Below, one piece after another: positions 1 through 64,000 of a stretch of 64,000 bases of DNA (positions are counted from its first letter, which is position 1; every line of letters starts with the position of its first letter). The translations under genes and the position numbers were made by a program. Source of the stretch: Methanothermococcus sp. Ax23. GTDB lineage: Archaea > AGJL01 > Methanococci > Methanococcales > Methanococcaceae. The notes under the pieces were generated by a model. That model saw nothing but the letters and a program-made list of their open reading frames with translations. It did no database searches and was not told the origin of the DNA. The stretch lies in the NCBI RefSeq assembly GCF_049075655.1, contig NZ_CP157522.1:800001-864000 (forward strand), given 5' to 3'.

Positions 1-2012
1 TCTTTTAATATCCTATAATCAGAACTTCTTAGAACTTCATTAACTAAAAACTCCTTATACTTGGAATTATCTCCTTCTTTTTCAATTTTAATTTTTACAA
101 TGTTCTCTAATGACTCATTAATACGATTTATCAATTTTTTTCGTTTATTATATATCTCCTTTCTATTCTGTTCAAGCTCTTCCAATAATTCTTTCCGTTC
201 GTTTTTTAACTTATTTAAATTATTTTCCTTAGTTATAATTATTTCATTAAGTTTTTCCAATTCTTTCCGTTTCTTTTTCAATTCTAAGTAATCGTTATAA
301 TCCTTAACTGAAATACCATCATTCTCCATTACCAACAACAGTTCCCTCATTCTTTCTTTTTCACAGTTATACTTATCAGTCCAATCCGCATATATTTTAT
401 TAATCTTTTTATTACATTTATTCAATAACTTGATTTGCTCCATTATCTGACATTCTACCTCTTCTTTTGAATTTTTTAGCAATGATATACATTCTGATAT
501 TTTATCTCTATTGGGCAAATCTCCCATGTCCTCTATGGCTGGAGCTATTAATCTATTACTCCTAAATTCCATTAAAATTTCTTCATTATATTTTATACTG
601 TCATCCATTTGTTTTTTTATTTCATTTAAAATCCTTTTTTCATCTTCCCAATACATATGATCTTTAAGCTCATCCCCTATCCCTTTGCTATTCAATGTTC
701 GCAATTTTTCTTCAATGATTGGTAAATCTTTTATTTTAGACTTTAATTCATATATCGCTCCATCTTCCGTCAAAATCTTATTTTTATTCATTGCTAGTTT
801 TTTCAATAGTTCATCATTACATTCTTTCAAATTTTCAAAATCAATATACTGGTCAATCATATTTAGCTGACTTATACCACTATTCGCAATTTCTAACAAT
901 TCACCCTGGCCATAAAATTCTATTTTAAAAAATTCTCTCCGAAACTGGTCTATATCAATGCTGGTTTCCTCGCCACATTCTCTAAGGATTTTTGGGTTTT
1001 TACCATATACTCTTTCTATTACATAGTTCTCCCCATTGTTTGCATTCACTAACATTGTAATTTTGCCATTGTCGCCGAGAACTCCCCTAATTTTATTTTC
1101 TTCTTTTTTCCTTATATCTAGAATATCTGATGACATTCCCATAGCATATCTTATTAATTCAATAATTGTGGATTTTCCCGTACCCTTCCCCCCAATTATA
1201 CAATTTAATCCTATATTAAATTTTATGGTCTGGCTATTTAAAAATCCACCTTCAAATTTAATACCAATAATGTGGGGATGATTGGGTAATTCATCATTCA
1301 ATCTAATCCTCGAATCATAATCCCCCAATGCTAGTCGTAATCCTTCAAAACTTGGTTTATCCATTTTTATCAAGGAGTATCTCCTGCCTATATCCTCCAA
1401 TGAATGAGCATCAGAATTTTGAATGCAGGCGTACCCCCTATTATTATATTCTTCCTTGGTTTCCATTCTTGTTATTTCAATTCCCCTCAAATAAGGGGAC
1501 TCTAAAATCTCTTTTTTAGCTGGAATCAGTCTTTGTATTTCTGTGTCCAACCCACAATTGGAATCCACATGTGATAGGATAGATATGCCGCCTAATTCAT
1601 CCACTATCTTCATTATCACAGGTATTGTTTTATTGGTCACCGTATCGGATTTTCCCCTTTTATCATGTGAAATGTCAATTTTTATTAATAGCTCATCCAC
1701 TTTTTTATAGTCTAATGGGTCAAAAATTGCCAAAATGTGAACTTGCCTCTCACCCCCATGTGGTGTTGTTATTTCAACGCCTGGAAGAACCAGTAGGTTT
1801 TTACCCTTTGCCGCTTCTGAAACTTTCTCGAACCATCCTTCACTATTGTGGTCAGTTATTGCTATAATCTCTATTTTTTTATTAATTGCAGTTTCTACTA
1901 TGTCTTCTGCAGTTACATTTTTCTCCTTGTAGCATTTTGAGGCTGGTGTGTGTATGTGAAGATCGCATGTGTAAAATTTTGCTCCATTATTCTTAGATAA
2001 TATATCATTCAT
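1..2012 (-). CDS. PHP-domain + ABC/SMC-like ATPase fusion (Ppl/TrlF-like defence protein); 3' part runs off the window
   Basis: Not in the ORF track. Segments translated by hand from ATG 2012 (GGGGGT RBS): MNDILSKNNGAKFYTCDLHIHTPAS...IAITDHN...PGVEIT...HILAIF...QNSDAHS (PHP motifs), then LNCIIGGKGTGKSTIIELIRYA (Walker A, ~1170-1195) and coiled-coil-like sequence toward the edge. Confidence 0.85.
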   Translation of the reverse strand, partial: MNDILSKNNGAKFYTCDLHIHTPASKCYKEKNVTAEDIVETAINKKIEIIAITDHNSEGWFEKVSEAAKGKNLLVLPGVEITTPHGGERQVHILAIFDPLDYKKVDELLIKIDISHDKRGKSDTVTNKTIPVIMKIVDELGGISILSHVDSNCGLDTEIQRLIPAKKEILESPYLRGIEITRMETKEEYNNRGYACIQNSDAHSLEDIGRRYSLIKMDKPSFEGLRLALGDYDSRIRLNDELPNHPHIIGIKFEGGFLNSQTIKFNIGLNCIIGGKGTGKSTIIELIRYAMGMSSDILDIRKKEENKIRGVLGDNGKITMLVNANNGENYVIERVYGKNPKILRECGEETSIDIDQFRREFFKIEFYGQGELLEIANSGISQLNMIDQYIDFENLKECNDELLKKLAMNKNKILTEDGAIYELKSKIKDLPIIEEKLRTLNSKGIGDELKDHMYWEDEKRILNEIKKQMDDSIKYNEEILMEFRSNRLIAPAIEDMGDLPNRDKISECISLLKNSKEEVECQIMEQIKLLNKCNKKINKIYADWTDKYNCEKERMRELLLVMENDGISVKDYNDYLELKKKRKELEKLNEIIITKENNLNKLKNERKELLEELEQNRKEIYNKRKKLINRINESLENIVKIKIEKEGDNSKYKEFLVNEVLRSSDYRILK

Positions 2013-2076
2013 TATATTACCCCCCACTAAAAATGTAATTATATGTCATTACTTGGCATATTTACCAATATATTTA

Positions 2077-3237
2077 TTATTTCTCCCCGCCGCCATGTTT
2101 GCTCTTTCTTGGTCTTATTTTAACAGTTTTTATACATTCTTTTTCATCATCAACAAATACACATTCTCCTTTATTTAAATCTTTAATATATATTTTCAAT
2201 TCCTTCCCCATATATTCTTGATTTAACTTATTTAGTGCATTTACATCTTCCCTATTGGTAACCTTATGTGCAAAAATTATATCGCATTGGCTCAAAACTT
2301 CGTTATCAACCGCTGATGGCTGTTGGGTAGCTATTATCAAATTTAGCCCAGGCTGTCGCCCTTCCTTTGCCCACCTTATCAGTATTTCCTTAGATAATGT
2401 TGATTTTCCAGATGGAATGAAATTATGTGCTTCATCAATGAACATCCAAACTTTTGACATTTTTGACTCTAAATTTAACATTTCCCTTTTTCTTGATTTC
2501 AATCTTTGATTGAATAGATATTTTGAGATTATTGAAACCACTAAATCTCTTAATCCATGTCTTCCGCTTTCTATTGTGCTTAAATCAACGACATTTACGG
2601 CATTTGTGCTAAACACACTTTCTATTTGGATTTCTTCATCTGCAAATATCCCCCATTTCTTTGCCATATTTAATCTATTGATTAACGCTTCCTTTGTAGT
2701 TTCTTTCGATTTTGTGTCCCTTTCTATTTCGTAAATGATGTCATCTATTGTGAAAAACTTTTTTGATATAGAATCCACAGCCCTATATAATGCAATTCCC
2801 ATCATTTCATTTATGTTTATGTTAAACAAATCACACCATCCTTCTGGTGATATGTCTGAAGGATTTAAAAGAAGCTGTTTAAACTCAATTCCTTTATTTT
2901 CCAATTCTTTTACCACTTCACTATCAAACCGTTTTTCCACTTCTCCGGGAACTATCAGTTTAACAGGATATTCCCTTGCATATAGATTCCAATCCCAGAG
3001 CTCTTCCTCTTGCTCAATATTTGGTTCAGCCATAGTCCAAAATATTCCCATTGGGTCAATAATAATTTTCAAAAAATCAGGGTATTTCTCTTGGAGCTCC
3101 TCAACTAACACCCCCATGGTATAACTTTTACCACTACCCCTTTTTCCACAGATAAATATGGCATGAGATTTTGATGCATCAATATATTGGTCATCTTCTA
3201 ACTTTTCTCTAACTTTTTCCCTTCCGATAAAAAGCAT
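2077..3237 (-). CDS. HerA/FtsK-like (DUF87) ATPase
   Basis: ICGKRGSGKSYT Walker A, IIIDPMG, MFIDEAHNF Walker B, KEGRQPG and IATQQPS motifs. Start moved to ATG 3237 behind GAGGGA (track start 3249). Confidence 0.85.
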   Translation of the reverse strand: MLFIGREKVREKLEDDQYIDASKSHAIFICGKRGSGKSYTMGVLVEELQEKYPDFLKIIIDPMGIFWTMAEPNIEQEEELWDWNLYAREYPVKLIVPGEVEKRFDSEVVKELENKGIEFKQLLLNPSDISPEGWCDLFNININEMMGIALYRAVDSISKKFFTIDDIIYEIERDTKSKETTKEALINRLNMAKKWGIFADEEIQIESVFSTNAVNVVDLSTIESGRHGLRDLVVSIISKYLFNQRLKSRKREMLNLESKMSKVWMFIDEAHNFIPSGKSTLSKEILIRWAKEGRQPGLNLIIATQQPSAVDNEVLSQCDIIFAHKVTNREDVNALNKLNQEYMGKELKIYIKDLNKGECVFVDDEKECIKTVKIRPRKSKHGGGEK

Positions 3238-3238
3238 G

Positions 3239-4198
3239 CTATCCCTCAATTATTATTAGTGGAACAAAACACTCTTCGAAGGATATTCCTCCATGAGCTC
3301 CCCTACCATAGTTCTTTTCAAAGTCCCATTTTATTCCATGGTCTGAAATTACATAAACTACAAACGATTCATTAATTTTGCCTAAAAATTCCACTAATTT
3401 TTTTATATTTTCAAAAATTTCATTTATTTTATGATTTATAAGTTCTTTACTTGTAGTTCTTATTTTATGGGCATCTTCATCTAACCCCATCCTATATATT
3501 TGTATATATTTTTTTCTACAAGGGTTATTTTCGATCATATTTTTTAAATCCATCTCATGAATAAAAATGTTATTTTCAGGCATGTATCTAAACAACTCAT
3601 CAGTTGTTTTGTTTTTAGCCCTGTTCCAATATGTTAGTCCATAGATATCATATCCCAAATAATATAGACTTTTGGCTATTGGAATATTATCATATCCAAA
3701 AATTATATTCTTAAAACCATTTATCGTATTTGTTTTACCATTTACAAAAACTGGTGTGATTTTTTTAAACATATTGCCTATATTTAAATTCACAACATCA
3801 ATATAAGATAACCCATCAATGAGATACAAAACCACAGTTTTTGGGGTTTTTGAATTCACATATTCCAAAATATCTGTTTTGACATCTTTCTGTGTTTTCG
3901 CGTATTTTTCGATTAAATGGTATTTTTCTTCAATGATAGTATTTAGTTCAAATGTAAATGGATTGTGATTTAACTCATACATTGGTAATCTATCATCACA
4001 CTGGTCGGTGATCACATAGTTTTTTTGTGGAATTTGGATATGTGGATTATCCATCATATTCCAAAAGTCATCGTATGAAATCTCGTCCAAATCAAAAAAT
4101 AATAAGGAAAGTTTGTGGTTTAATCCCAAATAAACTGGAAACCTTTTTATTTTTTCCTTACAATTATTTCGATATAGTTGTCTAATTTGTTCAGACAT
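3239..4198 (-). CDS. Compact PglZ-like alkaline-phosphatase-superfamily protein
   Basis: YLIDGLSY, DEDAH, VISDHG and HGGISFEECFVP are the PglZ core motifs. Start uncertain. Confidence 0.75.
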   Translation of the reverse strand: MSEQIRQLYRNNCKEKIKRFPVYLGLNHKLSLLFFDLDEISYDDFWNMMDNPHIQIPQKNYVITDQCDDRLPMYELNHNPFTFELNTIIEEKYHLIEKYAKTQKDVKTDILEYVNSKTPKTVVLYLIDGLSYIDVVNLNIGNMFKKITPVFVNGKTNTINGFKNIIFGYDNIPIAKSLYYLGYDIYGLTYWNRAKNKTTDELFRYMPENNIFIHEMDLKNMIENNPCRKKYIQIYRMGLDEDAHKIRTTSKELINHKINEIFENIKKLVEFLGKINESFVVYVISDHGIKWDFEKNYGRGAHGGISFEECFVPLIIIEG

Positions 4199-4268
4199 TT
4201 TATGACCCCCTCTGTATCCATGCCACTTTTCTTTATCAGCTCCCCGAGTGGCATTTCCTTTTCCTTGT

Positions 4269-7200
4269 TCAATATTTCAAGGATTCTTTTTCCTCTTCAG
4301 TAGGTTCAAACACTGAGCTTCTCCGTTTTACATCTTTATCAATTTCTTTAATTTCTCGCCCCAATTCTATTAAATTTTCTTTCATGCCCTTAATATCATC
4401 TAACCCCTCAATTATATCCAACTCAAATAATGTGGATTTTAATCCATCTAGTTTCTCTTCAATTTTATGTAATTTGTTATACAATTCATCCTTTTCGGAT
4501 TCATTTTCAATTTTCATATCAATTTTTGTCTTTATATCAACAATATAGTCTTCATAGGATGAAATAAAGTTTTTCATATCCTCTTTTATGGAATCGTTGA
4601 GGTTCTGGTAAGAAGTGTCTCTGTCCTCAATGCTGAATGCAATATTGTATCTTATGGGCTTACAATTTAAAAGTTCACTATCTCTTATGATGCTGTTCAA
4701 TATCGCTTCAACATCACCTTTTTTAGTGATAAATCCCTCCTTCAGCAATCTTTCCTTATTTTTTATACTGGTGGATATCTGGTTAATTTTTGATTTTATG
4801 AGCTCATCGTTGAATAAATATTTCTCTTTATATTGTGCAAAACCATGCTGTATTTCATATATGAGGTTTTCAAACTTTGAATTTTCTTCTTCAATATCCA
4901 AATGCTCCTTGTATTCGTCAATATTTCTAAATATGTCTTCCATATAACCGATTAGTTCTTTCCATGTTTGCCATTTATTATATTTATTAATAATATTGTC
5001 TTGATTCTTTTTTATATCATTCAGTTTAGTTTTAGCACCCTTTAATCTTTTAGCTAATTCCGCAAAATCTCCACCTGAATATTCTATACTTTCTTTGAGT
5101 TCTTTTGCTTCCCTTATGGAATTTTGACATTCTCTTTTTAGATTTGTTGGTATTCTGTTGATATGGTCAATTATTGATGCGAGAGAACTGCAGGTTATCG
5201 AAGCTTTACCCTCTTCATCTATCTTAGTCTTGATTCTATTCAATTCTGCAATTGTCTTATTTATCCGTTCCAACATGTTTGTTTTGTCATTGTTTAATCG
5301 TTCGGTTATTCTTCTGAACTCTACATTTATGCCTCGTTCCCAATCATTTATTCTGTCCATATATCCATGTAATTTATCTTCATTGTGTTCATTTTTAATT
5401 TCATTTTTTAAGTTAAAGTTTATTGACAAATTTGGAGTCTCCCCATATTCTCTACATATTTTAGCAACATATCCTGCCATATTTACAACTTCTTCAAACT
5501 TGTTCAACACATCCACATTTGATATTTGCCTTTGTTTTATCAAAATGTCATTGTCTTCGTCATATTTGATGTATCCCCTACTTTCGAGAAGTTTAATGAC
5601 ATCTTCAATTTCGTCTATTAAATAACCTTTTCCAAACGCATATTCTTCAATTTCATCCCATTTTACAGAACCGAATGTATCAAATTTATTTTTAAAGGTA
5701 TCCCATATATCCTTTTCAAGCGGATGCATAGTGAGATTGAATTCCACCCTGTCGTCCCTGCCCCAGTATATGATTTTTATTAGATTTTTCCATTTTCCAG
5801 ATTTGCATTCATCATAAAATCCTGAAACACTTGGATTTCTACTTCCAGTCAATTCACCCACAAGTTCTCTTTTTGTGGATTCGATAGGTTCCCCCCTTCT
5901 CTTTGAAATTGGTAGTTTTTTTAAATAACTTCGGTATCTGTCCAAATCCCTGTGGTAATTAACTGAGTGTATTAAAGTATGATAACAAGGGTATTTCATT
6001 ACACAAAGCTTTGTGAATATCTCTTCAACCATTTTTTCATAATTTTTCGACAAATTGTGTTTATTTTTCAATTCATCGCTGAACAAAAATCTCTTCAAAT
6101 ACCTGACAAGCAAACTTTTCAATGATTTAATTTCCCCTTCAAATTTTGTATAGATCTCACTATTTTCTTCTAAATTATCAAGATGTTTCAAAAGACATAG
6201 CATGAACATTGGATTTACATCCTGTGGTTTTACATAATTTTGAAGTATTTTTAAATCCCCCGGAAGTTCATGCTCAGCAACTTTTTTAAGCATGTCAAAC
6301 TTAAACACCACATGTCCAGCATTGTAATCGATTCTCAAATCATCCGTGTTGGAGATATCACCATGGTTACCAACATCAAGCACAAATTCATAGGAGATAT
6401 CACCAGCTTTACCGACCAGTCTTTCTACGAATGATTTGCTTTTTTCATTTAACTCTTTTCTAACAACATAGGTTTCCACAAACCTGTTTGGATATTTCGG
6501 ATTGAATGTCCCTTCCAAAAAAATGAAATGACCATTTGGTATTGGGGTATCATCCTTGTAAGTCCATCCAAATATCTGATTTCCCCGCCTTCTTGGAAAA
6601 ATCTCAGGCATTAGATATTTCAAAAATGCATCGGTCATGTCTCCCTCATACATTTCATTTTCAGCAAAATGAGTCCTAAACTTTATAATCTGCTGAGTTA
6701 TGAAATCATTGCTATCTCCATGTTCCAATCCTTCAAGTGAGTATCCCTCGATGGTGTATTTTATGATTGTTCCATATAATTTCTTTTGGAGCTCCTCAAA
6801 TGCATTCCATAATCCATATGCCTTAATTTTGTCTTCACTAATACCATTTGGAAATGCCCCTAAAAACTTAATAACATTTCGTTTTTCTTCGGAATTAATT
6901 TCATTCAAAGACAGAGCTCGGTTTAACTCTTCAACATATTTTGGTTGGACATACTCCACTTTATTATTCAATACATCATTAACAAAATCCAAAACATCAT
7001 AAGAGTTCATAGTGTCTTTGTAAATTGTGCATGCCCTTTTGAAAGCGTTTATCACAGTTCTTGGACCTCTCCCCAAATGCTCCTTTGAAGATACTTCACC
7101 AATAGACCTCAAGCAGTCTTTTGTTATTATATCATATGGTTCAAATCCAAATTTTTCCCCATATATTTTCCAAAGATTTTCAGCAAAAGTGTTGGTGTAT

Positions 7201-8000
7201 ATATTTATTAAATTCAAATAGAATTCATCCTTTTTCAGCCTATCAATCAAATCCCCTGCCCGTGTAGCCAATTCTTCTTCCTGATAATCCGGAATTATAA
7301 ATAATATCCCTATCCCTTCATTGTAAGTTCCCAATTCAAAAACAAAGTTTCTAAGTTCGTTAATTGTGTTTGTGCTAGTAATACCCTGAACTTCATCAAC
7401 GAATATCGCCAAACCCTCAAAATTTTCTTTTATAATTCCATTTATTTCCTTCAAAAACCGCATCAATATTTTCGGCGTGATACCAATTACTAAATTATCA
7501 CTTAATTCATTGATTATATCCTCAGCTTCATTTCTTGTTAATCGTTTCTTTTGCTGTAAATCCCTGATTACTTTTTCTCTACCTTCTGCTCTGTATTTTA
7601 GGTGGATTTCTTCAATAGTGTTTAAATACTCAGGATATTTGTGTTTAAAAACATATCTTGTCCAGCCATAAACTGCATCCATTATGCTATCAAGCTTCCC
7701 ATCGAATTTAAACGGAGGAACTGCTAATATATTATTTTCCTTACAGAAATTCCATAAACTTAGAGCCTTACTTGTTTTTCCATAGCCATACGGTGCAGAG
7801 ATATATCCTTTTACAGTTTTTCCCTTTTTTATTTCCCTCACAAATCTTTTATCAAAATCAGAACTCCCCACTTGAATATATGTAGAAAGATATTTCTCAT
7901 AGTTTGCATAAATTTCATCTGGTTTTTCCATAAAGTTTTCTGGCGAGTATGTATCTACAACAATACTTTTGTTGATAATATATTCCAAATTACCAATCAT
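4269..8000 (-). CDS. Large P-loop ATPase with long C-terminal coiled coil (BrxC/PglY-like); possibly frameshifted near the 3' end
   Basis: SAPYGYGKT Walker A, IFVDEVQ Walker B, DLIDRL, GPRTVI; ~400 aa heptad-rich C-terminus; directly upstream of pglZ-like gene. ATG 8000 follows GAGGGG. Confidence 0.7.
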   Translation of the reverse strand: MIGNLEYIINKSIVVDTYSPENFMEKPDEIYANYEKYLSTYIQVGSSDFDKRFVREIKKGKTVKGYISAPYGYGKTSKALSLWNFCKENNILAVPPFKFDGKLDSIMDAVYGWTRYVFKHKYPEYLNTIEEIHLKYRAEGREKVIRDLQQKKRLTRNEAEDIINELSDNLVIGITPKILMRFLKEINGIIKENFEGLAIFVDEVQGITSTNTINELRNFVFELGTYNEGIGILFIIPDYQEEELATRAGDLIDRLKKDEFYLNLINIYTNTFAENLWKIYGEKFGFEPYDIITKDCLRSIGEVSSKEHLGRGPRTVINAFKRACTIYKDTMNSYDVLDFVNDVLNNKVEYVQPKYVEELNRALSLNEINSEEKRNVIKFLGAFPNGISEDKIKAYGLWNAFEELQKKLYGTIIKYTIEGYSLEGLEHGDSNDFITQQIIKFRTHFAENEMYEGDMTDAFLKYLMPEIFPRRRGNQIFGWTYKDDTPIPNGHFIFLEGTFNPKYPNRFVETYVVRKELNEKSKSFVERLVGKAGDISYEFVLDVGNHGDISNTDDLRIDYNAGHVVFKFDMLKKVAEHELPGDLKILQNYVKPQDVNPMFMLCLLKHLDNLEENSEIYTKFEGEIKSLKSLLVRYLKRFLFSDELKNKHNLSKNYEKMVEEIFTKLCVMKYPCYHTLIHSVNYHRDLDRYRSYLKKLPISKRRGEPIESTKRELVGELTGSRNPSVSGFYDECKSGKWKNLIKIIYWGRDDRVEFNLTMHPLEKDIWDTFKNKFDTFGSVKWDEIEEYAFGKGYLIDEIEDVIKLLESRGYIKYDEDNDILIKQRQISNVDVLNKFEEVVNMAGYVAKICREYGETPNLSINFNLKNEIKNEHNEDKLHGYMDRINDWERGINVEFRRITERLNNDKTNMLERINKTIAELNRIKTKIDEEGKASITCSSLASIIDHINRIPTNLKRECQNSIREAKELKESIEYSGGDFAELAKRLKGAKTKLNDIKKNQDNIINKYNKWQTWKELIGYMEDIFRNIDEYKEHLDIEEENSKFENLIYEIQHGFAQYKEKYLFNDELIKSKINQISTSIKNKERLLKEGFITKKGDVEAILNSIIRDSELLNCKPIRYNIAFSIEDRDTSYQNLNDSIKEDMKNFISSYEDYIVDIKTKIDMKIENESEKDELYNKLHKIEEKLDGLKSTLFELDIIEGLDDIKGMKENLIELGREIKEIDKDVKRRSSVFEPTEEEKESLKY

Positions 8001-8499
8001 AAACAACCCCTCTGAAAATTTTCCACAAATTATTGTTCGAATAATTTTTATTGATGTTTATATTTAGACTTTTCAAATTATCAAGCACTTTGACAATATC
8101 ACTATTATCGAGTGTTAATTTTACAGAATATGGGACTGACTTTATTTTAGTGATATATATCACTTTTTCACTTTTTGTCGTGGTTAATCGTCTAATATCT
8201 TTTATGTTAGTTAGCCTCCCATTATCTATAACTGCATAAGGCACATTTTTCGAATATTCTTTATATTTTTTTTCATTTTCAAAATACTTAAAACCATCCA
8301 TTACAAAAATCCATCCTAAAAATGTTTTTCCAACACCTCCATCCCCATATAATCCTACAACATCATCATATAGTAAATATTCATTTACCCTATCGTATGC
8401 CTCTTTTTGACTGTCAGTCATCCAATCTTTATTGTAATTATTCTTTATATAATTGATTATTTCAAGGTAATTTACCATAATTTCCCAATTATTTTTCAT
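7990..8499 (-). CDS. Small P-loop protein (BrxB position)
   Basis: GLYGDGGVGKT Walker A, YAVIDN Walker-B-like; its stop overlaps the start of the large ATPase. Alternative start 8478. Confidence 0.6.
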   Translation of the reverse strand: MKNNWEIMVNYLEIINYIKNNYNKDWMTDSQKEAYDRVNEYLLYDDVVGLYGDGGVGKTFLGWIFVMDGFKYFENEKKYKEYSKNVPYAVIDNGRLTNIKDIRRLTTTKSEKVIYITKIKSVPYSVKLTLDNSDIVKVLDNLKSLNININKNYSNNNLWKIFRGVVYDW

Positions 8500-8511
8500 T
8501 GTTGTTATAAT

Positions 8512-9384
8512 TCAGTAAACACTTACAACTACACTACCAGCACCTTTGCTTTTTTGCCCACCTAATATTTTTATATTTTGTATTGCAGGAATTAATACTT
8601 CTTCAATTAAAAATTTCGCTCTTTTATCTTTATCGCCTTCTCTCCATTTTTCGAGCCATTTGTCAATTACAACATTGTTAATTTTTCTTGCATCTCCAAA
8701 TTGAATACTCTGCATTTCAAGGATTGGAGTTGATATTATAATTTCAATGTTTCCTTTAAATATAGAACCAGGTCCAACATGCTCCCCTTCAACTTTTGCC
8801 CCCTTAGCAGCAGTTCCTGTTTTTCTATCAATTCTTATGTTTGTTTGGTCTATCACGCCACCTTCATTTTCCATACAGAAATTTCCAATTCTTAAAAATC
8901 CCATAATTCCCGTAGCTCCCATAAAATAACATACTGGACATATCCCTAAATTTCCAGCATATATTTTATCTTCTTCAACTTTAACTTCACAATGTCCAAT
9001 ATATTTTTTCCCATCCATTTTTCCCCTATATGCCCATAATAATTCTTGTTCTGCTTTTGTTGGATTTGGGGTGGGTATGCAAGGTTTCAATAATTTATTC
9101 TCAATATTAAATATTTTAGCAAATTCATCAATTTTTTCAATAAACAATAGTTCTAATTCATGTCTTAGAGCTCCTTTAAAACTACTTGCAGGTATTGCAG
9201 GTCTTCCATTTATTTTAAACACAGGTGTTTTCTTTTCATTTAGTGGTGAAGGAGATGCTCCTATATGTAAAAAACTATCTTCACAAACCGTTATTGTTAT
9301 TGGAATCTCCAATACTTTAACTCTCCCCAAAGTTTTTTCATTAAGATTGATTTTATTTTCTCCAATATTTATTTCCATACTCAT
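8512..9384 (-). CDS. cas7: Cas7-group RAMP (Csm3-like)
   Basis: LHIGA, PAIPASSFKGALR, CPVCYFMG, IRIDRKTGTA and G-rich loop LGGQKSKGAG. Confidence 0.9.
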   Translation of the reverse strand: MSMEINIGENKINLNEKTLGRVKVLEIPITITVCEDSFLHIGASPSPLNEKKTPVFKINGRPAIPASSFKGALRHELELLFIEKIDEFAKIFNIENKLLKPCIPTPNPTKAEQELLWAYRGKMDGKKYIGHCEVKVEEDKIYAGNLGICPVCYFMGATGIMGFLRIGNFCMENEGGVIDQTNIRIDRKTGTAAKGAKVEGEHVGPGSIFKGNIEIIISTPILEMQSIQFGDARKINNVVIDKWLEKWREGDKDKRAKFLIEEVLIPAIQNIKILGGQKSKGAGSVVVSVY

Positions 9385-9968
9385 CTTATTACCTCCCAGT
9401 ATTTTTCTAATGAATTAAGTTTTCTAACAATGAAGGCTATTTTTTCTCTTGGAACACCTGCATCATATAATTCCATAGTATAATTAAGAACTTTTGTTAA
9501 TGCACGGTTTTTTGGGAATGGGGATTTTTCTATCTTATTCGTGAAGTATTCTATAACAATTGATTTTTCATATCTTTCAATAACCTTTCCGTAGTCATTC
9601 ATATTTGGTAATTTGCATTCCACAAGCCCATACCATTCAAGAGTTTCAAATAGTTGTTTTAAGAGATGTTGTTTGTTTTTGTATGAGTTTTTTAACCAGT
9701 TTGCTCGTTCTTCTGTTAATTCTTTAATTTTTGACTTCCTCCATCCTTTGGAATATTTATCTTTATGTTTTATTTGACTAATTCTATCATCAATCATATT
9801 TTCAAATTCATCTTTTTTTCCTTTTTCATATAATTCTTTAAGTTTTTTCCAGTCATCTCTCTCAAAGAGTTTTGGAATGGTATCTTTTTTATGACTATCG
9901 TAAGGACTATCGAATATATCTATATCATTTAAAACTTTTTTAAAAATCCCATCCATTTTACTCGTCAT
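9381..9968 (-). CDS. Putative small subunit (Cas11/Csm2-like), alpha-helical
   Basis: 195 aa, helical and charged; lies between the cas5-like and cas7-like genes and overlaps both. Call is by position only. Confidence 0.55.
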   Translation of the reverse strand: MTSKMDGIFKKVLNDIDIFDSPYDSHKKDTIPKLFERDDWKKLKELYEKGKKDEFENMIDDRISQIKHKDKYSKGWRKSKIKELTEERANWLKNSYKNKQHLLKQLFETLEWYGLVECKLPNMNDYGKVIERYEKSIVIEYFTNKIEKSPFPKNRALTKVLNYTMELYDAGVPREKIAFIVRKLNSLEKYWEVIR

Positions 9969-18321: not shown

Positions 18322-18846
18322 ATGTTTAAAAAAATTATGTTTTTAATGCTGCTAATTTTTAGTTTATTTGGAATGGTTTATGGTGAAACGATAGATATTG
18401 GAGGTGATTTAAGATTAACAAAAACTGTTCCTTACGATAATTATACTTTCCCTTTGAATATAGATTCAAGTGAAGATAAGTATCTCTTAAGATTTACCCA
18501 TTATGGAGCTGCAACTTTTAACACTACCACTAAAATATATTTATATCTGAATGGTCATCTCATATATACTATCGATGATACAAATAATAAAGCTCCATTT
18601 AATGAGGGTTATGTAAGTGTTCCAGTAGATAAAAGTTATTTTGAAATACATGGGGATAATATTTTGCAATTAGAGGGATCAATCAATAACAATTATTATG
18701 TTGTTAAGGATTTTGAACTAACATATAATAGCACATCTACGGCTTCGACACCTATGAAGGTGCCACCTCCAATTCCTGCGCTAATTCTCAGTATTCTATT
18801 AATTACAATCTTAATTTTAAGAAATAAAAATATGATAAATAATTAA
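18322..18846 (+). CDS. Secreted/surface protein with C-terminal anchor (PIP-CTERM-like)
   Basis: Signal peptide; Ser/Thr linker, then PPPIP, a hydrophobic helix and RNK. Confidence 0.6.
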   Translation: MFKKIMFLMLLIFSLFGMVYGETIDIGGDLRLTKTVPYDNYTFPLNIDSSEDKYLLRFTHYGAATFNTTTKIYLYLNGHLIYTIDDTNNKAPFNEGYVSVPVDKSYFEIHGDNILQLEGSINNNYYVVKDFELTYNSTSTASTPMKVPPPIPALILSILLITILILRNKNMINN

Positions 18847-18856
18847 CATTAAAAAA

Positions 18857-19225
18857 TTATAAAATCTCTTCAACATACATTAGTGGATAATCCAACTCTT
18901 TGATATATCTTAATCTTAACGATGCAATAGTATTATTTACTTTTATCTTTAATTTAACATTTAGCATATTGCCATCCAATGAAACATATTTATCTTCTTT
19001 TAAATCTCCAACAATTTCAACCTTAATATCTTCAACACAAGGTTGATTTTTCATAGCTTCTTCAATGGATTTTTCTAATATCTCCTTATTTTTTAAACTT
19101 ATAGGCGTTCCAACGAATTGATGAAACAGAGCTCCGAGAGTAATACCTCCTTCAAAAACTGCCCTTTCCCTATCTGATAAATTTTTAAAGTAGCTGTTGA
19201 ATATCTCATTTTCTTCAAGTTTCAT
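18857..19225 (-). CDS. mptD: Archaeal dihydroneopterin aldolase
   Basis: RERAVFEGGITLGALFHQFVGTP, QP, C-terminal YPLMY. Confidence 0.85.
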   Translation of the reverse strand: MKLEENEIFNSYFKNLSDRERAVFEGGITLGALFHQFVGTPISLKNKEILEKSIEEAMKNQPCVEDIKVEIVGDLKEDKYVSLDGNMLNVKLKIKVNNTIASLRLRYIKELDYPLMYVEEIL

Positions 19226-19245
19226 AATCTCACCATTAAATTTTA

Positions 19246-20298
19246 TTAACTAATAAATTCTTTTTTAAACATCCCATAACATAAATTTAAAACTTCTTTT
19301 ATAACTTCATCTTTATTTCTTCCCTTCTCATATTTTGCATTTAAACCTGCGGCTTCTGCATGGCCCCCGCCTTTTCCACCCAGTTCCTTTGCAATCTTTT
19401 CCATCAAACTACCCAGATGAACTTTTCTTGAAATGGATTTTCTACATCTCGCACTTATTCTTATTTCTCGGTCTCTCTTCCTCACTGCAACCACAAAGGA
19501 CACATCTGCACCAATGGACACTATTGTTTTTGCACAGGATGCCTCGTGGGAGCTCACATGAGATAGTGCAATAACGCATTTATTTACTTCCTTTAATTCC
19601 ATCCTACTACATGCCTTTAAATGTGCTATTCTCTTACTTTCATCACTTTCCTGAGTAAGAAGGTATAAAATCTTCTGGAAACTTATTCCCTTTATAAGCC
19701 ATGCTATTGTATTGAATGTCCCTTCATTTGCAAGTTTTAAATGCTTTGTATCATAGACGATTCCGCATAATAGGGCAGTTCGGATGTTCTTTGGTGGATA
19801 TATATTCATTTCCCTAAATATATTTGAAACTATTTCACAGGTGGAAGGAGCTCTTTCATTTACAATGTATAAATCGCATAAATTTATTAAATCTGTTTTT
19901 CTATGGTGGTCGATTAAAATTATTTTTGATTCCTTTAATTTATTTTCATCAACAGATACTTGGTTTAAGCTGGATGTATCCACAAAAAAAACCACTTTTG
20001 CCAATTTTGGATAATATACAATCTCAATATTATCGTTTAATTCATCCAATACTGCCCTTGATAATTTGCTTACAGAATTCGCAGATATTCTAATGTTTTT
20101 ATTTTTTGATTTATTTAATGTATTTGCAAGATACTTTAATCCAATAGCTGCACCGACTGCATCAGGGTCTGCATTGTGATGACATAAAAATAATATATCG
20201 TTTTCCTCCCGAAATATTTTTTTAAGCTGGATTAATATATTGTCGTCAGACAATTCACAAATCTTTGATTTGGGTATATTTTCGTTAATCTTATCCAT
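19246..20298 (-). CDS. DHH/DHHA1 phosphoesterase
   Basis: HHNADPDA, IDHH, GGGHAEAAG. Confidence 0.9.
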   Translation of the reverse strand: MDKINENIPKSKICELSDDNILIQLKKIFREENDILFLCHHNADPDAVGAAIGLKYLANTLNKSKNKNIRISANSVSKLSRAVLDELNDNIEIVYYPKLAKVVFFVDTSSLNQVSVDENKLKESKIILIDHHRKTDLINLCDLYIVNERAPSTCEIVSNIFREMNIYPPKNIRTALLCGIVYDTKHLKLANEGTFNTIAWLIKGISFQKILYLLTQESDESKRIAHLKACSRMELKEVNKCVIALSHVSSHEASCAKTIVSIGADVSFVVAVRKRDREIRISARCRKSISRKVHLGSLMEKIAKELGGKGGGHAEAAGLNAKYEKGRNKDEVIKEVLNLCYGMFKKEFIS

Positions 20299-20424
20299 AA
20301 TTACACCAAAAATAGTAGTAAATTAAAATTAAAAAATAGAAAATAAAAACAATATGCATGTTATATACTAAATAATATAAAAATGTTATATTAATGTATA
20401 TTGTTATTTTATTATTTTATCATA

Positions 20425-21186
20425 TTATATCGGAACAACAACGGGTATTCCTTTGTATTCATCCACATGAGCTCTGACGCCATAAACTGCCTCAATATTT
20501 TCAGGAGTAATTACCTCTTTCCCACCTTCTGCAAAAATCTTCCCATCTTTCAGCATTATAAATTTATCGGAAAATCTTAAAGCAAGATTCAAATCATGCA
20601 TTACAATAATTAAGGCAATATTCTTGGATTTTGAAATATCCCTAATAATTTTTAGGGATTCCAGCTGGTTTTTTAAATCAAGATTGTTTGTAGGTTCATC
20701 GAGTAAGAGAACATGAGGTTCTTGAACAAGAGCTCTTGCAATTATCACCTTCTGCAACTCGCCGCCGCTTAATTCATTTGTGTATCTTAAAGCATAATCT
20801 TCCAAATTCATAAGTTTTAAAATATTATTTACTAATTCAATATCTTTTTCTGATATTTCCCATTTTATGTGGGGTTTTCTTCCCAAAAGCACAGTATCAA
20901 ACACAGTCATGTAGTTTCCATCTGCCCGCTGTGGAACATATCCCATTTTCTTTGCAATTTCTAAATTATCCAGTTTATCAATATCATAATTATCTATTAA
21001 TATAGTCCCCTGCTTTGGTTTTAAAATTTTATTTATGCATTTTATAAGTGTTGATTTTCCAGCCCCATTAACTCCAAGAATGGAAACAACATCTCCTCTA
21101 TTAACCTTAAATTTCACATTTTCCAGTATTCTTTTGCTTTTATATGAAAACTCAATGCCATCAACTGAAAGAATCATAATTACCAC
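20425..21186 (-). CDS. Iron-chelate/cobalamin ABC transporter ATP-binding subunit
   Basis: [24 protein letters not shown]. Confidence 0.92.
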
Positions 21187-21190
21187 TTTT

Positions 21191-22237
21191 TTACCTTTTA
21201 TACATTCTCATAATCAGATACAAAAACATCGGAGCTCCCATAAATGACGTTAGTATTCCAACAGGCAATACTATTGGAGATATTATTGTTCTTGCAAATG
21301 TATCGGCAATTAACAACAAAACCGCACCAAATAGTGCTGATATAGGAATTAAAAATCTATAATCTCCACCAATAAATATCCTCACAATGTGGGGGCATAT
21401 AAGCCCTATGAATCCAATTATTCCTAAGAATGCCACATTTACAGCGGTTAACAGTGAAGCTATGAACATCCCTATTAATCTGGTTCTTTCGGTATTAACT
21501 CCCAATGATTTTGCAGTTTCTTCTCCCGCCTCCAATGCGTTGTAGTCCCACCGCTTGTATATAAAATACAACAATGCAGGAATCATAATTGCAACCATAA
21601 TGTATATTTCATCCCATAGCGGTCTTCCCAAGTCTCCAAATGTCCAATAGACCATTGCCGCAAGCTGTAAGTCGTCGGCGAAGTATTGTATCAACATTGT
21701 GGATGCTGTAAATAGTGAGCTCATAGCTACCCCCGCCAAAATCATGGCCTCAGGAGACAACCCCCTCAGTTTTGCAAGCAATAGTATAACAAAAACTCCA
21801 ATTAATGCACCGAGAAATGCAAAAATTGTAATGGAGTAGGGATTATTTACAAATATACGACCTGTGCTTTCTGCACCTCCTGCACCGAGAAGTATTATTG
21901 CGAGTGCGGCACCAAACATTGCTCCATGAGAAATTCCCATTGTAAATGGACTTGCAAGGGGATTCCTTAAAATACACTGCATAACTGCCCCAGCAACAGC
22001 CATGGATACTCCAGCGATTATTGCGGCAAAAACCCTTGGTAATCTAATATTCCAAATAACTAACTCCGCATTACCTGTTCCATTACCTATTAAAGCATCT
22101 ACAACCTGATTGACAGTTAATCTATAATCTCCAACACACATTGCATATATTGCACTTAAAAATAAGATTATTAATAATATAATCCCAAAAGTTATCTTCT
22201 TTTCAGTATATTGTTTATATTTTTGTGGAATATCCAT
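21191..22237 (-). CDS. FecCD-family ABC permease
   Basis: [29 protein letters not shown]. Confidence 0.92.
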
Positions 22238-22470
22238 ATTATCACATTTAAATTAAATATTGGCTGTAAATTTATTTTATCGACACTGTAATAATATAAT
22301 ATTATGTTAATAAAAATTAGTATTATCCAAAAATTATTATTATCAAATATAAATATTTAGCTGTTTATAATAATTAATCTTAAAAATAGAGAAAATTTCA
22401 TAAAAATAAAATAATTAAATAGGATAGGATGATTGATGGATTTTTTGACCCAATCCTTATTTGAATATTA

Positions 22471-23610
22471 TTATTCAAATTTTAGCTTTTCAAATCCTCC
22501 TAATTTCTCTTTCATTGTATTATAAACTGATTTTCCTACAAGGAATGTGTATATTTCGTCTGCTTTCTGCTCTGGATTAATGTCCTTAAATTCATCTGGA
22601 TAAATTACTTTTCCCACATAATAGGCATCTGCCAATGCTGTGCCAACGTTTGTTGTGTAGTAGTTGTAAGGGAGAAGTCCATAAACATTTCCGTCTTTAA
22701 ATGCCTTCAATGAGTTGTAATACTCAGGATTTTTACTATAATCTTCTCTAACAAGTTTTATACCGCCTTCATCAATAAATATTATATCTGGATTCCACTT
22801 TAAGAGCTGTTCCTTTGTTATGAACACATGTGAAGGTTTGTTTAATTCATCTACAACATTTTCTGCATTAACTGCCATGAATGGCGGATAATTACAGGAT
22901 GTGCTGTCAATTCCATGCATTCCTTTGAATCCTATCCCTCCAACATATACTGTTGGTTTTTTATCATCTGAGATATTCTTTGTTCTCTCGTTTAAATCGG
23001 TCTGGCAATCTTTTATAAATTTAACAACTTCACTTGCTCTTCCTTCTTTGCCCAATATTTTTCCCGCGAGCTCTATGGAATCAAATAACTCCTTGTTATT
23101 AAATGTTGCCAATTTTCCATAACTCAAAACAACAACAGGAATGCCTGTTTTTTGTTGCAAATCATTTGCCTGTCCCTCCGTTATGTAGCATGCAAATACT
23201 ACATCAGGTTTAACCTTAATAAGTTCCTCAGGGTTTGGCTTTGGACTAGGTCCGCCCTGTCCAATAGTTGGGAGCTCTGCAAATTCTGGATGAGCTATTC
23301 TGTATGGTCTCCCGTAGATACTCCATTTCTTTTCTGCATCTTCTACACCAACAACTCTATCTGTTGCATTTAGGTAGGTAATTAACCTTAAACATCCCGG
23401 CCCTACACACACTATTTTATTTACATCCTTGGGGACTTCAACTTCCCTTCCAAGCATGTCTGTTATTTTTATTTTTCCTGTATCTTCATTTATGGCTACT
23501 CCTGTCTGTGTCTGTGTGGTAGTTCCATTGACATTAGTTCCGCCCATACATCCGCAGAATCCAACTGCCACAATAAAGATTGTTAATAATCCTATTAATT
23601 TTTTTAACAC
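22471..23610 (-). CDS. Iron-chelate ABC substrate-binding lipoprotein
   Basis: GFCGC lipobox, [20 protein letters not shown]. Confidence 0.9.
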
Positions 23611-23799
23611 TATATCACCTTTTTGTGTGATAATATAATATTTGGAACAGTTATTATATATAAATAACTTTATGATATAATTTATTTAATAGTATTATAA
23701 ATATAATTTTTATAATAATAAGAATTATGGACCCCCAAAAAGTTATTTAAATGATATTTATCAGAAATAATTTATTAATTAATAATTGTGAGGGAAATA

Positions 23800-25026
23800 A
23801 TGGATGCAGTTATATTATGTGCGGGAAAAGGAACAAGATTAATGCCTTTAACTGAAAACAGACCAAAACCAATGATTCCAATAGCAGGGAAGCCGATTTT
23901 GGAGCATATAATTGGTAAAATTGAGGATTTTGTAGATAATATATATTTGATTGTAAAGTATAAAAAGGAAATAATAATAAACCACTTCAAAAATCACCCG
24001 AAAATAACCTTTATAGAACAGAAAGAAATTGATGGAACAGGATATGCTGTTTTAATGGCAAAGAACCATATAAATGATGATTTTTTAGTAATAAACGGCG
24101 ATGTTATTTTTGACGACGATTTAAAAGATATTATGCATTATAAAAATGCAATGGCATTAACTGAGGTAGATAATCCTGAAAATTTTGGGGTGGTAGTTTT
24201 AGATGATGAAGATAATATAATAGAATTACAGGAAAAGCCGAAAAATCCAAAATCCAACCTTATAAATGCAGGCATATATAAATTTGAAAAAAATATATTT
24301 GAGATATTGGAAAATTTAAAACCATCGGAGAGGGGGGAGGTAGAGCTCACCGATGCTATAAAGGAGCTCATCCAAAATGGAAATATAAAGGGTATAAAAT
24401 TAAATGGATATTGGAACGATATTGGAAGACCTTGGGACTTGCTCGATGCAAATAAACATCTTTTAAAAGATATTAAAACTAATATAAGGGGAAAAATTGG
24501 AAAAAATGTTGTAATTGAGGGAAATGTAATAATAGAAGAAGGAGCAGAGATAAAACATAACACTGTAATTGAAGGACCCGCAATAATTAAATCTGGTGCA
24601 ATTGTTGGACCATTGGCATACATTCGACCAAATACCGTTTTGATGGAAAATACAGGAGTTGGAAACTCATCAGAGGTAAAAGGAAGCATTATAATGAAAA
24701 ATACAAAGGTTCCTCATCTTTCCTATGTAGGGGACAGTATCATTGGAGAAAACTGCAATATCGCCTGCAATACCATTACGGCAAATTTAAGATTTGATGA
24801 TAAGCCTGTTAAAGTAAGTATAAAAGGAAAAATTGTTAAAAGTGTTAGAAAACTTGGAGTAATAATGGGGGATAATGTAAAAACAGGAGTTCAAGTTTCG
24901 TTCATGCCAGGAGTTAAAATTGGGAGCTCCTGCTGGATTGGGGCAAACTGTTTAATTGATAGAGATGTGGAATCAGATAGTTTTGTTTATAAAAAGGAGG
25001 AGATAATAAAAACCAAAAGAGAATAA
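23800..25026 (+). CDS. glmU: Bifunctional sugar-1-phosphate nucleotidyltransferase/acetyltransferase
   Basis: ILCAGKGTRLMPLT, ERGEVELTD and hexapeptide repeats; ATG 23800 after GAGGG. Confidence 0.88.
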   Translation: MDAVILCAGKGTRLMPLTENRPKPMIPIAGKPILEHIIGKIEDFVDNIYLIVKYKKEIIINHFKNHPKITFIEQKEIDGTGYAVLMAKNHINDDFLVINGDVIFDDDLKDIMHYKNAMALTEVDNPENFGVVVLDDEDNIIELQEKPKNPKSNLINAGIYKFEKNIFEILENLKPSERGEVELTDAIKELIQNGNIKGIKLNGYWNDIGRPWDLLDANKHLLKDIKTNIRGKIGKNVVIEGNVIIEEGAEIKHNTVIEGPAIIKSGAIVGPLAYIRPNTVLMENTGVGNSSEVKGSIIMKNTKVPHLSYVGDSIIGENCNIACNTITANLRFDDKPVKVSIKGKIVKSVRKLGVIMGDNVKTGVQVSFMPGVKIGSSCWIGANCLIDRDVESDSFVYKKEEIIKTKRE

Positions 25027-25042
25027 AATATAACATTCCCTT

Positions 25043-26263
25043 TTATTCATTTATTTCTGAAAATACTTCATCCAATGCATCAACCAATTCATCAATATGC
25101 TCTTTTTTCACAATAAGTGGGGGGAGGAATCTTAAAACTGTGTCTGATGTGCAGTTTATCAAATAGCCTTTTTCAAGCATTTTTTTAACAATATCTCCAC
25201 CGTTAAAGGACAATTCCATACCTATCATTAATCCCATTCCTCTAATTTCCTTTATGAATGGATATTTATCTTTGAGATTCTTTAATTTGGTAATAAAATA
25301 ATCTCCCATTTTTTGGGTGTTTTGTAGGAGCTCTTCCACAATACTAACAGAAGCATAGGCACTTGCACAGGCAAGTTGATTACCTCCAAATGTTGTCCCA
25401 TGGCTTCCTGGGGTAAATGCATCAGCTATTTCTTCCTTTGCAAGTGTTGCACCTATTGGGAATCCAGCACCAAGAGCCTTTGCAAGGGTGAGTATATCTG
25501 GTTTGATGTTATAATGTTCGTATGCAAACATTTTTCCAGTTCTACCCATACCGCATTGAACTTCGTCGAATATTAAGACAATGTTTTTATCATCGCATAA
25601 GTCTCTAACGCCTTTTAAATAGTCCTTATCTGCAATATATACTCCTCCTTCCCCTTGGACCGGTTCAAGCATTATTGCAGTAGTTTTATTGGTTATATTT
25701 TCCTTTAAAGCTTCTAAATCGTTAAATGAGACATATTTAAATCCTCTTGGAAGAGGTTCATATCCTTCTTGATATTTTGGTTTTGCCGTTGCTGTTATTG
25801 TGGTTAAAGTCCTTCCGTGGAAACTGTGTTCCATCGTAATTATTTCCCCTTCACCGATGCCGTTGTTTTTACCGTATTTTCTTGCAAGTTTTATTGCAGC
25901 TTCGTTTGCCTCTGCACCGCTGTTTGAGAAAAAAGCCCTATCTAATCCACTTAATTCAACAAGTTTTTTTGCCAGTTTTACCTGTGGCACTATATAGTAT
26001 ATATTTGATGTGTGCATAAGGGTTTCAGCTTGCTTTTTTATAGTTTCAACTACTTCTGGGTTGCAGTGTCCAATATTATTTACGGCAATTCCCGCAAGGA
26101 AATCTAAGTATTTCCTACCATTTATGTCTTCAACATACATTCCTTCCCCTTTAACAAGAACAACAGGCAATCTTCCATAGGTTTTCATTATATATTTTTC
26201 ATCTTCTTCCATTATGCTTTTTTCGTCTATGTTGCAATATATTTCATCGAAAAATTTAGCCAT
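25043..26263 (-). CDS. argD: Acetylornithine aminotransferase
   Basis: SGAEANEAA, FHGRT, EPVQGEGG, DEVQCG, AKAL, HGTTFGGN; start moved to ATG 26263 after GGTGA. Confidence 0.92.
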   Translation of the reverse strand: MAKFFDEIYCNIDEKSIMEEDEKYIMKTYGRLPVVLVKGEGMYVEDINGRKYLDFLAGIAVNNIGHCNPEVVETIKKQAETLMHTSNIYYIVPQVKLAKKLVELSGLDRAFFSNSGAEANEAAIKLARKYGKNNGIGEGEIITMEHSFHGRTLTTITATAKPKYQEGYEPLPRGFKYVSFNDLEALKENITNKTTAIMLEPVQGEGGVYIADKDYLKGVRDLCDDKNIVLIFDEVQCGMGRTGKMFAYEHYNIKPDILTLAKALGAGFPIGATLAKEEIADAFTPGSHGTTFGGNQLACASAYASVSIVEELLQNTQKMGDYFITKLKNLKDKYPFIKEIRGMGLMIGMELSFNGGDIVKKMLEKGYLINCTSDTVLRFLPPLIVKKEHIDELVDALDEVFSEINE

Positions 26264-26417
26264 TAAATCACCATAATTTAAATGATTATTATAATAAATT
26301 AGTTGCATATTTATAAATATAAAATTAACTAATACCATAATAAAAATAGACATAATAAAAATTAAAATAAATAAATTAAGTGAATTAAAAAATGAAATAT
26401 AAATTAAAAGTGAGATT

Positions 26418-27026
26418 ATGCACTATTTTTCTGAAAAACCAGAATCAGCACATAAAGAAATGACAATTGAAGGAATTTTAAGGAATAAAAAACTTATTTT
26501 TAAAACAGATACTGGAATATTTTCCCCTAAAAAAATAGATAAGGGCACAAAAATATTGGTTGAAGCACTGGAATTAAATAAAACCGATGATGTGCTTGAT
26601 ATTGGTTGTGGATATGGTGTTGTTGGCATAGCAATAGCCGATGAGGTAAATTCCATAACAATGACTGATATAAACAAACGGGCAGTAAAGCTTGCAAAAG
26701 AAAACATAAAATTAAACGATATAAGTAAGGATAAAGATATAACGGTTGTTCAGGGGGATTTATACGAAAATGTTAAGAATAAAAAATATGATGTAATTAT
26801 TTCAAATCCTCCAATAAAAGCAGGAAAGGAAATAATTCATAGAATAATAAAGGAAGGAAAGGAACTTTTAAAAGATAACGGTAGCATCTGGGTAGTTATC
26901 CAAACAAAACATGGGGCAAAATCACTTACAAAATTTATGGAAGAAGTTTTTGGAAATGTGGAAATAATAACCATTAAGGGAGGATATAGGGTATTAAGGT
27001 CTAAAAAATATAAATTAAGGCATTAA
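26418..27026 (+). CDS. Class I SAM methyltransferase, RsmC/MTS-like
   Basis: LDIGCGYG, ISNPP, IDKGT. Confidence 0.88.
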   Translation: MHYFSEKPESAHKEMTIEGILRNKKLIFKTDTGIFSPKKIDKGTKILVEALELNKTDDVLDIGCGYGVVGIAIADEVNSITMTDINKRAVKLAKENIKLNDISKDKDITVVQGDLYENVKNKKYDVIISNPPIKAGKEIIHRIIKEGKELLKDNGSIWVVIQTKHGAKSLTKFMEEVFGNVEIITIKGGYRVLRSKKYKLRH

Positions 27027-27158
27027 TATAAAGTTCCAACCGACACGAAGCGAAGCGTAGTGGAGGTTGGATTTGAATAGCAAACTTTTTTAAAGTTTGC
27101 GTGGGAATAATAACCATTAAGGGAGGATATAGGGTATTAAGGTCTAAAAAAATATAAA
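26958..27158. repeat. 57-bp direct repeat (26958-27014 and 27101-27158) flanking a hairpin-rich insert
   Basis: gtgg(a/g)aataataaccattaagggaggatatagggtattaaggtctaaaaaa(a)tataaa occurs twice; between the copies are stems tccaacc..ggttgga and gcaaacttt..aaagtttgc. Confidence 0.9.
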
Positions 27159-27196
27159 ATGAAAAAATATAAAATAAATATAAAATAGGGGTATTT

Positions 27197-27892
27197 ATGA
27201 TAAATTATATATTTGGTTTAATAGGGCTTCTTGTGGCATCAATACAGGATTTTAGAAGTAGGGAGATTGAGGATTATATTTGGATATCCATGGTAGTTTT
27301 TGGATTGGGGTATCATATATATTTATCAATTACCACTGGAAATTACTATTATTTAATCAATTCCATTTCTGGATTTGTGTTGTGTTTTATATTGGGCTAC
27401 TTAATGTTTTTATGCGGCGTAGGGGGAGGAGATGGCAAAGTGTTAATGGGTATGGGAGCTCTCACTCCAAAGTATGACATGCCGATTCATTCCACTTTTG
27501 GAAGTATTTTAAATATCAATTACATCCCCACATTTCCAATAATGGTGTTTATAAACGGCATGTTTTTTATGATTTTTTTGCCAATAATTATTCTTTTAAA
27601 GAATCTTATAAATGGAGCTAAACCAAAGAGTATTAAACAATTTATTATATTATGCTTTGGAGAAAAAATGAAGGTTAAGGATGCAAAAGATAAAAACAGG
27701 CTTATAATGGGTCGTGAAGATGATTTTAAATTTTTTCCTTCGTCAGAAGATGACGATTTTTCAAAATATGATGACAATGAATATATCTATGTAACCCCTA
27801 TGATTCCCCTGATAATTCCCATCACAATATCTTATATAATTACCCCATTTATCGGAGATTATTTAATTTATCTACTAATTCCGTTCAAATAG
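27197..27892 (+). CDS. flaK: Preflagellin (prearchaellin) peptidase
   Basis: [17 protein letters not shown] (GxGD), multiple TM helices, YVTPMIP. Confidence 0.88.
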
Positions 27893-27911
27893 CAAACATT
27901 ATAAAAAATAA

Positions 27912-28760
27912 TTAAAATAATTCGATATTATATAATCTCTCAATATTTTCCTTATGAATTTTATAAACTCCCTCCTCATCAAGTAATCCCGAATCTATAA
28001 GTTTTTTTGTCCTTCTTGGAACTGTTTTTATCCCTAAAACAACGCCCGGTCTTTTTAAATCATCTATGTAATCTGTTTCCATCACAAATCTAAGGGACTT
28101 TTTTACAGCTTCTGATACTGGTTTAGATGCCACTATTGAAGGAAATATTCCATATTTTTCCCCTTCCAACACCATATCTCCACAGTGATGTTTTATAACC
28201 TTTTCAGGATTTAAATTAACGGATTTAGCCATATCTCTGAATTCTTTAAACTGCTCCTCCGACGCACTTTCAGCATGGATTTGCATGGCACAATTTAGGT
28301 CTTTTGCAATTTCCATTGAATATAGTAGTATCTCATTTGAAGCTTCCCATATTTCATTATTTACTGGATAGTGGGGTCTTCCAACTTCTCCAATTCCGAC
28401 TAAGTAATCATTTTCCTCAATAAGCTTTTTTGCGTAGTCAAGGGCATCAATCATTTTGTTTTTTGCTTCGTTTAGTTCCATGCCTTTATTTATCATTACG
28501 GTGAGCTCCGCAGGATGGACACCAACTAAACCATAGGCACTAACACCATCCACATTTTTATTTATGATTTCAATGTCCTTTATTAACACATCCATTGGCT
28601 TTTTTAAGTCGCCATTGAAGGCAGGTTTATTCAAGACAATCATTACCTTTCCACCGGCATTTTTAAAGATTTTTGCAACCTTTTCAGCACCGTATCCATT
28701 TACTCCATCTACATGAATATGGTTGTCAGTAATTGGAAGGTTTTTTATATCGACATTCAT
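27912..28760 (-). CDS. TatD-family metal-dependent hydrolase
   Basis: DNHIH, GVHP, IGEVGRPHY, QIHAE, METD. Confidence 0.88.
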   Translation of the reverse strand: MNVDIKNLPITDNHIHVDGVNGYGAEKVAKIFKNAGGKVMIVLNKPAFNGDLKKPMDVLIKDIEIINKNVDGVSAYGLVGVHPAELTVMINKGMELNEAKNKMIDALDYAKKLIEENDYLVGIGEVGRPHYPVNNEIWEASNEILLYSMEIAKDLNCAMQIHAESASEEQFKEFRDMAKSVNLNPEKVIKHHCGDMVLEGEKYGIFPSIVASKPVSEAVKKSLRFVMETDYIDDLKRPGVVLGIKTVPRRTKKLIDSGLLDEEGVYKIHKENIERLYNIELF

Positions 28761-28769
28761 AATTTCACC

Positions 28770-29195
28770 TTAATCCCACATATACAAAGCATTCCCCTTA
28801 TAATTAATCAATTTCAAATCACTTATTGGCGTTTCCCCATAAAGTGGTTTTATTAGTAATGGGATGTTGTATTTTTTACATATATCCAATATAAACGGTT
28901 GTAGGTCCCTTGGTGGTCTTATAGAGTATATTAAATCTGCATCTTTATAAACATCCAATTTTGGATTAAATATATCATCAACAAAGGCGTTTAATCCTTC
29001 TTTTTTTGCCTTTTCTATTGCGTCCTTATTTGCATCTATTACTATTAAATTTAAATTTTCATAATTATTAAGTGATTTTGCCACATTAAAATAATATCCA
29101 ATTCCTATTTCTATTATTTTAAATGATTCGCTGTTTTTTTTATTGTTTTTATTTTTAATATAGTTTTTAATAATATAATCGCATACATAATCCAC
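28770..29195 (-). CDS. UPF0146 family protein
   Basis: IEIGIG, DDIFNP, IYSIRPP; GTG start after GGTGA. Confidence 0.8.
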   Translation of the reverse strand: MDYVCDYIIKNYIKNKNNKKNSESFKIIEIGIGYYFNVAKSLNNYENLNLIVIDANKDAIEKAKKEGLNAFVDDIFNPKLDVYKDADLIYSIRPPRDLQPFILDICKKYNIPLLIKPLYGETPISDLKLINYKGNALYMWD

Positions 29196-29246
29196 AATAT
29201 CACCACTGAATATAATTATAATTATCATATATAATACTGTGATAGT

Positions 29247-29363
29247 TCAGAAAAACTTCAGTTTTTCTATGTCATTGCCTAAAAAGAGAAAAAACGGTAA
29301 TAACATCTGAAAAACCTTCGGTTTTTCTATGTTATCACTAAAAAAAGAAAAATCGTGATAACA
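29247..29363. repeat. Two tandem copies (59 and 58 bp) of a double-hairpin element
   Basis: Units 29247-29305 and 29306-29363; stems gaaaaac/gtttttc and atgttatcac/gtgataacat; third copy at 48287-48346. Confidence 0.85.
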
Positions 29364-30118
29364 TGACACTAAAATATCAAAAAATCGGAGATATAGTACT
29401 TGTAAAGAAGGATTTGACAGATGAAGAAATAAATTATTTAGTAGATAAAACAAAATGTAAAACAATAGTTAAATATGATTATATTAAGGGAGATATGCGA
29501 AAACCAACTATAAAAATACTTTATGGAACTGAAACAGAAACAATACATAAAGAACACGGATGTTTATTTAAAATTAATGTTTCAAAGGTAATGTGGAGCA
29601 TGGGAAACATTGAAGAGAGAAAGAGAATGGCATATATTTCAAATCCAGATGAAACTGTTGTTGATATGTTTGCAGGCATAGGATACTTCACCATACCAAT
29701 GGCAAAATACTCAAAACCTAAAAAAATATATGCCATTGAGATAAATCCTGATTCTTATTATTACCTATGCGAGAATGTAAAATTAAACAGATTAAACAAT
29801 GTAATTCCAATATTAAGCGATAATAGGGATGTGGAGTTAAAAAATGTGGCAGATAGGGTAATTATGGGTTATGTTTTAAAGACAAAATTCTTTTTAGATA
29901 AAGCTTTTGAATTTCTAAAAGAAGGGAAAAAATGCACAATTCACTACCATGATACATTAGCTGAAAAAATAATGAACACTGAACCAATTAACGAAATAAA
30001 ACACCACGCTGAAAAACATGGGTATGAGCTCCTATCATATAAAATACATAAAATAAAAAAATACGCACCCGGAGTTTGGCATATTGTGGTAGATGCCGAG
30101 CTCATTAAAAATAAATAA
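29363..30118 (+). CDS. taw2: Trm5/TYW2-family SAM enzyme, probably tRNA(Phe) aminocarboxypropyltransferase
   Basis: YQKIGD, HKEHGC, GNIEER, DMFAGIGYF, RVIMGY, KKYAPG. Confidence 0.8.
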   Translation: MTLKYQKIGDIVLVKKDLTDEEINYLVDKTKCKTIVKYDYIKGDMRKPTIKILYGTETETIHKEHGCLFKINVSKVMWSMGNIEERKRMAYISNPDETVVDMFAGIGYFTIPMAKYSKPKKIYAIEINPDSYYYLCENVKLNRLNNVIPILSDNRDVELKNVADRVIMGYVLKTKFFLDKAFEFLKEGKKCTIHYHDTLAEKIMNTEPINEIKHHAEKHGYELLSYKIHKIKKYAPGVWHIVVDAELIKNK

Positions 30119-30135
30119 ATTAATATATTTTAATA

Positions 30136-30822
30136 CTAAATTTTTATACAATTTAATACAGCTTTTTTATGGATGTCCAGGGCTTTTTGCTTTTTGCACT
30201 CTTTTCTAAATATTTTTATTTTTCCAGCCACACAAGGATACCGTTGAATTATCATTGCAGATTTTCTGCTTAAATTCTCTATATCTTTTGCATCAAGGTC
30301 CTTCATAGATTTAGCCATAAATAACGTGCTTCCACATATAGATGTCCTAATCACCTTTACATCTTCAACTTTATTATCCTTTATATGGACTTCAACCTTG
30401 GGAACTCCAAATTCTTCTAAAAATTCTTTTAACTGAGGATATTTAATTATTAAATCGCCTACATCCTTTTCATCCAATAAACACATTTCCTCTGGACATA
30501 TGGCATCAAACCTGTTTAATTCTTTTTTCTGACCCTCTCCACTCCATGTGGCAATTATTATTGCAATATTCTTTTTGAGCTCCTTTGCCTTCCTGCAAAC
30601 TTCGTATGTATTATCTGGATGCTGAGTATATAGTAATAAAATATCCGCTTCTTTAACTTTATCTGTTAATTCCTGAGGTAATTCTATTTCATCAACGATA
30701 AAATTGGTGGGTTTGTCTATTTTACAGATTCCTATAAACTCATTTTTCTTTCCAAATGAATTTATAGTCCCCTGAATCCTGTACCCATATGCTCCATCGG
30801 TTATTACTAATATTTTTGCCAT
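30136..30822 (-). CDS. DUF166-like conserved archaeal protein
   Basis: HPD, CPEEMC, FGVP, SICGST, RYPC. Confidence 0.65.
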
Positions 30823-30852
30823 ATTCGTACCTTTTTTTATTTTTTTATATGT

Positions 30853-31446
30853 TTATTCAAATATGACATTTTTTATGAGCTCACATTTCAAAGAGTTGCT
30901 TATTAAACATTTCTTCGAACCTTCTAATATTATGTTGGTGAGCTCCTCTTCTGACTTACTGCTATCTTCAATTTTTACATGGATGTTCAATGTAATTTGT
31001 TCAATACATCCTTTTTCAAAACTTTTTTTAACAGAACCATCTACCTTAACTGTTCCCTTAATACTGAGCTCCTCCAATGTCCTCCCCACGGCAATGGCTG
31101 TGCAACCGCATAATCCGGATAAAAATAAATCCATAGGATTAATTTTGTCCCCCACTGAACCTTTTCCCCCTTTTGATGCTATCTTTAATCCTTTGATATT
31201 TACATCAGTTTCAAATTCTTTTACAAAGGTTGAATTTATGCCTTCATCGTAGTATTTGGATGTTATAATATCAACGATTTTTTTTATTAACTCCTCTCTT
31301 TCCTTTTCAGGTATCTTTGAAATGAAGTTATTTAGACATTTTGGCATCATCTTAGGTATCATCTTGGGTGCAAAATTTTCTGCCATATTTGAATCTATCA
31401 TTTCATCCATCATTTCCATCATGAATTCAGGATTCATTTTTTCCAT
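30853..31446 (-). CDS. OsmC-family protein with Met-rich N-terminal extension
   Basis: NPMDLFLSGLCGC...CLISNSL. Confidence 0.8.
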   Translation of the reverse strand: MEKMNPEFMMEMMDEMIDSNMAENFAPKMIPKMMPKCLNNFISKIPEKEREELIKKIVDIITSKYYDEGINSTFVKEFETDVNIKGLKIASKGGKGSVGDKINPMDLFLSGLCGCTAIAVGRTLEELSIKGTVKVDGSVKKSFEKGCIEQITLNIHVKIEDSSKSEEELTNIILEGSKKCLISNSLKCELIKNVIFE

Positions 31447-31694
31447 ATGCTCACCTTTTGAGAGTATTTAAAATAAAATAAATAAAATAATTGTAGTTCG
31501 TTCATCATCAATTAACATTACCTTTAATGTTATGGATATGGCATGCTAATTTTAACATATATTTAATCTGTCCGACTCTCCTATTGCATAGAAAATTGCA
31601 ATAGTCATACGGTAATGGTAAATGACCATGAGCGTTATAGTTTATATTAAATTTTAGATTAAAAGTTAATATTAAAAAATTTTATTATATTATT

Positions 31695-32066
31695 TTATAT
31701 TAAATCATGTTCTTTTAATTTATTGGCAGCTTTTTTAAGAATTTTTTCTTTGATAATAACTTCATGCATATATTCCCTATCTGGGAATATTAATGCATCA
31801 TGAGGGCATAGATTACCGCATGTGGTGCATGAAACTACACAATTGTATGGTCTTGCAACAACAGGTTTTTTCATTTCTTTGTCCCAATCAAATACTACTC
31901 TGTTTCCGCATGTAATATAGCATATACCACAGCCTGTGCATGCATCGTAGTCTATTTTTGGATACCATTCTATATTTTTTCTATCTACACCCCACCAAGG
32001 CATTACTGTAAAATCTTTTATTGTCCTTCCCAAAGGGTCTTTCCCAATTACAGGCAAATCTTTCAT
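31695..32066 (-). CDS. 2x[4Fe-4S] ferredoxin-like protein
   Basis: CTGCGICYITC, CVVSCTTCGNLCP. Confidence 0.88.
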   Translation of the reverse strand: MKDLPVIGKDPLGRTIKDFTVMPWWGVDRKNIEWYPKIDYDACTGCGICYITCGNRVVFDWDKEMKKPVVARPYNCVVSCTTCGNLCPHDALIFPDREYMHEVIIKEKILKKAANKLKEHDLI

Positions 32067-32317
32067 TATTTCACCTTTTTTTATTTTATAATATTTATTT
32101 GACTATTTAATTTTAGATTGATATTCACAAATATATTAAATAGAAATTGTCATATTTAAACTTTTCGATATATTGATTAATTTTAATATATTTTAAATAG
32201 TTTTATATATATGATTATATAAATATACAATTATATAATTATATTGCCATCAACATATGATGCTAAATTAAAATATTAAAATTTTGAGAATTGTAATATA
32301 TACATACATTTTAAATT

Positions 32318-32413
32318 ATGTGAGCTATACTAACACTAATATATATTATTTTCTACTTGACGTTAGAAGAATATTATATATAATATTAAAACAAATGTGA
32401 TAATGACTCACAT
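32318..32413 (+). promoter_or_regulatory. Putative fwd promoter (TTATATA ~32374) flanked by ATGTGA-N7-TCACAT-like operators
   Basis: Perfect ATGTGA taatgac TCACAT at 32395-32413; imperfect ATGTGA gctatac TAACAC at 32318-32336. Confidence 0.4.
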
Positions 32414-32431
32414 CAATAAAAAGATGACATC

Positions 32432-32899
32432 ATGCCAGAACATATACTCTCAGGGATTAAGGCAATAGTAGCAATGAAGCTAAAAAAGGAAGGAAAATTA
32501 CAGAGAGAGATAGCAGAGTATCTAAAAATGGATAGGTCAATAATTTCCCATTATATACATGGAAGACACCCATCAGATAAAGTCATGAGAGTTTCAGAGG
32601 AAATAGTGAATTTACCAGTGGAATATGGCATTAAAATCATAAATTCAATGAGTGATGACAGAGAGCTCACAAAAAAAATCATAGAAAATATCTATCAAGT
32701 AAAAATCGAAATTGAAAGGAATAAGTGTATTCTCTGCGGAGAATGCCTTGAATGTTCTTATAATGCTATTTTTAGAGATTCCGAGCATTTAGTGAAAATA
32801 GATGCTAATAAATGTGTATTGTGTGGAGAGTGCGTATCTATTTGCCCAGTAAATGCTTTAAAATTAAAAAAATTCTTACCAAATAAATTGGAGGAATAA
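32432..32899 (+). CDS. fwdH: Formylmethanofuran dehydrogenase subunit H (HTH + 2x[4Fe-4S])
   Basis: LQREIAEYLKMDRSIISHY HTH; CILCGECLEC and CVLCGECVSICP; first gene of the fwd cluster. Confidence 0.8.
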   Translation: MPEHILSGIKAIVAMKLKKEGKLQREIAEYLKMDRSIISHYIHGRHPSDKVMRVSEEIVNLPVEYGIKIINSMSDDRELTKKIIENIYQVKIEIERNKCILCGECLECSYNAIFRDSEHLVKIDANKCVLCGECVSICPVNALKLKKFLPNKLEE

Positions 32900-32901
32900 C
32901 A

Positions 32902-33969
32902 ATGACAATTGATGCAAAAAAAGAAAGATGTAATGGTGCCATCCAGATAGTAAGGGATGGAACTGTGGAAAGCAGAGTTCTAAACTGGAACGACAGTCCT
33001 TGTGTTGGATGCGGTATTTGTAGTGATATCTGTCCTGTTGGAGCAATTGAAATGGGGCCATTGGGGGCTATTTTTAAAGGTGATATTGAGGCTCCAAAAT
33101 TGGACATTGACAATACAAAATGTGTATTGTGTGGAATGTGTGCATCTGCATGTCCATTCGATGCCATGGATTTGGAAATAAACGGAACATCTATAAAGGA
33201 GCTCCCACAGTATCCAAAGATAAAAAGAGATATTACATTAAATCAGGATGCTTGCGTATTGTGTGAGCAGTGTGAAATTGTATGTCCTCAGTGTGCAATA
33301 GAGGTTGAAAGGGAGCTCCCTGAAAGAAAAACAATGGTATTGGGAGAAATTGGAATAAATAAAGAAACCTGTGTATTGTGTGGTATCTGTGCAGAATACT
33401 GTCCAGCTGATGCTATTGAGCTTATACCTAGTGAAATGAACGCTTTAAACTTGAATCCATACAAAGACATTGTAGTGGATACTGATGCCTGTGTATATTG
33501 TAAGGTCTGTGAAAAGGCATGTCCTCACAATGCCATAGAAGTAATTTGTTATAAATGTCCTCTTGCAAACAGAATTAAAAAGCCAGAATTATATAAGGAA
33601 ATCACTGGAAAAACAACAATTGACAAAAATCTATGTGTATCATGCAGTTGGTGTGAAAAGATATGTCCAGCTGATGCTATAGTGGTGGAAAAACCATTTG
33701 AAGGAGAATTGCTCGTAGATGAGGATGCATGTAATGCCTGCGGTGCATGTATTGCAGTATGTCCATGTAATGCATTGGTATTCCCAAAATCAGAAGGTCA
33801 GGCACACAAGGCTTCAAAGATTGCCGTAAATCAAGATGTATGTGTATTGTGTGGAGCATGTACTCACGCATGTCCTGTTGATGCATTGAAAGTTAAAAGA
33901 ACAAAAATAAACATGACAGAAGCAAATGCACCTGCATGGAAGAAAGCATTTGGAAAATTGTTAAAATAA
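32902..33969 (+). CDS. fwdF: Formylmethanofuran dehydrogenase polyferredoxin subunit F
   Basis: Eight CxxCxxCxxxCP motifs; operon context. Confidence 0.92.
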   Translation: MTIDAKKERCNGAIQIVRDGTVESRVLNWNDSPCVGCGICSDICPVGAIEMGPLGAIFKGDIEAPKLDIDNTKCVLCGMCASACPFDAMDLEINGTSIKELPQYPKIKRDITLNQDACVLCEQCEIVCPQCAIEVERELPERKTMVLGEIGINKETCVLCGICAEYCPADAIELIPSEMNALNLNPYKDIVVDTDACVYCKVCEKACPHNAIEVICYKCPLANRIKKPELYKEITGKTTIDKNLCVSCSWCEKICPADAIVVEKPFEGELLVDEDACNACGACIAVCPCNALVFPKSEGQAHKASKIAVNQDVCVLCGACTHACPVDALKVKRTKINMTEANAPAWKKAFGKLLK

Positions 33970-34027
33970 GTATTGAACATCATAAAAAAATAATATGGTA
34001 GTAAAAACCCAAATGGTAGGTGGTTAA

Positions 34028-34267
34028 ATGTATAAATTGGAAGTATATCCTGAAAAGTGCCACGGATGCGGAAATTGTGTGGTTTCATGTCCTGTAAATG
34101 CAAGAGACCCAAACACATATGGTGGAAAAGGACCAGAAGATGAGAGCATCATAATTATTAAGGTTATAAATGGTGTAGTTAATATCATAAACGGCGATTT
34201 ATGCGGTGGATGCGGTGCATGTGTTGAAGCCTGTCCAGTAGATGCTATAAAACTCGTTATAAAGTAA
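34028..34267 (+). CDS. fwdG: Formylmethanofuran dehydrogenase subunit G
   Basis: CHGCGNCVVSCP, CGGCGACVEACP. Confidence 0.9.
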   Translation: MYKLEVYPEKCHGCGNCVVSCPVNARDPNTYGGKGPEDESIIIIKVINGVVNIINGDLCGGCGACVEACPVDAIKLVIK

Positions 34268-34294
34268 AATGGAATAAAAAAAGGATTCGGTGAT

Positions 34295-34687
34295 ATGATG
34301 AAATTCAAATTAAACACTGGTAGAACCATATGGCAGGGAGAAGCAATCGAAGCCGGTAAAAATCTTGAAATGTATAGAAAAGCCGCAGGAGTTTGCTACC
34401 TCAACGAGGATGACATGGTAAAATTAGGAGTGGAAGATGGAGACGCTGTGAAGGTGACGTCTGAATATGGGGATGTTGTTGTAAGTGTAAAAAAGGCAAC
34501 TGAACCAATGCCTGAGGGTATGGCATACATACCAATGGGACCTTGGGCAAACTGTGTAGTTATTCCAGAAACTGAAAGTACGGCAATGCCTTCCTATAAG
34601 GGACCAATTGATGTGGAGATTGAAAAAACAGATGAAGAAGTTCCGATAATGATGGAGTTAATGAGGAAAAAATACATTGAGTGTTAA
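34295..34687 (+). CDS. fwdD: Formylmethanofuran dehydrogenase subunit D
   Basis: LNTGRTIWQG, IPMGPWAN, MPSYKG. Confidence 0.92.
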   Translation: MMKFKLNTGRTIWQGEAIEAGKNLEMYRKAAGVCYLNEDDMVKLGVEDGDAVKVTSEYGDVVVSVKKATEPMPEGMAYIPMGPWANCVVIPETESTAMPSYKGPIDVEIEKTDEEVPIMMELMRKKYIEC

Positions 34688-34711
34688 TAGGATTATCATT
34701 GAGGTGATTTC

Positions 34712-36415
34712 ATGGAATATATTATAAAAAATGGGATTGTATATGACCCATTGAATGGAGTCGATGGAGAAAAAATGGACATCTGCGTGAAGGATGGAAA
34801 AATCGTAGAGTCCGTTTCAAGCGATGCTGTGGAAATTGATGCAAGTGGATGCGTTGTAATGCCTGGTGGTGTAGATTCCCACTCTCACGTTGCTGGTCCA
34901 AAGGTAAATACTGGTAGGCTAATGAGACCTGAGGATAGTAAGAAGGACACATTTAATAAAAAAGGACTTAGAAGCGGAACAGGGTTCTCAATACCATCTA
35001 CATTTAAAACAGGATACGAATACTCTGAAATGGGTTATACCACAGTAATTGAGGCGGCAATGCCTCCACTGACGGCAAGACACGTCCATGAGGAATTCAT
35101 GGACACCCCTCAGATTGATAAAGCAGCAATGCCTGTAATGGGAAATAATTGGATGGTAATGGAATATTTAAAAGAAGAAAATTATGAAATGTGTGCAGCA
35201 TATGTGGCATGGCTTTTAAGGGCAACAAAAGGTTATGCTATAAAAATTGTTAACCCTGGTGGAACAGAAGCATGGGGATGGGGAAAGAATGTTCATGGTC
35301 TTGACGACCCAGTTCCATACTTTGGAATTACAGGTAGGGAAATTGTAAGAGGATTAACCATAGTAAATGAAATGCTTGGATTGCCTCATTCAGTGCATGT
35401 CCATCCAAATGATTTAGGTCATCCTGGAAACTGGGAAACTACAATTGAAACAATGGACTGTGCTAAGGATATTGAGGCAAAGCCAAGATATGGGGAAAGA
35501 GAAACTGTTTATTACAACACGCATGTTCAGTTCCACTCTTACGGTGGGAGCTCCTGGAAGGACTTCATGAGTAAAGGTGTTGAAATTGCTGAGCATGTAA
35601 ATAAATCAAGCCACATAGTTGTAGATGTTGGACAGGTAACACTTGATGAAACAACAACAATGACCGCAGACGGTCCAATGGAATATGACCTTCACATGAC
35701 AAATGGTTTGAAGTGGGCAAACTGTGATGTTGAGCTTGAAACAGGTTCAGGAATAGTTCCATTCATTTATTCACCAAAGGGACCAGTTTATTCAGTTCAG
35801 TGGGCAATTGGATTGGATGTATTCTTAAATATCGACACCAATAAGGTTCTTTTAACAACAGACCATCCAAACGCAGGACCATTCACAAGATATTCAAGAG
35901 TAATAGCATGGTTGATGAGCAAAGAATACAGAGACGACTGGTTAAACAACAAAGTTCATGCATGGGCTAAGCAAAAGTCATTTGTTGCAGACAGCGATAA
36001 AGAATATTCAATGTATGAAATAGCAAAGGTAACAAGAGCAAATCAGGCAAAAGTATTAGGTTTGAGTGCAGAAAAAGGTCATTTAGGTGTTGGAGCTGAT
36101 GCAGATATTGCAGTTTATGAAATAAATCCAGAAGAAAAAGATGGAAAAGTAATTGAAAAAGCATTTAGATATGCAAAATATGTGTTAAAAGGCGGAGAAT
36201 TAGTAGTTAAAGCTGGAAATGTTGTCAAGGAAGTATTTGGAGACACAATATATGTAAATGCAAAAGTAGATGAAGCACTTGAAGAGGAGCTCCTGAAAGA
36301 CCTCAGTGCAAAGTTCAAAAAATACTATTCAGTCAATATGGACAACTATCCAGTTTCAGACCACTATGCAAACAGTTGGAAAGTAATTAACATCGATGCA
36401 ACAGACATTAAATAA
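34712..36415 (+). CDS. fwdA: Formylmethanofuran dehydrogenase subunit A
   Basis: PGGVDSHSH, KIVNPGG, TTDHPNAGPF. Confidence 0.95.
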   Translation: MEYIIKNGIVYDPLNGVDGEKMDICVKDGKIVESVSSDAVEIDASGCVVMPGGVDSHSHVAGPKVNTGRLMRPEDSKKDTFNKKGLRSGTGFSIPSTFKTGYEYSEMGYTTVIEAAMPPLTARHVHEEFMDTPQIDKAAMPVMGNNWMVMEYLKEENYEMCAAYVAWLLRATKGYAIKIVNPGGTEAWGWGKNVHGLDDPVPYFGITGREIVRGLTIVNEMLGLPHSVHVHPNDLGHPGNWETTIETMDCAKDIEAKPRYGERETVYYNTHVQFHSYGGSSWKDFMSKGVEIAEHVNKSSHIVVDVGQVTLDETTTMTADGPMEYDLHMTNGLKWANCDVELETGSGIVPFIYSPKGPVYSVQWAIGLDVFLNIDTNKVLLTTDHPNAGPFTRYSRVIAWLMSKEYRDDWLNNKVHAWAKQKSFVADSDKEYSMYEIAKVTRANQAKVLGLSAEKGHLGVGADADIAVYEINPEEKDGKVIEKAFRYAKYVLKGGELVVKAGNVVKEVFGDTIYVNAKVDEALEEELLKDLSAKFKKYYSVNMDNYPVSDHYANSWKVINIDATDIK

Positions 36416-36489
36416 AACAGTAAAAATGTAATTAAAAATATTTTATTTAATTTTTAAATTTTAAAATTATATTACTAATAGGTGATAAA

Positions 36490-37305
36490 ATGGAACTTAT
36501 TCTTACATTAAAGGAAGAAATCATAGTTCCTGTGGAAATGGATAAGGTGCTTCCAGAAAAAGTTCAGGATTTGTCTGAGGAAGAGATAAAAAGCATCGAA
36601 TTGCCACAGGGAAGAACAACAATTACAGTTGGAGAGCTCTTCGATGTTGAAGTAAAAGAAAGTGAAACACCAAAATTGGTTATAAAAAACTCAACGGCTA
36701 AATTAAAGAGAATCGGAGAAAAAATGACAACAGGGGAAATAGTCGTTGAAGGAGATGCTGGAATGTATGTCGGCGTAGAAATGAAAGGTGGAAAGATAGT
36801 TGTAAATGGAAACGCTGACAGCTGGGCTGGACAGAACATGAAAGGTGGAGAAATAATTATTAAAGGAGATGCTAAGGATTATGTTGGTTCTGCATACAGA
36901 GGAGATTGGAGAGGTATGAGCGGTGGAACTATAATTGTTGAAGGAAACGCAGGAAATGAGATTGGAGAATATATGAAAGGCGGTAAAATCCACATAAAAG
37001 GAAACGTCGGATTGCTTGCGGGAATCCACCTAAGCGGAGGAATTATAATAATTGATGGAGACGCTGAGGCGAGAGCAGGAGGAGAAATGATAAAAGGTGC
37101 AATAGTAATAAACGGAAAATTGGAAGGAATACTGCCATCATTTAAATTTGAAGGAATTGTTGAAAATCCAGTTATAAAATTAAGTAAAAAAGACGCTGGA
37201 ACACCATTAACAGGCAAATACTATAAATTCAGCGGAGATTATGCAAATAACAAACCAAAAGGACAGCTATATGTGTCAGTTGAAAACAATCCTGATTTAA
37301 GATAA
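36490..37305 (+). CDS. fwdC: Formylmethanofuran dehydrogenase subunit C
   Basis: GxxMxGG repeats, AYRGDWRGMSGG. Confidence 0.95.
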   Translation: MELILTLKEEIIVPVEMDKVLPEKVQDLSEEEIKSIELPQGRTTITVGELFDVEVKESETPKLVIKNSTAKLKRIGEKMTTGEIVVEGDAGMYVGVEMKGGKIVVNGNADSWAGQNMKGGEIIIKGDAKDYVGSAYRGDWRGMSGGTIIVEGNAGNEIGEYMKGGKIHIKGNVGLLAGIHLSGGIIIIDGDAEARAGGEMIKGAIVINGKLEGILPSFKFEGIVENPVIKLSKKDAGTPLTGKYYKFSGDYANNKPKGQLYVSVENNPDLR

Positions 37306-37468
37306 TATACTGGGATTATTATATTTTTAACTTATTTTTTATATTCTTTTTTTAATTTTTTGGATTTATTTTTAATAAACATATTTTCAATAAATTATAT
37401 AAAATAATAAATGACATTATAATTATCATTTTAATAATTAAATAAACATAAAAATTTAGAGGAAAACA

Positions 37469-37975
37469 ATGATTTTAGAGTTAAATGGAATATACGCTGG
37501 ATTAAGATTTGCATCAGCACATATTGTATTTGGACACGACACATGCGGAGTAATTCATGGCCATTCGTATTATGTGGATGTTAAAGTATGCGGAGCTCCT
37601 TCTGGGGAATTCGGTTTTGTCTGCGATTTTAAGGCATTAAAAAAGATAGTAAAAGATATATGTGAAAAACTTGACCACAAGCTTTTAATTCCTGAAAATC
37701 ACCCTAATTTAAAATATAATATAGTCGATAACTCCATAAACTTCACATTCTGCAAAGGGGAGAAAATAAAAGAATACAAAATCCCACTGGAAGACGTTGT
37801 TCTTTTGCCATTGACAGGCACCACAGCAGAGGAGCTCTCAAAGTATTTTGCAGAGCTCATTAAAAAAGAATTATATTCATTAAATTTAGATGATAGTATT
37901 GATTGGATAGAGGCTACTGTGAATGAGGGTATAGGACAGGGGGCAACATACAGAGTCATTTTTGAAAATAAATAA
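37469..37975 (+). CDS. queD: 6-carboxytetrahydropterin synthase (QueD/PTPS)
   Basis: FASAH, CGVIHGHSY, DF, LDHK, TTAEEL. Confidence 0.88.
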   Translation: MILELNGIYAGLRFASAHIVFGHDTCGVIHGHSYYVDVKVCGAPSGEFGFVCDFKALKKIVKDICEKLDHKLLIPENHPNLKYNIVDNSINFTFCKGEKIKEYKIPLEDVVLLPLTGTTAEELSKYFAELIKKELYSLNLDDSIDWIEATVNEGIGQGATYRVIFENK

Positions 37976-38056
37976 AAATAAAGTTAAAATGAAAAGATAT
38001 AAATAAATTGTAAATATAATAAATAATATAGTTATACTCCTATTATTGGTGATATT

Positions 38057-38623
38057 ATGGAAATTAATGTAAGTGTAAGTGAAGCTATGAGTAGCCCTGT
38101 GGAGACAGTGAATTTAAATACTACGGCATATGATGCAGCAAATATTTTGAAAACAAAGGGCATCGGCTGTTTGGTTGTTGTAAATGATTTAATGAAACCA
38201 GTAGGACTTATCACAGAGAAAGACCTGGTTTTAAAAATTGTTGCAAGGAATTTAAAATCAAAAGAGGTTTTGGTTAAAGAGATTGTATCTCCAAAACTTA
38301 TCTATATATCTCCAAGGGCAACCCTGATGGATGCTGCAAAAATAATGGCAGAGAAAAATATTAAGAGGCTTCCAGTAATTGAAAACGATGAGCTATTGGG
38401 TATAATCACAGTTAGTGATATAACCACAATATCTCCAAAATTATTTGATATAATGGTTGAAGTTTCCAACATAAGAGGGGAAGGAGATTATCAAACTATT
38501 ATTAGCAAAGAGGAGGAATATACGGAAGGCATATGTGAAATATGTGGAAGTCAGGGGAGGGTAAGATATATTGATGGAAGATATGTGTGCGACAATTGCG
38601 TAGATGAGGAAGAAAATATTTAA
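38057..38623 (+). CDS. CBS-pair protein with C-terminal Zn ribbon
   Basis: GLITEKD, IKRLPV, GICEICG...CDNC. Confidence 0.88.
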   Translation: MEINVSVSEAMSSPVETVNLNTTAYDAANILKTKGIGCLVVVNDLMKPVGLITEKDLVLKIVARNLKSKEVLVKEIVSPKLIYISPRATLMDAAKIMAEKNIKRLPVIENDELLGIITVSDITTISPKLFDIMVEVSNIRGEGDYQTIISKEEEYTEGICEICGSQGRVRYIDGRYVCDNCVDEEENI

Positions 38624-38761
38624 ATTAAATATTTTTTCTTTTGCAGTGATGTATCTAAAAAATCTTTTTATATAGAAATATAATTTTTTATTTTATTTTG
38701 CCATCTCATAACATATAAATAATAAAATTATCATAATTAATAATGTAATTATTAAAATATT

Positions 38762-38840
38762 TTAGATATCACTTGCGAAGTAAGTGAGGTTAATCGAAAT
38801 CTTTGATTTCGAGCAATGAAACGCTTCGCATTTCGTCTAA
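38762..38840. repeat. REP/MITE-like triple-hairpin element
   Basis: tcacttgc-gaa-gtaagtga, tcgaaatc-ttt-gatttcga and gaaacgc-ttc-gcatttc, bounded by ttaga...tctaa. Confidence 0.6.
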
Positions 38841-38865
38841 TATAATAATCCTCAGAGGGGATAAT

Positions 38866-39702
38866 TTGAAAATAAAAAATATAGTTGAAGGGAAAGAAGC
38901 TGTTAAAGTATATCCAACAACAACCATACGAGACGCATTAATTACAATGAATGACGATGGCACAAGAAGAATTACTGTTGTAGATGCCGGAACAAATAGG
39001 GTAGTGGGAATTATAACTTCTATGGATATAGTAGATTTTATGGGAGGAGGTTCAAAGTATAACCTTGTAAAATCAAAACATAATCATAATCTTTTAGCAG
39101 CAATTAATGAACCTGTAAAAGAAATTATGACTAATGAGGCCGTATGTGTAAAAGAAAATGCAATATTAAAAGAAGTTATACACTTATTTATAGAAAAAAA
39201 TGTTGGTGGTATGCCTGTTGTAGATAAAGACCATAGATTGATATCTACAATAACCGAAAGAGACATAATTAAATTCTTAAAAGACCATATAGACAAATCT
39301 GAGAAAATAATTGATTATATGACTGAAAACCCAGTTGTGGCTACATCAGGGGAGAGATTAAAGGATGTTGCAAGAACTATGTTGAGAAATGGATTTAGAA
39401 GGTTGCCAGTAATTTCTGAGGGCAAATTAGTAGGTATGATAACATCCACAGATTTTATAAGACTTTTAGGTAGTGATTGGGCATTTAATCATATGCAAAC
39501 TGGAAATGTAAGGGAAATAACAAATGTCAGAATTAAAGATATAATGATGAAAGATATCTTAACTGTTGAAAAGGACACTTCATTATATGATGTTGTGGAT
39601 ATAATGACTAAAAATAATATAGGAGCTCTTCCAGTAGTTGATGATGGAAAATTGGTAGGAATAATAACTGAAAAAGATGTAGTGTCTTATTTCAAAGAAT
39701 AG
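38866..39702 (+). CDS. Four-CBS-domain protein
   Basis: GIITSMD, ITERD, FRRLPV, GIITEKD; TTG 38866 after GAGGGG (track start 38803 lies inside the hairpin element). Confidence 0.88.
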   Translation: MKIKNIVEGKEAVKVYPTTTIRDALITMNDDGTRRITVVDAGTNRVVGIITSMDIVDFMGGGSKYNLVKSKHNHNLLAAINEPVKEIMTNEAVCVKENAILKEVIHLFIEKNVGGMPVVDKDHRLISTITERDIIKFLKDHIDKSEKIIDYMTENPVVATSGERLKDVARTMLRNGFRRLPVISEGKLVGMITSTDFIRLLGSDWAFNHMQTGNVREITNVRIKDIMMKDILTVEKDTSLYDVVDIMTKNNIGALPVVDDGKLVGIITEKDVVSYFKE

Positions 39703-39809
39703 TTAAAAAAATTAAACGAAAACCATTTTTAGTCCCCCACATTTCTATAATTATATAAAATATCTTTTTTAGTTTTATTTTTATGTATATTTTGATTATT
39801 GGTGATTTT

Positions 39810-40670
39810 ATGAATGGCGATATTGAAAAAATTTCCAATATTGTGGTTGAATTATTTAAAGAGGCGGCAATAACCCTTCCACATGATGTTAAAAATGCTT
39901 TAATCGAATCAATTGAAAAAGAAGAAAATGAATTATCTAAAAATACATTAAAGGCAATTGTTGAAAATATAGAAATTGCAGAGGAAAAAAATATCCCGAT
40001 GTGTCAGGATACCGGCGTTCCAATAGTGTTTTTAAAAATAGGCAAAAACATCAATTCATCAGACATAGAGGATATAATTGGCAAAATCAAAGAAGGAGTA
40101 AAAAAAGCGACTGAGGAGGTTCCTTTAAGACCTAATGTTGTTCATCCACTTAACAGGGAGAATTTAAAAACAAATGTTGGTCTCGGAGCTCCCTTTATAA
40201 ATTTTGAATTTGATGAAAATTTAGACAGAGAAATGGAAATAACAGTTTTCCCAAAAGGTGCAGGAAGCGAGAACATGAGTGCTTTAAAGATGCTAACTCC
40301 TGCTGAGGGAATAAAAGGTATAAAGAACTTTATCCTTGAAACAGTTGCCAATGCAGGTGGAAAACCATGCCCCCCAATACTATTAGGTATAGGTATTGGC
40401 GGAACTGCTGATTTGTCATTAAAACTTGCAAAAAAGGCACTTTTAAGAAAAATAGGTGAAAGACATAAAGATGAAGATATAGCAAAGTTGGAAATGGAAC
40501 TCTTGGAGGATATAAATAAATTAGGCATTGGAGCCATGGGACTTGGTGGAAATATTACAGCACTTGATGTGTTTATTGAAGTGATGGGGTGCCATACTGC
40601 ATCATTACCAGTTGGAGTATGTATTCAATGCTGGGCGAATAGGCGAGCTCGGAGGATAATAAAACTATAA
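39810..40670 (+). CDS. Fe-S fumarate hydratase alpha subunit
   Basis: PMCQDTG, PKGAGSENMS, GKPCPP, CHTASLPV, QCWANR. Confidence 0.9.
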   Translation: MNGDIEKISNIVVELFKEAAITLPHDVKNALIESIEKEENELSKNTLKAIVENIEIAEEKNIPMCQDTGVPIVFLKIGKNINSSDIEDIIGKIKEGVKKATEEVPLRPNVVHPLNRENLKTNVGLGAPFINFEFDENLDREMEITVFPKGAGSENMSALKMLTPAEGIKGIKNFILETVANAGGKPCPPILLGIGIGGTADLSLKLAKKALLRKIGERHKDEDIAKLEMELLEDINKLGIGAMGLGGNITALDVFIEVMGCHTASLPVGVCIQCWANRRARRIIKL

Positions 40671-40697
40671 GTAAAAAAAGATATAAAGAATAATCGA

Positions 40698-41798
40698 TTA
40701 AGGTTTCAAATAAAACAAATGGCTTTTACATTTACAGTCGGAGCTCCCAAAACCTTCAACAAAATCAAACATTTTCATCAAATCCCTTGATATATTACAC
40801 TCAACAGGGTTATTTGATATGTAAATCTCCTTTATAGGCCCGTGTTTTAATAAATAATCAATATGCCAGTGCATTTTTTTATCATCTCTTAAATGTCGCC
40901 CTATTCTTCTTTTTAAATTATTGGAGCTCCCCATTGCAGAGCCAACATAAAAATAATATCCTTTTTTAAATCGTTCTATTCTGTTTTTTCCAAAGGTTAT
41001 ATTTTTTGAATTATTTAATTTTATTTTTAAAATATAGGTTCCTTTTTCCTCTGGAATTTTATTTTTTGAAACCTTCTTAAAATTATACTGCTCTAAAATC
41101 TCGCTAAAATATCTTAATTTTTCATAATATGGACAGGTTTCTTTAATTTCATTAAAACATTTATCACATTTTGGAATTGGGGAGCAAACTTCCCTTCCAT
41201 AAACCACCAATAGATTATTTATAATTTTCCAATATTTTTTTGGAAGTTTTTTTCTCAGTTCCATTTCCGTTTCATCAGGATTTTCAGTATTTACATACTC
41301 CCATCTGTTGCAAATCCTATGAACATGGGTATCTACGCATATCCCATAATCATCAAATGCGAGAGTAATTACTAAATTTGCTGTTTTTCTCCCAACGCCA
41401 GGAAGTTTTATTAAATCTTCCAATTTGTTGGGTATTTTTCCACCATATTCATTTTTTACAATCTTTGCTAAATCTTTTAAATATTTTGCCTTAGTTTTGT
41501 AAAATCCAACTGGATAAATAATTTTTTCTAATTCATTTTGGTCTATATTTAGTAAATCATTTATGTTTTTTATTTTTTTAAATAATCTCTCTGAAACCTC
41601 TGATGTAGTTTCGTCCTTTGTTCTTGCACTTAAAACAGTAGATATAAGAACTTTAAATGCCTTAGTTTCTGCATCTTCAACCTGCTTTGATATTTCTTCA
41701 ACCACAGGGTTTTTGTTTAATTTTTTATATAATATATCTAAAAATCTCTGGAAATTTGAGATATCGTCCCTATTTTCAATATTGTAACTATTATTCAT
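40698..41798 (-). CDS. nth: Endonuclease III (HhH-GPD, 4Fe-4S) fused to a DUF123/GIY-YIG-like domain
   Basis: [25 protein letters not shown]; then GTYIL, YFYVGSA, HWHIDYL, GFGSSDC. Confidence 0.88.
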
Positions 41799-41883
41799 AT
41801 TGTCACTTTATATTAATGTCCTAAAATAGATATAATAAAATGTATATGAATAACATATAAAAAAGAAAGTAATTAAAGAATAG

Positions 41884-42432
41884 TTATCTATATGCTTTTA
41901 TTTTTTTCAGAACTTCTTCGTATTCACTATGATTTAGGATATGGTATTTTATTTTACATATTTTATTTCCCTTAGCCAAATACCCATTTTTCGTCCTAAC
42001 CGCTACATAATTAAAGCCCGCTTTCTTCCCCATAACCTCAAATAACATTGGCAATGGACATCCATCACCATCCAATTCAGCTCCTCCGATATTTTTTGGA
42101 CAATACGTGCAACCCATGGTTTTGCAATGTATATTGATTTCAAGAGTGCCATTATTATTTGTGATTACATCTAATTTATCACAAATACCCAACGCTTTAT
42201 TAATATCTAAAATAAACTCTTTGAAATCAAAATATTTGTCTTTTATATGCCCTCCAGATTTCAATACCTCGTATAGATTGGGTCCAATAACTTTTGCCAC
42301 TACATCTATGATTTCTTGTGGTTCAGTTATGAATTCTGCTATCATACCCAACAATGAAGCACAAATAAACTGCTGAGGTGATATATCACTATTAATGATT
42401 TCATCTATGGCATTTTGGTCAAGAATTTTCAT
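41884..42432 (-). CDS. Hypothetical Cys-containing protein (possibly V4R-like)
   Basis: CTYCP, GCP, C-terminal C; ATG 42432 after GGGGGT. Confidence 0.55.
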   Translation of the reverse strand: MKILDQNAIDEIINSDISPQQFICASLLGMIAEFITEPQEIIDVVAKVIGPNLYEVLKSGGHIKDKYFDFKEFILDINKALGICDKLDVITNNNGTLEINIHCKTMGCTYCPKNIGGAELDGDGCPLPMLFEVMGKKAGFNYVAVRTKNGYLAKGNKICKIKYHILNHSEYEEVLKKIKAYR

Positions 42433-42651
42433 GATTACCCCCAAACTATCATTTCTTTTACATTTATTTTGATATATGTAGTAATTAGGTGTAATTACAT
42501 ATGTATACGAATATACAATCGTATATGTATGTAACATATAGTGTATATTAAACCATATACTTATATATAATTTATGACATAAATGTTATTAAAAAAATTA
42601 AATGTGGCTATTAATTAAATTAGACGATAGTTATTTAGTTAATTGTTATAA

Positions 42652-43674
42652 TCATTTCATTAATCCCATAGCTTTGTTTGTCATTTCAATGGATTTCATA
42701 TTGTCATCTTCCATCTGCAACATTGACCTTATACAGTCTATATTTTCAGGAATTACATCACTTTCTTGATGGACTGCCTGCATCAAGAACAATTCATTAC
42801 CTACTACATTTATACTTTCTTCCCATATTGGAATCTCCCATAAATCATACCTAGGTCTCCCCAAATCTCTTGCAAATTCAATTATTGTGGCAGTTGAGTT
42901 TAAACCATCTTCTGCACTTACCGTAAATACCCTTGGAGTTTTCTCAATAGCATCAATTATATCATCTCTTGTTGTTCCTGTGGTTTCCACCATTAAAGAA
43001 TGCATGTGCATCAGTGTTGTAGGAACTATTACCGCGGAAGTAATTATTTTATCCTTGAACTCTGGAACCACAGAAGCCACATCTGGTCCGTGATGTGATG
43101 GAACAGTTGGTGGATTTGGAACTATTGCATTTATTGGTCCTCTTTTTGCATCGTTTGGGTCTGCCCCCCTTCTTATTAAAACAACCCTTGCTTTTACGAT
43201 GTCGGTGGTTGAATTTATGGCATATAAAGTTCTACATAATCCTGTGGTGTTGCAGGATACTGCTCTTATGTAATCCTTTCCATAACATCTATCGTAGCTC
43301 CAAAGTGCGTTAAAATTATCTTCCACATATTGTGCTTTTTCACCACCTTGAAGTATTGCCTTTACTTTATATTTTTTATATATATTTTCCAAATTATCTT
43401 TTCCTACCCCCCCTGGGGCACAATCTACCACAATATCTGCTTCCTCTATTACATCAAAAATTGTTCCCTCAATTTCGATTCCCTTTTCCTCAAACAAGGA
43501 TTTTCTCTCAGGAATGGCAGCGTATAACTTATATCCTTTATCGACAGCCATTTTTGCTTCAAAGTTAGGTTTTGTTTTTGTAACACCAATTACTTCCATA
43601 TCTTTCTGTTTTGATACAGCGTCTGCTACTCTTTTACCTATTGAACCATAACCATTTATCAGAACTTTTACCAT
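42652..43674 (-). CDS. gap: Glyceraldehyde-3-phosphate dehydrogenase, archaeal type II
   Basis: [32 protein letters not shown]. Confidence 0.95.
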
Positions 43675-43830
43675 AACTATCCTCCCAAGATTTTTATTAT
43701 TTGATAAATAAAATTATATAAACATGAATATATAAACATTATTTATTATTTTGATTATATAATACTTTTGATAGCAATGTTAATTAATATATTGATTATG
43801 GGATTATAAGATTGAAAATGGTGGTGCAAT

Positions 43831-44688
43831 ATGTTATCCACATTAAAAACAGCTTTGCTAATGGCATTATTGACGGGTTTGTTATATGGAGCATTCCTGC
43901 TTTTCCATATTCATCCATTAATTGCAATAATGCTTGCATTAATACCAAACCTTATAGCTTATTTTTACAGTGATAAAATCGTATTGATGAGTTATGGTGC
44001 AAAAATTGTAGATGAAAGGGAAGCTCCCTCTCTTCATAGGATTGTTGAAAATGTGGCAAGTCGGGCGGGGATTCCAAAGCCAAAGGTTGCAATAGTAGAT
44101 ACCCCAACACCAAATGCCTTTGCAACAGGGAGAAATCCAAAACATGCAGTGGTTGCAGTCACAACAGGTATATTAAATATATTAACTCCACAGGAGCTCG
44201 AAGGTGTTATTGCTCATGAGATAAGTCATATAAAACACAGGGATATATTGATAAGCTCCATTGTTGCTGTAATGGCTGGTGCTATCGTATATCTTGCAAA
44301 TATGCTTCAATGGGGGCTATTGTTCGGATTTGGTGGAGATGATGAAGATAATCCACTGGCATTCATAGGCTCAATATTATTTATGATATTGGCACCTATT
44401 GCTGCAACTCTCATACAGTTTGCAATTTCTAGGCAGAGGGAATTTTATGCTGATGAGGGTGGTGCAAAATATTCAAATCCTGTATATCTTGCAAATGCCC
44501 TAGCAAAGCTTGAAAGAGGAGTAAGCCTCTACCCACTGGAACACGGAAATCCTGCAACAGAACACATGTTTATTGTAAATCCATTTAGGGGGAAAAGTTT
44601 AATGAAATTGTTTTCAACACACCCTTCAACAGAAGAAAGAATAGAAAGATTAATGGAGATGGCAAGAAATCCAAGATATTTAGGATAA
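43831..44688 (+). CDS. htpX: Zinc metalloprotease HtpX
   Basis: [26 protein letters not shown]. Confidence 0.95.
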
Positions 44689-44741
44689 TACAAATTTAGG
44701 ATAATACAAAACATGTATATAAATCTAAAAAAGGTAAAAAC

Positions 44742-45395
44742 ATGGAAATTGGACTGACTGTTGTGGTAGACAATAAAGTAGGAGTTTTACATAAATTAAC
44801 AGGCGTTATTTCAAAATTAGGGGGAAATATATTATATACTCAGCAATTTATAAAGGATGATAATACAGGATTAATTTATATGGAAATAGAAAATATAGAT
44901 GATGAAAAAACACTTATAGATACAATAAAATCAATGGACTGTGTTAAGGAGGCTGAGCTCCACAACACACTTAAAAAAATATTTGGTAAAAGAATAATTA
45001 TAATAGGCGGGGGAGCTCAGGTTTCACAGGTTGCACTTGGAGCAATAAGCGAAGCAGACCGACACAACATAAGGGGAGAAAGAATAAGTATCGACACAAT
45101 GCCCGTGGTTGGAGAGGATAATTTAGCCGATGCAGTTTCATCTGTTGAAAATCTTCCAAGGGTTGGACTTTTGGTTCTTGCCGGCTCTCTAATGGGTGGA
45201 AAAATAACGGACGCAGTAAAGAGACTTAAAGAAAAAACAGGTATATATGTTATATCCTTAAATATGTTTGGAAGTGTTCCAAAAGTAGCTGATTTGGTGA
45301 TTACAGACCCAGTTCAGGCTGGGGTGATTGCTGTAATGACAATTGCAGATACGGCAAAATTTGACATAAATAAGGTAAAGGGAAGGGTCATTTAA
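44742..45395 (+). CDS. ACT-domain protein (DUF5612-like)
   Basis: NKVGVLH...GNI ACT domain; GGGAQV, EADRHNIRGERIS. Confidence 0.8.
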   Translation: MEIGLTVVVDNKVGVLHKLTGVISKLGGNILYTQQFIKDDNTGLIYMEIENIDDEKTLIDTIKSMDCVKEAELHNTLKKIFGKRIIIIGGGAQVSQVALGAISEADRHNIRGERISIDTMPVVGEDNLADAVSSVENLPRVGLLVLAGSLMGGKITDAVKRLKEKTGIYVISLNMFGSVPKVADLVITDPVQAGVIAVMTIADTAKFDINKVKGRVI

Positions 45396-45446
45396 CAGAA
45401 ATCTATTTATACAACCTTACAACATAAAATTTATTAAATTAAATTT

Positions 45447-45875
45447 ATGGTGAAAAAAATGGGAAGCATAGTAGGTATATTAATATTAGTAGGAATTGGA
45501 CTTATTATTGGATATTTGCTATTTGGTAGAAAAAAGGAAAAGGTAGTATATATGCAAAATGCCCCGGGAATTCCAAGTGGTAGAACAGTTGGAAGTGGTG
45601 GGGCAATTGGTGGAGGACGGAGCTCCTATGGACACAGCAGGGGAGGTTCAGGAGGTTCAGGCAGTAGCATGTTGGGAACAGCAGCAGCGGTTGCAGGAGG
45701 GGTTGTTGCAGGGGAATTAATTGCTGATGCAGTGGATGACATGATGGACGGAGATGTTATTGATGGAATACAGGAAGGGATAGATGATGCAGTAGATTAT
45801 GTAGGGGACGCTATTGAAGATGCAGGAGAATTTGTTGAAGATGTAATTGATGATGTCGGAGACTTTGATTTTTAA
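45447..45875 (+). CDS. Hypothetical membrane-anchored Gly-rich/acidic protein
   Basis: N-terminal TM helix, Gly/Ser tract, AAAVAGGV, Asp-rich tail. Confidence 0.65.
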   Translation: MVKKMGSIVGILILVGIGLIIGYLLFGRKKEKVVYMQNAPGIPSGRTVGSGGAIGGGRSSYGHSRGGSGGSGSSMLGTAAAVAGGVVAGELIADAVDDMMDGDVIDGIQEGIDDAVDYVGDAIEDAGEFVEDVIDDVGDFDF

Positions 45876-45928
45876 TTTTGTATAATTTTTATTTTTTCAT
45901 TTTTATAATTTTATTGATTTATTTTTGA

Positions 45929-47053
45929 TTATTTTTTATTTTTATTATATTCACAAATCCATTCAACAACATCAACAACTTTTGCGTCAGTTTTAATGCC
46001 GTTTGGATTGTAATGAGTTCTTGATACTTTAAATCCGTTCTGTTTTAACCCATCCATTAAGTCATTTATTGGTGGCACGAGCTCTTTTATAAAACTACAA
46101 ATTTCATGAATATCGTAGCACCCGATTTGATTTATTTGGCATTCCTCGGATATGGTTTTTATAATCTTTCTACTCCTCTCTGAGTAGTTTCTATCATCTG
46201 CAACTTTTAATGCACCATTTACAATATTTAAATCGTTTATCTTATCTAAATAAAACAATCCTCCAAATCCTTTTTCAAATCCTTCTTCACGGATCTTTAT
46301 AATCTTTTCTTCATTAACATTTTTTATATATCCCAACTTCTTGACTGCCTCATCCGCTTTTTTTGCCCCTCTCTCAGTAATTAAGAATGTTCTGGCATAA
46401 TGGTCTGTAATATGCGAGAATATGGGTCTAAGCCCTACATCGTATTTAGATGCTACCCTTATGGCGTATCCGATTAATAACCTTATAGCTACTTCCTTAT
46501 CGCCTTTAAGTGGAATGGCGTCGTAATTTCTAATGCATGCCTTTTTATATGCTCCGCACAAAACCGCCGTATCTGTGGCAGTCATGCATAAAATCCCGTT
46601 TTTTGTAATGCAACTTCGCACCGCACTATCGATATATGGATTGGGGGAACCGAAGGGGTCTAAATCCACTACATTGAATGTTCTGAAATTCTCTGAAAGA
46701 AGAACATTGGCATCCTTATGTATGATTTCCACATTATCCAGTTCATTTACTTTTAGGTTTTCCTTTGCCAGTTTTACAGCATTGGGATTTATATCTCCAA
46801 TTACTACTTTTACAGTTCCAGAAGGGTTTTTTAACTCCTTGGCATATCTTAATCCTCTTGCACCGCTTCCACCTAGTGGGTCACATATTATAAATTCATC
46901 CCTTTTGTAATTGTTTAAGAAACTCTGAATTACTGAAACAGAGATGTCCCTGTTAATTTCCATTATTGGATTGTAAAATATTTTATCCTTTTTTGACAGT
47001 GTCCTATCCTTTGGAACTTTTAATTTTGTGTTTCCCTCGGTAATGATTTTCAT
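45929..47053 (-). CDS. trm1: tRNA G26 N2,N2-dimethyltransferase
   Basis: FYNPIMEINRD, GSGARGLRY, DLDPFGSP, TATD. Confidence 0.95.
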   Translation of the reverse strand: MKIITEGNTKLKVPKDRTLSKKDKIFYNPIMEINRDISVSVIQSFLNNYKRDEFIICDPLGGSGARGLRYAKELKNPSGTVKVVIGDINPNAVKLAKENLKVNELDNVEIIHKDANVLLSENFRTFNVVDLDPFGSPNPYIDSAVRSCITKNGILCMTATDTAVLCGAYKKACIRNYDAIPLKGDKEVAIRLLIGYAIRVASKYDVGLRPIFSHITDHYARTFLITERGAKKADEAVKKLGYIKNVNEEKIIKIREEGFEKGFGGLFYLDKINDLNIVNGALKVADDRNYSERSRKIIKTISEECQINQIGCYDIHEICSFIKELVPPINDLMDGLKQNGFKVSRTHYNPNGIKTDAKVVDVVEWICEYNKNKK

Positions 47054-47181
47054 GAGCTCACCAATATATTTCCTTTAAATATAGTATATATTAAATATAA
47101 GTTTATGAAATGATATTTGGTAATTTAAATTAAATAAATAATATTGTTATTTTTATATATAATCATCTTATTGGTGAAAAT

Positions 47182-48162
47182 GTGATACTTGGAATAGATA
47201 TTGGAGGAGCAAACACAAAAATAACAGAATTAAAGGACAACAGCTATAAAATTCACCATATATATTTCCCAATGTGGAAAAATAGTGAAAAACTTACGGA
47301 GCTCCTACAAAAATATAACAATGAAAATATAAAAAAAGTGGCAGTAGTGATGACTGCTGAGCTCGCGGATGCTTATGAAACTAAAAAGGAAGGTGTGAAT
47401 GATATATTAAATTCCGTTGAAAAAGCATTTCCAAATAAGGAAATTTATGTTTTTGATGTTGATGGAAATTTTTTAACAACCGATGAGGCAAGGAGAGAAT
47501 ATTTAAAAGTTTCTGCATCCAACTGGACAGCTACGGCAAATTTTGTGTGCAACAGCATAAACAACAACTGTATACTTGTTGATATGGGCTCTACAACAAC
47601 GGATATAATTCCTATAAAAAATGGAAGCATAATGGCAAATAAAACAGATTTAGATAGATTGATGAATAATGAGCTGGTTTATGTAGGAGCTCTTAGGACT
47701 CCACTGTCATTTTTAGGAAATACTGTATTGTATAAAGGAAAAGAAACAAATATATCTTCGGAATACTTTGCAATCACAGGGGATATAAATGTTATTTTAG
47801 ATAAAATTACACCAAAACAATATACCTGCGACACCCCCGATGGTGCATCTCCCGATAAAAAACATAGCACAATAAGAATATCGAGAGTTTTATGCGGTGA
47901 TTTGGAGCAGATAGATGAGAAGGAAGTAATTGACATAGCAAACCAGTTCTACAACAAACTTTTAAATCTGATAAAATACAATGTTGATAATGTTTCTGAA
48001 AAATATGGTTTAAATGATATTGTAATTACAGGACTTGGAGAGGAGATTTTAAAGGATGCATTAATGGATTACAATATTATTTCAATTAAAGAAGAATATG
48101 ATGAGGATGTATCCCTTGCCACCCCAAGTTTTGCAGTAGCCGAATTACTCAGCAATAAATAA
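47182..48162 (+). CDS. mfnF: Hydantoinase/oxoprolinase-family methanofuran biosynthesis protein
   Basis: GIDIGGANTK, MTAELAD, ASNW, DMGSTTTDIIP. Confidence 0.82.
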   Translation: MILGIDIGGANTKITELKDNSYKIHHIYFPMWKNSEKLTELLQKYNNENIKKVAVVMTAELADAYETKKEGVNDILNSVEKAFPNKEIYVFDVDGNFLTTDEARREYLKVSASNWTATANFVCNSINNNCILVDMGSTTTDIIPIKNGSIMANKTDLDRLMNNELVYVGALRTPLSFLGNTVLYKGKETNISSEYFAITGDINVILDKITPKQYTCDTPDGASPDKKHSTIRISRVLCGDLEQIDEKEVIDIANQFYNKLLNLIKYNVDNVSEKYGLNDIVITGLGEEILKDALMDYNIISIKEEYDEDVSLATPSFAVAELLSNK

Positions 48163-48286
48163 AAATAAAAATGAGATGATACATTAACCATAATTATAAC
48201 TCAATAAATTATCATTAACATAATCTTAATAATCTTAATTTTAAAATAGGATAATATTTTTTATTAATTTTAAAAGGTGATAACAA

Positions 48287-48346
48287 TCAGGCGAAATAAA
48301 AAATTTCGCTACTGTTATCACTAAAAAAAGAGAAAGCGTGATAACA
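48287..48346. repeat. Third copy of the double-hairpin element, in the argG leader
   Basis: tcag-gcgaaat/atttcgc-ta-c-tgttatcac taaaaaaagagaaagc gtgataaca; a second gtgataaca lies just upstream at 48277-48285. Confidence 0.85.
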
Positions 48347-49548
48347 TGACAGAAAAGGAAAAAATAGCAGTTTTGGCATATTCAGGAGGACTTGACACAA
48401 GTTGCTGTTTAAAATTGTTGGAAGACAAATACAATTATAAGGTAGTTTCAGCATGCGTTGATGTTGGACAGCCAGAGGAAGAATTAAAAGAACCAGAAGA
48501 AAAGGCAAAAAAATACGGCGTTTATGCACACTATACAATAGATGCTAAGGAAGAATTTGCAAAAGACTACATATTCAGGGCAATAAAGGCAAACGCAATG
48601 TATGAAGGCTATCCATTATCAACTTCATTAGCAAGACCCCTTATAGCTTTGAAATTGGTTGAATTGGCTAAGGAGTTAAACGCTGATGCAGTAGCACACG
48701 GATGCACTGGAAAAGGAAATGACCAATTCAGATTTGAAACAATAATTAGGGCAAAAGCACCAGATATGGAAGTAATTGCTCCAATTAGGGATTTAAACTT
48801 AACAAGAAATGAAGAAATTGAATATGCAAAACAGCACGGTATTCCAATACCTACTGAAAGCAAAAAATACAGTATTGACGAAAACCTTTGGGGAAGAAGT
48901 ATTGAAGGTGGTGTTTTAGAAGACCCAATGTTTGAAACACCAGAAGACGCATTCGCATGGACAAAAAACCCAAAGGAATGTAAAGAAGAAGAATATGTTG
49001 AAATAGAGTTTGAAAATGGTGTTCCTGTCAAAATAAATGGAAAGGAAATGAATCCTGTTGATATAATAAGGGAAGCAAATAAAATAGCGGGAAGAAACGG
49101 CGTTGGAAGAATAGATATAATCGAAGATAGGATATTAGGCTTAAAATCAAGAGAAAACTACGAATGTCCAGGTGCTGTTATGCTTATAACTGCACACAAG
49201 GCACTGGAACAATTGGTTCTCACAAGAGAAGAATTGAAGTTTAAGGAAATGGTGGATTCTATTTACGCAGATTTAATCTACAAGGGACTTTGGCATGAAC
49301 CATTGAGAGAAGATTTGGACGCATTCATTGATAAAACACAGGAAAGAGTATGCGGAAAAGTTAGATTAAAATTATACGCTGGTTCAATGAGAATAGTAGG
49401 AAGAGAAAGCCCTTGTGCATTATACAGTCAGGAGCTCGTATCATTCGAAGATAAAGATTTAGACCAAAGGGAAATTGTTGGAATGGTTAAATTCCACGGA
49501 TTGCAGGCGGCACTTTACGAAGCTGTGAAAAACAAAAATAGAAAATAA
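48346..49548 (+). CDS. argG: Argininosuccinate synthase
   Basis: [36 protein letters not shown]. Confidence 0.97.
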
Positions 49549-49688
49549 GAATAAATGAAAATAAGAAATATAAGAACTTTTTATTTATTTTTTATCATTA
49601 TAATTTTTTATTTTTTTTAACTAATTTATTTTAATTATTTTCTAATTATTATTTTAATTTCTAATTATTATTTTAATTATTTTTTATT

Positions 49689-50318
49689 TTAAATAAAATA
49701 CTCCAATAGTGGATGACTTATTGTATATATGCCAATTAACAGGATTATAACACCACTTATTAATGGAAGTTTGTTTATGTCTTTACTCTGAACATATTTT
49801 TCTATAAACTGTTTACCCCTTACAAATAGTGCCGATAACAGAGATATACTCAGTGCAAGCCCCAAACTAAATATAAACACATAAACAAGTCCATCGTATA
49901 GATTACCACTTGTTATGCTAAACAATAGTACAGCAAGAGCCGCAGGACATGGAACAAGTCCCGCAGAAAGACCTACTGCCAAAACTCCTTTTTTTGTGTC
50001 TATTTTATGCTCGTGAGGATGGAAATAATTTTTTAAAATCCAAATTCCCACAGTGAGTAATATCCCACCACCAATCATACTCATTATATCATGAGTCATC
50101 TCTGAGCTCATAGTTCCAACTAGATATATTGAAAGAATGCCCAATGCAAAAACTATTGAGGTATGAGATACCACCACTGTTAGACCAAGAAGCAGTGCAT
50201 CTTTTAAACCTGCTCCCGTTCCCATAATATAAGCCGCCATAACTGATTTTCCATGTCCAGGTTCAAGGGCATGCATGAAACCAAGTGTGAATGCAGTTAG
50301 TATCCATAGGAGCTCCAT
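49689..50318 (-). CDS. Ni/Co transporter, RcnA/NicO-like
   Basis: HALEPGHGK, SHT, HPHEH, GLVPCP. Confidence 0.85.
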   Translation of the reverse strand: MELLWILTAFTLGFMHALEPGHGKSVMAAYIMGTGAGLKDALLLGLTVVVSHTSIVFALGILSIYLVGTMSSEMTHDIMSMIGGGILLTVGIWILKNYFHPHEHKIDTKKGVLAVGLSAGLVPCPAALAVLLFSITSGNLYDGLVYVFIFSLGLALSISLLSALFVRGKQFIEKYVQSKDINKLPLISGVIILLIGIYTISHPLLEYFI

Positions 50319-50526
50319 AAAAATCACCGTAATATTAACTATTTAAATAAATTAAATATATTATTACCTAATAATACTAAATTGTGATTGGTATATAAAT
50401 ATGTTATTACTAAAAAAAGTAAATTGTTGAATATTAAAAATGTCTTTAATTGAAAATTTTAATAAAATATATGAAAAATAAAAAAATGATATTAATCAAT
50501 AAATTGTTAAAATTAGAAAATAGAAA

Positions 50527-51468
50527 TTAAATATCTTTAACTTCATTCCAGCAATTTTTTACAACTTCAACAGAGTGTTTAAATGCATTAAATTCATCAT
50601 CGCTTATTTTTATAGGAACTACTTCTTCTATTCCATTTTTTCCAACTTTAACGGGAACTCCAATACATACGTCTTTTATCCCATCTATTTCTCCATCCAA
50701 ATAGGCGGAAAGTGTCAATAGTCGTTTATCATTGTTGGTTATGCATTTAACAACATTCACTATGGCAGATGCTGGACCATACTCAGAACCTCCTTTTAAT
50801 TCTATTATTCTTTTCCCCCCATTTTTTACGAAATCAACTGTTTTTTGGTATGGGAAATTTTCAAAACCGGGCAATCGAGTTATGGGAATACCCCCAATTG
50901 CTGTGGCACTTAACAATGGAACCATGGTGTCTCCATGCTCTCCAATTATTCTTGTTCTAACATCACCAATATGCACTCCGAAATATTTTGCAATTGCCAC
51001 CTTAAATCTCATGGAATCTAAATGGGTTCCCAATCCAAAAACTTGATTTTTTTCATAGCCGCTTTCAACCAATGCCTTTTGAGTCATTACATCAACGGGA
51101 TTTGTTACTATAAACAATTTTGTGTCGCAGGTTTTTGAAATACCCCTCACATAGTTTTTAATGATTTTTGCATTTTCTTTTGCCAAATCAAGTCTTGACA
51201 TTTTATTATTTCTTGGAACGCCTGCTGGAATAATGGTAATTTCACTCCCATCCACCACTGAAAGGTCTTTCTCACTATGGACTTCAATTTCTGCATCCCT
51301 TCCCTCAGCTGCAAGAGCGTCATATATGTCCATTTTTATTCCCTTTAATTTGTTCAAGGATTTCTCTCTCGATATTAAATTTATATGCTTTATAGAAGAT
51401 TCTTTTGCAAGTAAAAAGGATACTGCTGACCCAATTCTTCCAGAAGCCCCAATTACGGACACCTTCAT
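50527..51468 (-). CDS. mdh: LDH-like malate/L-2-hydroxyacid dehydrogenase
   Basis: IGASGRIG, AGVPR, TNPVD, LDSMR, GEHGD. Confidence 0.9.
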   Translation of the reverse strand: MKVSVIGASGRIGSAVSFLLAKESSIKHINLISREKSLNKLKGIKMDIYDALAAEGRDAEIEVHSEKDLSVVDGSEITIIPAGVPRNNKMSRLDLAKENAKIIKNYVRGISKTCDTKLFIVTNPVDVMTQKALVESGYEKNQVFGLGTHLDSMRFKVAIAKYFGVHIGDVRTRIIGEHGDTMVPLLSATAIGGIPITRLPGFENFPYQKTVDFVKNGGKRIIELKGGSEYGPASAIVNVVKCITNNDKRLLTLSAYLDGEIDGIKDVCIGVPVKVGKNGIEEVVPIKISDDEFNAFKHSVEVVKNCWNEVKDI

Positions 51469-51714
51469 AATCTCACCTTGGATTTATATTATTAAAAAAA
51501 ATTTGATTAAATATTAAACCATAATCTATATATATGTTAAGATTTGTAATATTTATAACAAATTTATTATTAATAAATGTTATAAAATATGTGGTATTAT
51601 TACTAAATTTAAAATAAAAAATTATAAATATGGATTATATACTATTAAGATTTAATTTAACAAATATAAAATTTATTTTAATTAAGGTAGGATAATTTAT
51701 TTGAGGTCGGTGCT

Positions 51715-51939
51715 ATGAAAAAATTCAACATGGAAGATGTGGATGAAATAGATGAAATAGATAAACTGGCAATAAACATATTAATAAATGCCCCTCTAAT
51801 GTCAGAACATGAGATGAAATATGCAATAAACAGGCTAAAAAGGATAGCAAAGAAAAAAAAGAACAATGAACGAAAAAAAGTAAATGATATATTGGATTAT
51901 TGGGCTAACAAAGCTTATGCTATTTCAATGAAATCCTAA
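51715..51939 (+). CDS. Small hypothetical protein
   Basis: 74-aa ORF with GAGGT RBS in an otherwise empty gap. Confidence 0.65.
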   Translation: MKKFNMEDVDEIDEIDKLAINILINAPLMSEHEMKYAINRLKRIAKKKKNNERKKVNDILDYWANKAYAISMKS

Positions 51940-52089
51940 TTATTTTTAAATCCTACTATTTTTATTTTTTTATAGTTGGACATAATATATGATATTATCG
52001 GAGCTCCGCAGTATTCGAAATTTACTTTTTATAGATGATTATTTAAATATGGCATTTCAATATTTTTAAAAAATACTAACTGTGATTGT

Positions 52090-53649
52090 ATGATATTAGG
52101 AATCCACGACGGACATAATGCAAGTGCCTGTTTGATAGATGGTAATAGCATAAAATATGCCATAAGCGAAGAAAGATTTACAAGAAAGAAAAATCAAAGA
52201 GGATTTCCAAACTATTCTGTAAATTATATTTTAAATGAGATAAATGATACAATAGACTTAATAACCGTAGGAGGCATGTTTAGAAAAGGAAATAGATTAA
52301 AAGCATTAAAAAGTTTTCAAAAAGAAATAAATGTTCCTATGGTTTATTTTAACCATCACCTATGCCATGCTTCATTATATAAATTATCGGATTTCAAGGA
52401 GTGTTTGGTAATTACAATAGATGGTGGGGGCGATTCCCTTTCTTCAACAGTATCAATAGGAAATAAAAAAGGTTTGGAAGTTATTGCTCAAAGTGATTTA
52501 ATAGATTCTGTTGGTGATTTCTATGCATCTATTACGGAGGTTTTAGGATTCAAACCTATGGAAGATGAAGGAAAAGTAATGAGTTTGTCCAGTTATGACT
52601 GTGCAGATGAATCCCATATCGATTTAAAAGTTATTGATTATGATAGTAAAAGGAAATCCTTTGAGAATTATCTTGGTGTTGTTGGGTATGAAGCTACAAA
52701 GGCATTAAAAAGGATTTTTGATTTAAAAGATAAAAATATAGACTTTAAAAACAAAGTGTTAATTTCAAAATATGCTCAAAGAACTCTTGAAGATGTTGTT
52801 TTAAAAATGATAAAAGATTTTTCAGAAGAAACTGGTATAAATGATATAGTTTTTAGTGGTGGAGTAGCACAGAATGTGCGATTAAATAAAAAAATAGCGG
52901 AAAATTATAATTTATATGTTCCACCATTTATGGGGGATGAAGGGCTTTCTGTTGGTTCTGCATTGCTTTTTAATGATAAAAAGAACAAAAAAACCAAAAA
53001 TAAAGATATAACCTTAAAAGATACATATTTAGGATATGAAATTAAAAATGAGAATGTAGAGCTCCTACTCAATAGCAACGATAATATTTGCAAAAATTAT
53101 AAAATTACATATTTGGAAGAGGATGAGCTCCCTGAAATTATTGGAAATTTAGTAGTAAATAGTAAAATTGTCTGCATTTGTAGAGATAAAATGGAATTTG
53201 GACCTAGGGCATTGGGAAATAGAAGTATAATATCACTACCTAAACGGGAAAATGCAAAAAAGATTAATAGAATGTTAAAACGGGATGAATTTATGCCTTT
53301 TGCACCGACAATGCTTTATGAGCATATTGATGATTATTTAATTAATCCCATATACAGCCCGTTTATGACTATGCTGTTTGATGTGAAATCTGAAAATAAG
53401 GATAAAATAGATGGTGTTGTTCATGTGGATAATACTACCCGAGCTCAGACATTAAAGAGAGAATTTAATAAAACCTATTACGATATAATAAATTATGTTT
53501 ATGAAAATATGGATATTCCCGCAGTTTTAAATACAAGTTTCAATTTACACGGCGAGCCAATTGTTTGCAATGAACAGGATGCTTTAAAATCCTTTAAGTC
53601 GGTTGGTGATGCCTTATTATTGGGAAATTGGTTAATTGAGAAGATTTAA
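52090..53649 (+). CDS. Carbamoyltransferase, NodU/CmcH family
   Basis: GIHDGHNAS, EERFTR, HHLCHA, EGKVM, EFGPRALGNRS, LNTSFNLHGEP. Confidence 0.9.
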   Translation: MILGIHDGHNASACLIDGNSIKYAISEERFTRKKNQRGFPNYSVNYILNEINDTIDLITVGGMFRKGNRLKALKSFQKEINVPMVYFNHHLCHASLYKLSDFKECLVITIDGGGDSLSSTVSIGNKKGLEVIAQSDLIDSVGDFYASITEVLGFKPMEDEGKVMSLSSYDCADESHIDLKVIDYDSKRKSFENYLGVVGYEATKALKRIFDLKDKNIDFKNKVLISKYAQRTLEDVVLKMIKDFSEETGINDIVFSGGVAQNVRLNKKIAENYNLYVPPFMGDEGLSVGSALLFNDKKNKKTKNKDITLKDTYLGYEIKNENVELLLNSNDNICKNYKITYLEEDELPEIIGNLVVNSKIVCICRDKMEFGPRALGNRSIISLPKRENAKKINRMLKRDEFMPFAPTMLYEHIDDYLINPIYSPFMTMLFDVKSENKDKIDGVVHVDNTTRAQTLKREFNKTYYDIINYVYENMDIPAVLNTSFNLHGEPIVCNEQDALKSFKSVGDALLLGNWLIEKI

Positions 53650-55443
53650 TTATTTTCTGCTCAATCTTCTTCTAAGTGCGATATAGAGATTACCTAATAA
53701 AATTAAAGATATTACTCTTATAAGCGGTTCCCAGTTTTTCATAAAGTGCTTATAATTATCAGTTCCTTCTATCATTGCATCATCAATTTTTAATTGAAAA
53801 AATGCTGTAATTGTATCCCTTATCAGCAATGGATATTTGGTATATAAATAATAACCATAATAAATTATCAATGCTGACCAAAATATTACTGGAACATATA
53901 ATAATATAAAGTTTTTAATTTTACTATTCATGTTTAATTTAATTTTTTTATCCTTAACTATTTGATTTATGAGCCAATTTGAAAATAAAATTATGAAAGG
54001 TAGGAAAAACAAAAAACATTCATATTTATGACTAAAATGATAATTGTATGTTAATGCACCTAACGGAAGTAAAACAATGGCTAAACAGATACATAAAACT
54101 GATATTTCCACCGATTCCCCGCAATTTGATACTAAATTATAAAACCATATGGCTAATTTTTCAAAATTGTTTTTTGAATATTTCTTTTTAAACTCCATTT
54201 CCATTTTATAAAGATTTGATGCTTCTTCATAGGTCATGTTGTCTTCAACAGATATTCTTAAATTTCTATATTCTGCAAGGACTGAATTATAATTTATGTC
54301 CTCAATAAGTTCATTGAAATAGAAATAACCCCTATTTTTTAATATGTGATAATATGTTTTATTCTCATTTTCCGTTTTTTCATTATCCTTGCTTTCATCT
54401 GGTTTATTTTTATTATCCCTACTTTCTTTTAGTTTATTTTCAAAAAGCATATGGCTCAATATTTTTTCTTTTTTAATGTCGCATAATAACATTATTTCCC
54501 TAACATCCGTCATTAAAAAGGATGTTTTAGATAATTGAAAATTTTTTATTTTGGAATGTTTGTTTAAAAACTGAGCATTGTTAAATATCGCCAAACTATA
54601 TTCAATTGTATTTGATATTAATTTTGCCCGTAGTTTATCTTGCCTTTTTACATAATATCGATTATTATACCATTCATATTTTTTAAATCTAATCCGTCCT
54701 TTTCTAAACTCTGCCATGCCTTTAAATGTGCAATCTACAAAAGATAATATACCAAAATAAATGTCTCTAAAATATGCAACATCTTCAAAAGTCGATTTAT
54801 CAAATTCTAATTTACCACTTATTGTATTTTTAAAGTCCGCATCTTTTTCAAATATTGCGTGGTTAAACTCAGCATGTTTAAATATCGCACTACTAAAATC
54901 AGCTTTTCCTTTAAATATGGAATTCATAAAGTGAATCCTAAATCCAACCACTGAATTATTAAACTGAGCTTCTCCCTCGAATATTGAATATCTAAATTTG
55001 ACACTACCTTTATCCCCAAATTTAGAAAGCCAAAATACAGCATCTTTTTTAAAAATCGAGTAGTCAAAATTTGCACCCTTTTCAAATGTTGAATTTGTGA
55101 AAAAAGCATTTCCACCAAATATTGTGCGAATATTTGGTTCTTCAAAATTTGTTGAATAACACATTTTAAATTCGCCTTTAAATTTAACTTTAACCATATA
55201 TACATTTATATTAATTTTTATGATTATCTTATAGTCTTTCTTTTCAAGCGTAGCCCCTTTTAATTCTTCATCTTTAATATTTTTAATCCTTTCATAGATT
55301 TCCTTAATATCAATATTCCCCTCAACAACTGCATCATATATTTTAAATTCATCTCCGCTTTTTAAACATTCAATAAATTTTTCATAAAACTCTTCATCTT
55401 CTTCTTTTTTAGGATTATTGTATTTAATTATAGCTTTTCCCAT
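53650..55443 (-). CDS. Pentapeptide-repeat membrane protein
   Basis: Repeated A-x-F-x-x-S-x-F units, then GES and C-terminal TM helices. Confidence 0.78.
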   Translation of the reverse strand: MGKAIIKYNNPKKEEDEEFYEKFIECLKSGDEFKIYDAVVEGNIDIKEIYERIKNIKDEELKGATLEKKDYKIIIKININVYMVKVKFKGEFKMCYSTNFEEPNIRTIFGGNAFFTNSTFEKGANFDYSIFKKDAVFWLSKFGDKGSVKFRYSIFEGEAQFNNSVVGFRIHFMNSIFKGKADFSSAIFKHAEFNHAIFEKDADFKNTISGKLEFDKSTFEDVAYFRDIYFGILSFVDCTFKGMAEFRKGRIRFKKYEWYNNRYYVKRQDKLRAKLISNTIEYSLAIFNNAQFLNKHSKIKNFQLSKTSFLMTDVREIMLLCDIKKEKILSHMLFENKLKESRDNKNKPDESKDNEKTENENKTYYHILKNRGYFYFNELIEDINYNSVLAEYRNLRISVEDNMTYEEASNLYKMEMEFKKKYSKNNFEKLAIWFYNLVSNCGESVEISVLCICLAIVLLPLGALTYNYHFSHKYECFLFFLPFIILFSNWLINQIVKDKKIKLNMNSKIKNFILLYVPVIFWSALIIYYGYYLYTKYPLLIRDTITAFFQLKIDDAMIEGTDNYKHFMKNWEPLIRVISLILLGNLYIALRRRLSRK

Positions 55444-55474
55444 AATCTCCCCTAAAATTATAAAAAAATAAAAA

Positions 55475-56140
55475 TTATAAATATTTCAAATAATCATTAA
55501 AATATTTCTTTATATAATCCCTATCCCTATCCACATAAATATGCATACTTACCGCATGATGAACATAACCGCCATAATCAACGCCGACTTTTTCCGCTAC
55601 CATTTCCCCCAAAGCTATTAAACCGATGGCATTTGCGTGATAAGCAACCATTAAATCGTTGCTTCTGAATAAAACGGTCTGATACAGTTTATTATCTCTT
55701 ATAAGAAACTGCACAAATTGAAGACATGGAACGCTCCCCCTATCCTTTTTACTCACTTCAATATCTATATTTGGTTGCCATGTGATAGCCACACAACGCC
55801 TTGAATTTCGCTGTTCTTTTAATTTCTCAATAATAAAATCTATCTGGTTTATTTTGTCATCATTTAGGGGATATTCAAATAATCTACCGTGATAATCGTA
55901 GGAAAACACATTTTCAGAGCCATATAGCAAGTTATTAGTATATTGCTCAACTGCCTTTTTTCCAAGGGGATATTTAGGACTTATACTTTTCAATTTTGGA
56001 TTTGTAATTTCTATTACTGTGTCTCGGAGCTCCCTACATTTTTGCCCATCTTCAGTGGTCATGTCTTCTCCGTCTTTTAATATCTTCTCAACTAAATACT
56101 CATAACTCGCCCTTACTGATGGTTTTTTAATACAAAGCAT
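55475..56140 (-). CDS. thyA: Archaeal thymidylate synthase
   Basis: SRR, VPCLQFVQF, FRSND, SMHIY. Confidence 0.85.
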   Translation of the reverse strand: MLCIKKPSVRASYEYLVEKILKDGEDMTTEDGQKCRELRDTVIEITNPKLKSISPKYPLGKKAVEQYTNNLLYGSENVFSYDYHGRLFEYPLNDDKINQIDFIIEKLKEQRNSRRCVAITWQPNIDIEVSKKDRGSVPCLQFVQFLIRDNKLYQTVLFRSNDLMVAYHANAIGLIALGEMVAEKVGVDYGGYVHHAVSMHIYVDRDRDYIKKYFNDYLKYL

Positions 56141-56246
56141 TTTATCACTATGGTTATTTTTTATATTTTTAATAACATTGGGTATTAATGTAATATATAG
56201 ATTGTTTTATATAGATTGTTTTTAGTTTAGATTTTCGGGTGAGCTC

Positions 56247-57431
56247 ATGAACACAATATATATAAAATCAAATTTTTTATATGGGAGTGAATTTGAATAT
56301 AAAAAAGGTATTTTAGTAATCGAAGATGGGATAATAAAAGGATTCACAAAGGAAGATGTTAAAAACTATATAAAATACGATGGGATAATAATACCGCCCC
56401 TTATAAATGCTCACACCCATATCGGGGATAATATCATAAAAGACATGGGAATAAACAAAACTCTTGACGAGCTCGTGAAACCACCAAATGGATTGAAACA
56501 TAAATTTTTAAATACCTGTGATGATAAAGATTTAATACATGGGATGTTGGATGGATTGCATGAGCTCCGTAATAATGGAATAAAATATTTCTGTGATTTC
56601 AGGGAAAACGGATTAAGGGGCATAAATCTTTTTAAAGAATCTTATGAATTGTTTAAAAAATCATTTGAACCCAATGAACCTAATAATCTTAACAATGATA
56701 GTATTGACCCAATAAAACCCATAATATTGGGAAGACCCACAAAATCCAACAATGAAGAATTAAAAAAGGAAATAATAAATATTTTAAAAAATTCCGATGG
56801 AATAGGATTGAGCGGATGTAATGAATATACTGACAAGGATTTAAAATTTATTAGAAGTCAGGATTATAAGATTTTTTCAATACATGCAAATGAGCATAAA
56901 GGTTCCGTTGATTACTCAAAGAAAACCTATGGAAAAACCGAAATAGAAAGGATAATTGATTTAAAGCTCAATCCAAACTTTATAATACATGCAACCCATG
57001 CAACATCTCATGAAGCGGAGCTCCTATATGAATACAGCATACCTGTTGTAGTCTGTCCAAGGGCAAACGCATCATTTAATGTGGGATTACCCGATATAAC
57101 TAAACTTTTAAAAAATAATGTGCTTGTTGGGCTTGGAACAGACAATTTCATGGCGAACTCCCCATCTTTGTTTAAGGAAATGGATTTTATCTATAAATTA
57201 TACCACATCGACCCAAAAGAGATATTGAAGTTTGCCACAATAAACAATGGTAAAATTTTGGGGCTCAAAGATGTTGGATTGATTGATGAAGGCTATAAAG
57301 CCACATTTACATTTATTAAAAAATCACCTTCAATAAAATACTCCAAGAATATCGTAGCATCAATTATAACACGATGTGAAAAAGGAGATATTGATACCAA
57401 TTTCAGTGAAAAATTGCTAAAACTCATATAA
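56247..57431 (+). CDS. Amidohydrolase-family protein
   Basis: NAHTHIGD, IHANE, CPRAN, GLGTDN. Confidence 0.88.
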   Translation: MNTIYIKSNFLYGSEFEYKKGILVIEDGIIKGFTKEDVKNYIKYDGIIIPPLINAHTHIGDNIIKDMGINKTLDELVKPPNGLKHKFLNTCDDKDLIHGMLDGLHELRNNGIKYFCDFRENGLRGINLFKESYELFKKSFEPNEPNNLNNDSIDPIKPIILGRPTKSNNEELKKEIINILKNSDGIGLSGCNEYTDKDLKFIRSQDYKIFSIHANEHKGSVDYSKKTYGKTEIERIIDLKLNPNFIIHATHATSHEAELLYEYSIPVVVCPRANASFNVGLPDITKLLKNNVLVGLGTDNFMANSPSLFKEMDFIYKLYHIDPKEILKFATINNGKILGLKDVGLIDEGYKATFTFIKKSPSIKYSKNIVASIITRCEKGDIDTNFSEKLLKLI

Positions 57432-57516
57432 TATAGGTATTTCGATATTAATGTTCTAAATTAACAGTTTTAATTATATTAAAATATTAAAAAATTAAAA
57501 TATATAAGATGATAAT

Positions 57517-58785
57517 ATGCCAATAATTAGATTTCACGGAGGATGTCATCAAATAGGAATGTCCTGTGTAGAGATAGATACGAAAAAATCAAAAATATTG
57601 CTGGACTGTGGAATGAATCCATCAGATAACAGCCTGCCAAATATAAATCCAACCGATATAGATGCAGTAGTGCTATCACACGCTCATTTGGACCATTGTG
57701 GTGCAGTTCCTTATTTTAATTTTAAAAAGATATACTGCACTGCACCAAGCATCGATTTGATGTATATCATCTGGAAGGATATAGCAAAACTTTCAAAGAC
57801 CTATGGTGAAGAAGATATAAAACGAGCCATGGACGCCATTGAGACATTAAACTACCGAGAGGAGAAAAAAATAACAAGCGATATTTCTATAAAATTGCAT
57901 GATGCTGGGCATATCCTTGGGAGCTCTTCAATATATTTAGATGTAGATGGAAAAAAAGTGTTATATACGGGAGATATTAACGAAATAGAAACTAAAACAC
58001 TGCGTCCTGCGGATACTGATATTGATGAAATAGATACATTAATTATAGAATCAACCTATGGTTCTCCAATGGATGTAAAGCCAGCAAGAAAGGTTTTGGA
58101 AAAACAGCTTGTAGAGGAGATTTCAAAAACTATCGAAAAAGGGGGAAAGGTAATTATCCCCGTGTTTGCAGTGGGAAGAGCTCAGGAGATTATGGCCATA
58201 ATAAGCAATTACATGAGAAGTGGATTATTGGAAACCGTCCCTGTTTATGTGGATGGTTCATTGATTCACGCCACTGGCGTATATTTGAGTTATTCAAAAT
58301 GGTTAAATCCAAAGATAAGAAATGGTCTTGAAAACAGGATAAATCCATTTGGTGATGTGAAGAAAGCAAATAAGCAGGTATTTAATAAAAATGATTCCTG
58401 TATTATAATATCCACATCAGGAATGGTTCAAGGAGGTCCTGTTTTGCAATATTTAAAACTTTTAAAGGACCCAAGGAATAAGATTATATTAACAGGATAT
58501 CAGGCAGAAGGCACATTGGGACGGCAACTTGAAGATGGAGCAAGGGAAATAAGTCCATTTAAAAACAAACTACCTATAAATGGAGAAGTTGTTAAAATAG
58601 AATTTTCCGCCCATGGAGATTATAATTCTTTGATAAGATATTTAAAAAAGATACCAAAACCAAAAAAAGTCTTTGTAATGCATGGAGAGAGGTATCAGGC
58701 ACTATCCCTTGCTATGAATATATGGAAGAATTTCAAAATTCCCGCAATGGCACCAACAGTAGGAAGTGTATTGCCGTTGTTTTAA
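57517..58785 (+). CDS. MBL-fold beta-CASP ribonuclease
   Basis: LLDCG, SHAHLDHCG, AGHILGS, YTGD, ESTYG, FSAHGD, MHGE. Confidence 0.92.
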   Translation: MPIIRFHGGCHQIGMSCVEIDTKKSKILLDCGMNPSDNSLPNINPTDIDAVVLSHAHLDHCGAVPYFNFKKIYCTAPSIDLMYIIWKDIAKLSKTYGEEDIKRAMDAIETLNYREEKKITSDISIKLHDAGHILGSSSIYLDVDGKKVLYTGDINEIETKTLRPADTDIDEIDTLIIESTYGSPMDVKPARKVLEKQLVEEISKTIEKGGKVIIPVFAVGRAQEIMAIISNYMRSGLLETVPVYVDGSLIHATGVYLSYSKWLNPKIRNGLENRINPFGDVKKANKQVFNKNDSCIIISTSGMVQGGPVLQYLKLLKDPRNKIILTGYQAEGTLGRQLEDGAREISPFKNKLPINGEVVKIEFSAHGDYNSLIRYLKKIPKPKKVFVMHGERYQALSLAMNIWKNFKIPAMAPTVGSVLPLF

Positions 58786-58981
58786 GCATTGCATTATATT
58801 TAATTTTCTTTTTTTTGGTTATCACTATTTTAATTATTTTTATTAATTAAATAATAATTGACTAACTTTTTTTAGGATTTAAAAAACTAAACACCCTTAT
58901 TTGAATATTTAAAAAGATATTCCTTTATATAATGCCACTAAAAAAATATATTATAACTATTCCATTTTGGAGGTGACTCAT

Positions 58982-60211
58982 GTGGCAGAAACAATAAAAA
59001 TTACTCCAACCACAAGGCATGAAGGGCATGCTAAATTGATATTGGAAGTAGATGATGAAGGAATTGTAAGTAAAGCATATTATCCAAATACAACCCCAGT
59101 TAGGGGATTTGAAACAATGTTAAAAGGAAGACCTGCGAGTTTTGCACCTATTGCAGTTATGAGAATTTGCGGTATTTGTCAGGCAACACATGGTATAGCA
59201 TCCTGTGAGGCAATTGAAAATGCAATTGACTGTGAAATACCAAAAGATGGTATGTTATTAAGGGAGCTCGTAGGTTTGGGAAATAGGATGCACTCCCATC
59301 CACTGCACCACCTACTAACTGCTGACGACTTTATAAAGCCTGATGAAACTGATTTAAGAACTGAGGCTATAAAACTCATTCAGAGAATGAGAAAAGTTGG
59401 ACAATTAATAGTAGATGTTGTAGGGGGAGAGGGAATACATCCACCAAACATCGTAATAGGTGGTATGAGAACAAACATCTCTGAAAGGGCGAAATCAAAA
59501 TTATACTATGCATGCAGACAGTATGAAAAAGATGCTCAAACAATGTATGAAATCTACACAGGATTAATCGAAAGATACCTTGAAGAAATAGGAATACCTG
59601 ATTTAGGAGCTCATGAATTCCCATACATAGCATCCCACACAACCTATGGGGATAGGAATGCTATAAACTGGGATGATGTTGCAGAAGTTCCTGCTCAAAG
59701 ATATTATACAAACGCAGAAGTTGCTCAAACCACAACGGTGCAAATACCATTCTATGCAGGAGTTCCAGCAGAGGGGGGACCAAGAGCAAGAATGATTAAG
59801 TTTGGAAATTTCAGAGAAGGCGGAAGTGCCATGGATATAAACATTGCAAGAGCTCAGGAAAACTTAGGGGCAGTTTATAGGGCATTGGATATTCTTGATG
59901 AATTAAATATCAATGGAAAAACAAAGGTAACTCCTGAATACAAAGACGGCTCAGGAATTGGAGTTCATGAAGCACCAAGGGCAATGAACACACATTATGC
60001 AGAAGTCGGAAAAGACGGAAAGATTAAATCTTACAATATCATAGCAGCATCAACATGGAACTTCCCAATAGTTGAAAAGGCAATTGAGAAATACCCACAT
60101 CAATATGCGGAAGTCATAATGCGTGCCTATGATATATGAGCTTCATGTGCAACCCACGTCATCGTAAAAGATGACGAAACAAAAGAAGTAATTGAAGTAA
60201 GAAGAATTTAA
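58982..60211 (+). CDS. fruA: F420-reducing [NiFeSe] hydrogenase large subunit; Sec at TGA 60137-60139
   Basis: RICGIC N-terminal motif. Reading through TGA gives RAYDI-U-ASCATHVIVKDDETKEVIEVRRI* (UxxC). GTG 58982 after GGAGGTGA. Confidence 0.95.
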
Positions 60212-60223
60212 ATGGAATAAAGA

Positions 60224-60255
60224 CGCTCAAAGGGAACCCATTGGGACCTGAGAGC
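60224..60255 (+). promoter_or_regulatory. Archaeal SECIS element in the fruA 3' UTR
   Basis: gctc..agg GAA ccc att ggg A cct..gagc: GAA/A internal loop under a C-G stem, 12 nt after the true stop. Confidence 0.88.
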
Positions 60256-60316
60256 AACCACTCATTATGTTAAAATGTTGGAAATTATTTTCAACAGAAA
60301 ATTTGCGGTTGATTAT

Positions 60317-60874
60317 ATGGATTTAGAAATTGCCAAAAACATGGAAAATAGTGATGATACAATAGATACAATAGAATGTGATTTAACCTTATCTTACTTT
60401 AAGGAAATAATGGTTTTAGCCTGCGGAAATATTTTATTTGCAGATGATGGATTCAGCGTTCATGTTATTGAGAGGCTTCATGATATATTAACTGAGGAGG
60501 AAAAAGAACGAGTGTCTCTTATAGATGCTGGTGCAGGAGCTCCCCAGCAAGTTCTTTCATTGATGGATGAAACTTCAAAGACTAAAAAAATAATAGTAGT
60601 TGATATAATCGATTATGGTTTGAAGCCAGGGGAAATAAAAATACTTGAAAAGGAATATTTGCCAAATCCTGACCATACTAAATTGGATATTCACGACTGG
60701 CCACTTTCAAGAGCATTGAGGGAAGTGTGTGATAAATTTGATATTGAATTAAAAGTTGTAGGATGTCAGGCAAAATATGTTTCTGAACCTGAAGTGGTGC
60801 TTGAATTAAGCAAGGAAGTTGAGGAAGCAGTGGATAAGGCGGTGGAAATAATATTGAATGAGATAAGAAAGTAG
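60317..60874 (+). CDS. fruD: Hydrogenase maturation protease
   Basis: [22 protein letters not shown]; start uncertain (track start 60275). Confidence 0.88.
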
Positions 60875-60916
60875 GTAATATGAATAATTTTTTTAAAAAA
60901 ATAAGGAGGAGAAATC

Positions 60917-61603
60917 ATGGTAACTGTGGCACATGTGCAACTAAGTAGTTGCTGTGGGTGCTTAGTTTCATTGGCAGACACCTACGAAAAGCTTTTAGAT
61001 GTTTTAGGTGCTATTGATTTAGTATATTGTCAGACCTTGGCTGATGCAAGGGAGATTCCTGAGGCAGATATTATTTTATTGGAAGGTTCCGTATGTTTAG
61101 ATGACCATCATGCAATGGAAATAGCTCAGGAAGTTAGACAAAAAGGAAAAATTTTGGTTGCATTGGGAGCATGTGCGGCAACAGGTGGAGTCACAAGGTT
61201 TTGTAGAGGGGGGCAAATGTCAAAACCTGTTCATGGTTCGTTCTCATCACTAACAGAAGTTGTTAAATGTGATTTGGCAATTCCTGGATGCCCACCATCA
61301 CCAGAATTGATAGTTAATGTAATTACAGCAGCATTAAATGGAGATATGGCTTATTTGGAACCATTTGCAGAATTTGCTCAGAACAACAAAGAAGCCTGTG
61401 GATGCGATGTAATTGTAAATGTGGTAAATAAATCCCTTTGCATGGGATGTGGCTCATGTGCTTCTGCATGTCCAACAAGGGCAATTGAGATGGTTGAAGG
61501 AAGACCAAATATATTGAATGAAGTATGTATAAAATGCGGTGCATGTTCATTCCAGTGCCCAAGAATTAGGCTTCCAGAACAGGTTAAGGAGTTAGAGGAA
61601 TAA
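60917..61603 (+). CDS. fruG: F420-reducing hydrogenase gamma subunit
   Basis: [22 protein letters not shown] and two ferredoxin motifs. Confidence 0.92.
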
Positions 61604-61628
61604 ATAATAAAATCCTAGGGGTGATTAA

Positions 61629-62477
61629 ATGGATGCTTTTGGAAAATATAAAACAGTAATATCTGCAAGAGCAGCAGATAAAAAAATATTGAAAAAATCC
61701 CAAGATGGAGGGATTGTATCTGCTGCATTTATCTATGGATTGGAGAACAACCTTTTAGATGGTGTAATAGTAGCAGATAAAGAAGATGAGTTTAAGGCAG
61801 TTCCTAAGGTTGCCACAACACCAGAAGAGGTTTTAAACGCTGCAGGAACAAAATATACCGTATGTTCAAATCTAAGTGTTTTGAAAAATGCTATCAGAGA
61901 ATACGGCTGTGAAAAACTTGGAGTTGTAGGAACTCCTTGTCAGGTAATAGCTACAAGAAAAGCCATAAAATATCCAGTAGGATTTAGACACATGCCTGAT
62001 AAAATTGCATTGATTGTGGGAATCTTCTGTATGGAAAACTTCCCATACAATGGTATGAAAACCATAGTTGAAGAACACTGCGGTGTGAAAATAGAAGATG
62101 TTGCTAAATTGGACATTGGAAAAGGTAAATTCTGGGTATATACGAAATGGGGAGAAACAAAATCCATCAAGTTAAAAGAAACCCATCCTTATGAACAAAT
62201 AGCATGTCATGTATGCACCGACTATACAGCAGAATTGGCTGATATTTCAACAGGTTCAGTAGGTAGCCCTGATGGTTGGAGCTCTGTATTTGTAAGGACT
62301 GCAAAAGGAGAAGAATTTATTAACAAAATGATTGATGAAGGATATTTAGAAACCAAACCAATAGATGAAGGTAAATTTGGTTTAGGAATACTTGAAAAAC
62401 TTGCATTACTTAAAAAAGATAAAAACGCAAAAGAAATCGAGCATAGGAAGGAAATAGGATTACCTGTTCCTTATTAA
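61629..62477 (+). CDS. fruB: F420-reducing hydrogenase beta subunit
   Basis: [31 protein letters not shown]. Confidence 0.92.
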
Positions 62478-62539
62478 TTAATATGTTAGTTTCTATTTTT
62501 TAAAACTGCCCTAAAAAAATAAGAAAATAAGAAATGGTT

Positions 62540-62992
62540 TTATTCTTCTTTTTCTTTTTCCATCATTTTTACAAGGAGCACCGGACAGTGAGCTCCTTTG
62601 CTAACTTTTTCAGCAACACTACCCAATAATAATTTATCAAGACCAGTTTTTCCAGTAGTCCCCATCACTATTAAATCTACCTTTTTTCTTTCGGCATAAT
62701 CTACAATCTCTTTTGCAGGACTGCCTTCAAGAATTTCGGATTTTATATCAACCCCCATTTCTTTTGCTTTATCTTCTATTTTTTTAAGGGCTTCTTTACC
62801 TTCTTCCTCTAAAATCTCCTTCATACTTTCCCATAATCCTTCTGTTGGAAGTCCAATAAATGGAACAATATCCACAACATATACGGCATATACTCTGGAA
62901 TTCATAGCCTTTGCTATTTCAAGAGCATGCTTTGCAGCTTCCATTGATACTTCTGAACTATCCGTTGGTATTAAGATTTTTTTATATATCAT
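62540..62992 (-). CDS. Universal stress protein
   Basis: ILIPTDSS, DLIVMGTTG, LLGSVAEKV, CPVLLV. Confidence 0.92.
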   Translation of the reverse strand: MIYKKILIPTDSSEVSMEAAKHALEIAKAMNSRVYAVYVVDIVPFIGLPTEGLWESMKEILEEEGKEALKKIEDKAKEMGVDIKSEILEGSPAKEIVDYAERKKVDLIVMGTTGKTGLDKLLLGSVAEKVSKGAHCPVLLVKMMEKEKEE

Positions 62993-63084
62993 AATCACAC
63001 CCGTTATTTTTGATTAATATAAATATTATTTTGGATAATGAGGTATATATTATTTATTAATTTATTATTTATTAGTCTTTAATT

Positions 63085-64000
63085 CTATTTCATTTTTTTT
63101 CTCTTAATCATTTTGAATTTTTTCCCGCCGCATTCACAGGTTAAATTTTCTATTCTAACGGTTTTACCATCAATTTCATAAGTTTTACCACAATTTAGGC
63201 ATTTATAATACCTAATTGTTGGTTTTACCTCACCAGTGTATAACTTGCCTAAATCGATTTCGCCCTCTTCAAATTTTTTTAAGTTTTTCCCAATCAATCT
63301 GGCCAAAAATGTGGTATTTCCTATTATCTCAGAACCTTCATATGTGTTAAATCCTGGTATGAGCTCATATATAACAAACCCCATGCTGTTGATAATTCTT
63401 TGGAGCTCCAAATATTCATCTATCGGCTTGTGAGAAAATGCGAGGTATAATGCACCCCCTCCACCTTCTCCCAATCCTTCAACACCACGGGATAGGAACA
63501 ATTTTAATCCTTCCAAGGTATATGGAGGGTCTGTAAAAATTGTATCAAATGCTCCCATATATTCGTTTTTTATCGAGTTTCTAAAATCATGTTTAACTGT
63601 TTTGATGTTTAAATCTTCCTTTTCTGAGATTTCATCTATCAAATTTAATAACCTATCGTCTATATCCATAACAACAACTTCATCGCATAAACCACTCATT
63701 GCCGTAGGTATGGATGTTAAGTCGTCATCTCCAACAAACAAAATCTTTTTTCCTTCTAAATCGCCCCTATCTGCCATAAACGCTGCTCGGTATGTGGCAG
63801 TTTCAGGGGTGGCAAAGGACTGGTCTATTGATGTATTTACAGTAGGTCTCATTTTTGCATACTTTTTATGCTTTTTAAGTATGTCTTCAAAGTATTCATT
63901 GAGAATTATGCCTTTCCCATTGCATATGGGGCATTTTAAATCATGATTTAATTTAAGTTTTAAATTTTTTTCAATGAGGTTTAGCCCCTCCTCTGAATAT
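63085..64000 (-). CDS. DUF43/BpsA-family aminopropyltransferase-like protein; 5' end beyond the window
   Basis: DQ, VGDDDLTS, DIDDR, TDPPYT. The frame stays open from 63852 to the edge (..KCPICNGKG..). Confidence 0.75.
   Translation of the reverse strand, partial: YSEEGLNLIEKNLKLKLNHDLKCPICNGKGIILNEYFEDILKKHKKYAKMRPTVNTSIDQSFATPETATYRAAFMADRGDLEGKKILFVGDDDLTSIPTAMSGLCDEVVVMDIDDRLLNLIDEISEKEDLNIKTVKHDFRNSIKNEYMGAFDTIFTDPPYTLEGLKLFLSRGVEGLGEGGGGALYLAFSHKPIDEYLELQRIINSMGFVIYELIPGFNTYEGSEIIGNTTFLARLIGKNLKKFEEGEIDLGKLYTGEVKPTIRYYKCLNCGKTYEIDGKTVRIENLTCECGGKKFKMIKRKKMK

Follow-up and report, generated by a model that had tools for sequence, protein, structure and literature searches.

A hyperabundant GAGCTC palindrome in Methanothermococcus sp. 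Ax23 resembles cyanobacterial HIP1 and might be maintained through DNA exchange

GAGCTC sites in the window

The window comprises 64,000 nt from the heat-loving methanogen Methanothermococcus sp. Ax23 (G000; NZ_CP157522.1, positions 800,001–864,000 of the forward strand). A motif search located exactly 77 copies of GAGCTC, from 2998–3003 to 63403–63408, starting at positions 2998, 3094, 3295, 4800, 6789, 6914, 9168, 16163, 16271, 17017, 17383, 19129, 19550, 19848, 20469, 20730, 21232, 21717, 23068, 23272, 24343, 24364, 24924, 25328, 27456, 28503, 30026, 30098, 30577, 30877, 30940, 31066, 32663, 33199, 33313, 35548, 36287, 36634, 37593, 37832, 37853, 39623, 40186, 40645, 40741, 40924, 44194, 44955, 45013, 45620, 46079, 47054, 47299, 47359, 47687, 49432, 50104, 50310, 52001, 53059, 53125, 53441, 56027, 56241, 56469, 56562, 57018, 57921, 58178, 59264, 59607, 59850, 60537, 62279, 62590, 63361 and 63403. 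None of 100 dinucleotide-preserving shuffles reached this number (expectation 3.88, s.d. 1.77, largest 9). The original prediction had arrived at about 77 copies by hand against some 4–5 expected, in agreement with both figures.

By our own open reading frame calls, 43 sites are read as GAG-CTC, 21 as xGA GCT Cxx and 10 as xxG AGC TCx, bearing out the claim that the word occurs in several frames, and the 3 non-coding sites are exactly those that had been named as such. Two of them, 47054–47059 (minus strand; GGT GAGCTC ATG) and 56241–56246 (plus strand; GGGT GAGCTC ATG), had been placed between the ribosome-binding site and the start codon. Both indeed directly adjoin a start codon, that of the minus-strand gene 45929–47053 and the ATG of gene 56247–57431, respectively, and overlap the ribosome-binding site. 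The site at 56241 is kept in the related genome G033 and reads GAACTC in another relative, G027. The third, 52001–52006, is intergenic, with gene 51715–51939 on one side and gene 52090–53649 on the other.

Sites are scarce in an island at positions 1–15856 (minus strand), which holds 7 of them, or 0.44 per kb versus 1.45 per kb in the remaining window. Its genes include those for a RAMP protein, a HerA-like ATPase and a PHP-domain protein, and the majority lack a homologue in either G037 or the compared part of G032. Positions 61091–62487 belong to a repeat present twice, the other copy lying at chromosome positions 1258231–1259626 with 92% identity, and this family carries 2 sites in 2.8 kb.

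Word statistics, coding context and likeness to HIP1

The whole genome (1.67 Mb) contains 2,089 GAGCTC sites, 2,085 on the chromosome and 4 (0.35 expected) on a 7.7-kb second contig, a small plasmid. This corresponds to 1.25 per kb, or approximately one copy every 0.8 kb. Observed/expected ratios were 16.7, 19.7, 13.1, 4.9 and 1.60 under Markov models of order 0 to 4, the last being low owing to inflation of the 5-mers GAGCT and AGCTC themselves. GAGCTC ranked first among hexamers at every order and remained so at the maximal one (z = 30.7; runner-up, z = 13.7). One-mismatch variants have 3–239 copies each, and the sequence flanking the sites carries at most 0.21 bit of information.

An artefact of codon usage, of frequent Glu-Leu dipeptides or of over-represented shorter words would be in keeping with the 56% of coding sites that lie in the GAG-CTC frame and with the order-4 ratio of only 1.6. 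Against it, a synonymous shuffle that kept every protein sequence and per-gene codon usage (30 replicates) gave 191 ± 12 coding sites (largest 212) compared to 1,961 observed, an excess of about tenfold, and all three frames were enriched by 7.5–13-fold (1106/630/225 observed versus 83/84/24 expected). Although GAG and CTC are both minor codons (25% and 6.7%), GAG-CTC occurs at 16.4 times expectation: it encodes 28% of Glu-Leu dipeptides in G000 versus 1.7% expected, and 38% of all CTC codons are preceded by GAG. Strict intergenic DNA is enriched 21-fold (121 sites versus 5.7 expected), and at orthologous Glu-Leu positions in G032, GAGCTC is found at 0 of 347. The Markov models, the synonymous shuffle, the intergenic excess and the G032 positions refute the artefact, leaving it a negligible probability. 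The prediction that codon usage is insufficient therefore held, as the enrichment survives both the Markov and the codon-preserving tests that had been set beforehand as refuting.

A process acting at the DNA level keeps the hexamer itself, as opposed to a longer word or a codon pair, at about one copy per 0.8 kb. Among conserved [GR]-A-[LPHQR] tripeptides, 70% carry a site, and Glu-Leu and Ser-Ser dipeptide counts in orthologous proteins are up by about 20%. With 28% of Glu-Leu pairs rewritten as well, the drive shapes both codon usage and protein sequence.

GAGCTC is almost certainly a DNA-level HIP-like motif, present on chromosome and plasmid, and an archaeal counterpart of cyanobacterial HIP1 (GCGATCGC), as had been proposed; its enrichment goes beyond codon usage and is as strong between genes. 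Like HIP1 and the alternate HIPs, it is a GC-rich palindrome in excess of Markov and codon expectations, is found in every frame and in spacers with about one copy per gene, is generated by point substitutions and is patchy among relatives, some of which are in other states. The effect, 17-fold at order 0 and 10-fold over the codon shuffle, compares with the 15–300-fold enrichment given for HIP1 (PMC5861425). GAGCTC differs in being an archaeal hexamer instead of an octamer, in lacking periodicity where HIP1 is quasi-periodic at 10–90 kb, and in that one-mismatch deviations show no HIP1-like end-position bias. Hyperabundant palindromes have remained puzzling in cyanobacteria for three decades and were tied to transformation just recently; we found no published report of the GAGCTC case. 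An independent archaeal example gives a second system for separating the competing ideas, with a shorter word, an on/off/avoided contrast among close relatives and fast turnover.

Distribution, spacing and turnover among Methanococcales

GAGCTC counts across 40 Methanococcales genomes are bimodal, and the trait is patchy. Five carriers (G000, G026, G027, G033 and G037) have 1,321–2,089 sites and the other 35 have 4–229, the excess agreeing across the five independent genomes. Density in G033 is lower, at 0.94 per kb. On a single-gene tree, two changes of state are needed, although a single origin was not rejected by the AU test on the same tree (p = 0.105). Some genomes of the same genus avoid AGCT altogether, and the sister genomes G030–G035 are depleted of AGCT words (GAGCTC 4–43, AAGCTT 12–33). 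Such restriction-site avoidance concerns palindromes of 4–6 bases in the same clade but has the opposite sign to the GAGCTC enrichment; G000 itself strongly avoids GATC, GTAC, CTAG, GCGC, GTNNAC and CTNNAG. In a codon alignment of eight orthologues of gene 23788–25026 (plus strand), two Glu-Leu sites (24343 and 24364, within 24343–24369) are common to G000, G033 and G027 but read GAATTA/GAACTA in GAGCTC-rich G026 and GAACTT/GAATTA/GAACTC in GAGCTC-poor G034, G039 and G032.

Along the chromosome, sites are Poisson-like, neither clustered nor evenly spaced (gap CV 1.09; per-gene counts, χ2/df 0.94). A chromosome periodogram revealed no periodicity, its maximum being matched by 21% of 500 random placements (p = 0.21), so that the earlier idea of a chromosome-organizing motif finds no support. 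Repeats (96 kb) contain 14 sites versus 120 at the genome average, and IS-like families with at least three copies contain 0 in 55 kb, with copies up to 14% diverged. One-mismatch neighbors are likewise low in these IS copies (0.40×), which are not independent of each other, and the lack of sites may just reflect that the copies arrived recently or passed through hosts that restrict AGCT. Enrichment is 10.8-fold for genes lacking a G037 homologue and 16.8-fold for core genes.

Turnover was followed in an 18.4-kb three-way alignment of G000, G033 and G027, in which 18 site positions are common to all three genomes and 23 are variable. G000 has 6 private sites versus 3 losses, and G033, by parsimony, has 5 losses versus 1 gain. 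Four of the private sites in G000 require at least two base changes, compared to a neutral expectation of 0.07, an excess of approximately 60-fold: 40924–40929 (GAATTT in G033, GAATTC in G027), 25328, 47687 and 56027. Retention was 27 of 37 versus 0.43 for G027 and 21 of 34 versus 0.57 for G033. Third positions inside sites changed 2.5 times less than elsewhere relative to G027 (6 of 58 versus 25.8%, p = 0.006), with no protection relative to G033 (11 of 56 versus 17.8%). Sites turn over quickly, and the high count is therefore a dynamic equilibrium: the formation of new sites is strongly accelerated, and their loss is slowed mildly at most.

The sites might instead be a slowly decaying relic of a driver now gone from some or all genomes. 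The apparent net loss, unprotected third positions and low density of G033 would fit a relic, as would the failure to find a determinant; the surplus of private sites over losses in G000, four of them multi-step, speaks against one. So do the enrichment of the plasmid and the near-equal counts of G000 and G027 (2,089 and 2,070) at 14% DNA divergence, with about a third of sites different. We consider a relic very unlikely.

Repair, selection and DNA exchange as sources of the bias

The leading idea of the original prediction, in line with Elhai's HIP model, was that methyl-dependent mismatch or very-short-patch (VSP) repair, guided by the marks of an orphan methyltransferase on GAGCTC or AGCT, restores or creates sites, which would thereby build up within the cell through biased repair. 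Creation sped up far more than loss is slowed looks more like directed conversion than selection. VSP repair by Dcm/Vsr of Escherichia coli likewise enriches a short palindrome while depleting a near-cognate word, leaving CCWGG in excess and CTWGG in deficit. Its effect, however, is well under 2-fold compared to about 17-fold for GAGCTC, and it acts in one T:G context, whereas every neighbor class feeds GAGCTC: all seven informative one-mismatch classes are depleted alike, 14–34-fold relative to the site, which is not a single-mismatch VSP footprint. The IS copies, up to 14% diverged, gained no site.

Gene content lends methylation-coupled repair no support either, because no shared methyltransferase, MutS or NucS was found among the carriers and no Vsr in G000. 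Cyanobacterial HIPs are reported with a palindrome-specific methyltransferase (Elhai 2015); by comparison, no DNA methyltransferase orthologue common to all five GAGCTC carriers was found among recognized families. G000 does encode L019, a small S-P-P-Y methyltransferase of the beta class, along with several more DNA methyltransferases, but L019 orthologues are lacking in GAGCTC-rich G026, G027 and G037 and occur in seven GAGCTC-normal genomes. L011 is missing from G026 and G033, the sole strong candidate of G026 is lacking in G000, G027 and G037, and the complement of G027 is limited to two HsdM genes and a Type IIG enzyme encoded on a plasmid. Profiles for Vsr (PF03852) and C5 methyltransferases (PF00145) had no match in G000 with positive controls, and the SacI-family profile PF09566 had 0 matches in G000 and likewise 0 in control genomes. 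None of the five GAGCTC-rich genomes has MutS or NucS/EndoMS. Overlooked families do exist in the order, as illustrated by M.MaeIII, a Methanococcales methyltransferase that annotation missed (PMC10113651). Overall, repair drive appears quite improbable, and the apparent lack of a cognate methyltransferase or known mismatch repair is a further asset of the archaeal case.

Direct selection would assign a cellular function to each site or to their density, such as binding of a plentiful nucleoid protein or a Chi-like signal that restrains end resection and favors repair by recombination, potentially in both directions since the site is a palindrome. The pull from all neighbor classes, as if the complete site were favored, and the protection of third positions relative to G027 agree with selection, as does mobile DNA without the motif; Chi and uptake sequences are both known to be lacking there. 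Constituent codons of the sites are also more conserved inside than outside them between G000 and G037 (GAG 0.41 versus 0.28, GCT 0.67 versus 0.43; all four p < 0.004), a likeness to HIP1, for which this test was used to argue selection (PMC5861425, Xu 2018). Parallel gain may mimic that signal, however, because both compared genomes carry the trait. Unlike in HIP1, raw G000–G037 positional conservation was not above that of control palindromes (S = 0.248 versus 0.219 for all hexamers; controls 0.08–0.39), and retention at conserved Glu-Leu positions had an odds ratio of 3.1, within the ordinary synonymous hexamer range of 2.4–4.9. The absence of protection relative to G033 and of periodicity, clustering or even spacing also weighs against selection, and multi-step gains at about 60 times neutral exceed the prediction for selection of the implied strength. 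Close relatives thrive with 4–229 sites, some avoiding AGCT. Direct selection is thus unlikely.

We favor, with low confidence, a fixation bias linked to DNA exchange or recombination; the uptake motif suggested in the original prediction would fit several of the features. Sites are created chiefly through synonymous point changes where Glu-Leu, [Gly/Arg]-Ala-X or Ser-Ser is already encoded, and spacers acquire them equally. A protein, probably homodimeric given the palindromic site, would recognize the hexamer as DNA is exchanged, taken up or repaired by recombination, and alleles with GAGCTC would spread at the cost of alleles without it, like the DNA uptake sequences of Neisseria and Haemophilus. 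The uniform depletion of neighbor classes suggests that the complete site is recognized. The site-poor repeats, accessory genes and window island suggest, with low confidence, that the bias acts only on resident, homologously recombining DNA. Gain and loss of the determinant between lineages would produce the patchy distribution. In agreement with imported tracts, flanks of lineage-private sites have about 1.5 times more private changes (21 of 360 versus 4.0%; 46 of 360 versus 8.3%). Loss fits less well: a symmetric fixation bias sufficient for the observed equilibrium (~19–27-fold) predicts approximately 6-fold slower loss, and the small samples gave approximately 2.5-fold relative to G027 and none relative to G033. 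An exchange or recombination mechanism is proposed only tentatively, and we put the combined reading of a HIP-like motif under such a fixation bias at roughly 0.38.

Known uptake sequences (DUS of Neisseria, USS of Pasteurellaceae) occur at 1,500–2,000 copies per genome of less than 2 Mb, about one per kb, lie in coding DNA in all frames, accumulate by point changes through biased transmission and are rare in DNA that is mobile or recently acquired. GAGCTC shows the same density (1.25 per kb) and scarcity in repeats (14 versus 120). Known uptake sequences are 9–12 bases long, are not palindromic and need a defined receptor and ComEC, so that a 6-base palindrome would be an unusual one; ComEC was found in 0 of 40 genomes and DprA in 1 of 40. 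Competent archaea lack ComEC, however, and the archaeal uptake machinery is only starting to be defined (PMC10133366). TctA-like and OB-fold genes, reported there as essential for transformation in M. maripaludis, do not discriminate the carriers, as they are present in 35 of 40 genomes whatever the GAGCTC count, all five carriers included; GAGCTC-rich G027 has a split TctA-like gene. No tested gene tracks the trait among the 40 genomes, and we found no published demonstration of natural transformation in Methanothermococcus. HIP1 is now itself proposed as an uptake sequence (PMC13756078). It is conceivable, if doubtful, that GAGCTC represents the first archaeal signal for DNA uptake or kin recognition, in which a hypothetical homodimeric receptor of the transformation or recombination apparatus would prefer hexamer-bearing DNA, causing molecular drive through Methanothermococcus chromosomes and plasmids and a barrier against AGCT-restricting sister species. 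In practical terms, a SacI site every ~0.8 kb bears on cloning and on restriction barriers for methanogen genetic tools.

GAGCTC enrichment across coding and non-coding DNA

The window contains exactly 77 copies of GAGCTC, spanning positions 2998 to 63408, compared to 3.88 (s.d. 1.77, largest 9) in 100 dinucleotide-preserving shuffles. This confirms the count on which the original prediction of a palindrome resembling HIP1, the highly iterated palindrome of cyanobacteria, was based. In the complete Ax23 genome (G000; 1,662,948 + 7,732 bases, 31.9% G+C, with the window at G000:C1:800001-864000), the chromosome carries 2,085 copies and the small contig 4. GAGCTC was the most over-represented hexamer under all models built (Markov orders 0–4), with observed/expected ratios of 16.7, 19.7, 13.1, 4.9 and 1.60 at orders 0, 1, 2, 3 and 4, respectively; at order 4, its z-score was 30.7 compared to 13.7 for the runner-up. 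The 18 one-mismatch variants are present in 3–239 copies each on the given strand, and the flanks carry at most 0.21 bit per position, with a weak preference for GGAGCTCC. The unit of enrichment is the GAGCTC hexamer itself.

The contribution of codon usage was assessed using 1,649 long open reading frames (ORFs), which make up 87% of the chromosome. These contain 1,961 sites, comprising 1,106 read as GAG|CTC, 630 as xGA GCT Cxx and 225 as xxG AGC TCx. Synonymous codons were permuted within each gene 30 times, keeping the protein and the per-gene codon usage, and gave 83, 84 and 24 sites in the respective frames (total 191 ± 12, largest 212). GAG (25%) and CTC (6.7%) are minor codons in this genome; GAG-CTC encodes 1,106 of the 3,985 Glu-Leu dipeptides compared to 67.6 expected, and GAG precedes 38% of all CTC codons. 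DNA outside ORFs, tRNA and rRNA genes (208 kb, 23.4% G+C) holds 121 sites where 5.7 are expected, and the plasmid holds 4 where 0.35 are expected. Within the window, 43, 21 and 10 sites lie in the three frames and three are non-coding, of which two sit immediately before start codons (GGT-GAGCTC-ATG) and the third lies between genes; these are precisely the three non-coding examples cited in the original prediction. Codon usage or shorter sub-words, named there as the explanation that would undo it, therefore fail to account for the enrichment, which persists under the codon shuffle, at order 4, between genes and on the plasmid.

Sites are placed nearly at random. Gaps are close to exponential (coefficient of variation 1.09; median 532 versus 552 expected) and per-gene counts are Poisson-like (χ2/d.f. 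0.94), with sites somewhat scarce in the first tenth of genes. Along the chromosome, periods of 5–200 kb gave no distinct signal (p = 0.21).

The direction of the pull was examined by setting one-mismatch neighbour classes against both the number of sites and the equilibrium expected from composition alone. Among them, the seven free of the separately avoided GATC or GCGC were depleted 14–34-fold, at all three half-site positions and equally for transitions and transversions. Such a pattern marks a preference for the complete hexamer rather than the repair of one specific mismatch.

Distribution and turnover of sites among Methanococcales

Whole-genome GAGCTC counts are bimodal among 40 Methanococcales genomes. 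Four of the five GAGCTC-rich genomes (carriers) share one genus label (G000, 2,089; G027, 2,070; G026, 1,645; G033, 1,321), the fifth (G037, 1,515) has a different one, and the remaining 35 genomes have 4–229 copies. Detailed comparisons covered the whole of G037, in which GAGCTC is likewise the top hexamer (10.8-fold), and 72% of the relative G032, in which it is at 0.07-fold and every NAGCTN word is depleted. With AAGCTT counts serving as a measure of AGCT avoidance, 12–33 copies were found in the same-genus relatives G030, G031, G032, G034 and G035, compared to 253–450 in the five carriers; GAGCTC is present in 4–43 copies in these AGCT-depleted genomes. This pattern is suggestive of AGCT restriction of the AluI type in those lineages, the opposite of the carriers' state. 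Three states are found within one genus: AGCT-avoiding, neutral and GAGCTC-hyperabundant. A phylogeny built from a single conserved gene of the window placed G026 with G000, G033 and G027 (support 92/89), GAGCTC-rich G037 with GAGCTC-normal G039 (90/91) and G034 with G032 (100/98). On this single-gene tree the trait takes two state changes, with a single carrier clade left unrejected by the AU test (p = 0.105).

G037 (median protein identity to G000, 76%) likewise reads GAGCTC at 414 of 1,671 aligned G000 sites. At conserved Glu-Leu dipeptides, the frequency of a site in G037 is 32% if G000 has one and 13% if it does not, an odds ratio (3.1) within the range of ordinary synonymous Glu-Leu hexamers (2.4–4.9). 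The aligned dipeptide is Glu-Leu for 64.5% of site and 63.1% of non-site Glu-Leu; sites therefore arise mostly through synonymous changes at pre-existing dipeptides. For the 347 G000 sites at Glu-Leu dipeptides conserved in G032, the G032 sequence is never GAGCTC. Conserved [GR]-A-[LPHQR] tripeptides, which permit xGA GCT Cxx, carry sites in 70% of cases in G000 and 55% in G037. Counted over one shared set of 215,756 aligned columns, Glu-Leu is found 1,833, 1,823 and 1,536 times and Ser-Ser 693, 694 and 567 times in G000, G037 and G032, respectively; Asp-Leu, Glu-Ile and Lys-Leu scarcely differ among the three. The drive thus appears to mark protein sequences as well, as judged against one comparison genome (G032).

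Turnover was followed over ~22 kb of the window aligned to each of G027 (85.7% identity) and G033 (89.2%). G000 sites are retained at 27 of 37 positions in G027 and 21 of 34 in G033, where the retention of all hexamers is 0.43 and 0.57, respectively. At degenerate codons with the amino acid conserved, third positions changed relative to G027 in 6 of 58 cases inside sites and 25.8% elsewhere (p = 0.006), and relative to G033 in 11 of 56 and 17.8% (not significant). A three-way alignment of 18.4 kb contains 18 common and 23 variable site positions, the latter distributed (presence in G000/G033/G027) as 101 (5), 100 (6), 011 (3), 001 (6), 110 (2) and 010 (1). By parsimony, G033 has lost five sites and gained one, and it has the lowest density in its group; a decaying relic, as which the enrichment could also be read, ranks fourth among the explanations and is very improbable. 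Among the six sites private to G000, two oppose different one-mismatch words in both relatives and may be double losses, and four require at least two hexamer changes. Under neutrality, the G000 private branch (4.0% change) should have gained 0.48 sites from one-mismatch precursors and 0.07 from two-mismatch ones. Creation of sites has therefore been sped up far more than their loss has been slowed, in a sample of 41 site positions in 18 kb.

Direct selection, with the site serving a cellular function, ranks second and is unlikely. Simple symmetric selection accounts less well for strongly accelerated gain with weakly slowed loss than would directed conversion or imported tracts that carry sites, albeit in small samples. 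Private changes in the ±30-base flanks of private sites are at ~1.5 times background, which suggests an imported-tract signature, although at this magnitude it is not decisive.

Sites in resident and acquired DNA

Intragenomic repeats (96 kb) contain 14 sites compared to 120 predicted from the genome average. Repeat families of at least three copies (55 kb, IS-like, copies at most 14% diverged) contain none, and copy-specific GAGCTC was absent from these copies in G000. In these families, one-mismatch neighbours reach 0.40 of the number expected from composition, compared to 0.79 in the rest of the chromosome. IS-like repeats lack the enrichment; because repeat copies are non-independent, only this lack, and not avoidance, is claimed. 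Enrichment is 10.8-fold in genes without a G037 homologue and 16.8-fold in core genes, and CRISPR arrays, a sample of foreign DNA of just 5.3 kb, contain one site. Repeat families on the G000 chromosome, IS-like or short, number at least nine and include a 1.5-kb IS605/TnpB-type element (9 copies), a 381-bp unit of 41% G+C (24 copies) and a 1.17-kb element (5 near-identical copies).

In the window, positions 1-15856 carry 0.44 sites per kb compared to 1.45 in the remainder. This stretch is a minus-strand gene island, most genes of which have no homologue in G037 or in the compared 72% of G032. It encodes a PHP-domain protein (1-2027), a HerA-like ATPase (2077-3249), a RAMP-superfamily protein (8512-9384) and several large proteins without a Pfam family, including one of 1,245 amino acids (4269-8006). 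The region resembles a defence or CRISPR type III-like island.

What these data describe is a DNA-level, hexamer-specific equilibrium with fast turnover, which is limited to resident DNA and has a patchy distribution across relatives.

Candidate agents and comparison with HIP1

Family searches of G000 returned no C5 methyltransferase and no Vsr, and a search for the SacI endonuclease family, run without a positive control, gave no match. A motif-IV screen combined with Pfam identified six DNA methyltransferase candidates in G000. The sole small Type II-like candidate, the 300-aa S-P-P-Y methyltransferase L019, was rejected as the cognate enzyme, with orthologues only in G000, G033 and seven GAGCTC-normal genomes and none in G026, G027 or G037. 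The Type IIG enzyme L011 was likewise rejected, having a 78% identical orthologue in G037 and only its N-terminal half on the G027 plasmid, and being absent from G026 and G033. A census of PF00145, PF01555 and PF02384 in the other four carriers revealed no member common to all: only G037 has a true C5 enzyme, G026 has one strong PF01555 protein and G027 has just two HsdM genes and a plasmid-borne Type IIG enzyme. MutS and NucS were found in none of the five carriers; MutS occurs in 7 of the 40 genomes and NucS scored over the cut-off in 9, all of them non-carriers. The L019 orthologue of G033 (G033:C37:1957-2847, 92% identical) has a TAA within the match. G033 is also the carrier that seems to be losing sites; the pairing of TAA and site loss may be coincidence, because G027 keeps its sites with no copy of the gene at all.

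Methylation-coupled or other intracellular conversion, the first of which was named first in the original prediction, ranks third and is quite unlikely. The gain/loss asymmetry would suit directed conversion, but the families searched include no methyltransferase common to the five carriers, and Vsr was absent from G000. A transmission bias toward GAGCTC during DNA exchange or recombination ranks first, with a probability of about 0.35, because the pull acts on the whole site from every direction, IS copies are unreached, neighbouring changes possibly accompany new sites and recognisable methylation or repair machinery is lacking.

ComEC was found in none of the 40 genomes and DprA in one; this is uninformative because competent archaea lack ComEC (PMC10133366). 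The same study reports TctA-like and OB-fold genes to be essential for natural transformation in Methanococcus maripaludis. These genes are present in 35 of 40 genomes, unlinked to the GAGCTC trait. Both were rejected as trait genes: the OB-fold neighbour of the TctA-like gene looked different in G032 (16–22% identity), but its true orthologue is found at another locus of that genome and the family occurs across the order. In G027 (G027:C1:516935-518076) the TctA-like gene is split into two open frames of 149 and 305 aa. A proteome screen for proteins in G000 and G037 and not in G032 returned 540 candidates; with just 72% of G032 covered, it was insufficiently stringent. Filtering by synteny left 19 genes, including an AlkD-like glycosylase, TnpB copies and a nucleotidyltransferase, among which no sequence-specific DNA enzyme was found.

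HIP1 is the closest known system. In PMC5861425, HIP1 is described as 15–300-fold over-represented, conserved and periodic, and there and in Elhai 2015 it is tied to the methylases DmtA and DmtC. PMC13756078 proposes HIP1 as an uptake sequence, on the grounds that it increases transformation in a way that depends on methylation and that it co-varies with pilus and competence genes. Like HIP1, GAGCTC is hyperabundant, independent of reading frame and patchy; unlike HIP1, it lacks periodicity and a recognisable methyltransferase common to its carriers, and its conservation is equivocal. No published account of GAGCTC hyperabundance was found in the open-access literature (main texts; the supplements of Xu 2018 and Rodriguez-Cruz 2026 may list non-cyanobacterial genomes), nor any open-access paper combining GAGCTC with Methanothermococcus. 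Papers combining it with jannaschii appear, by their titles, to be cloning or primer uses, and the available text of Elhai 2015 mentions neither archaea, GAGCTC nor Methano.

Several further features of these genomes were noted. Near-identical strains are present in vent and subsurface metagenomes. G000 strongly avoids all GTNNAC and CTNNAG hexamers, CTCGAG and words with GATC, GTAC, CTAG or GCGC, with order-4 ratios of 0.05 for both CTGCAG and GTGCAC. This avoidance points to heavy restriction pressure, past or present; none of the enzymes identified accounts for that of CTNNAG. Two adjacent paralogues, L008 and L009 (G000:C1:107879-110394; 341 and 497 aa), each contain S-P-P-Y at residue 65 and match no Pfam family, with homologues in G032 (47–57% identity) and not in G037. 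A 101-aa MNT-type nucleotidyltransferase (G000:C1:190804-191109; G037:177055-177357) is 99% identical between the two genomes compared to the genome median of 76% and adjoins a Type I restriction-modification locus in both, making its recent horizontal transfer likely. Locus L015 (G000:C1:1177356-1183004) is a 1,882-aa topoisomerase gene with intein splicing and LAGLIDADG domains, and G037 encodes an intein-bearing type IV-pilus-like ATPase.
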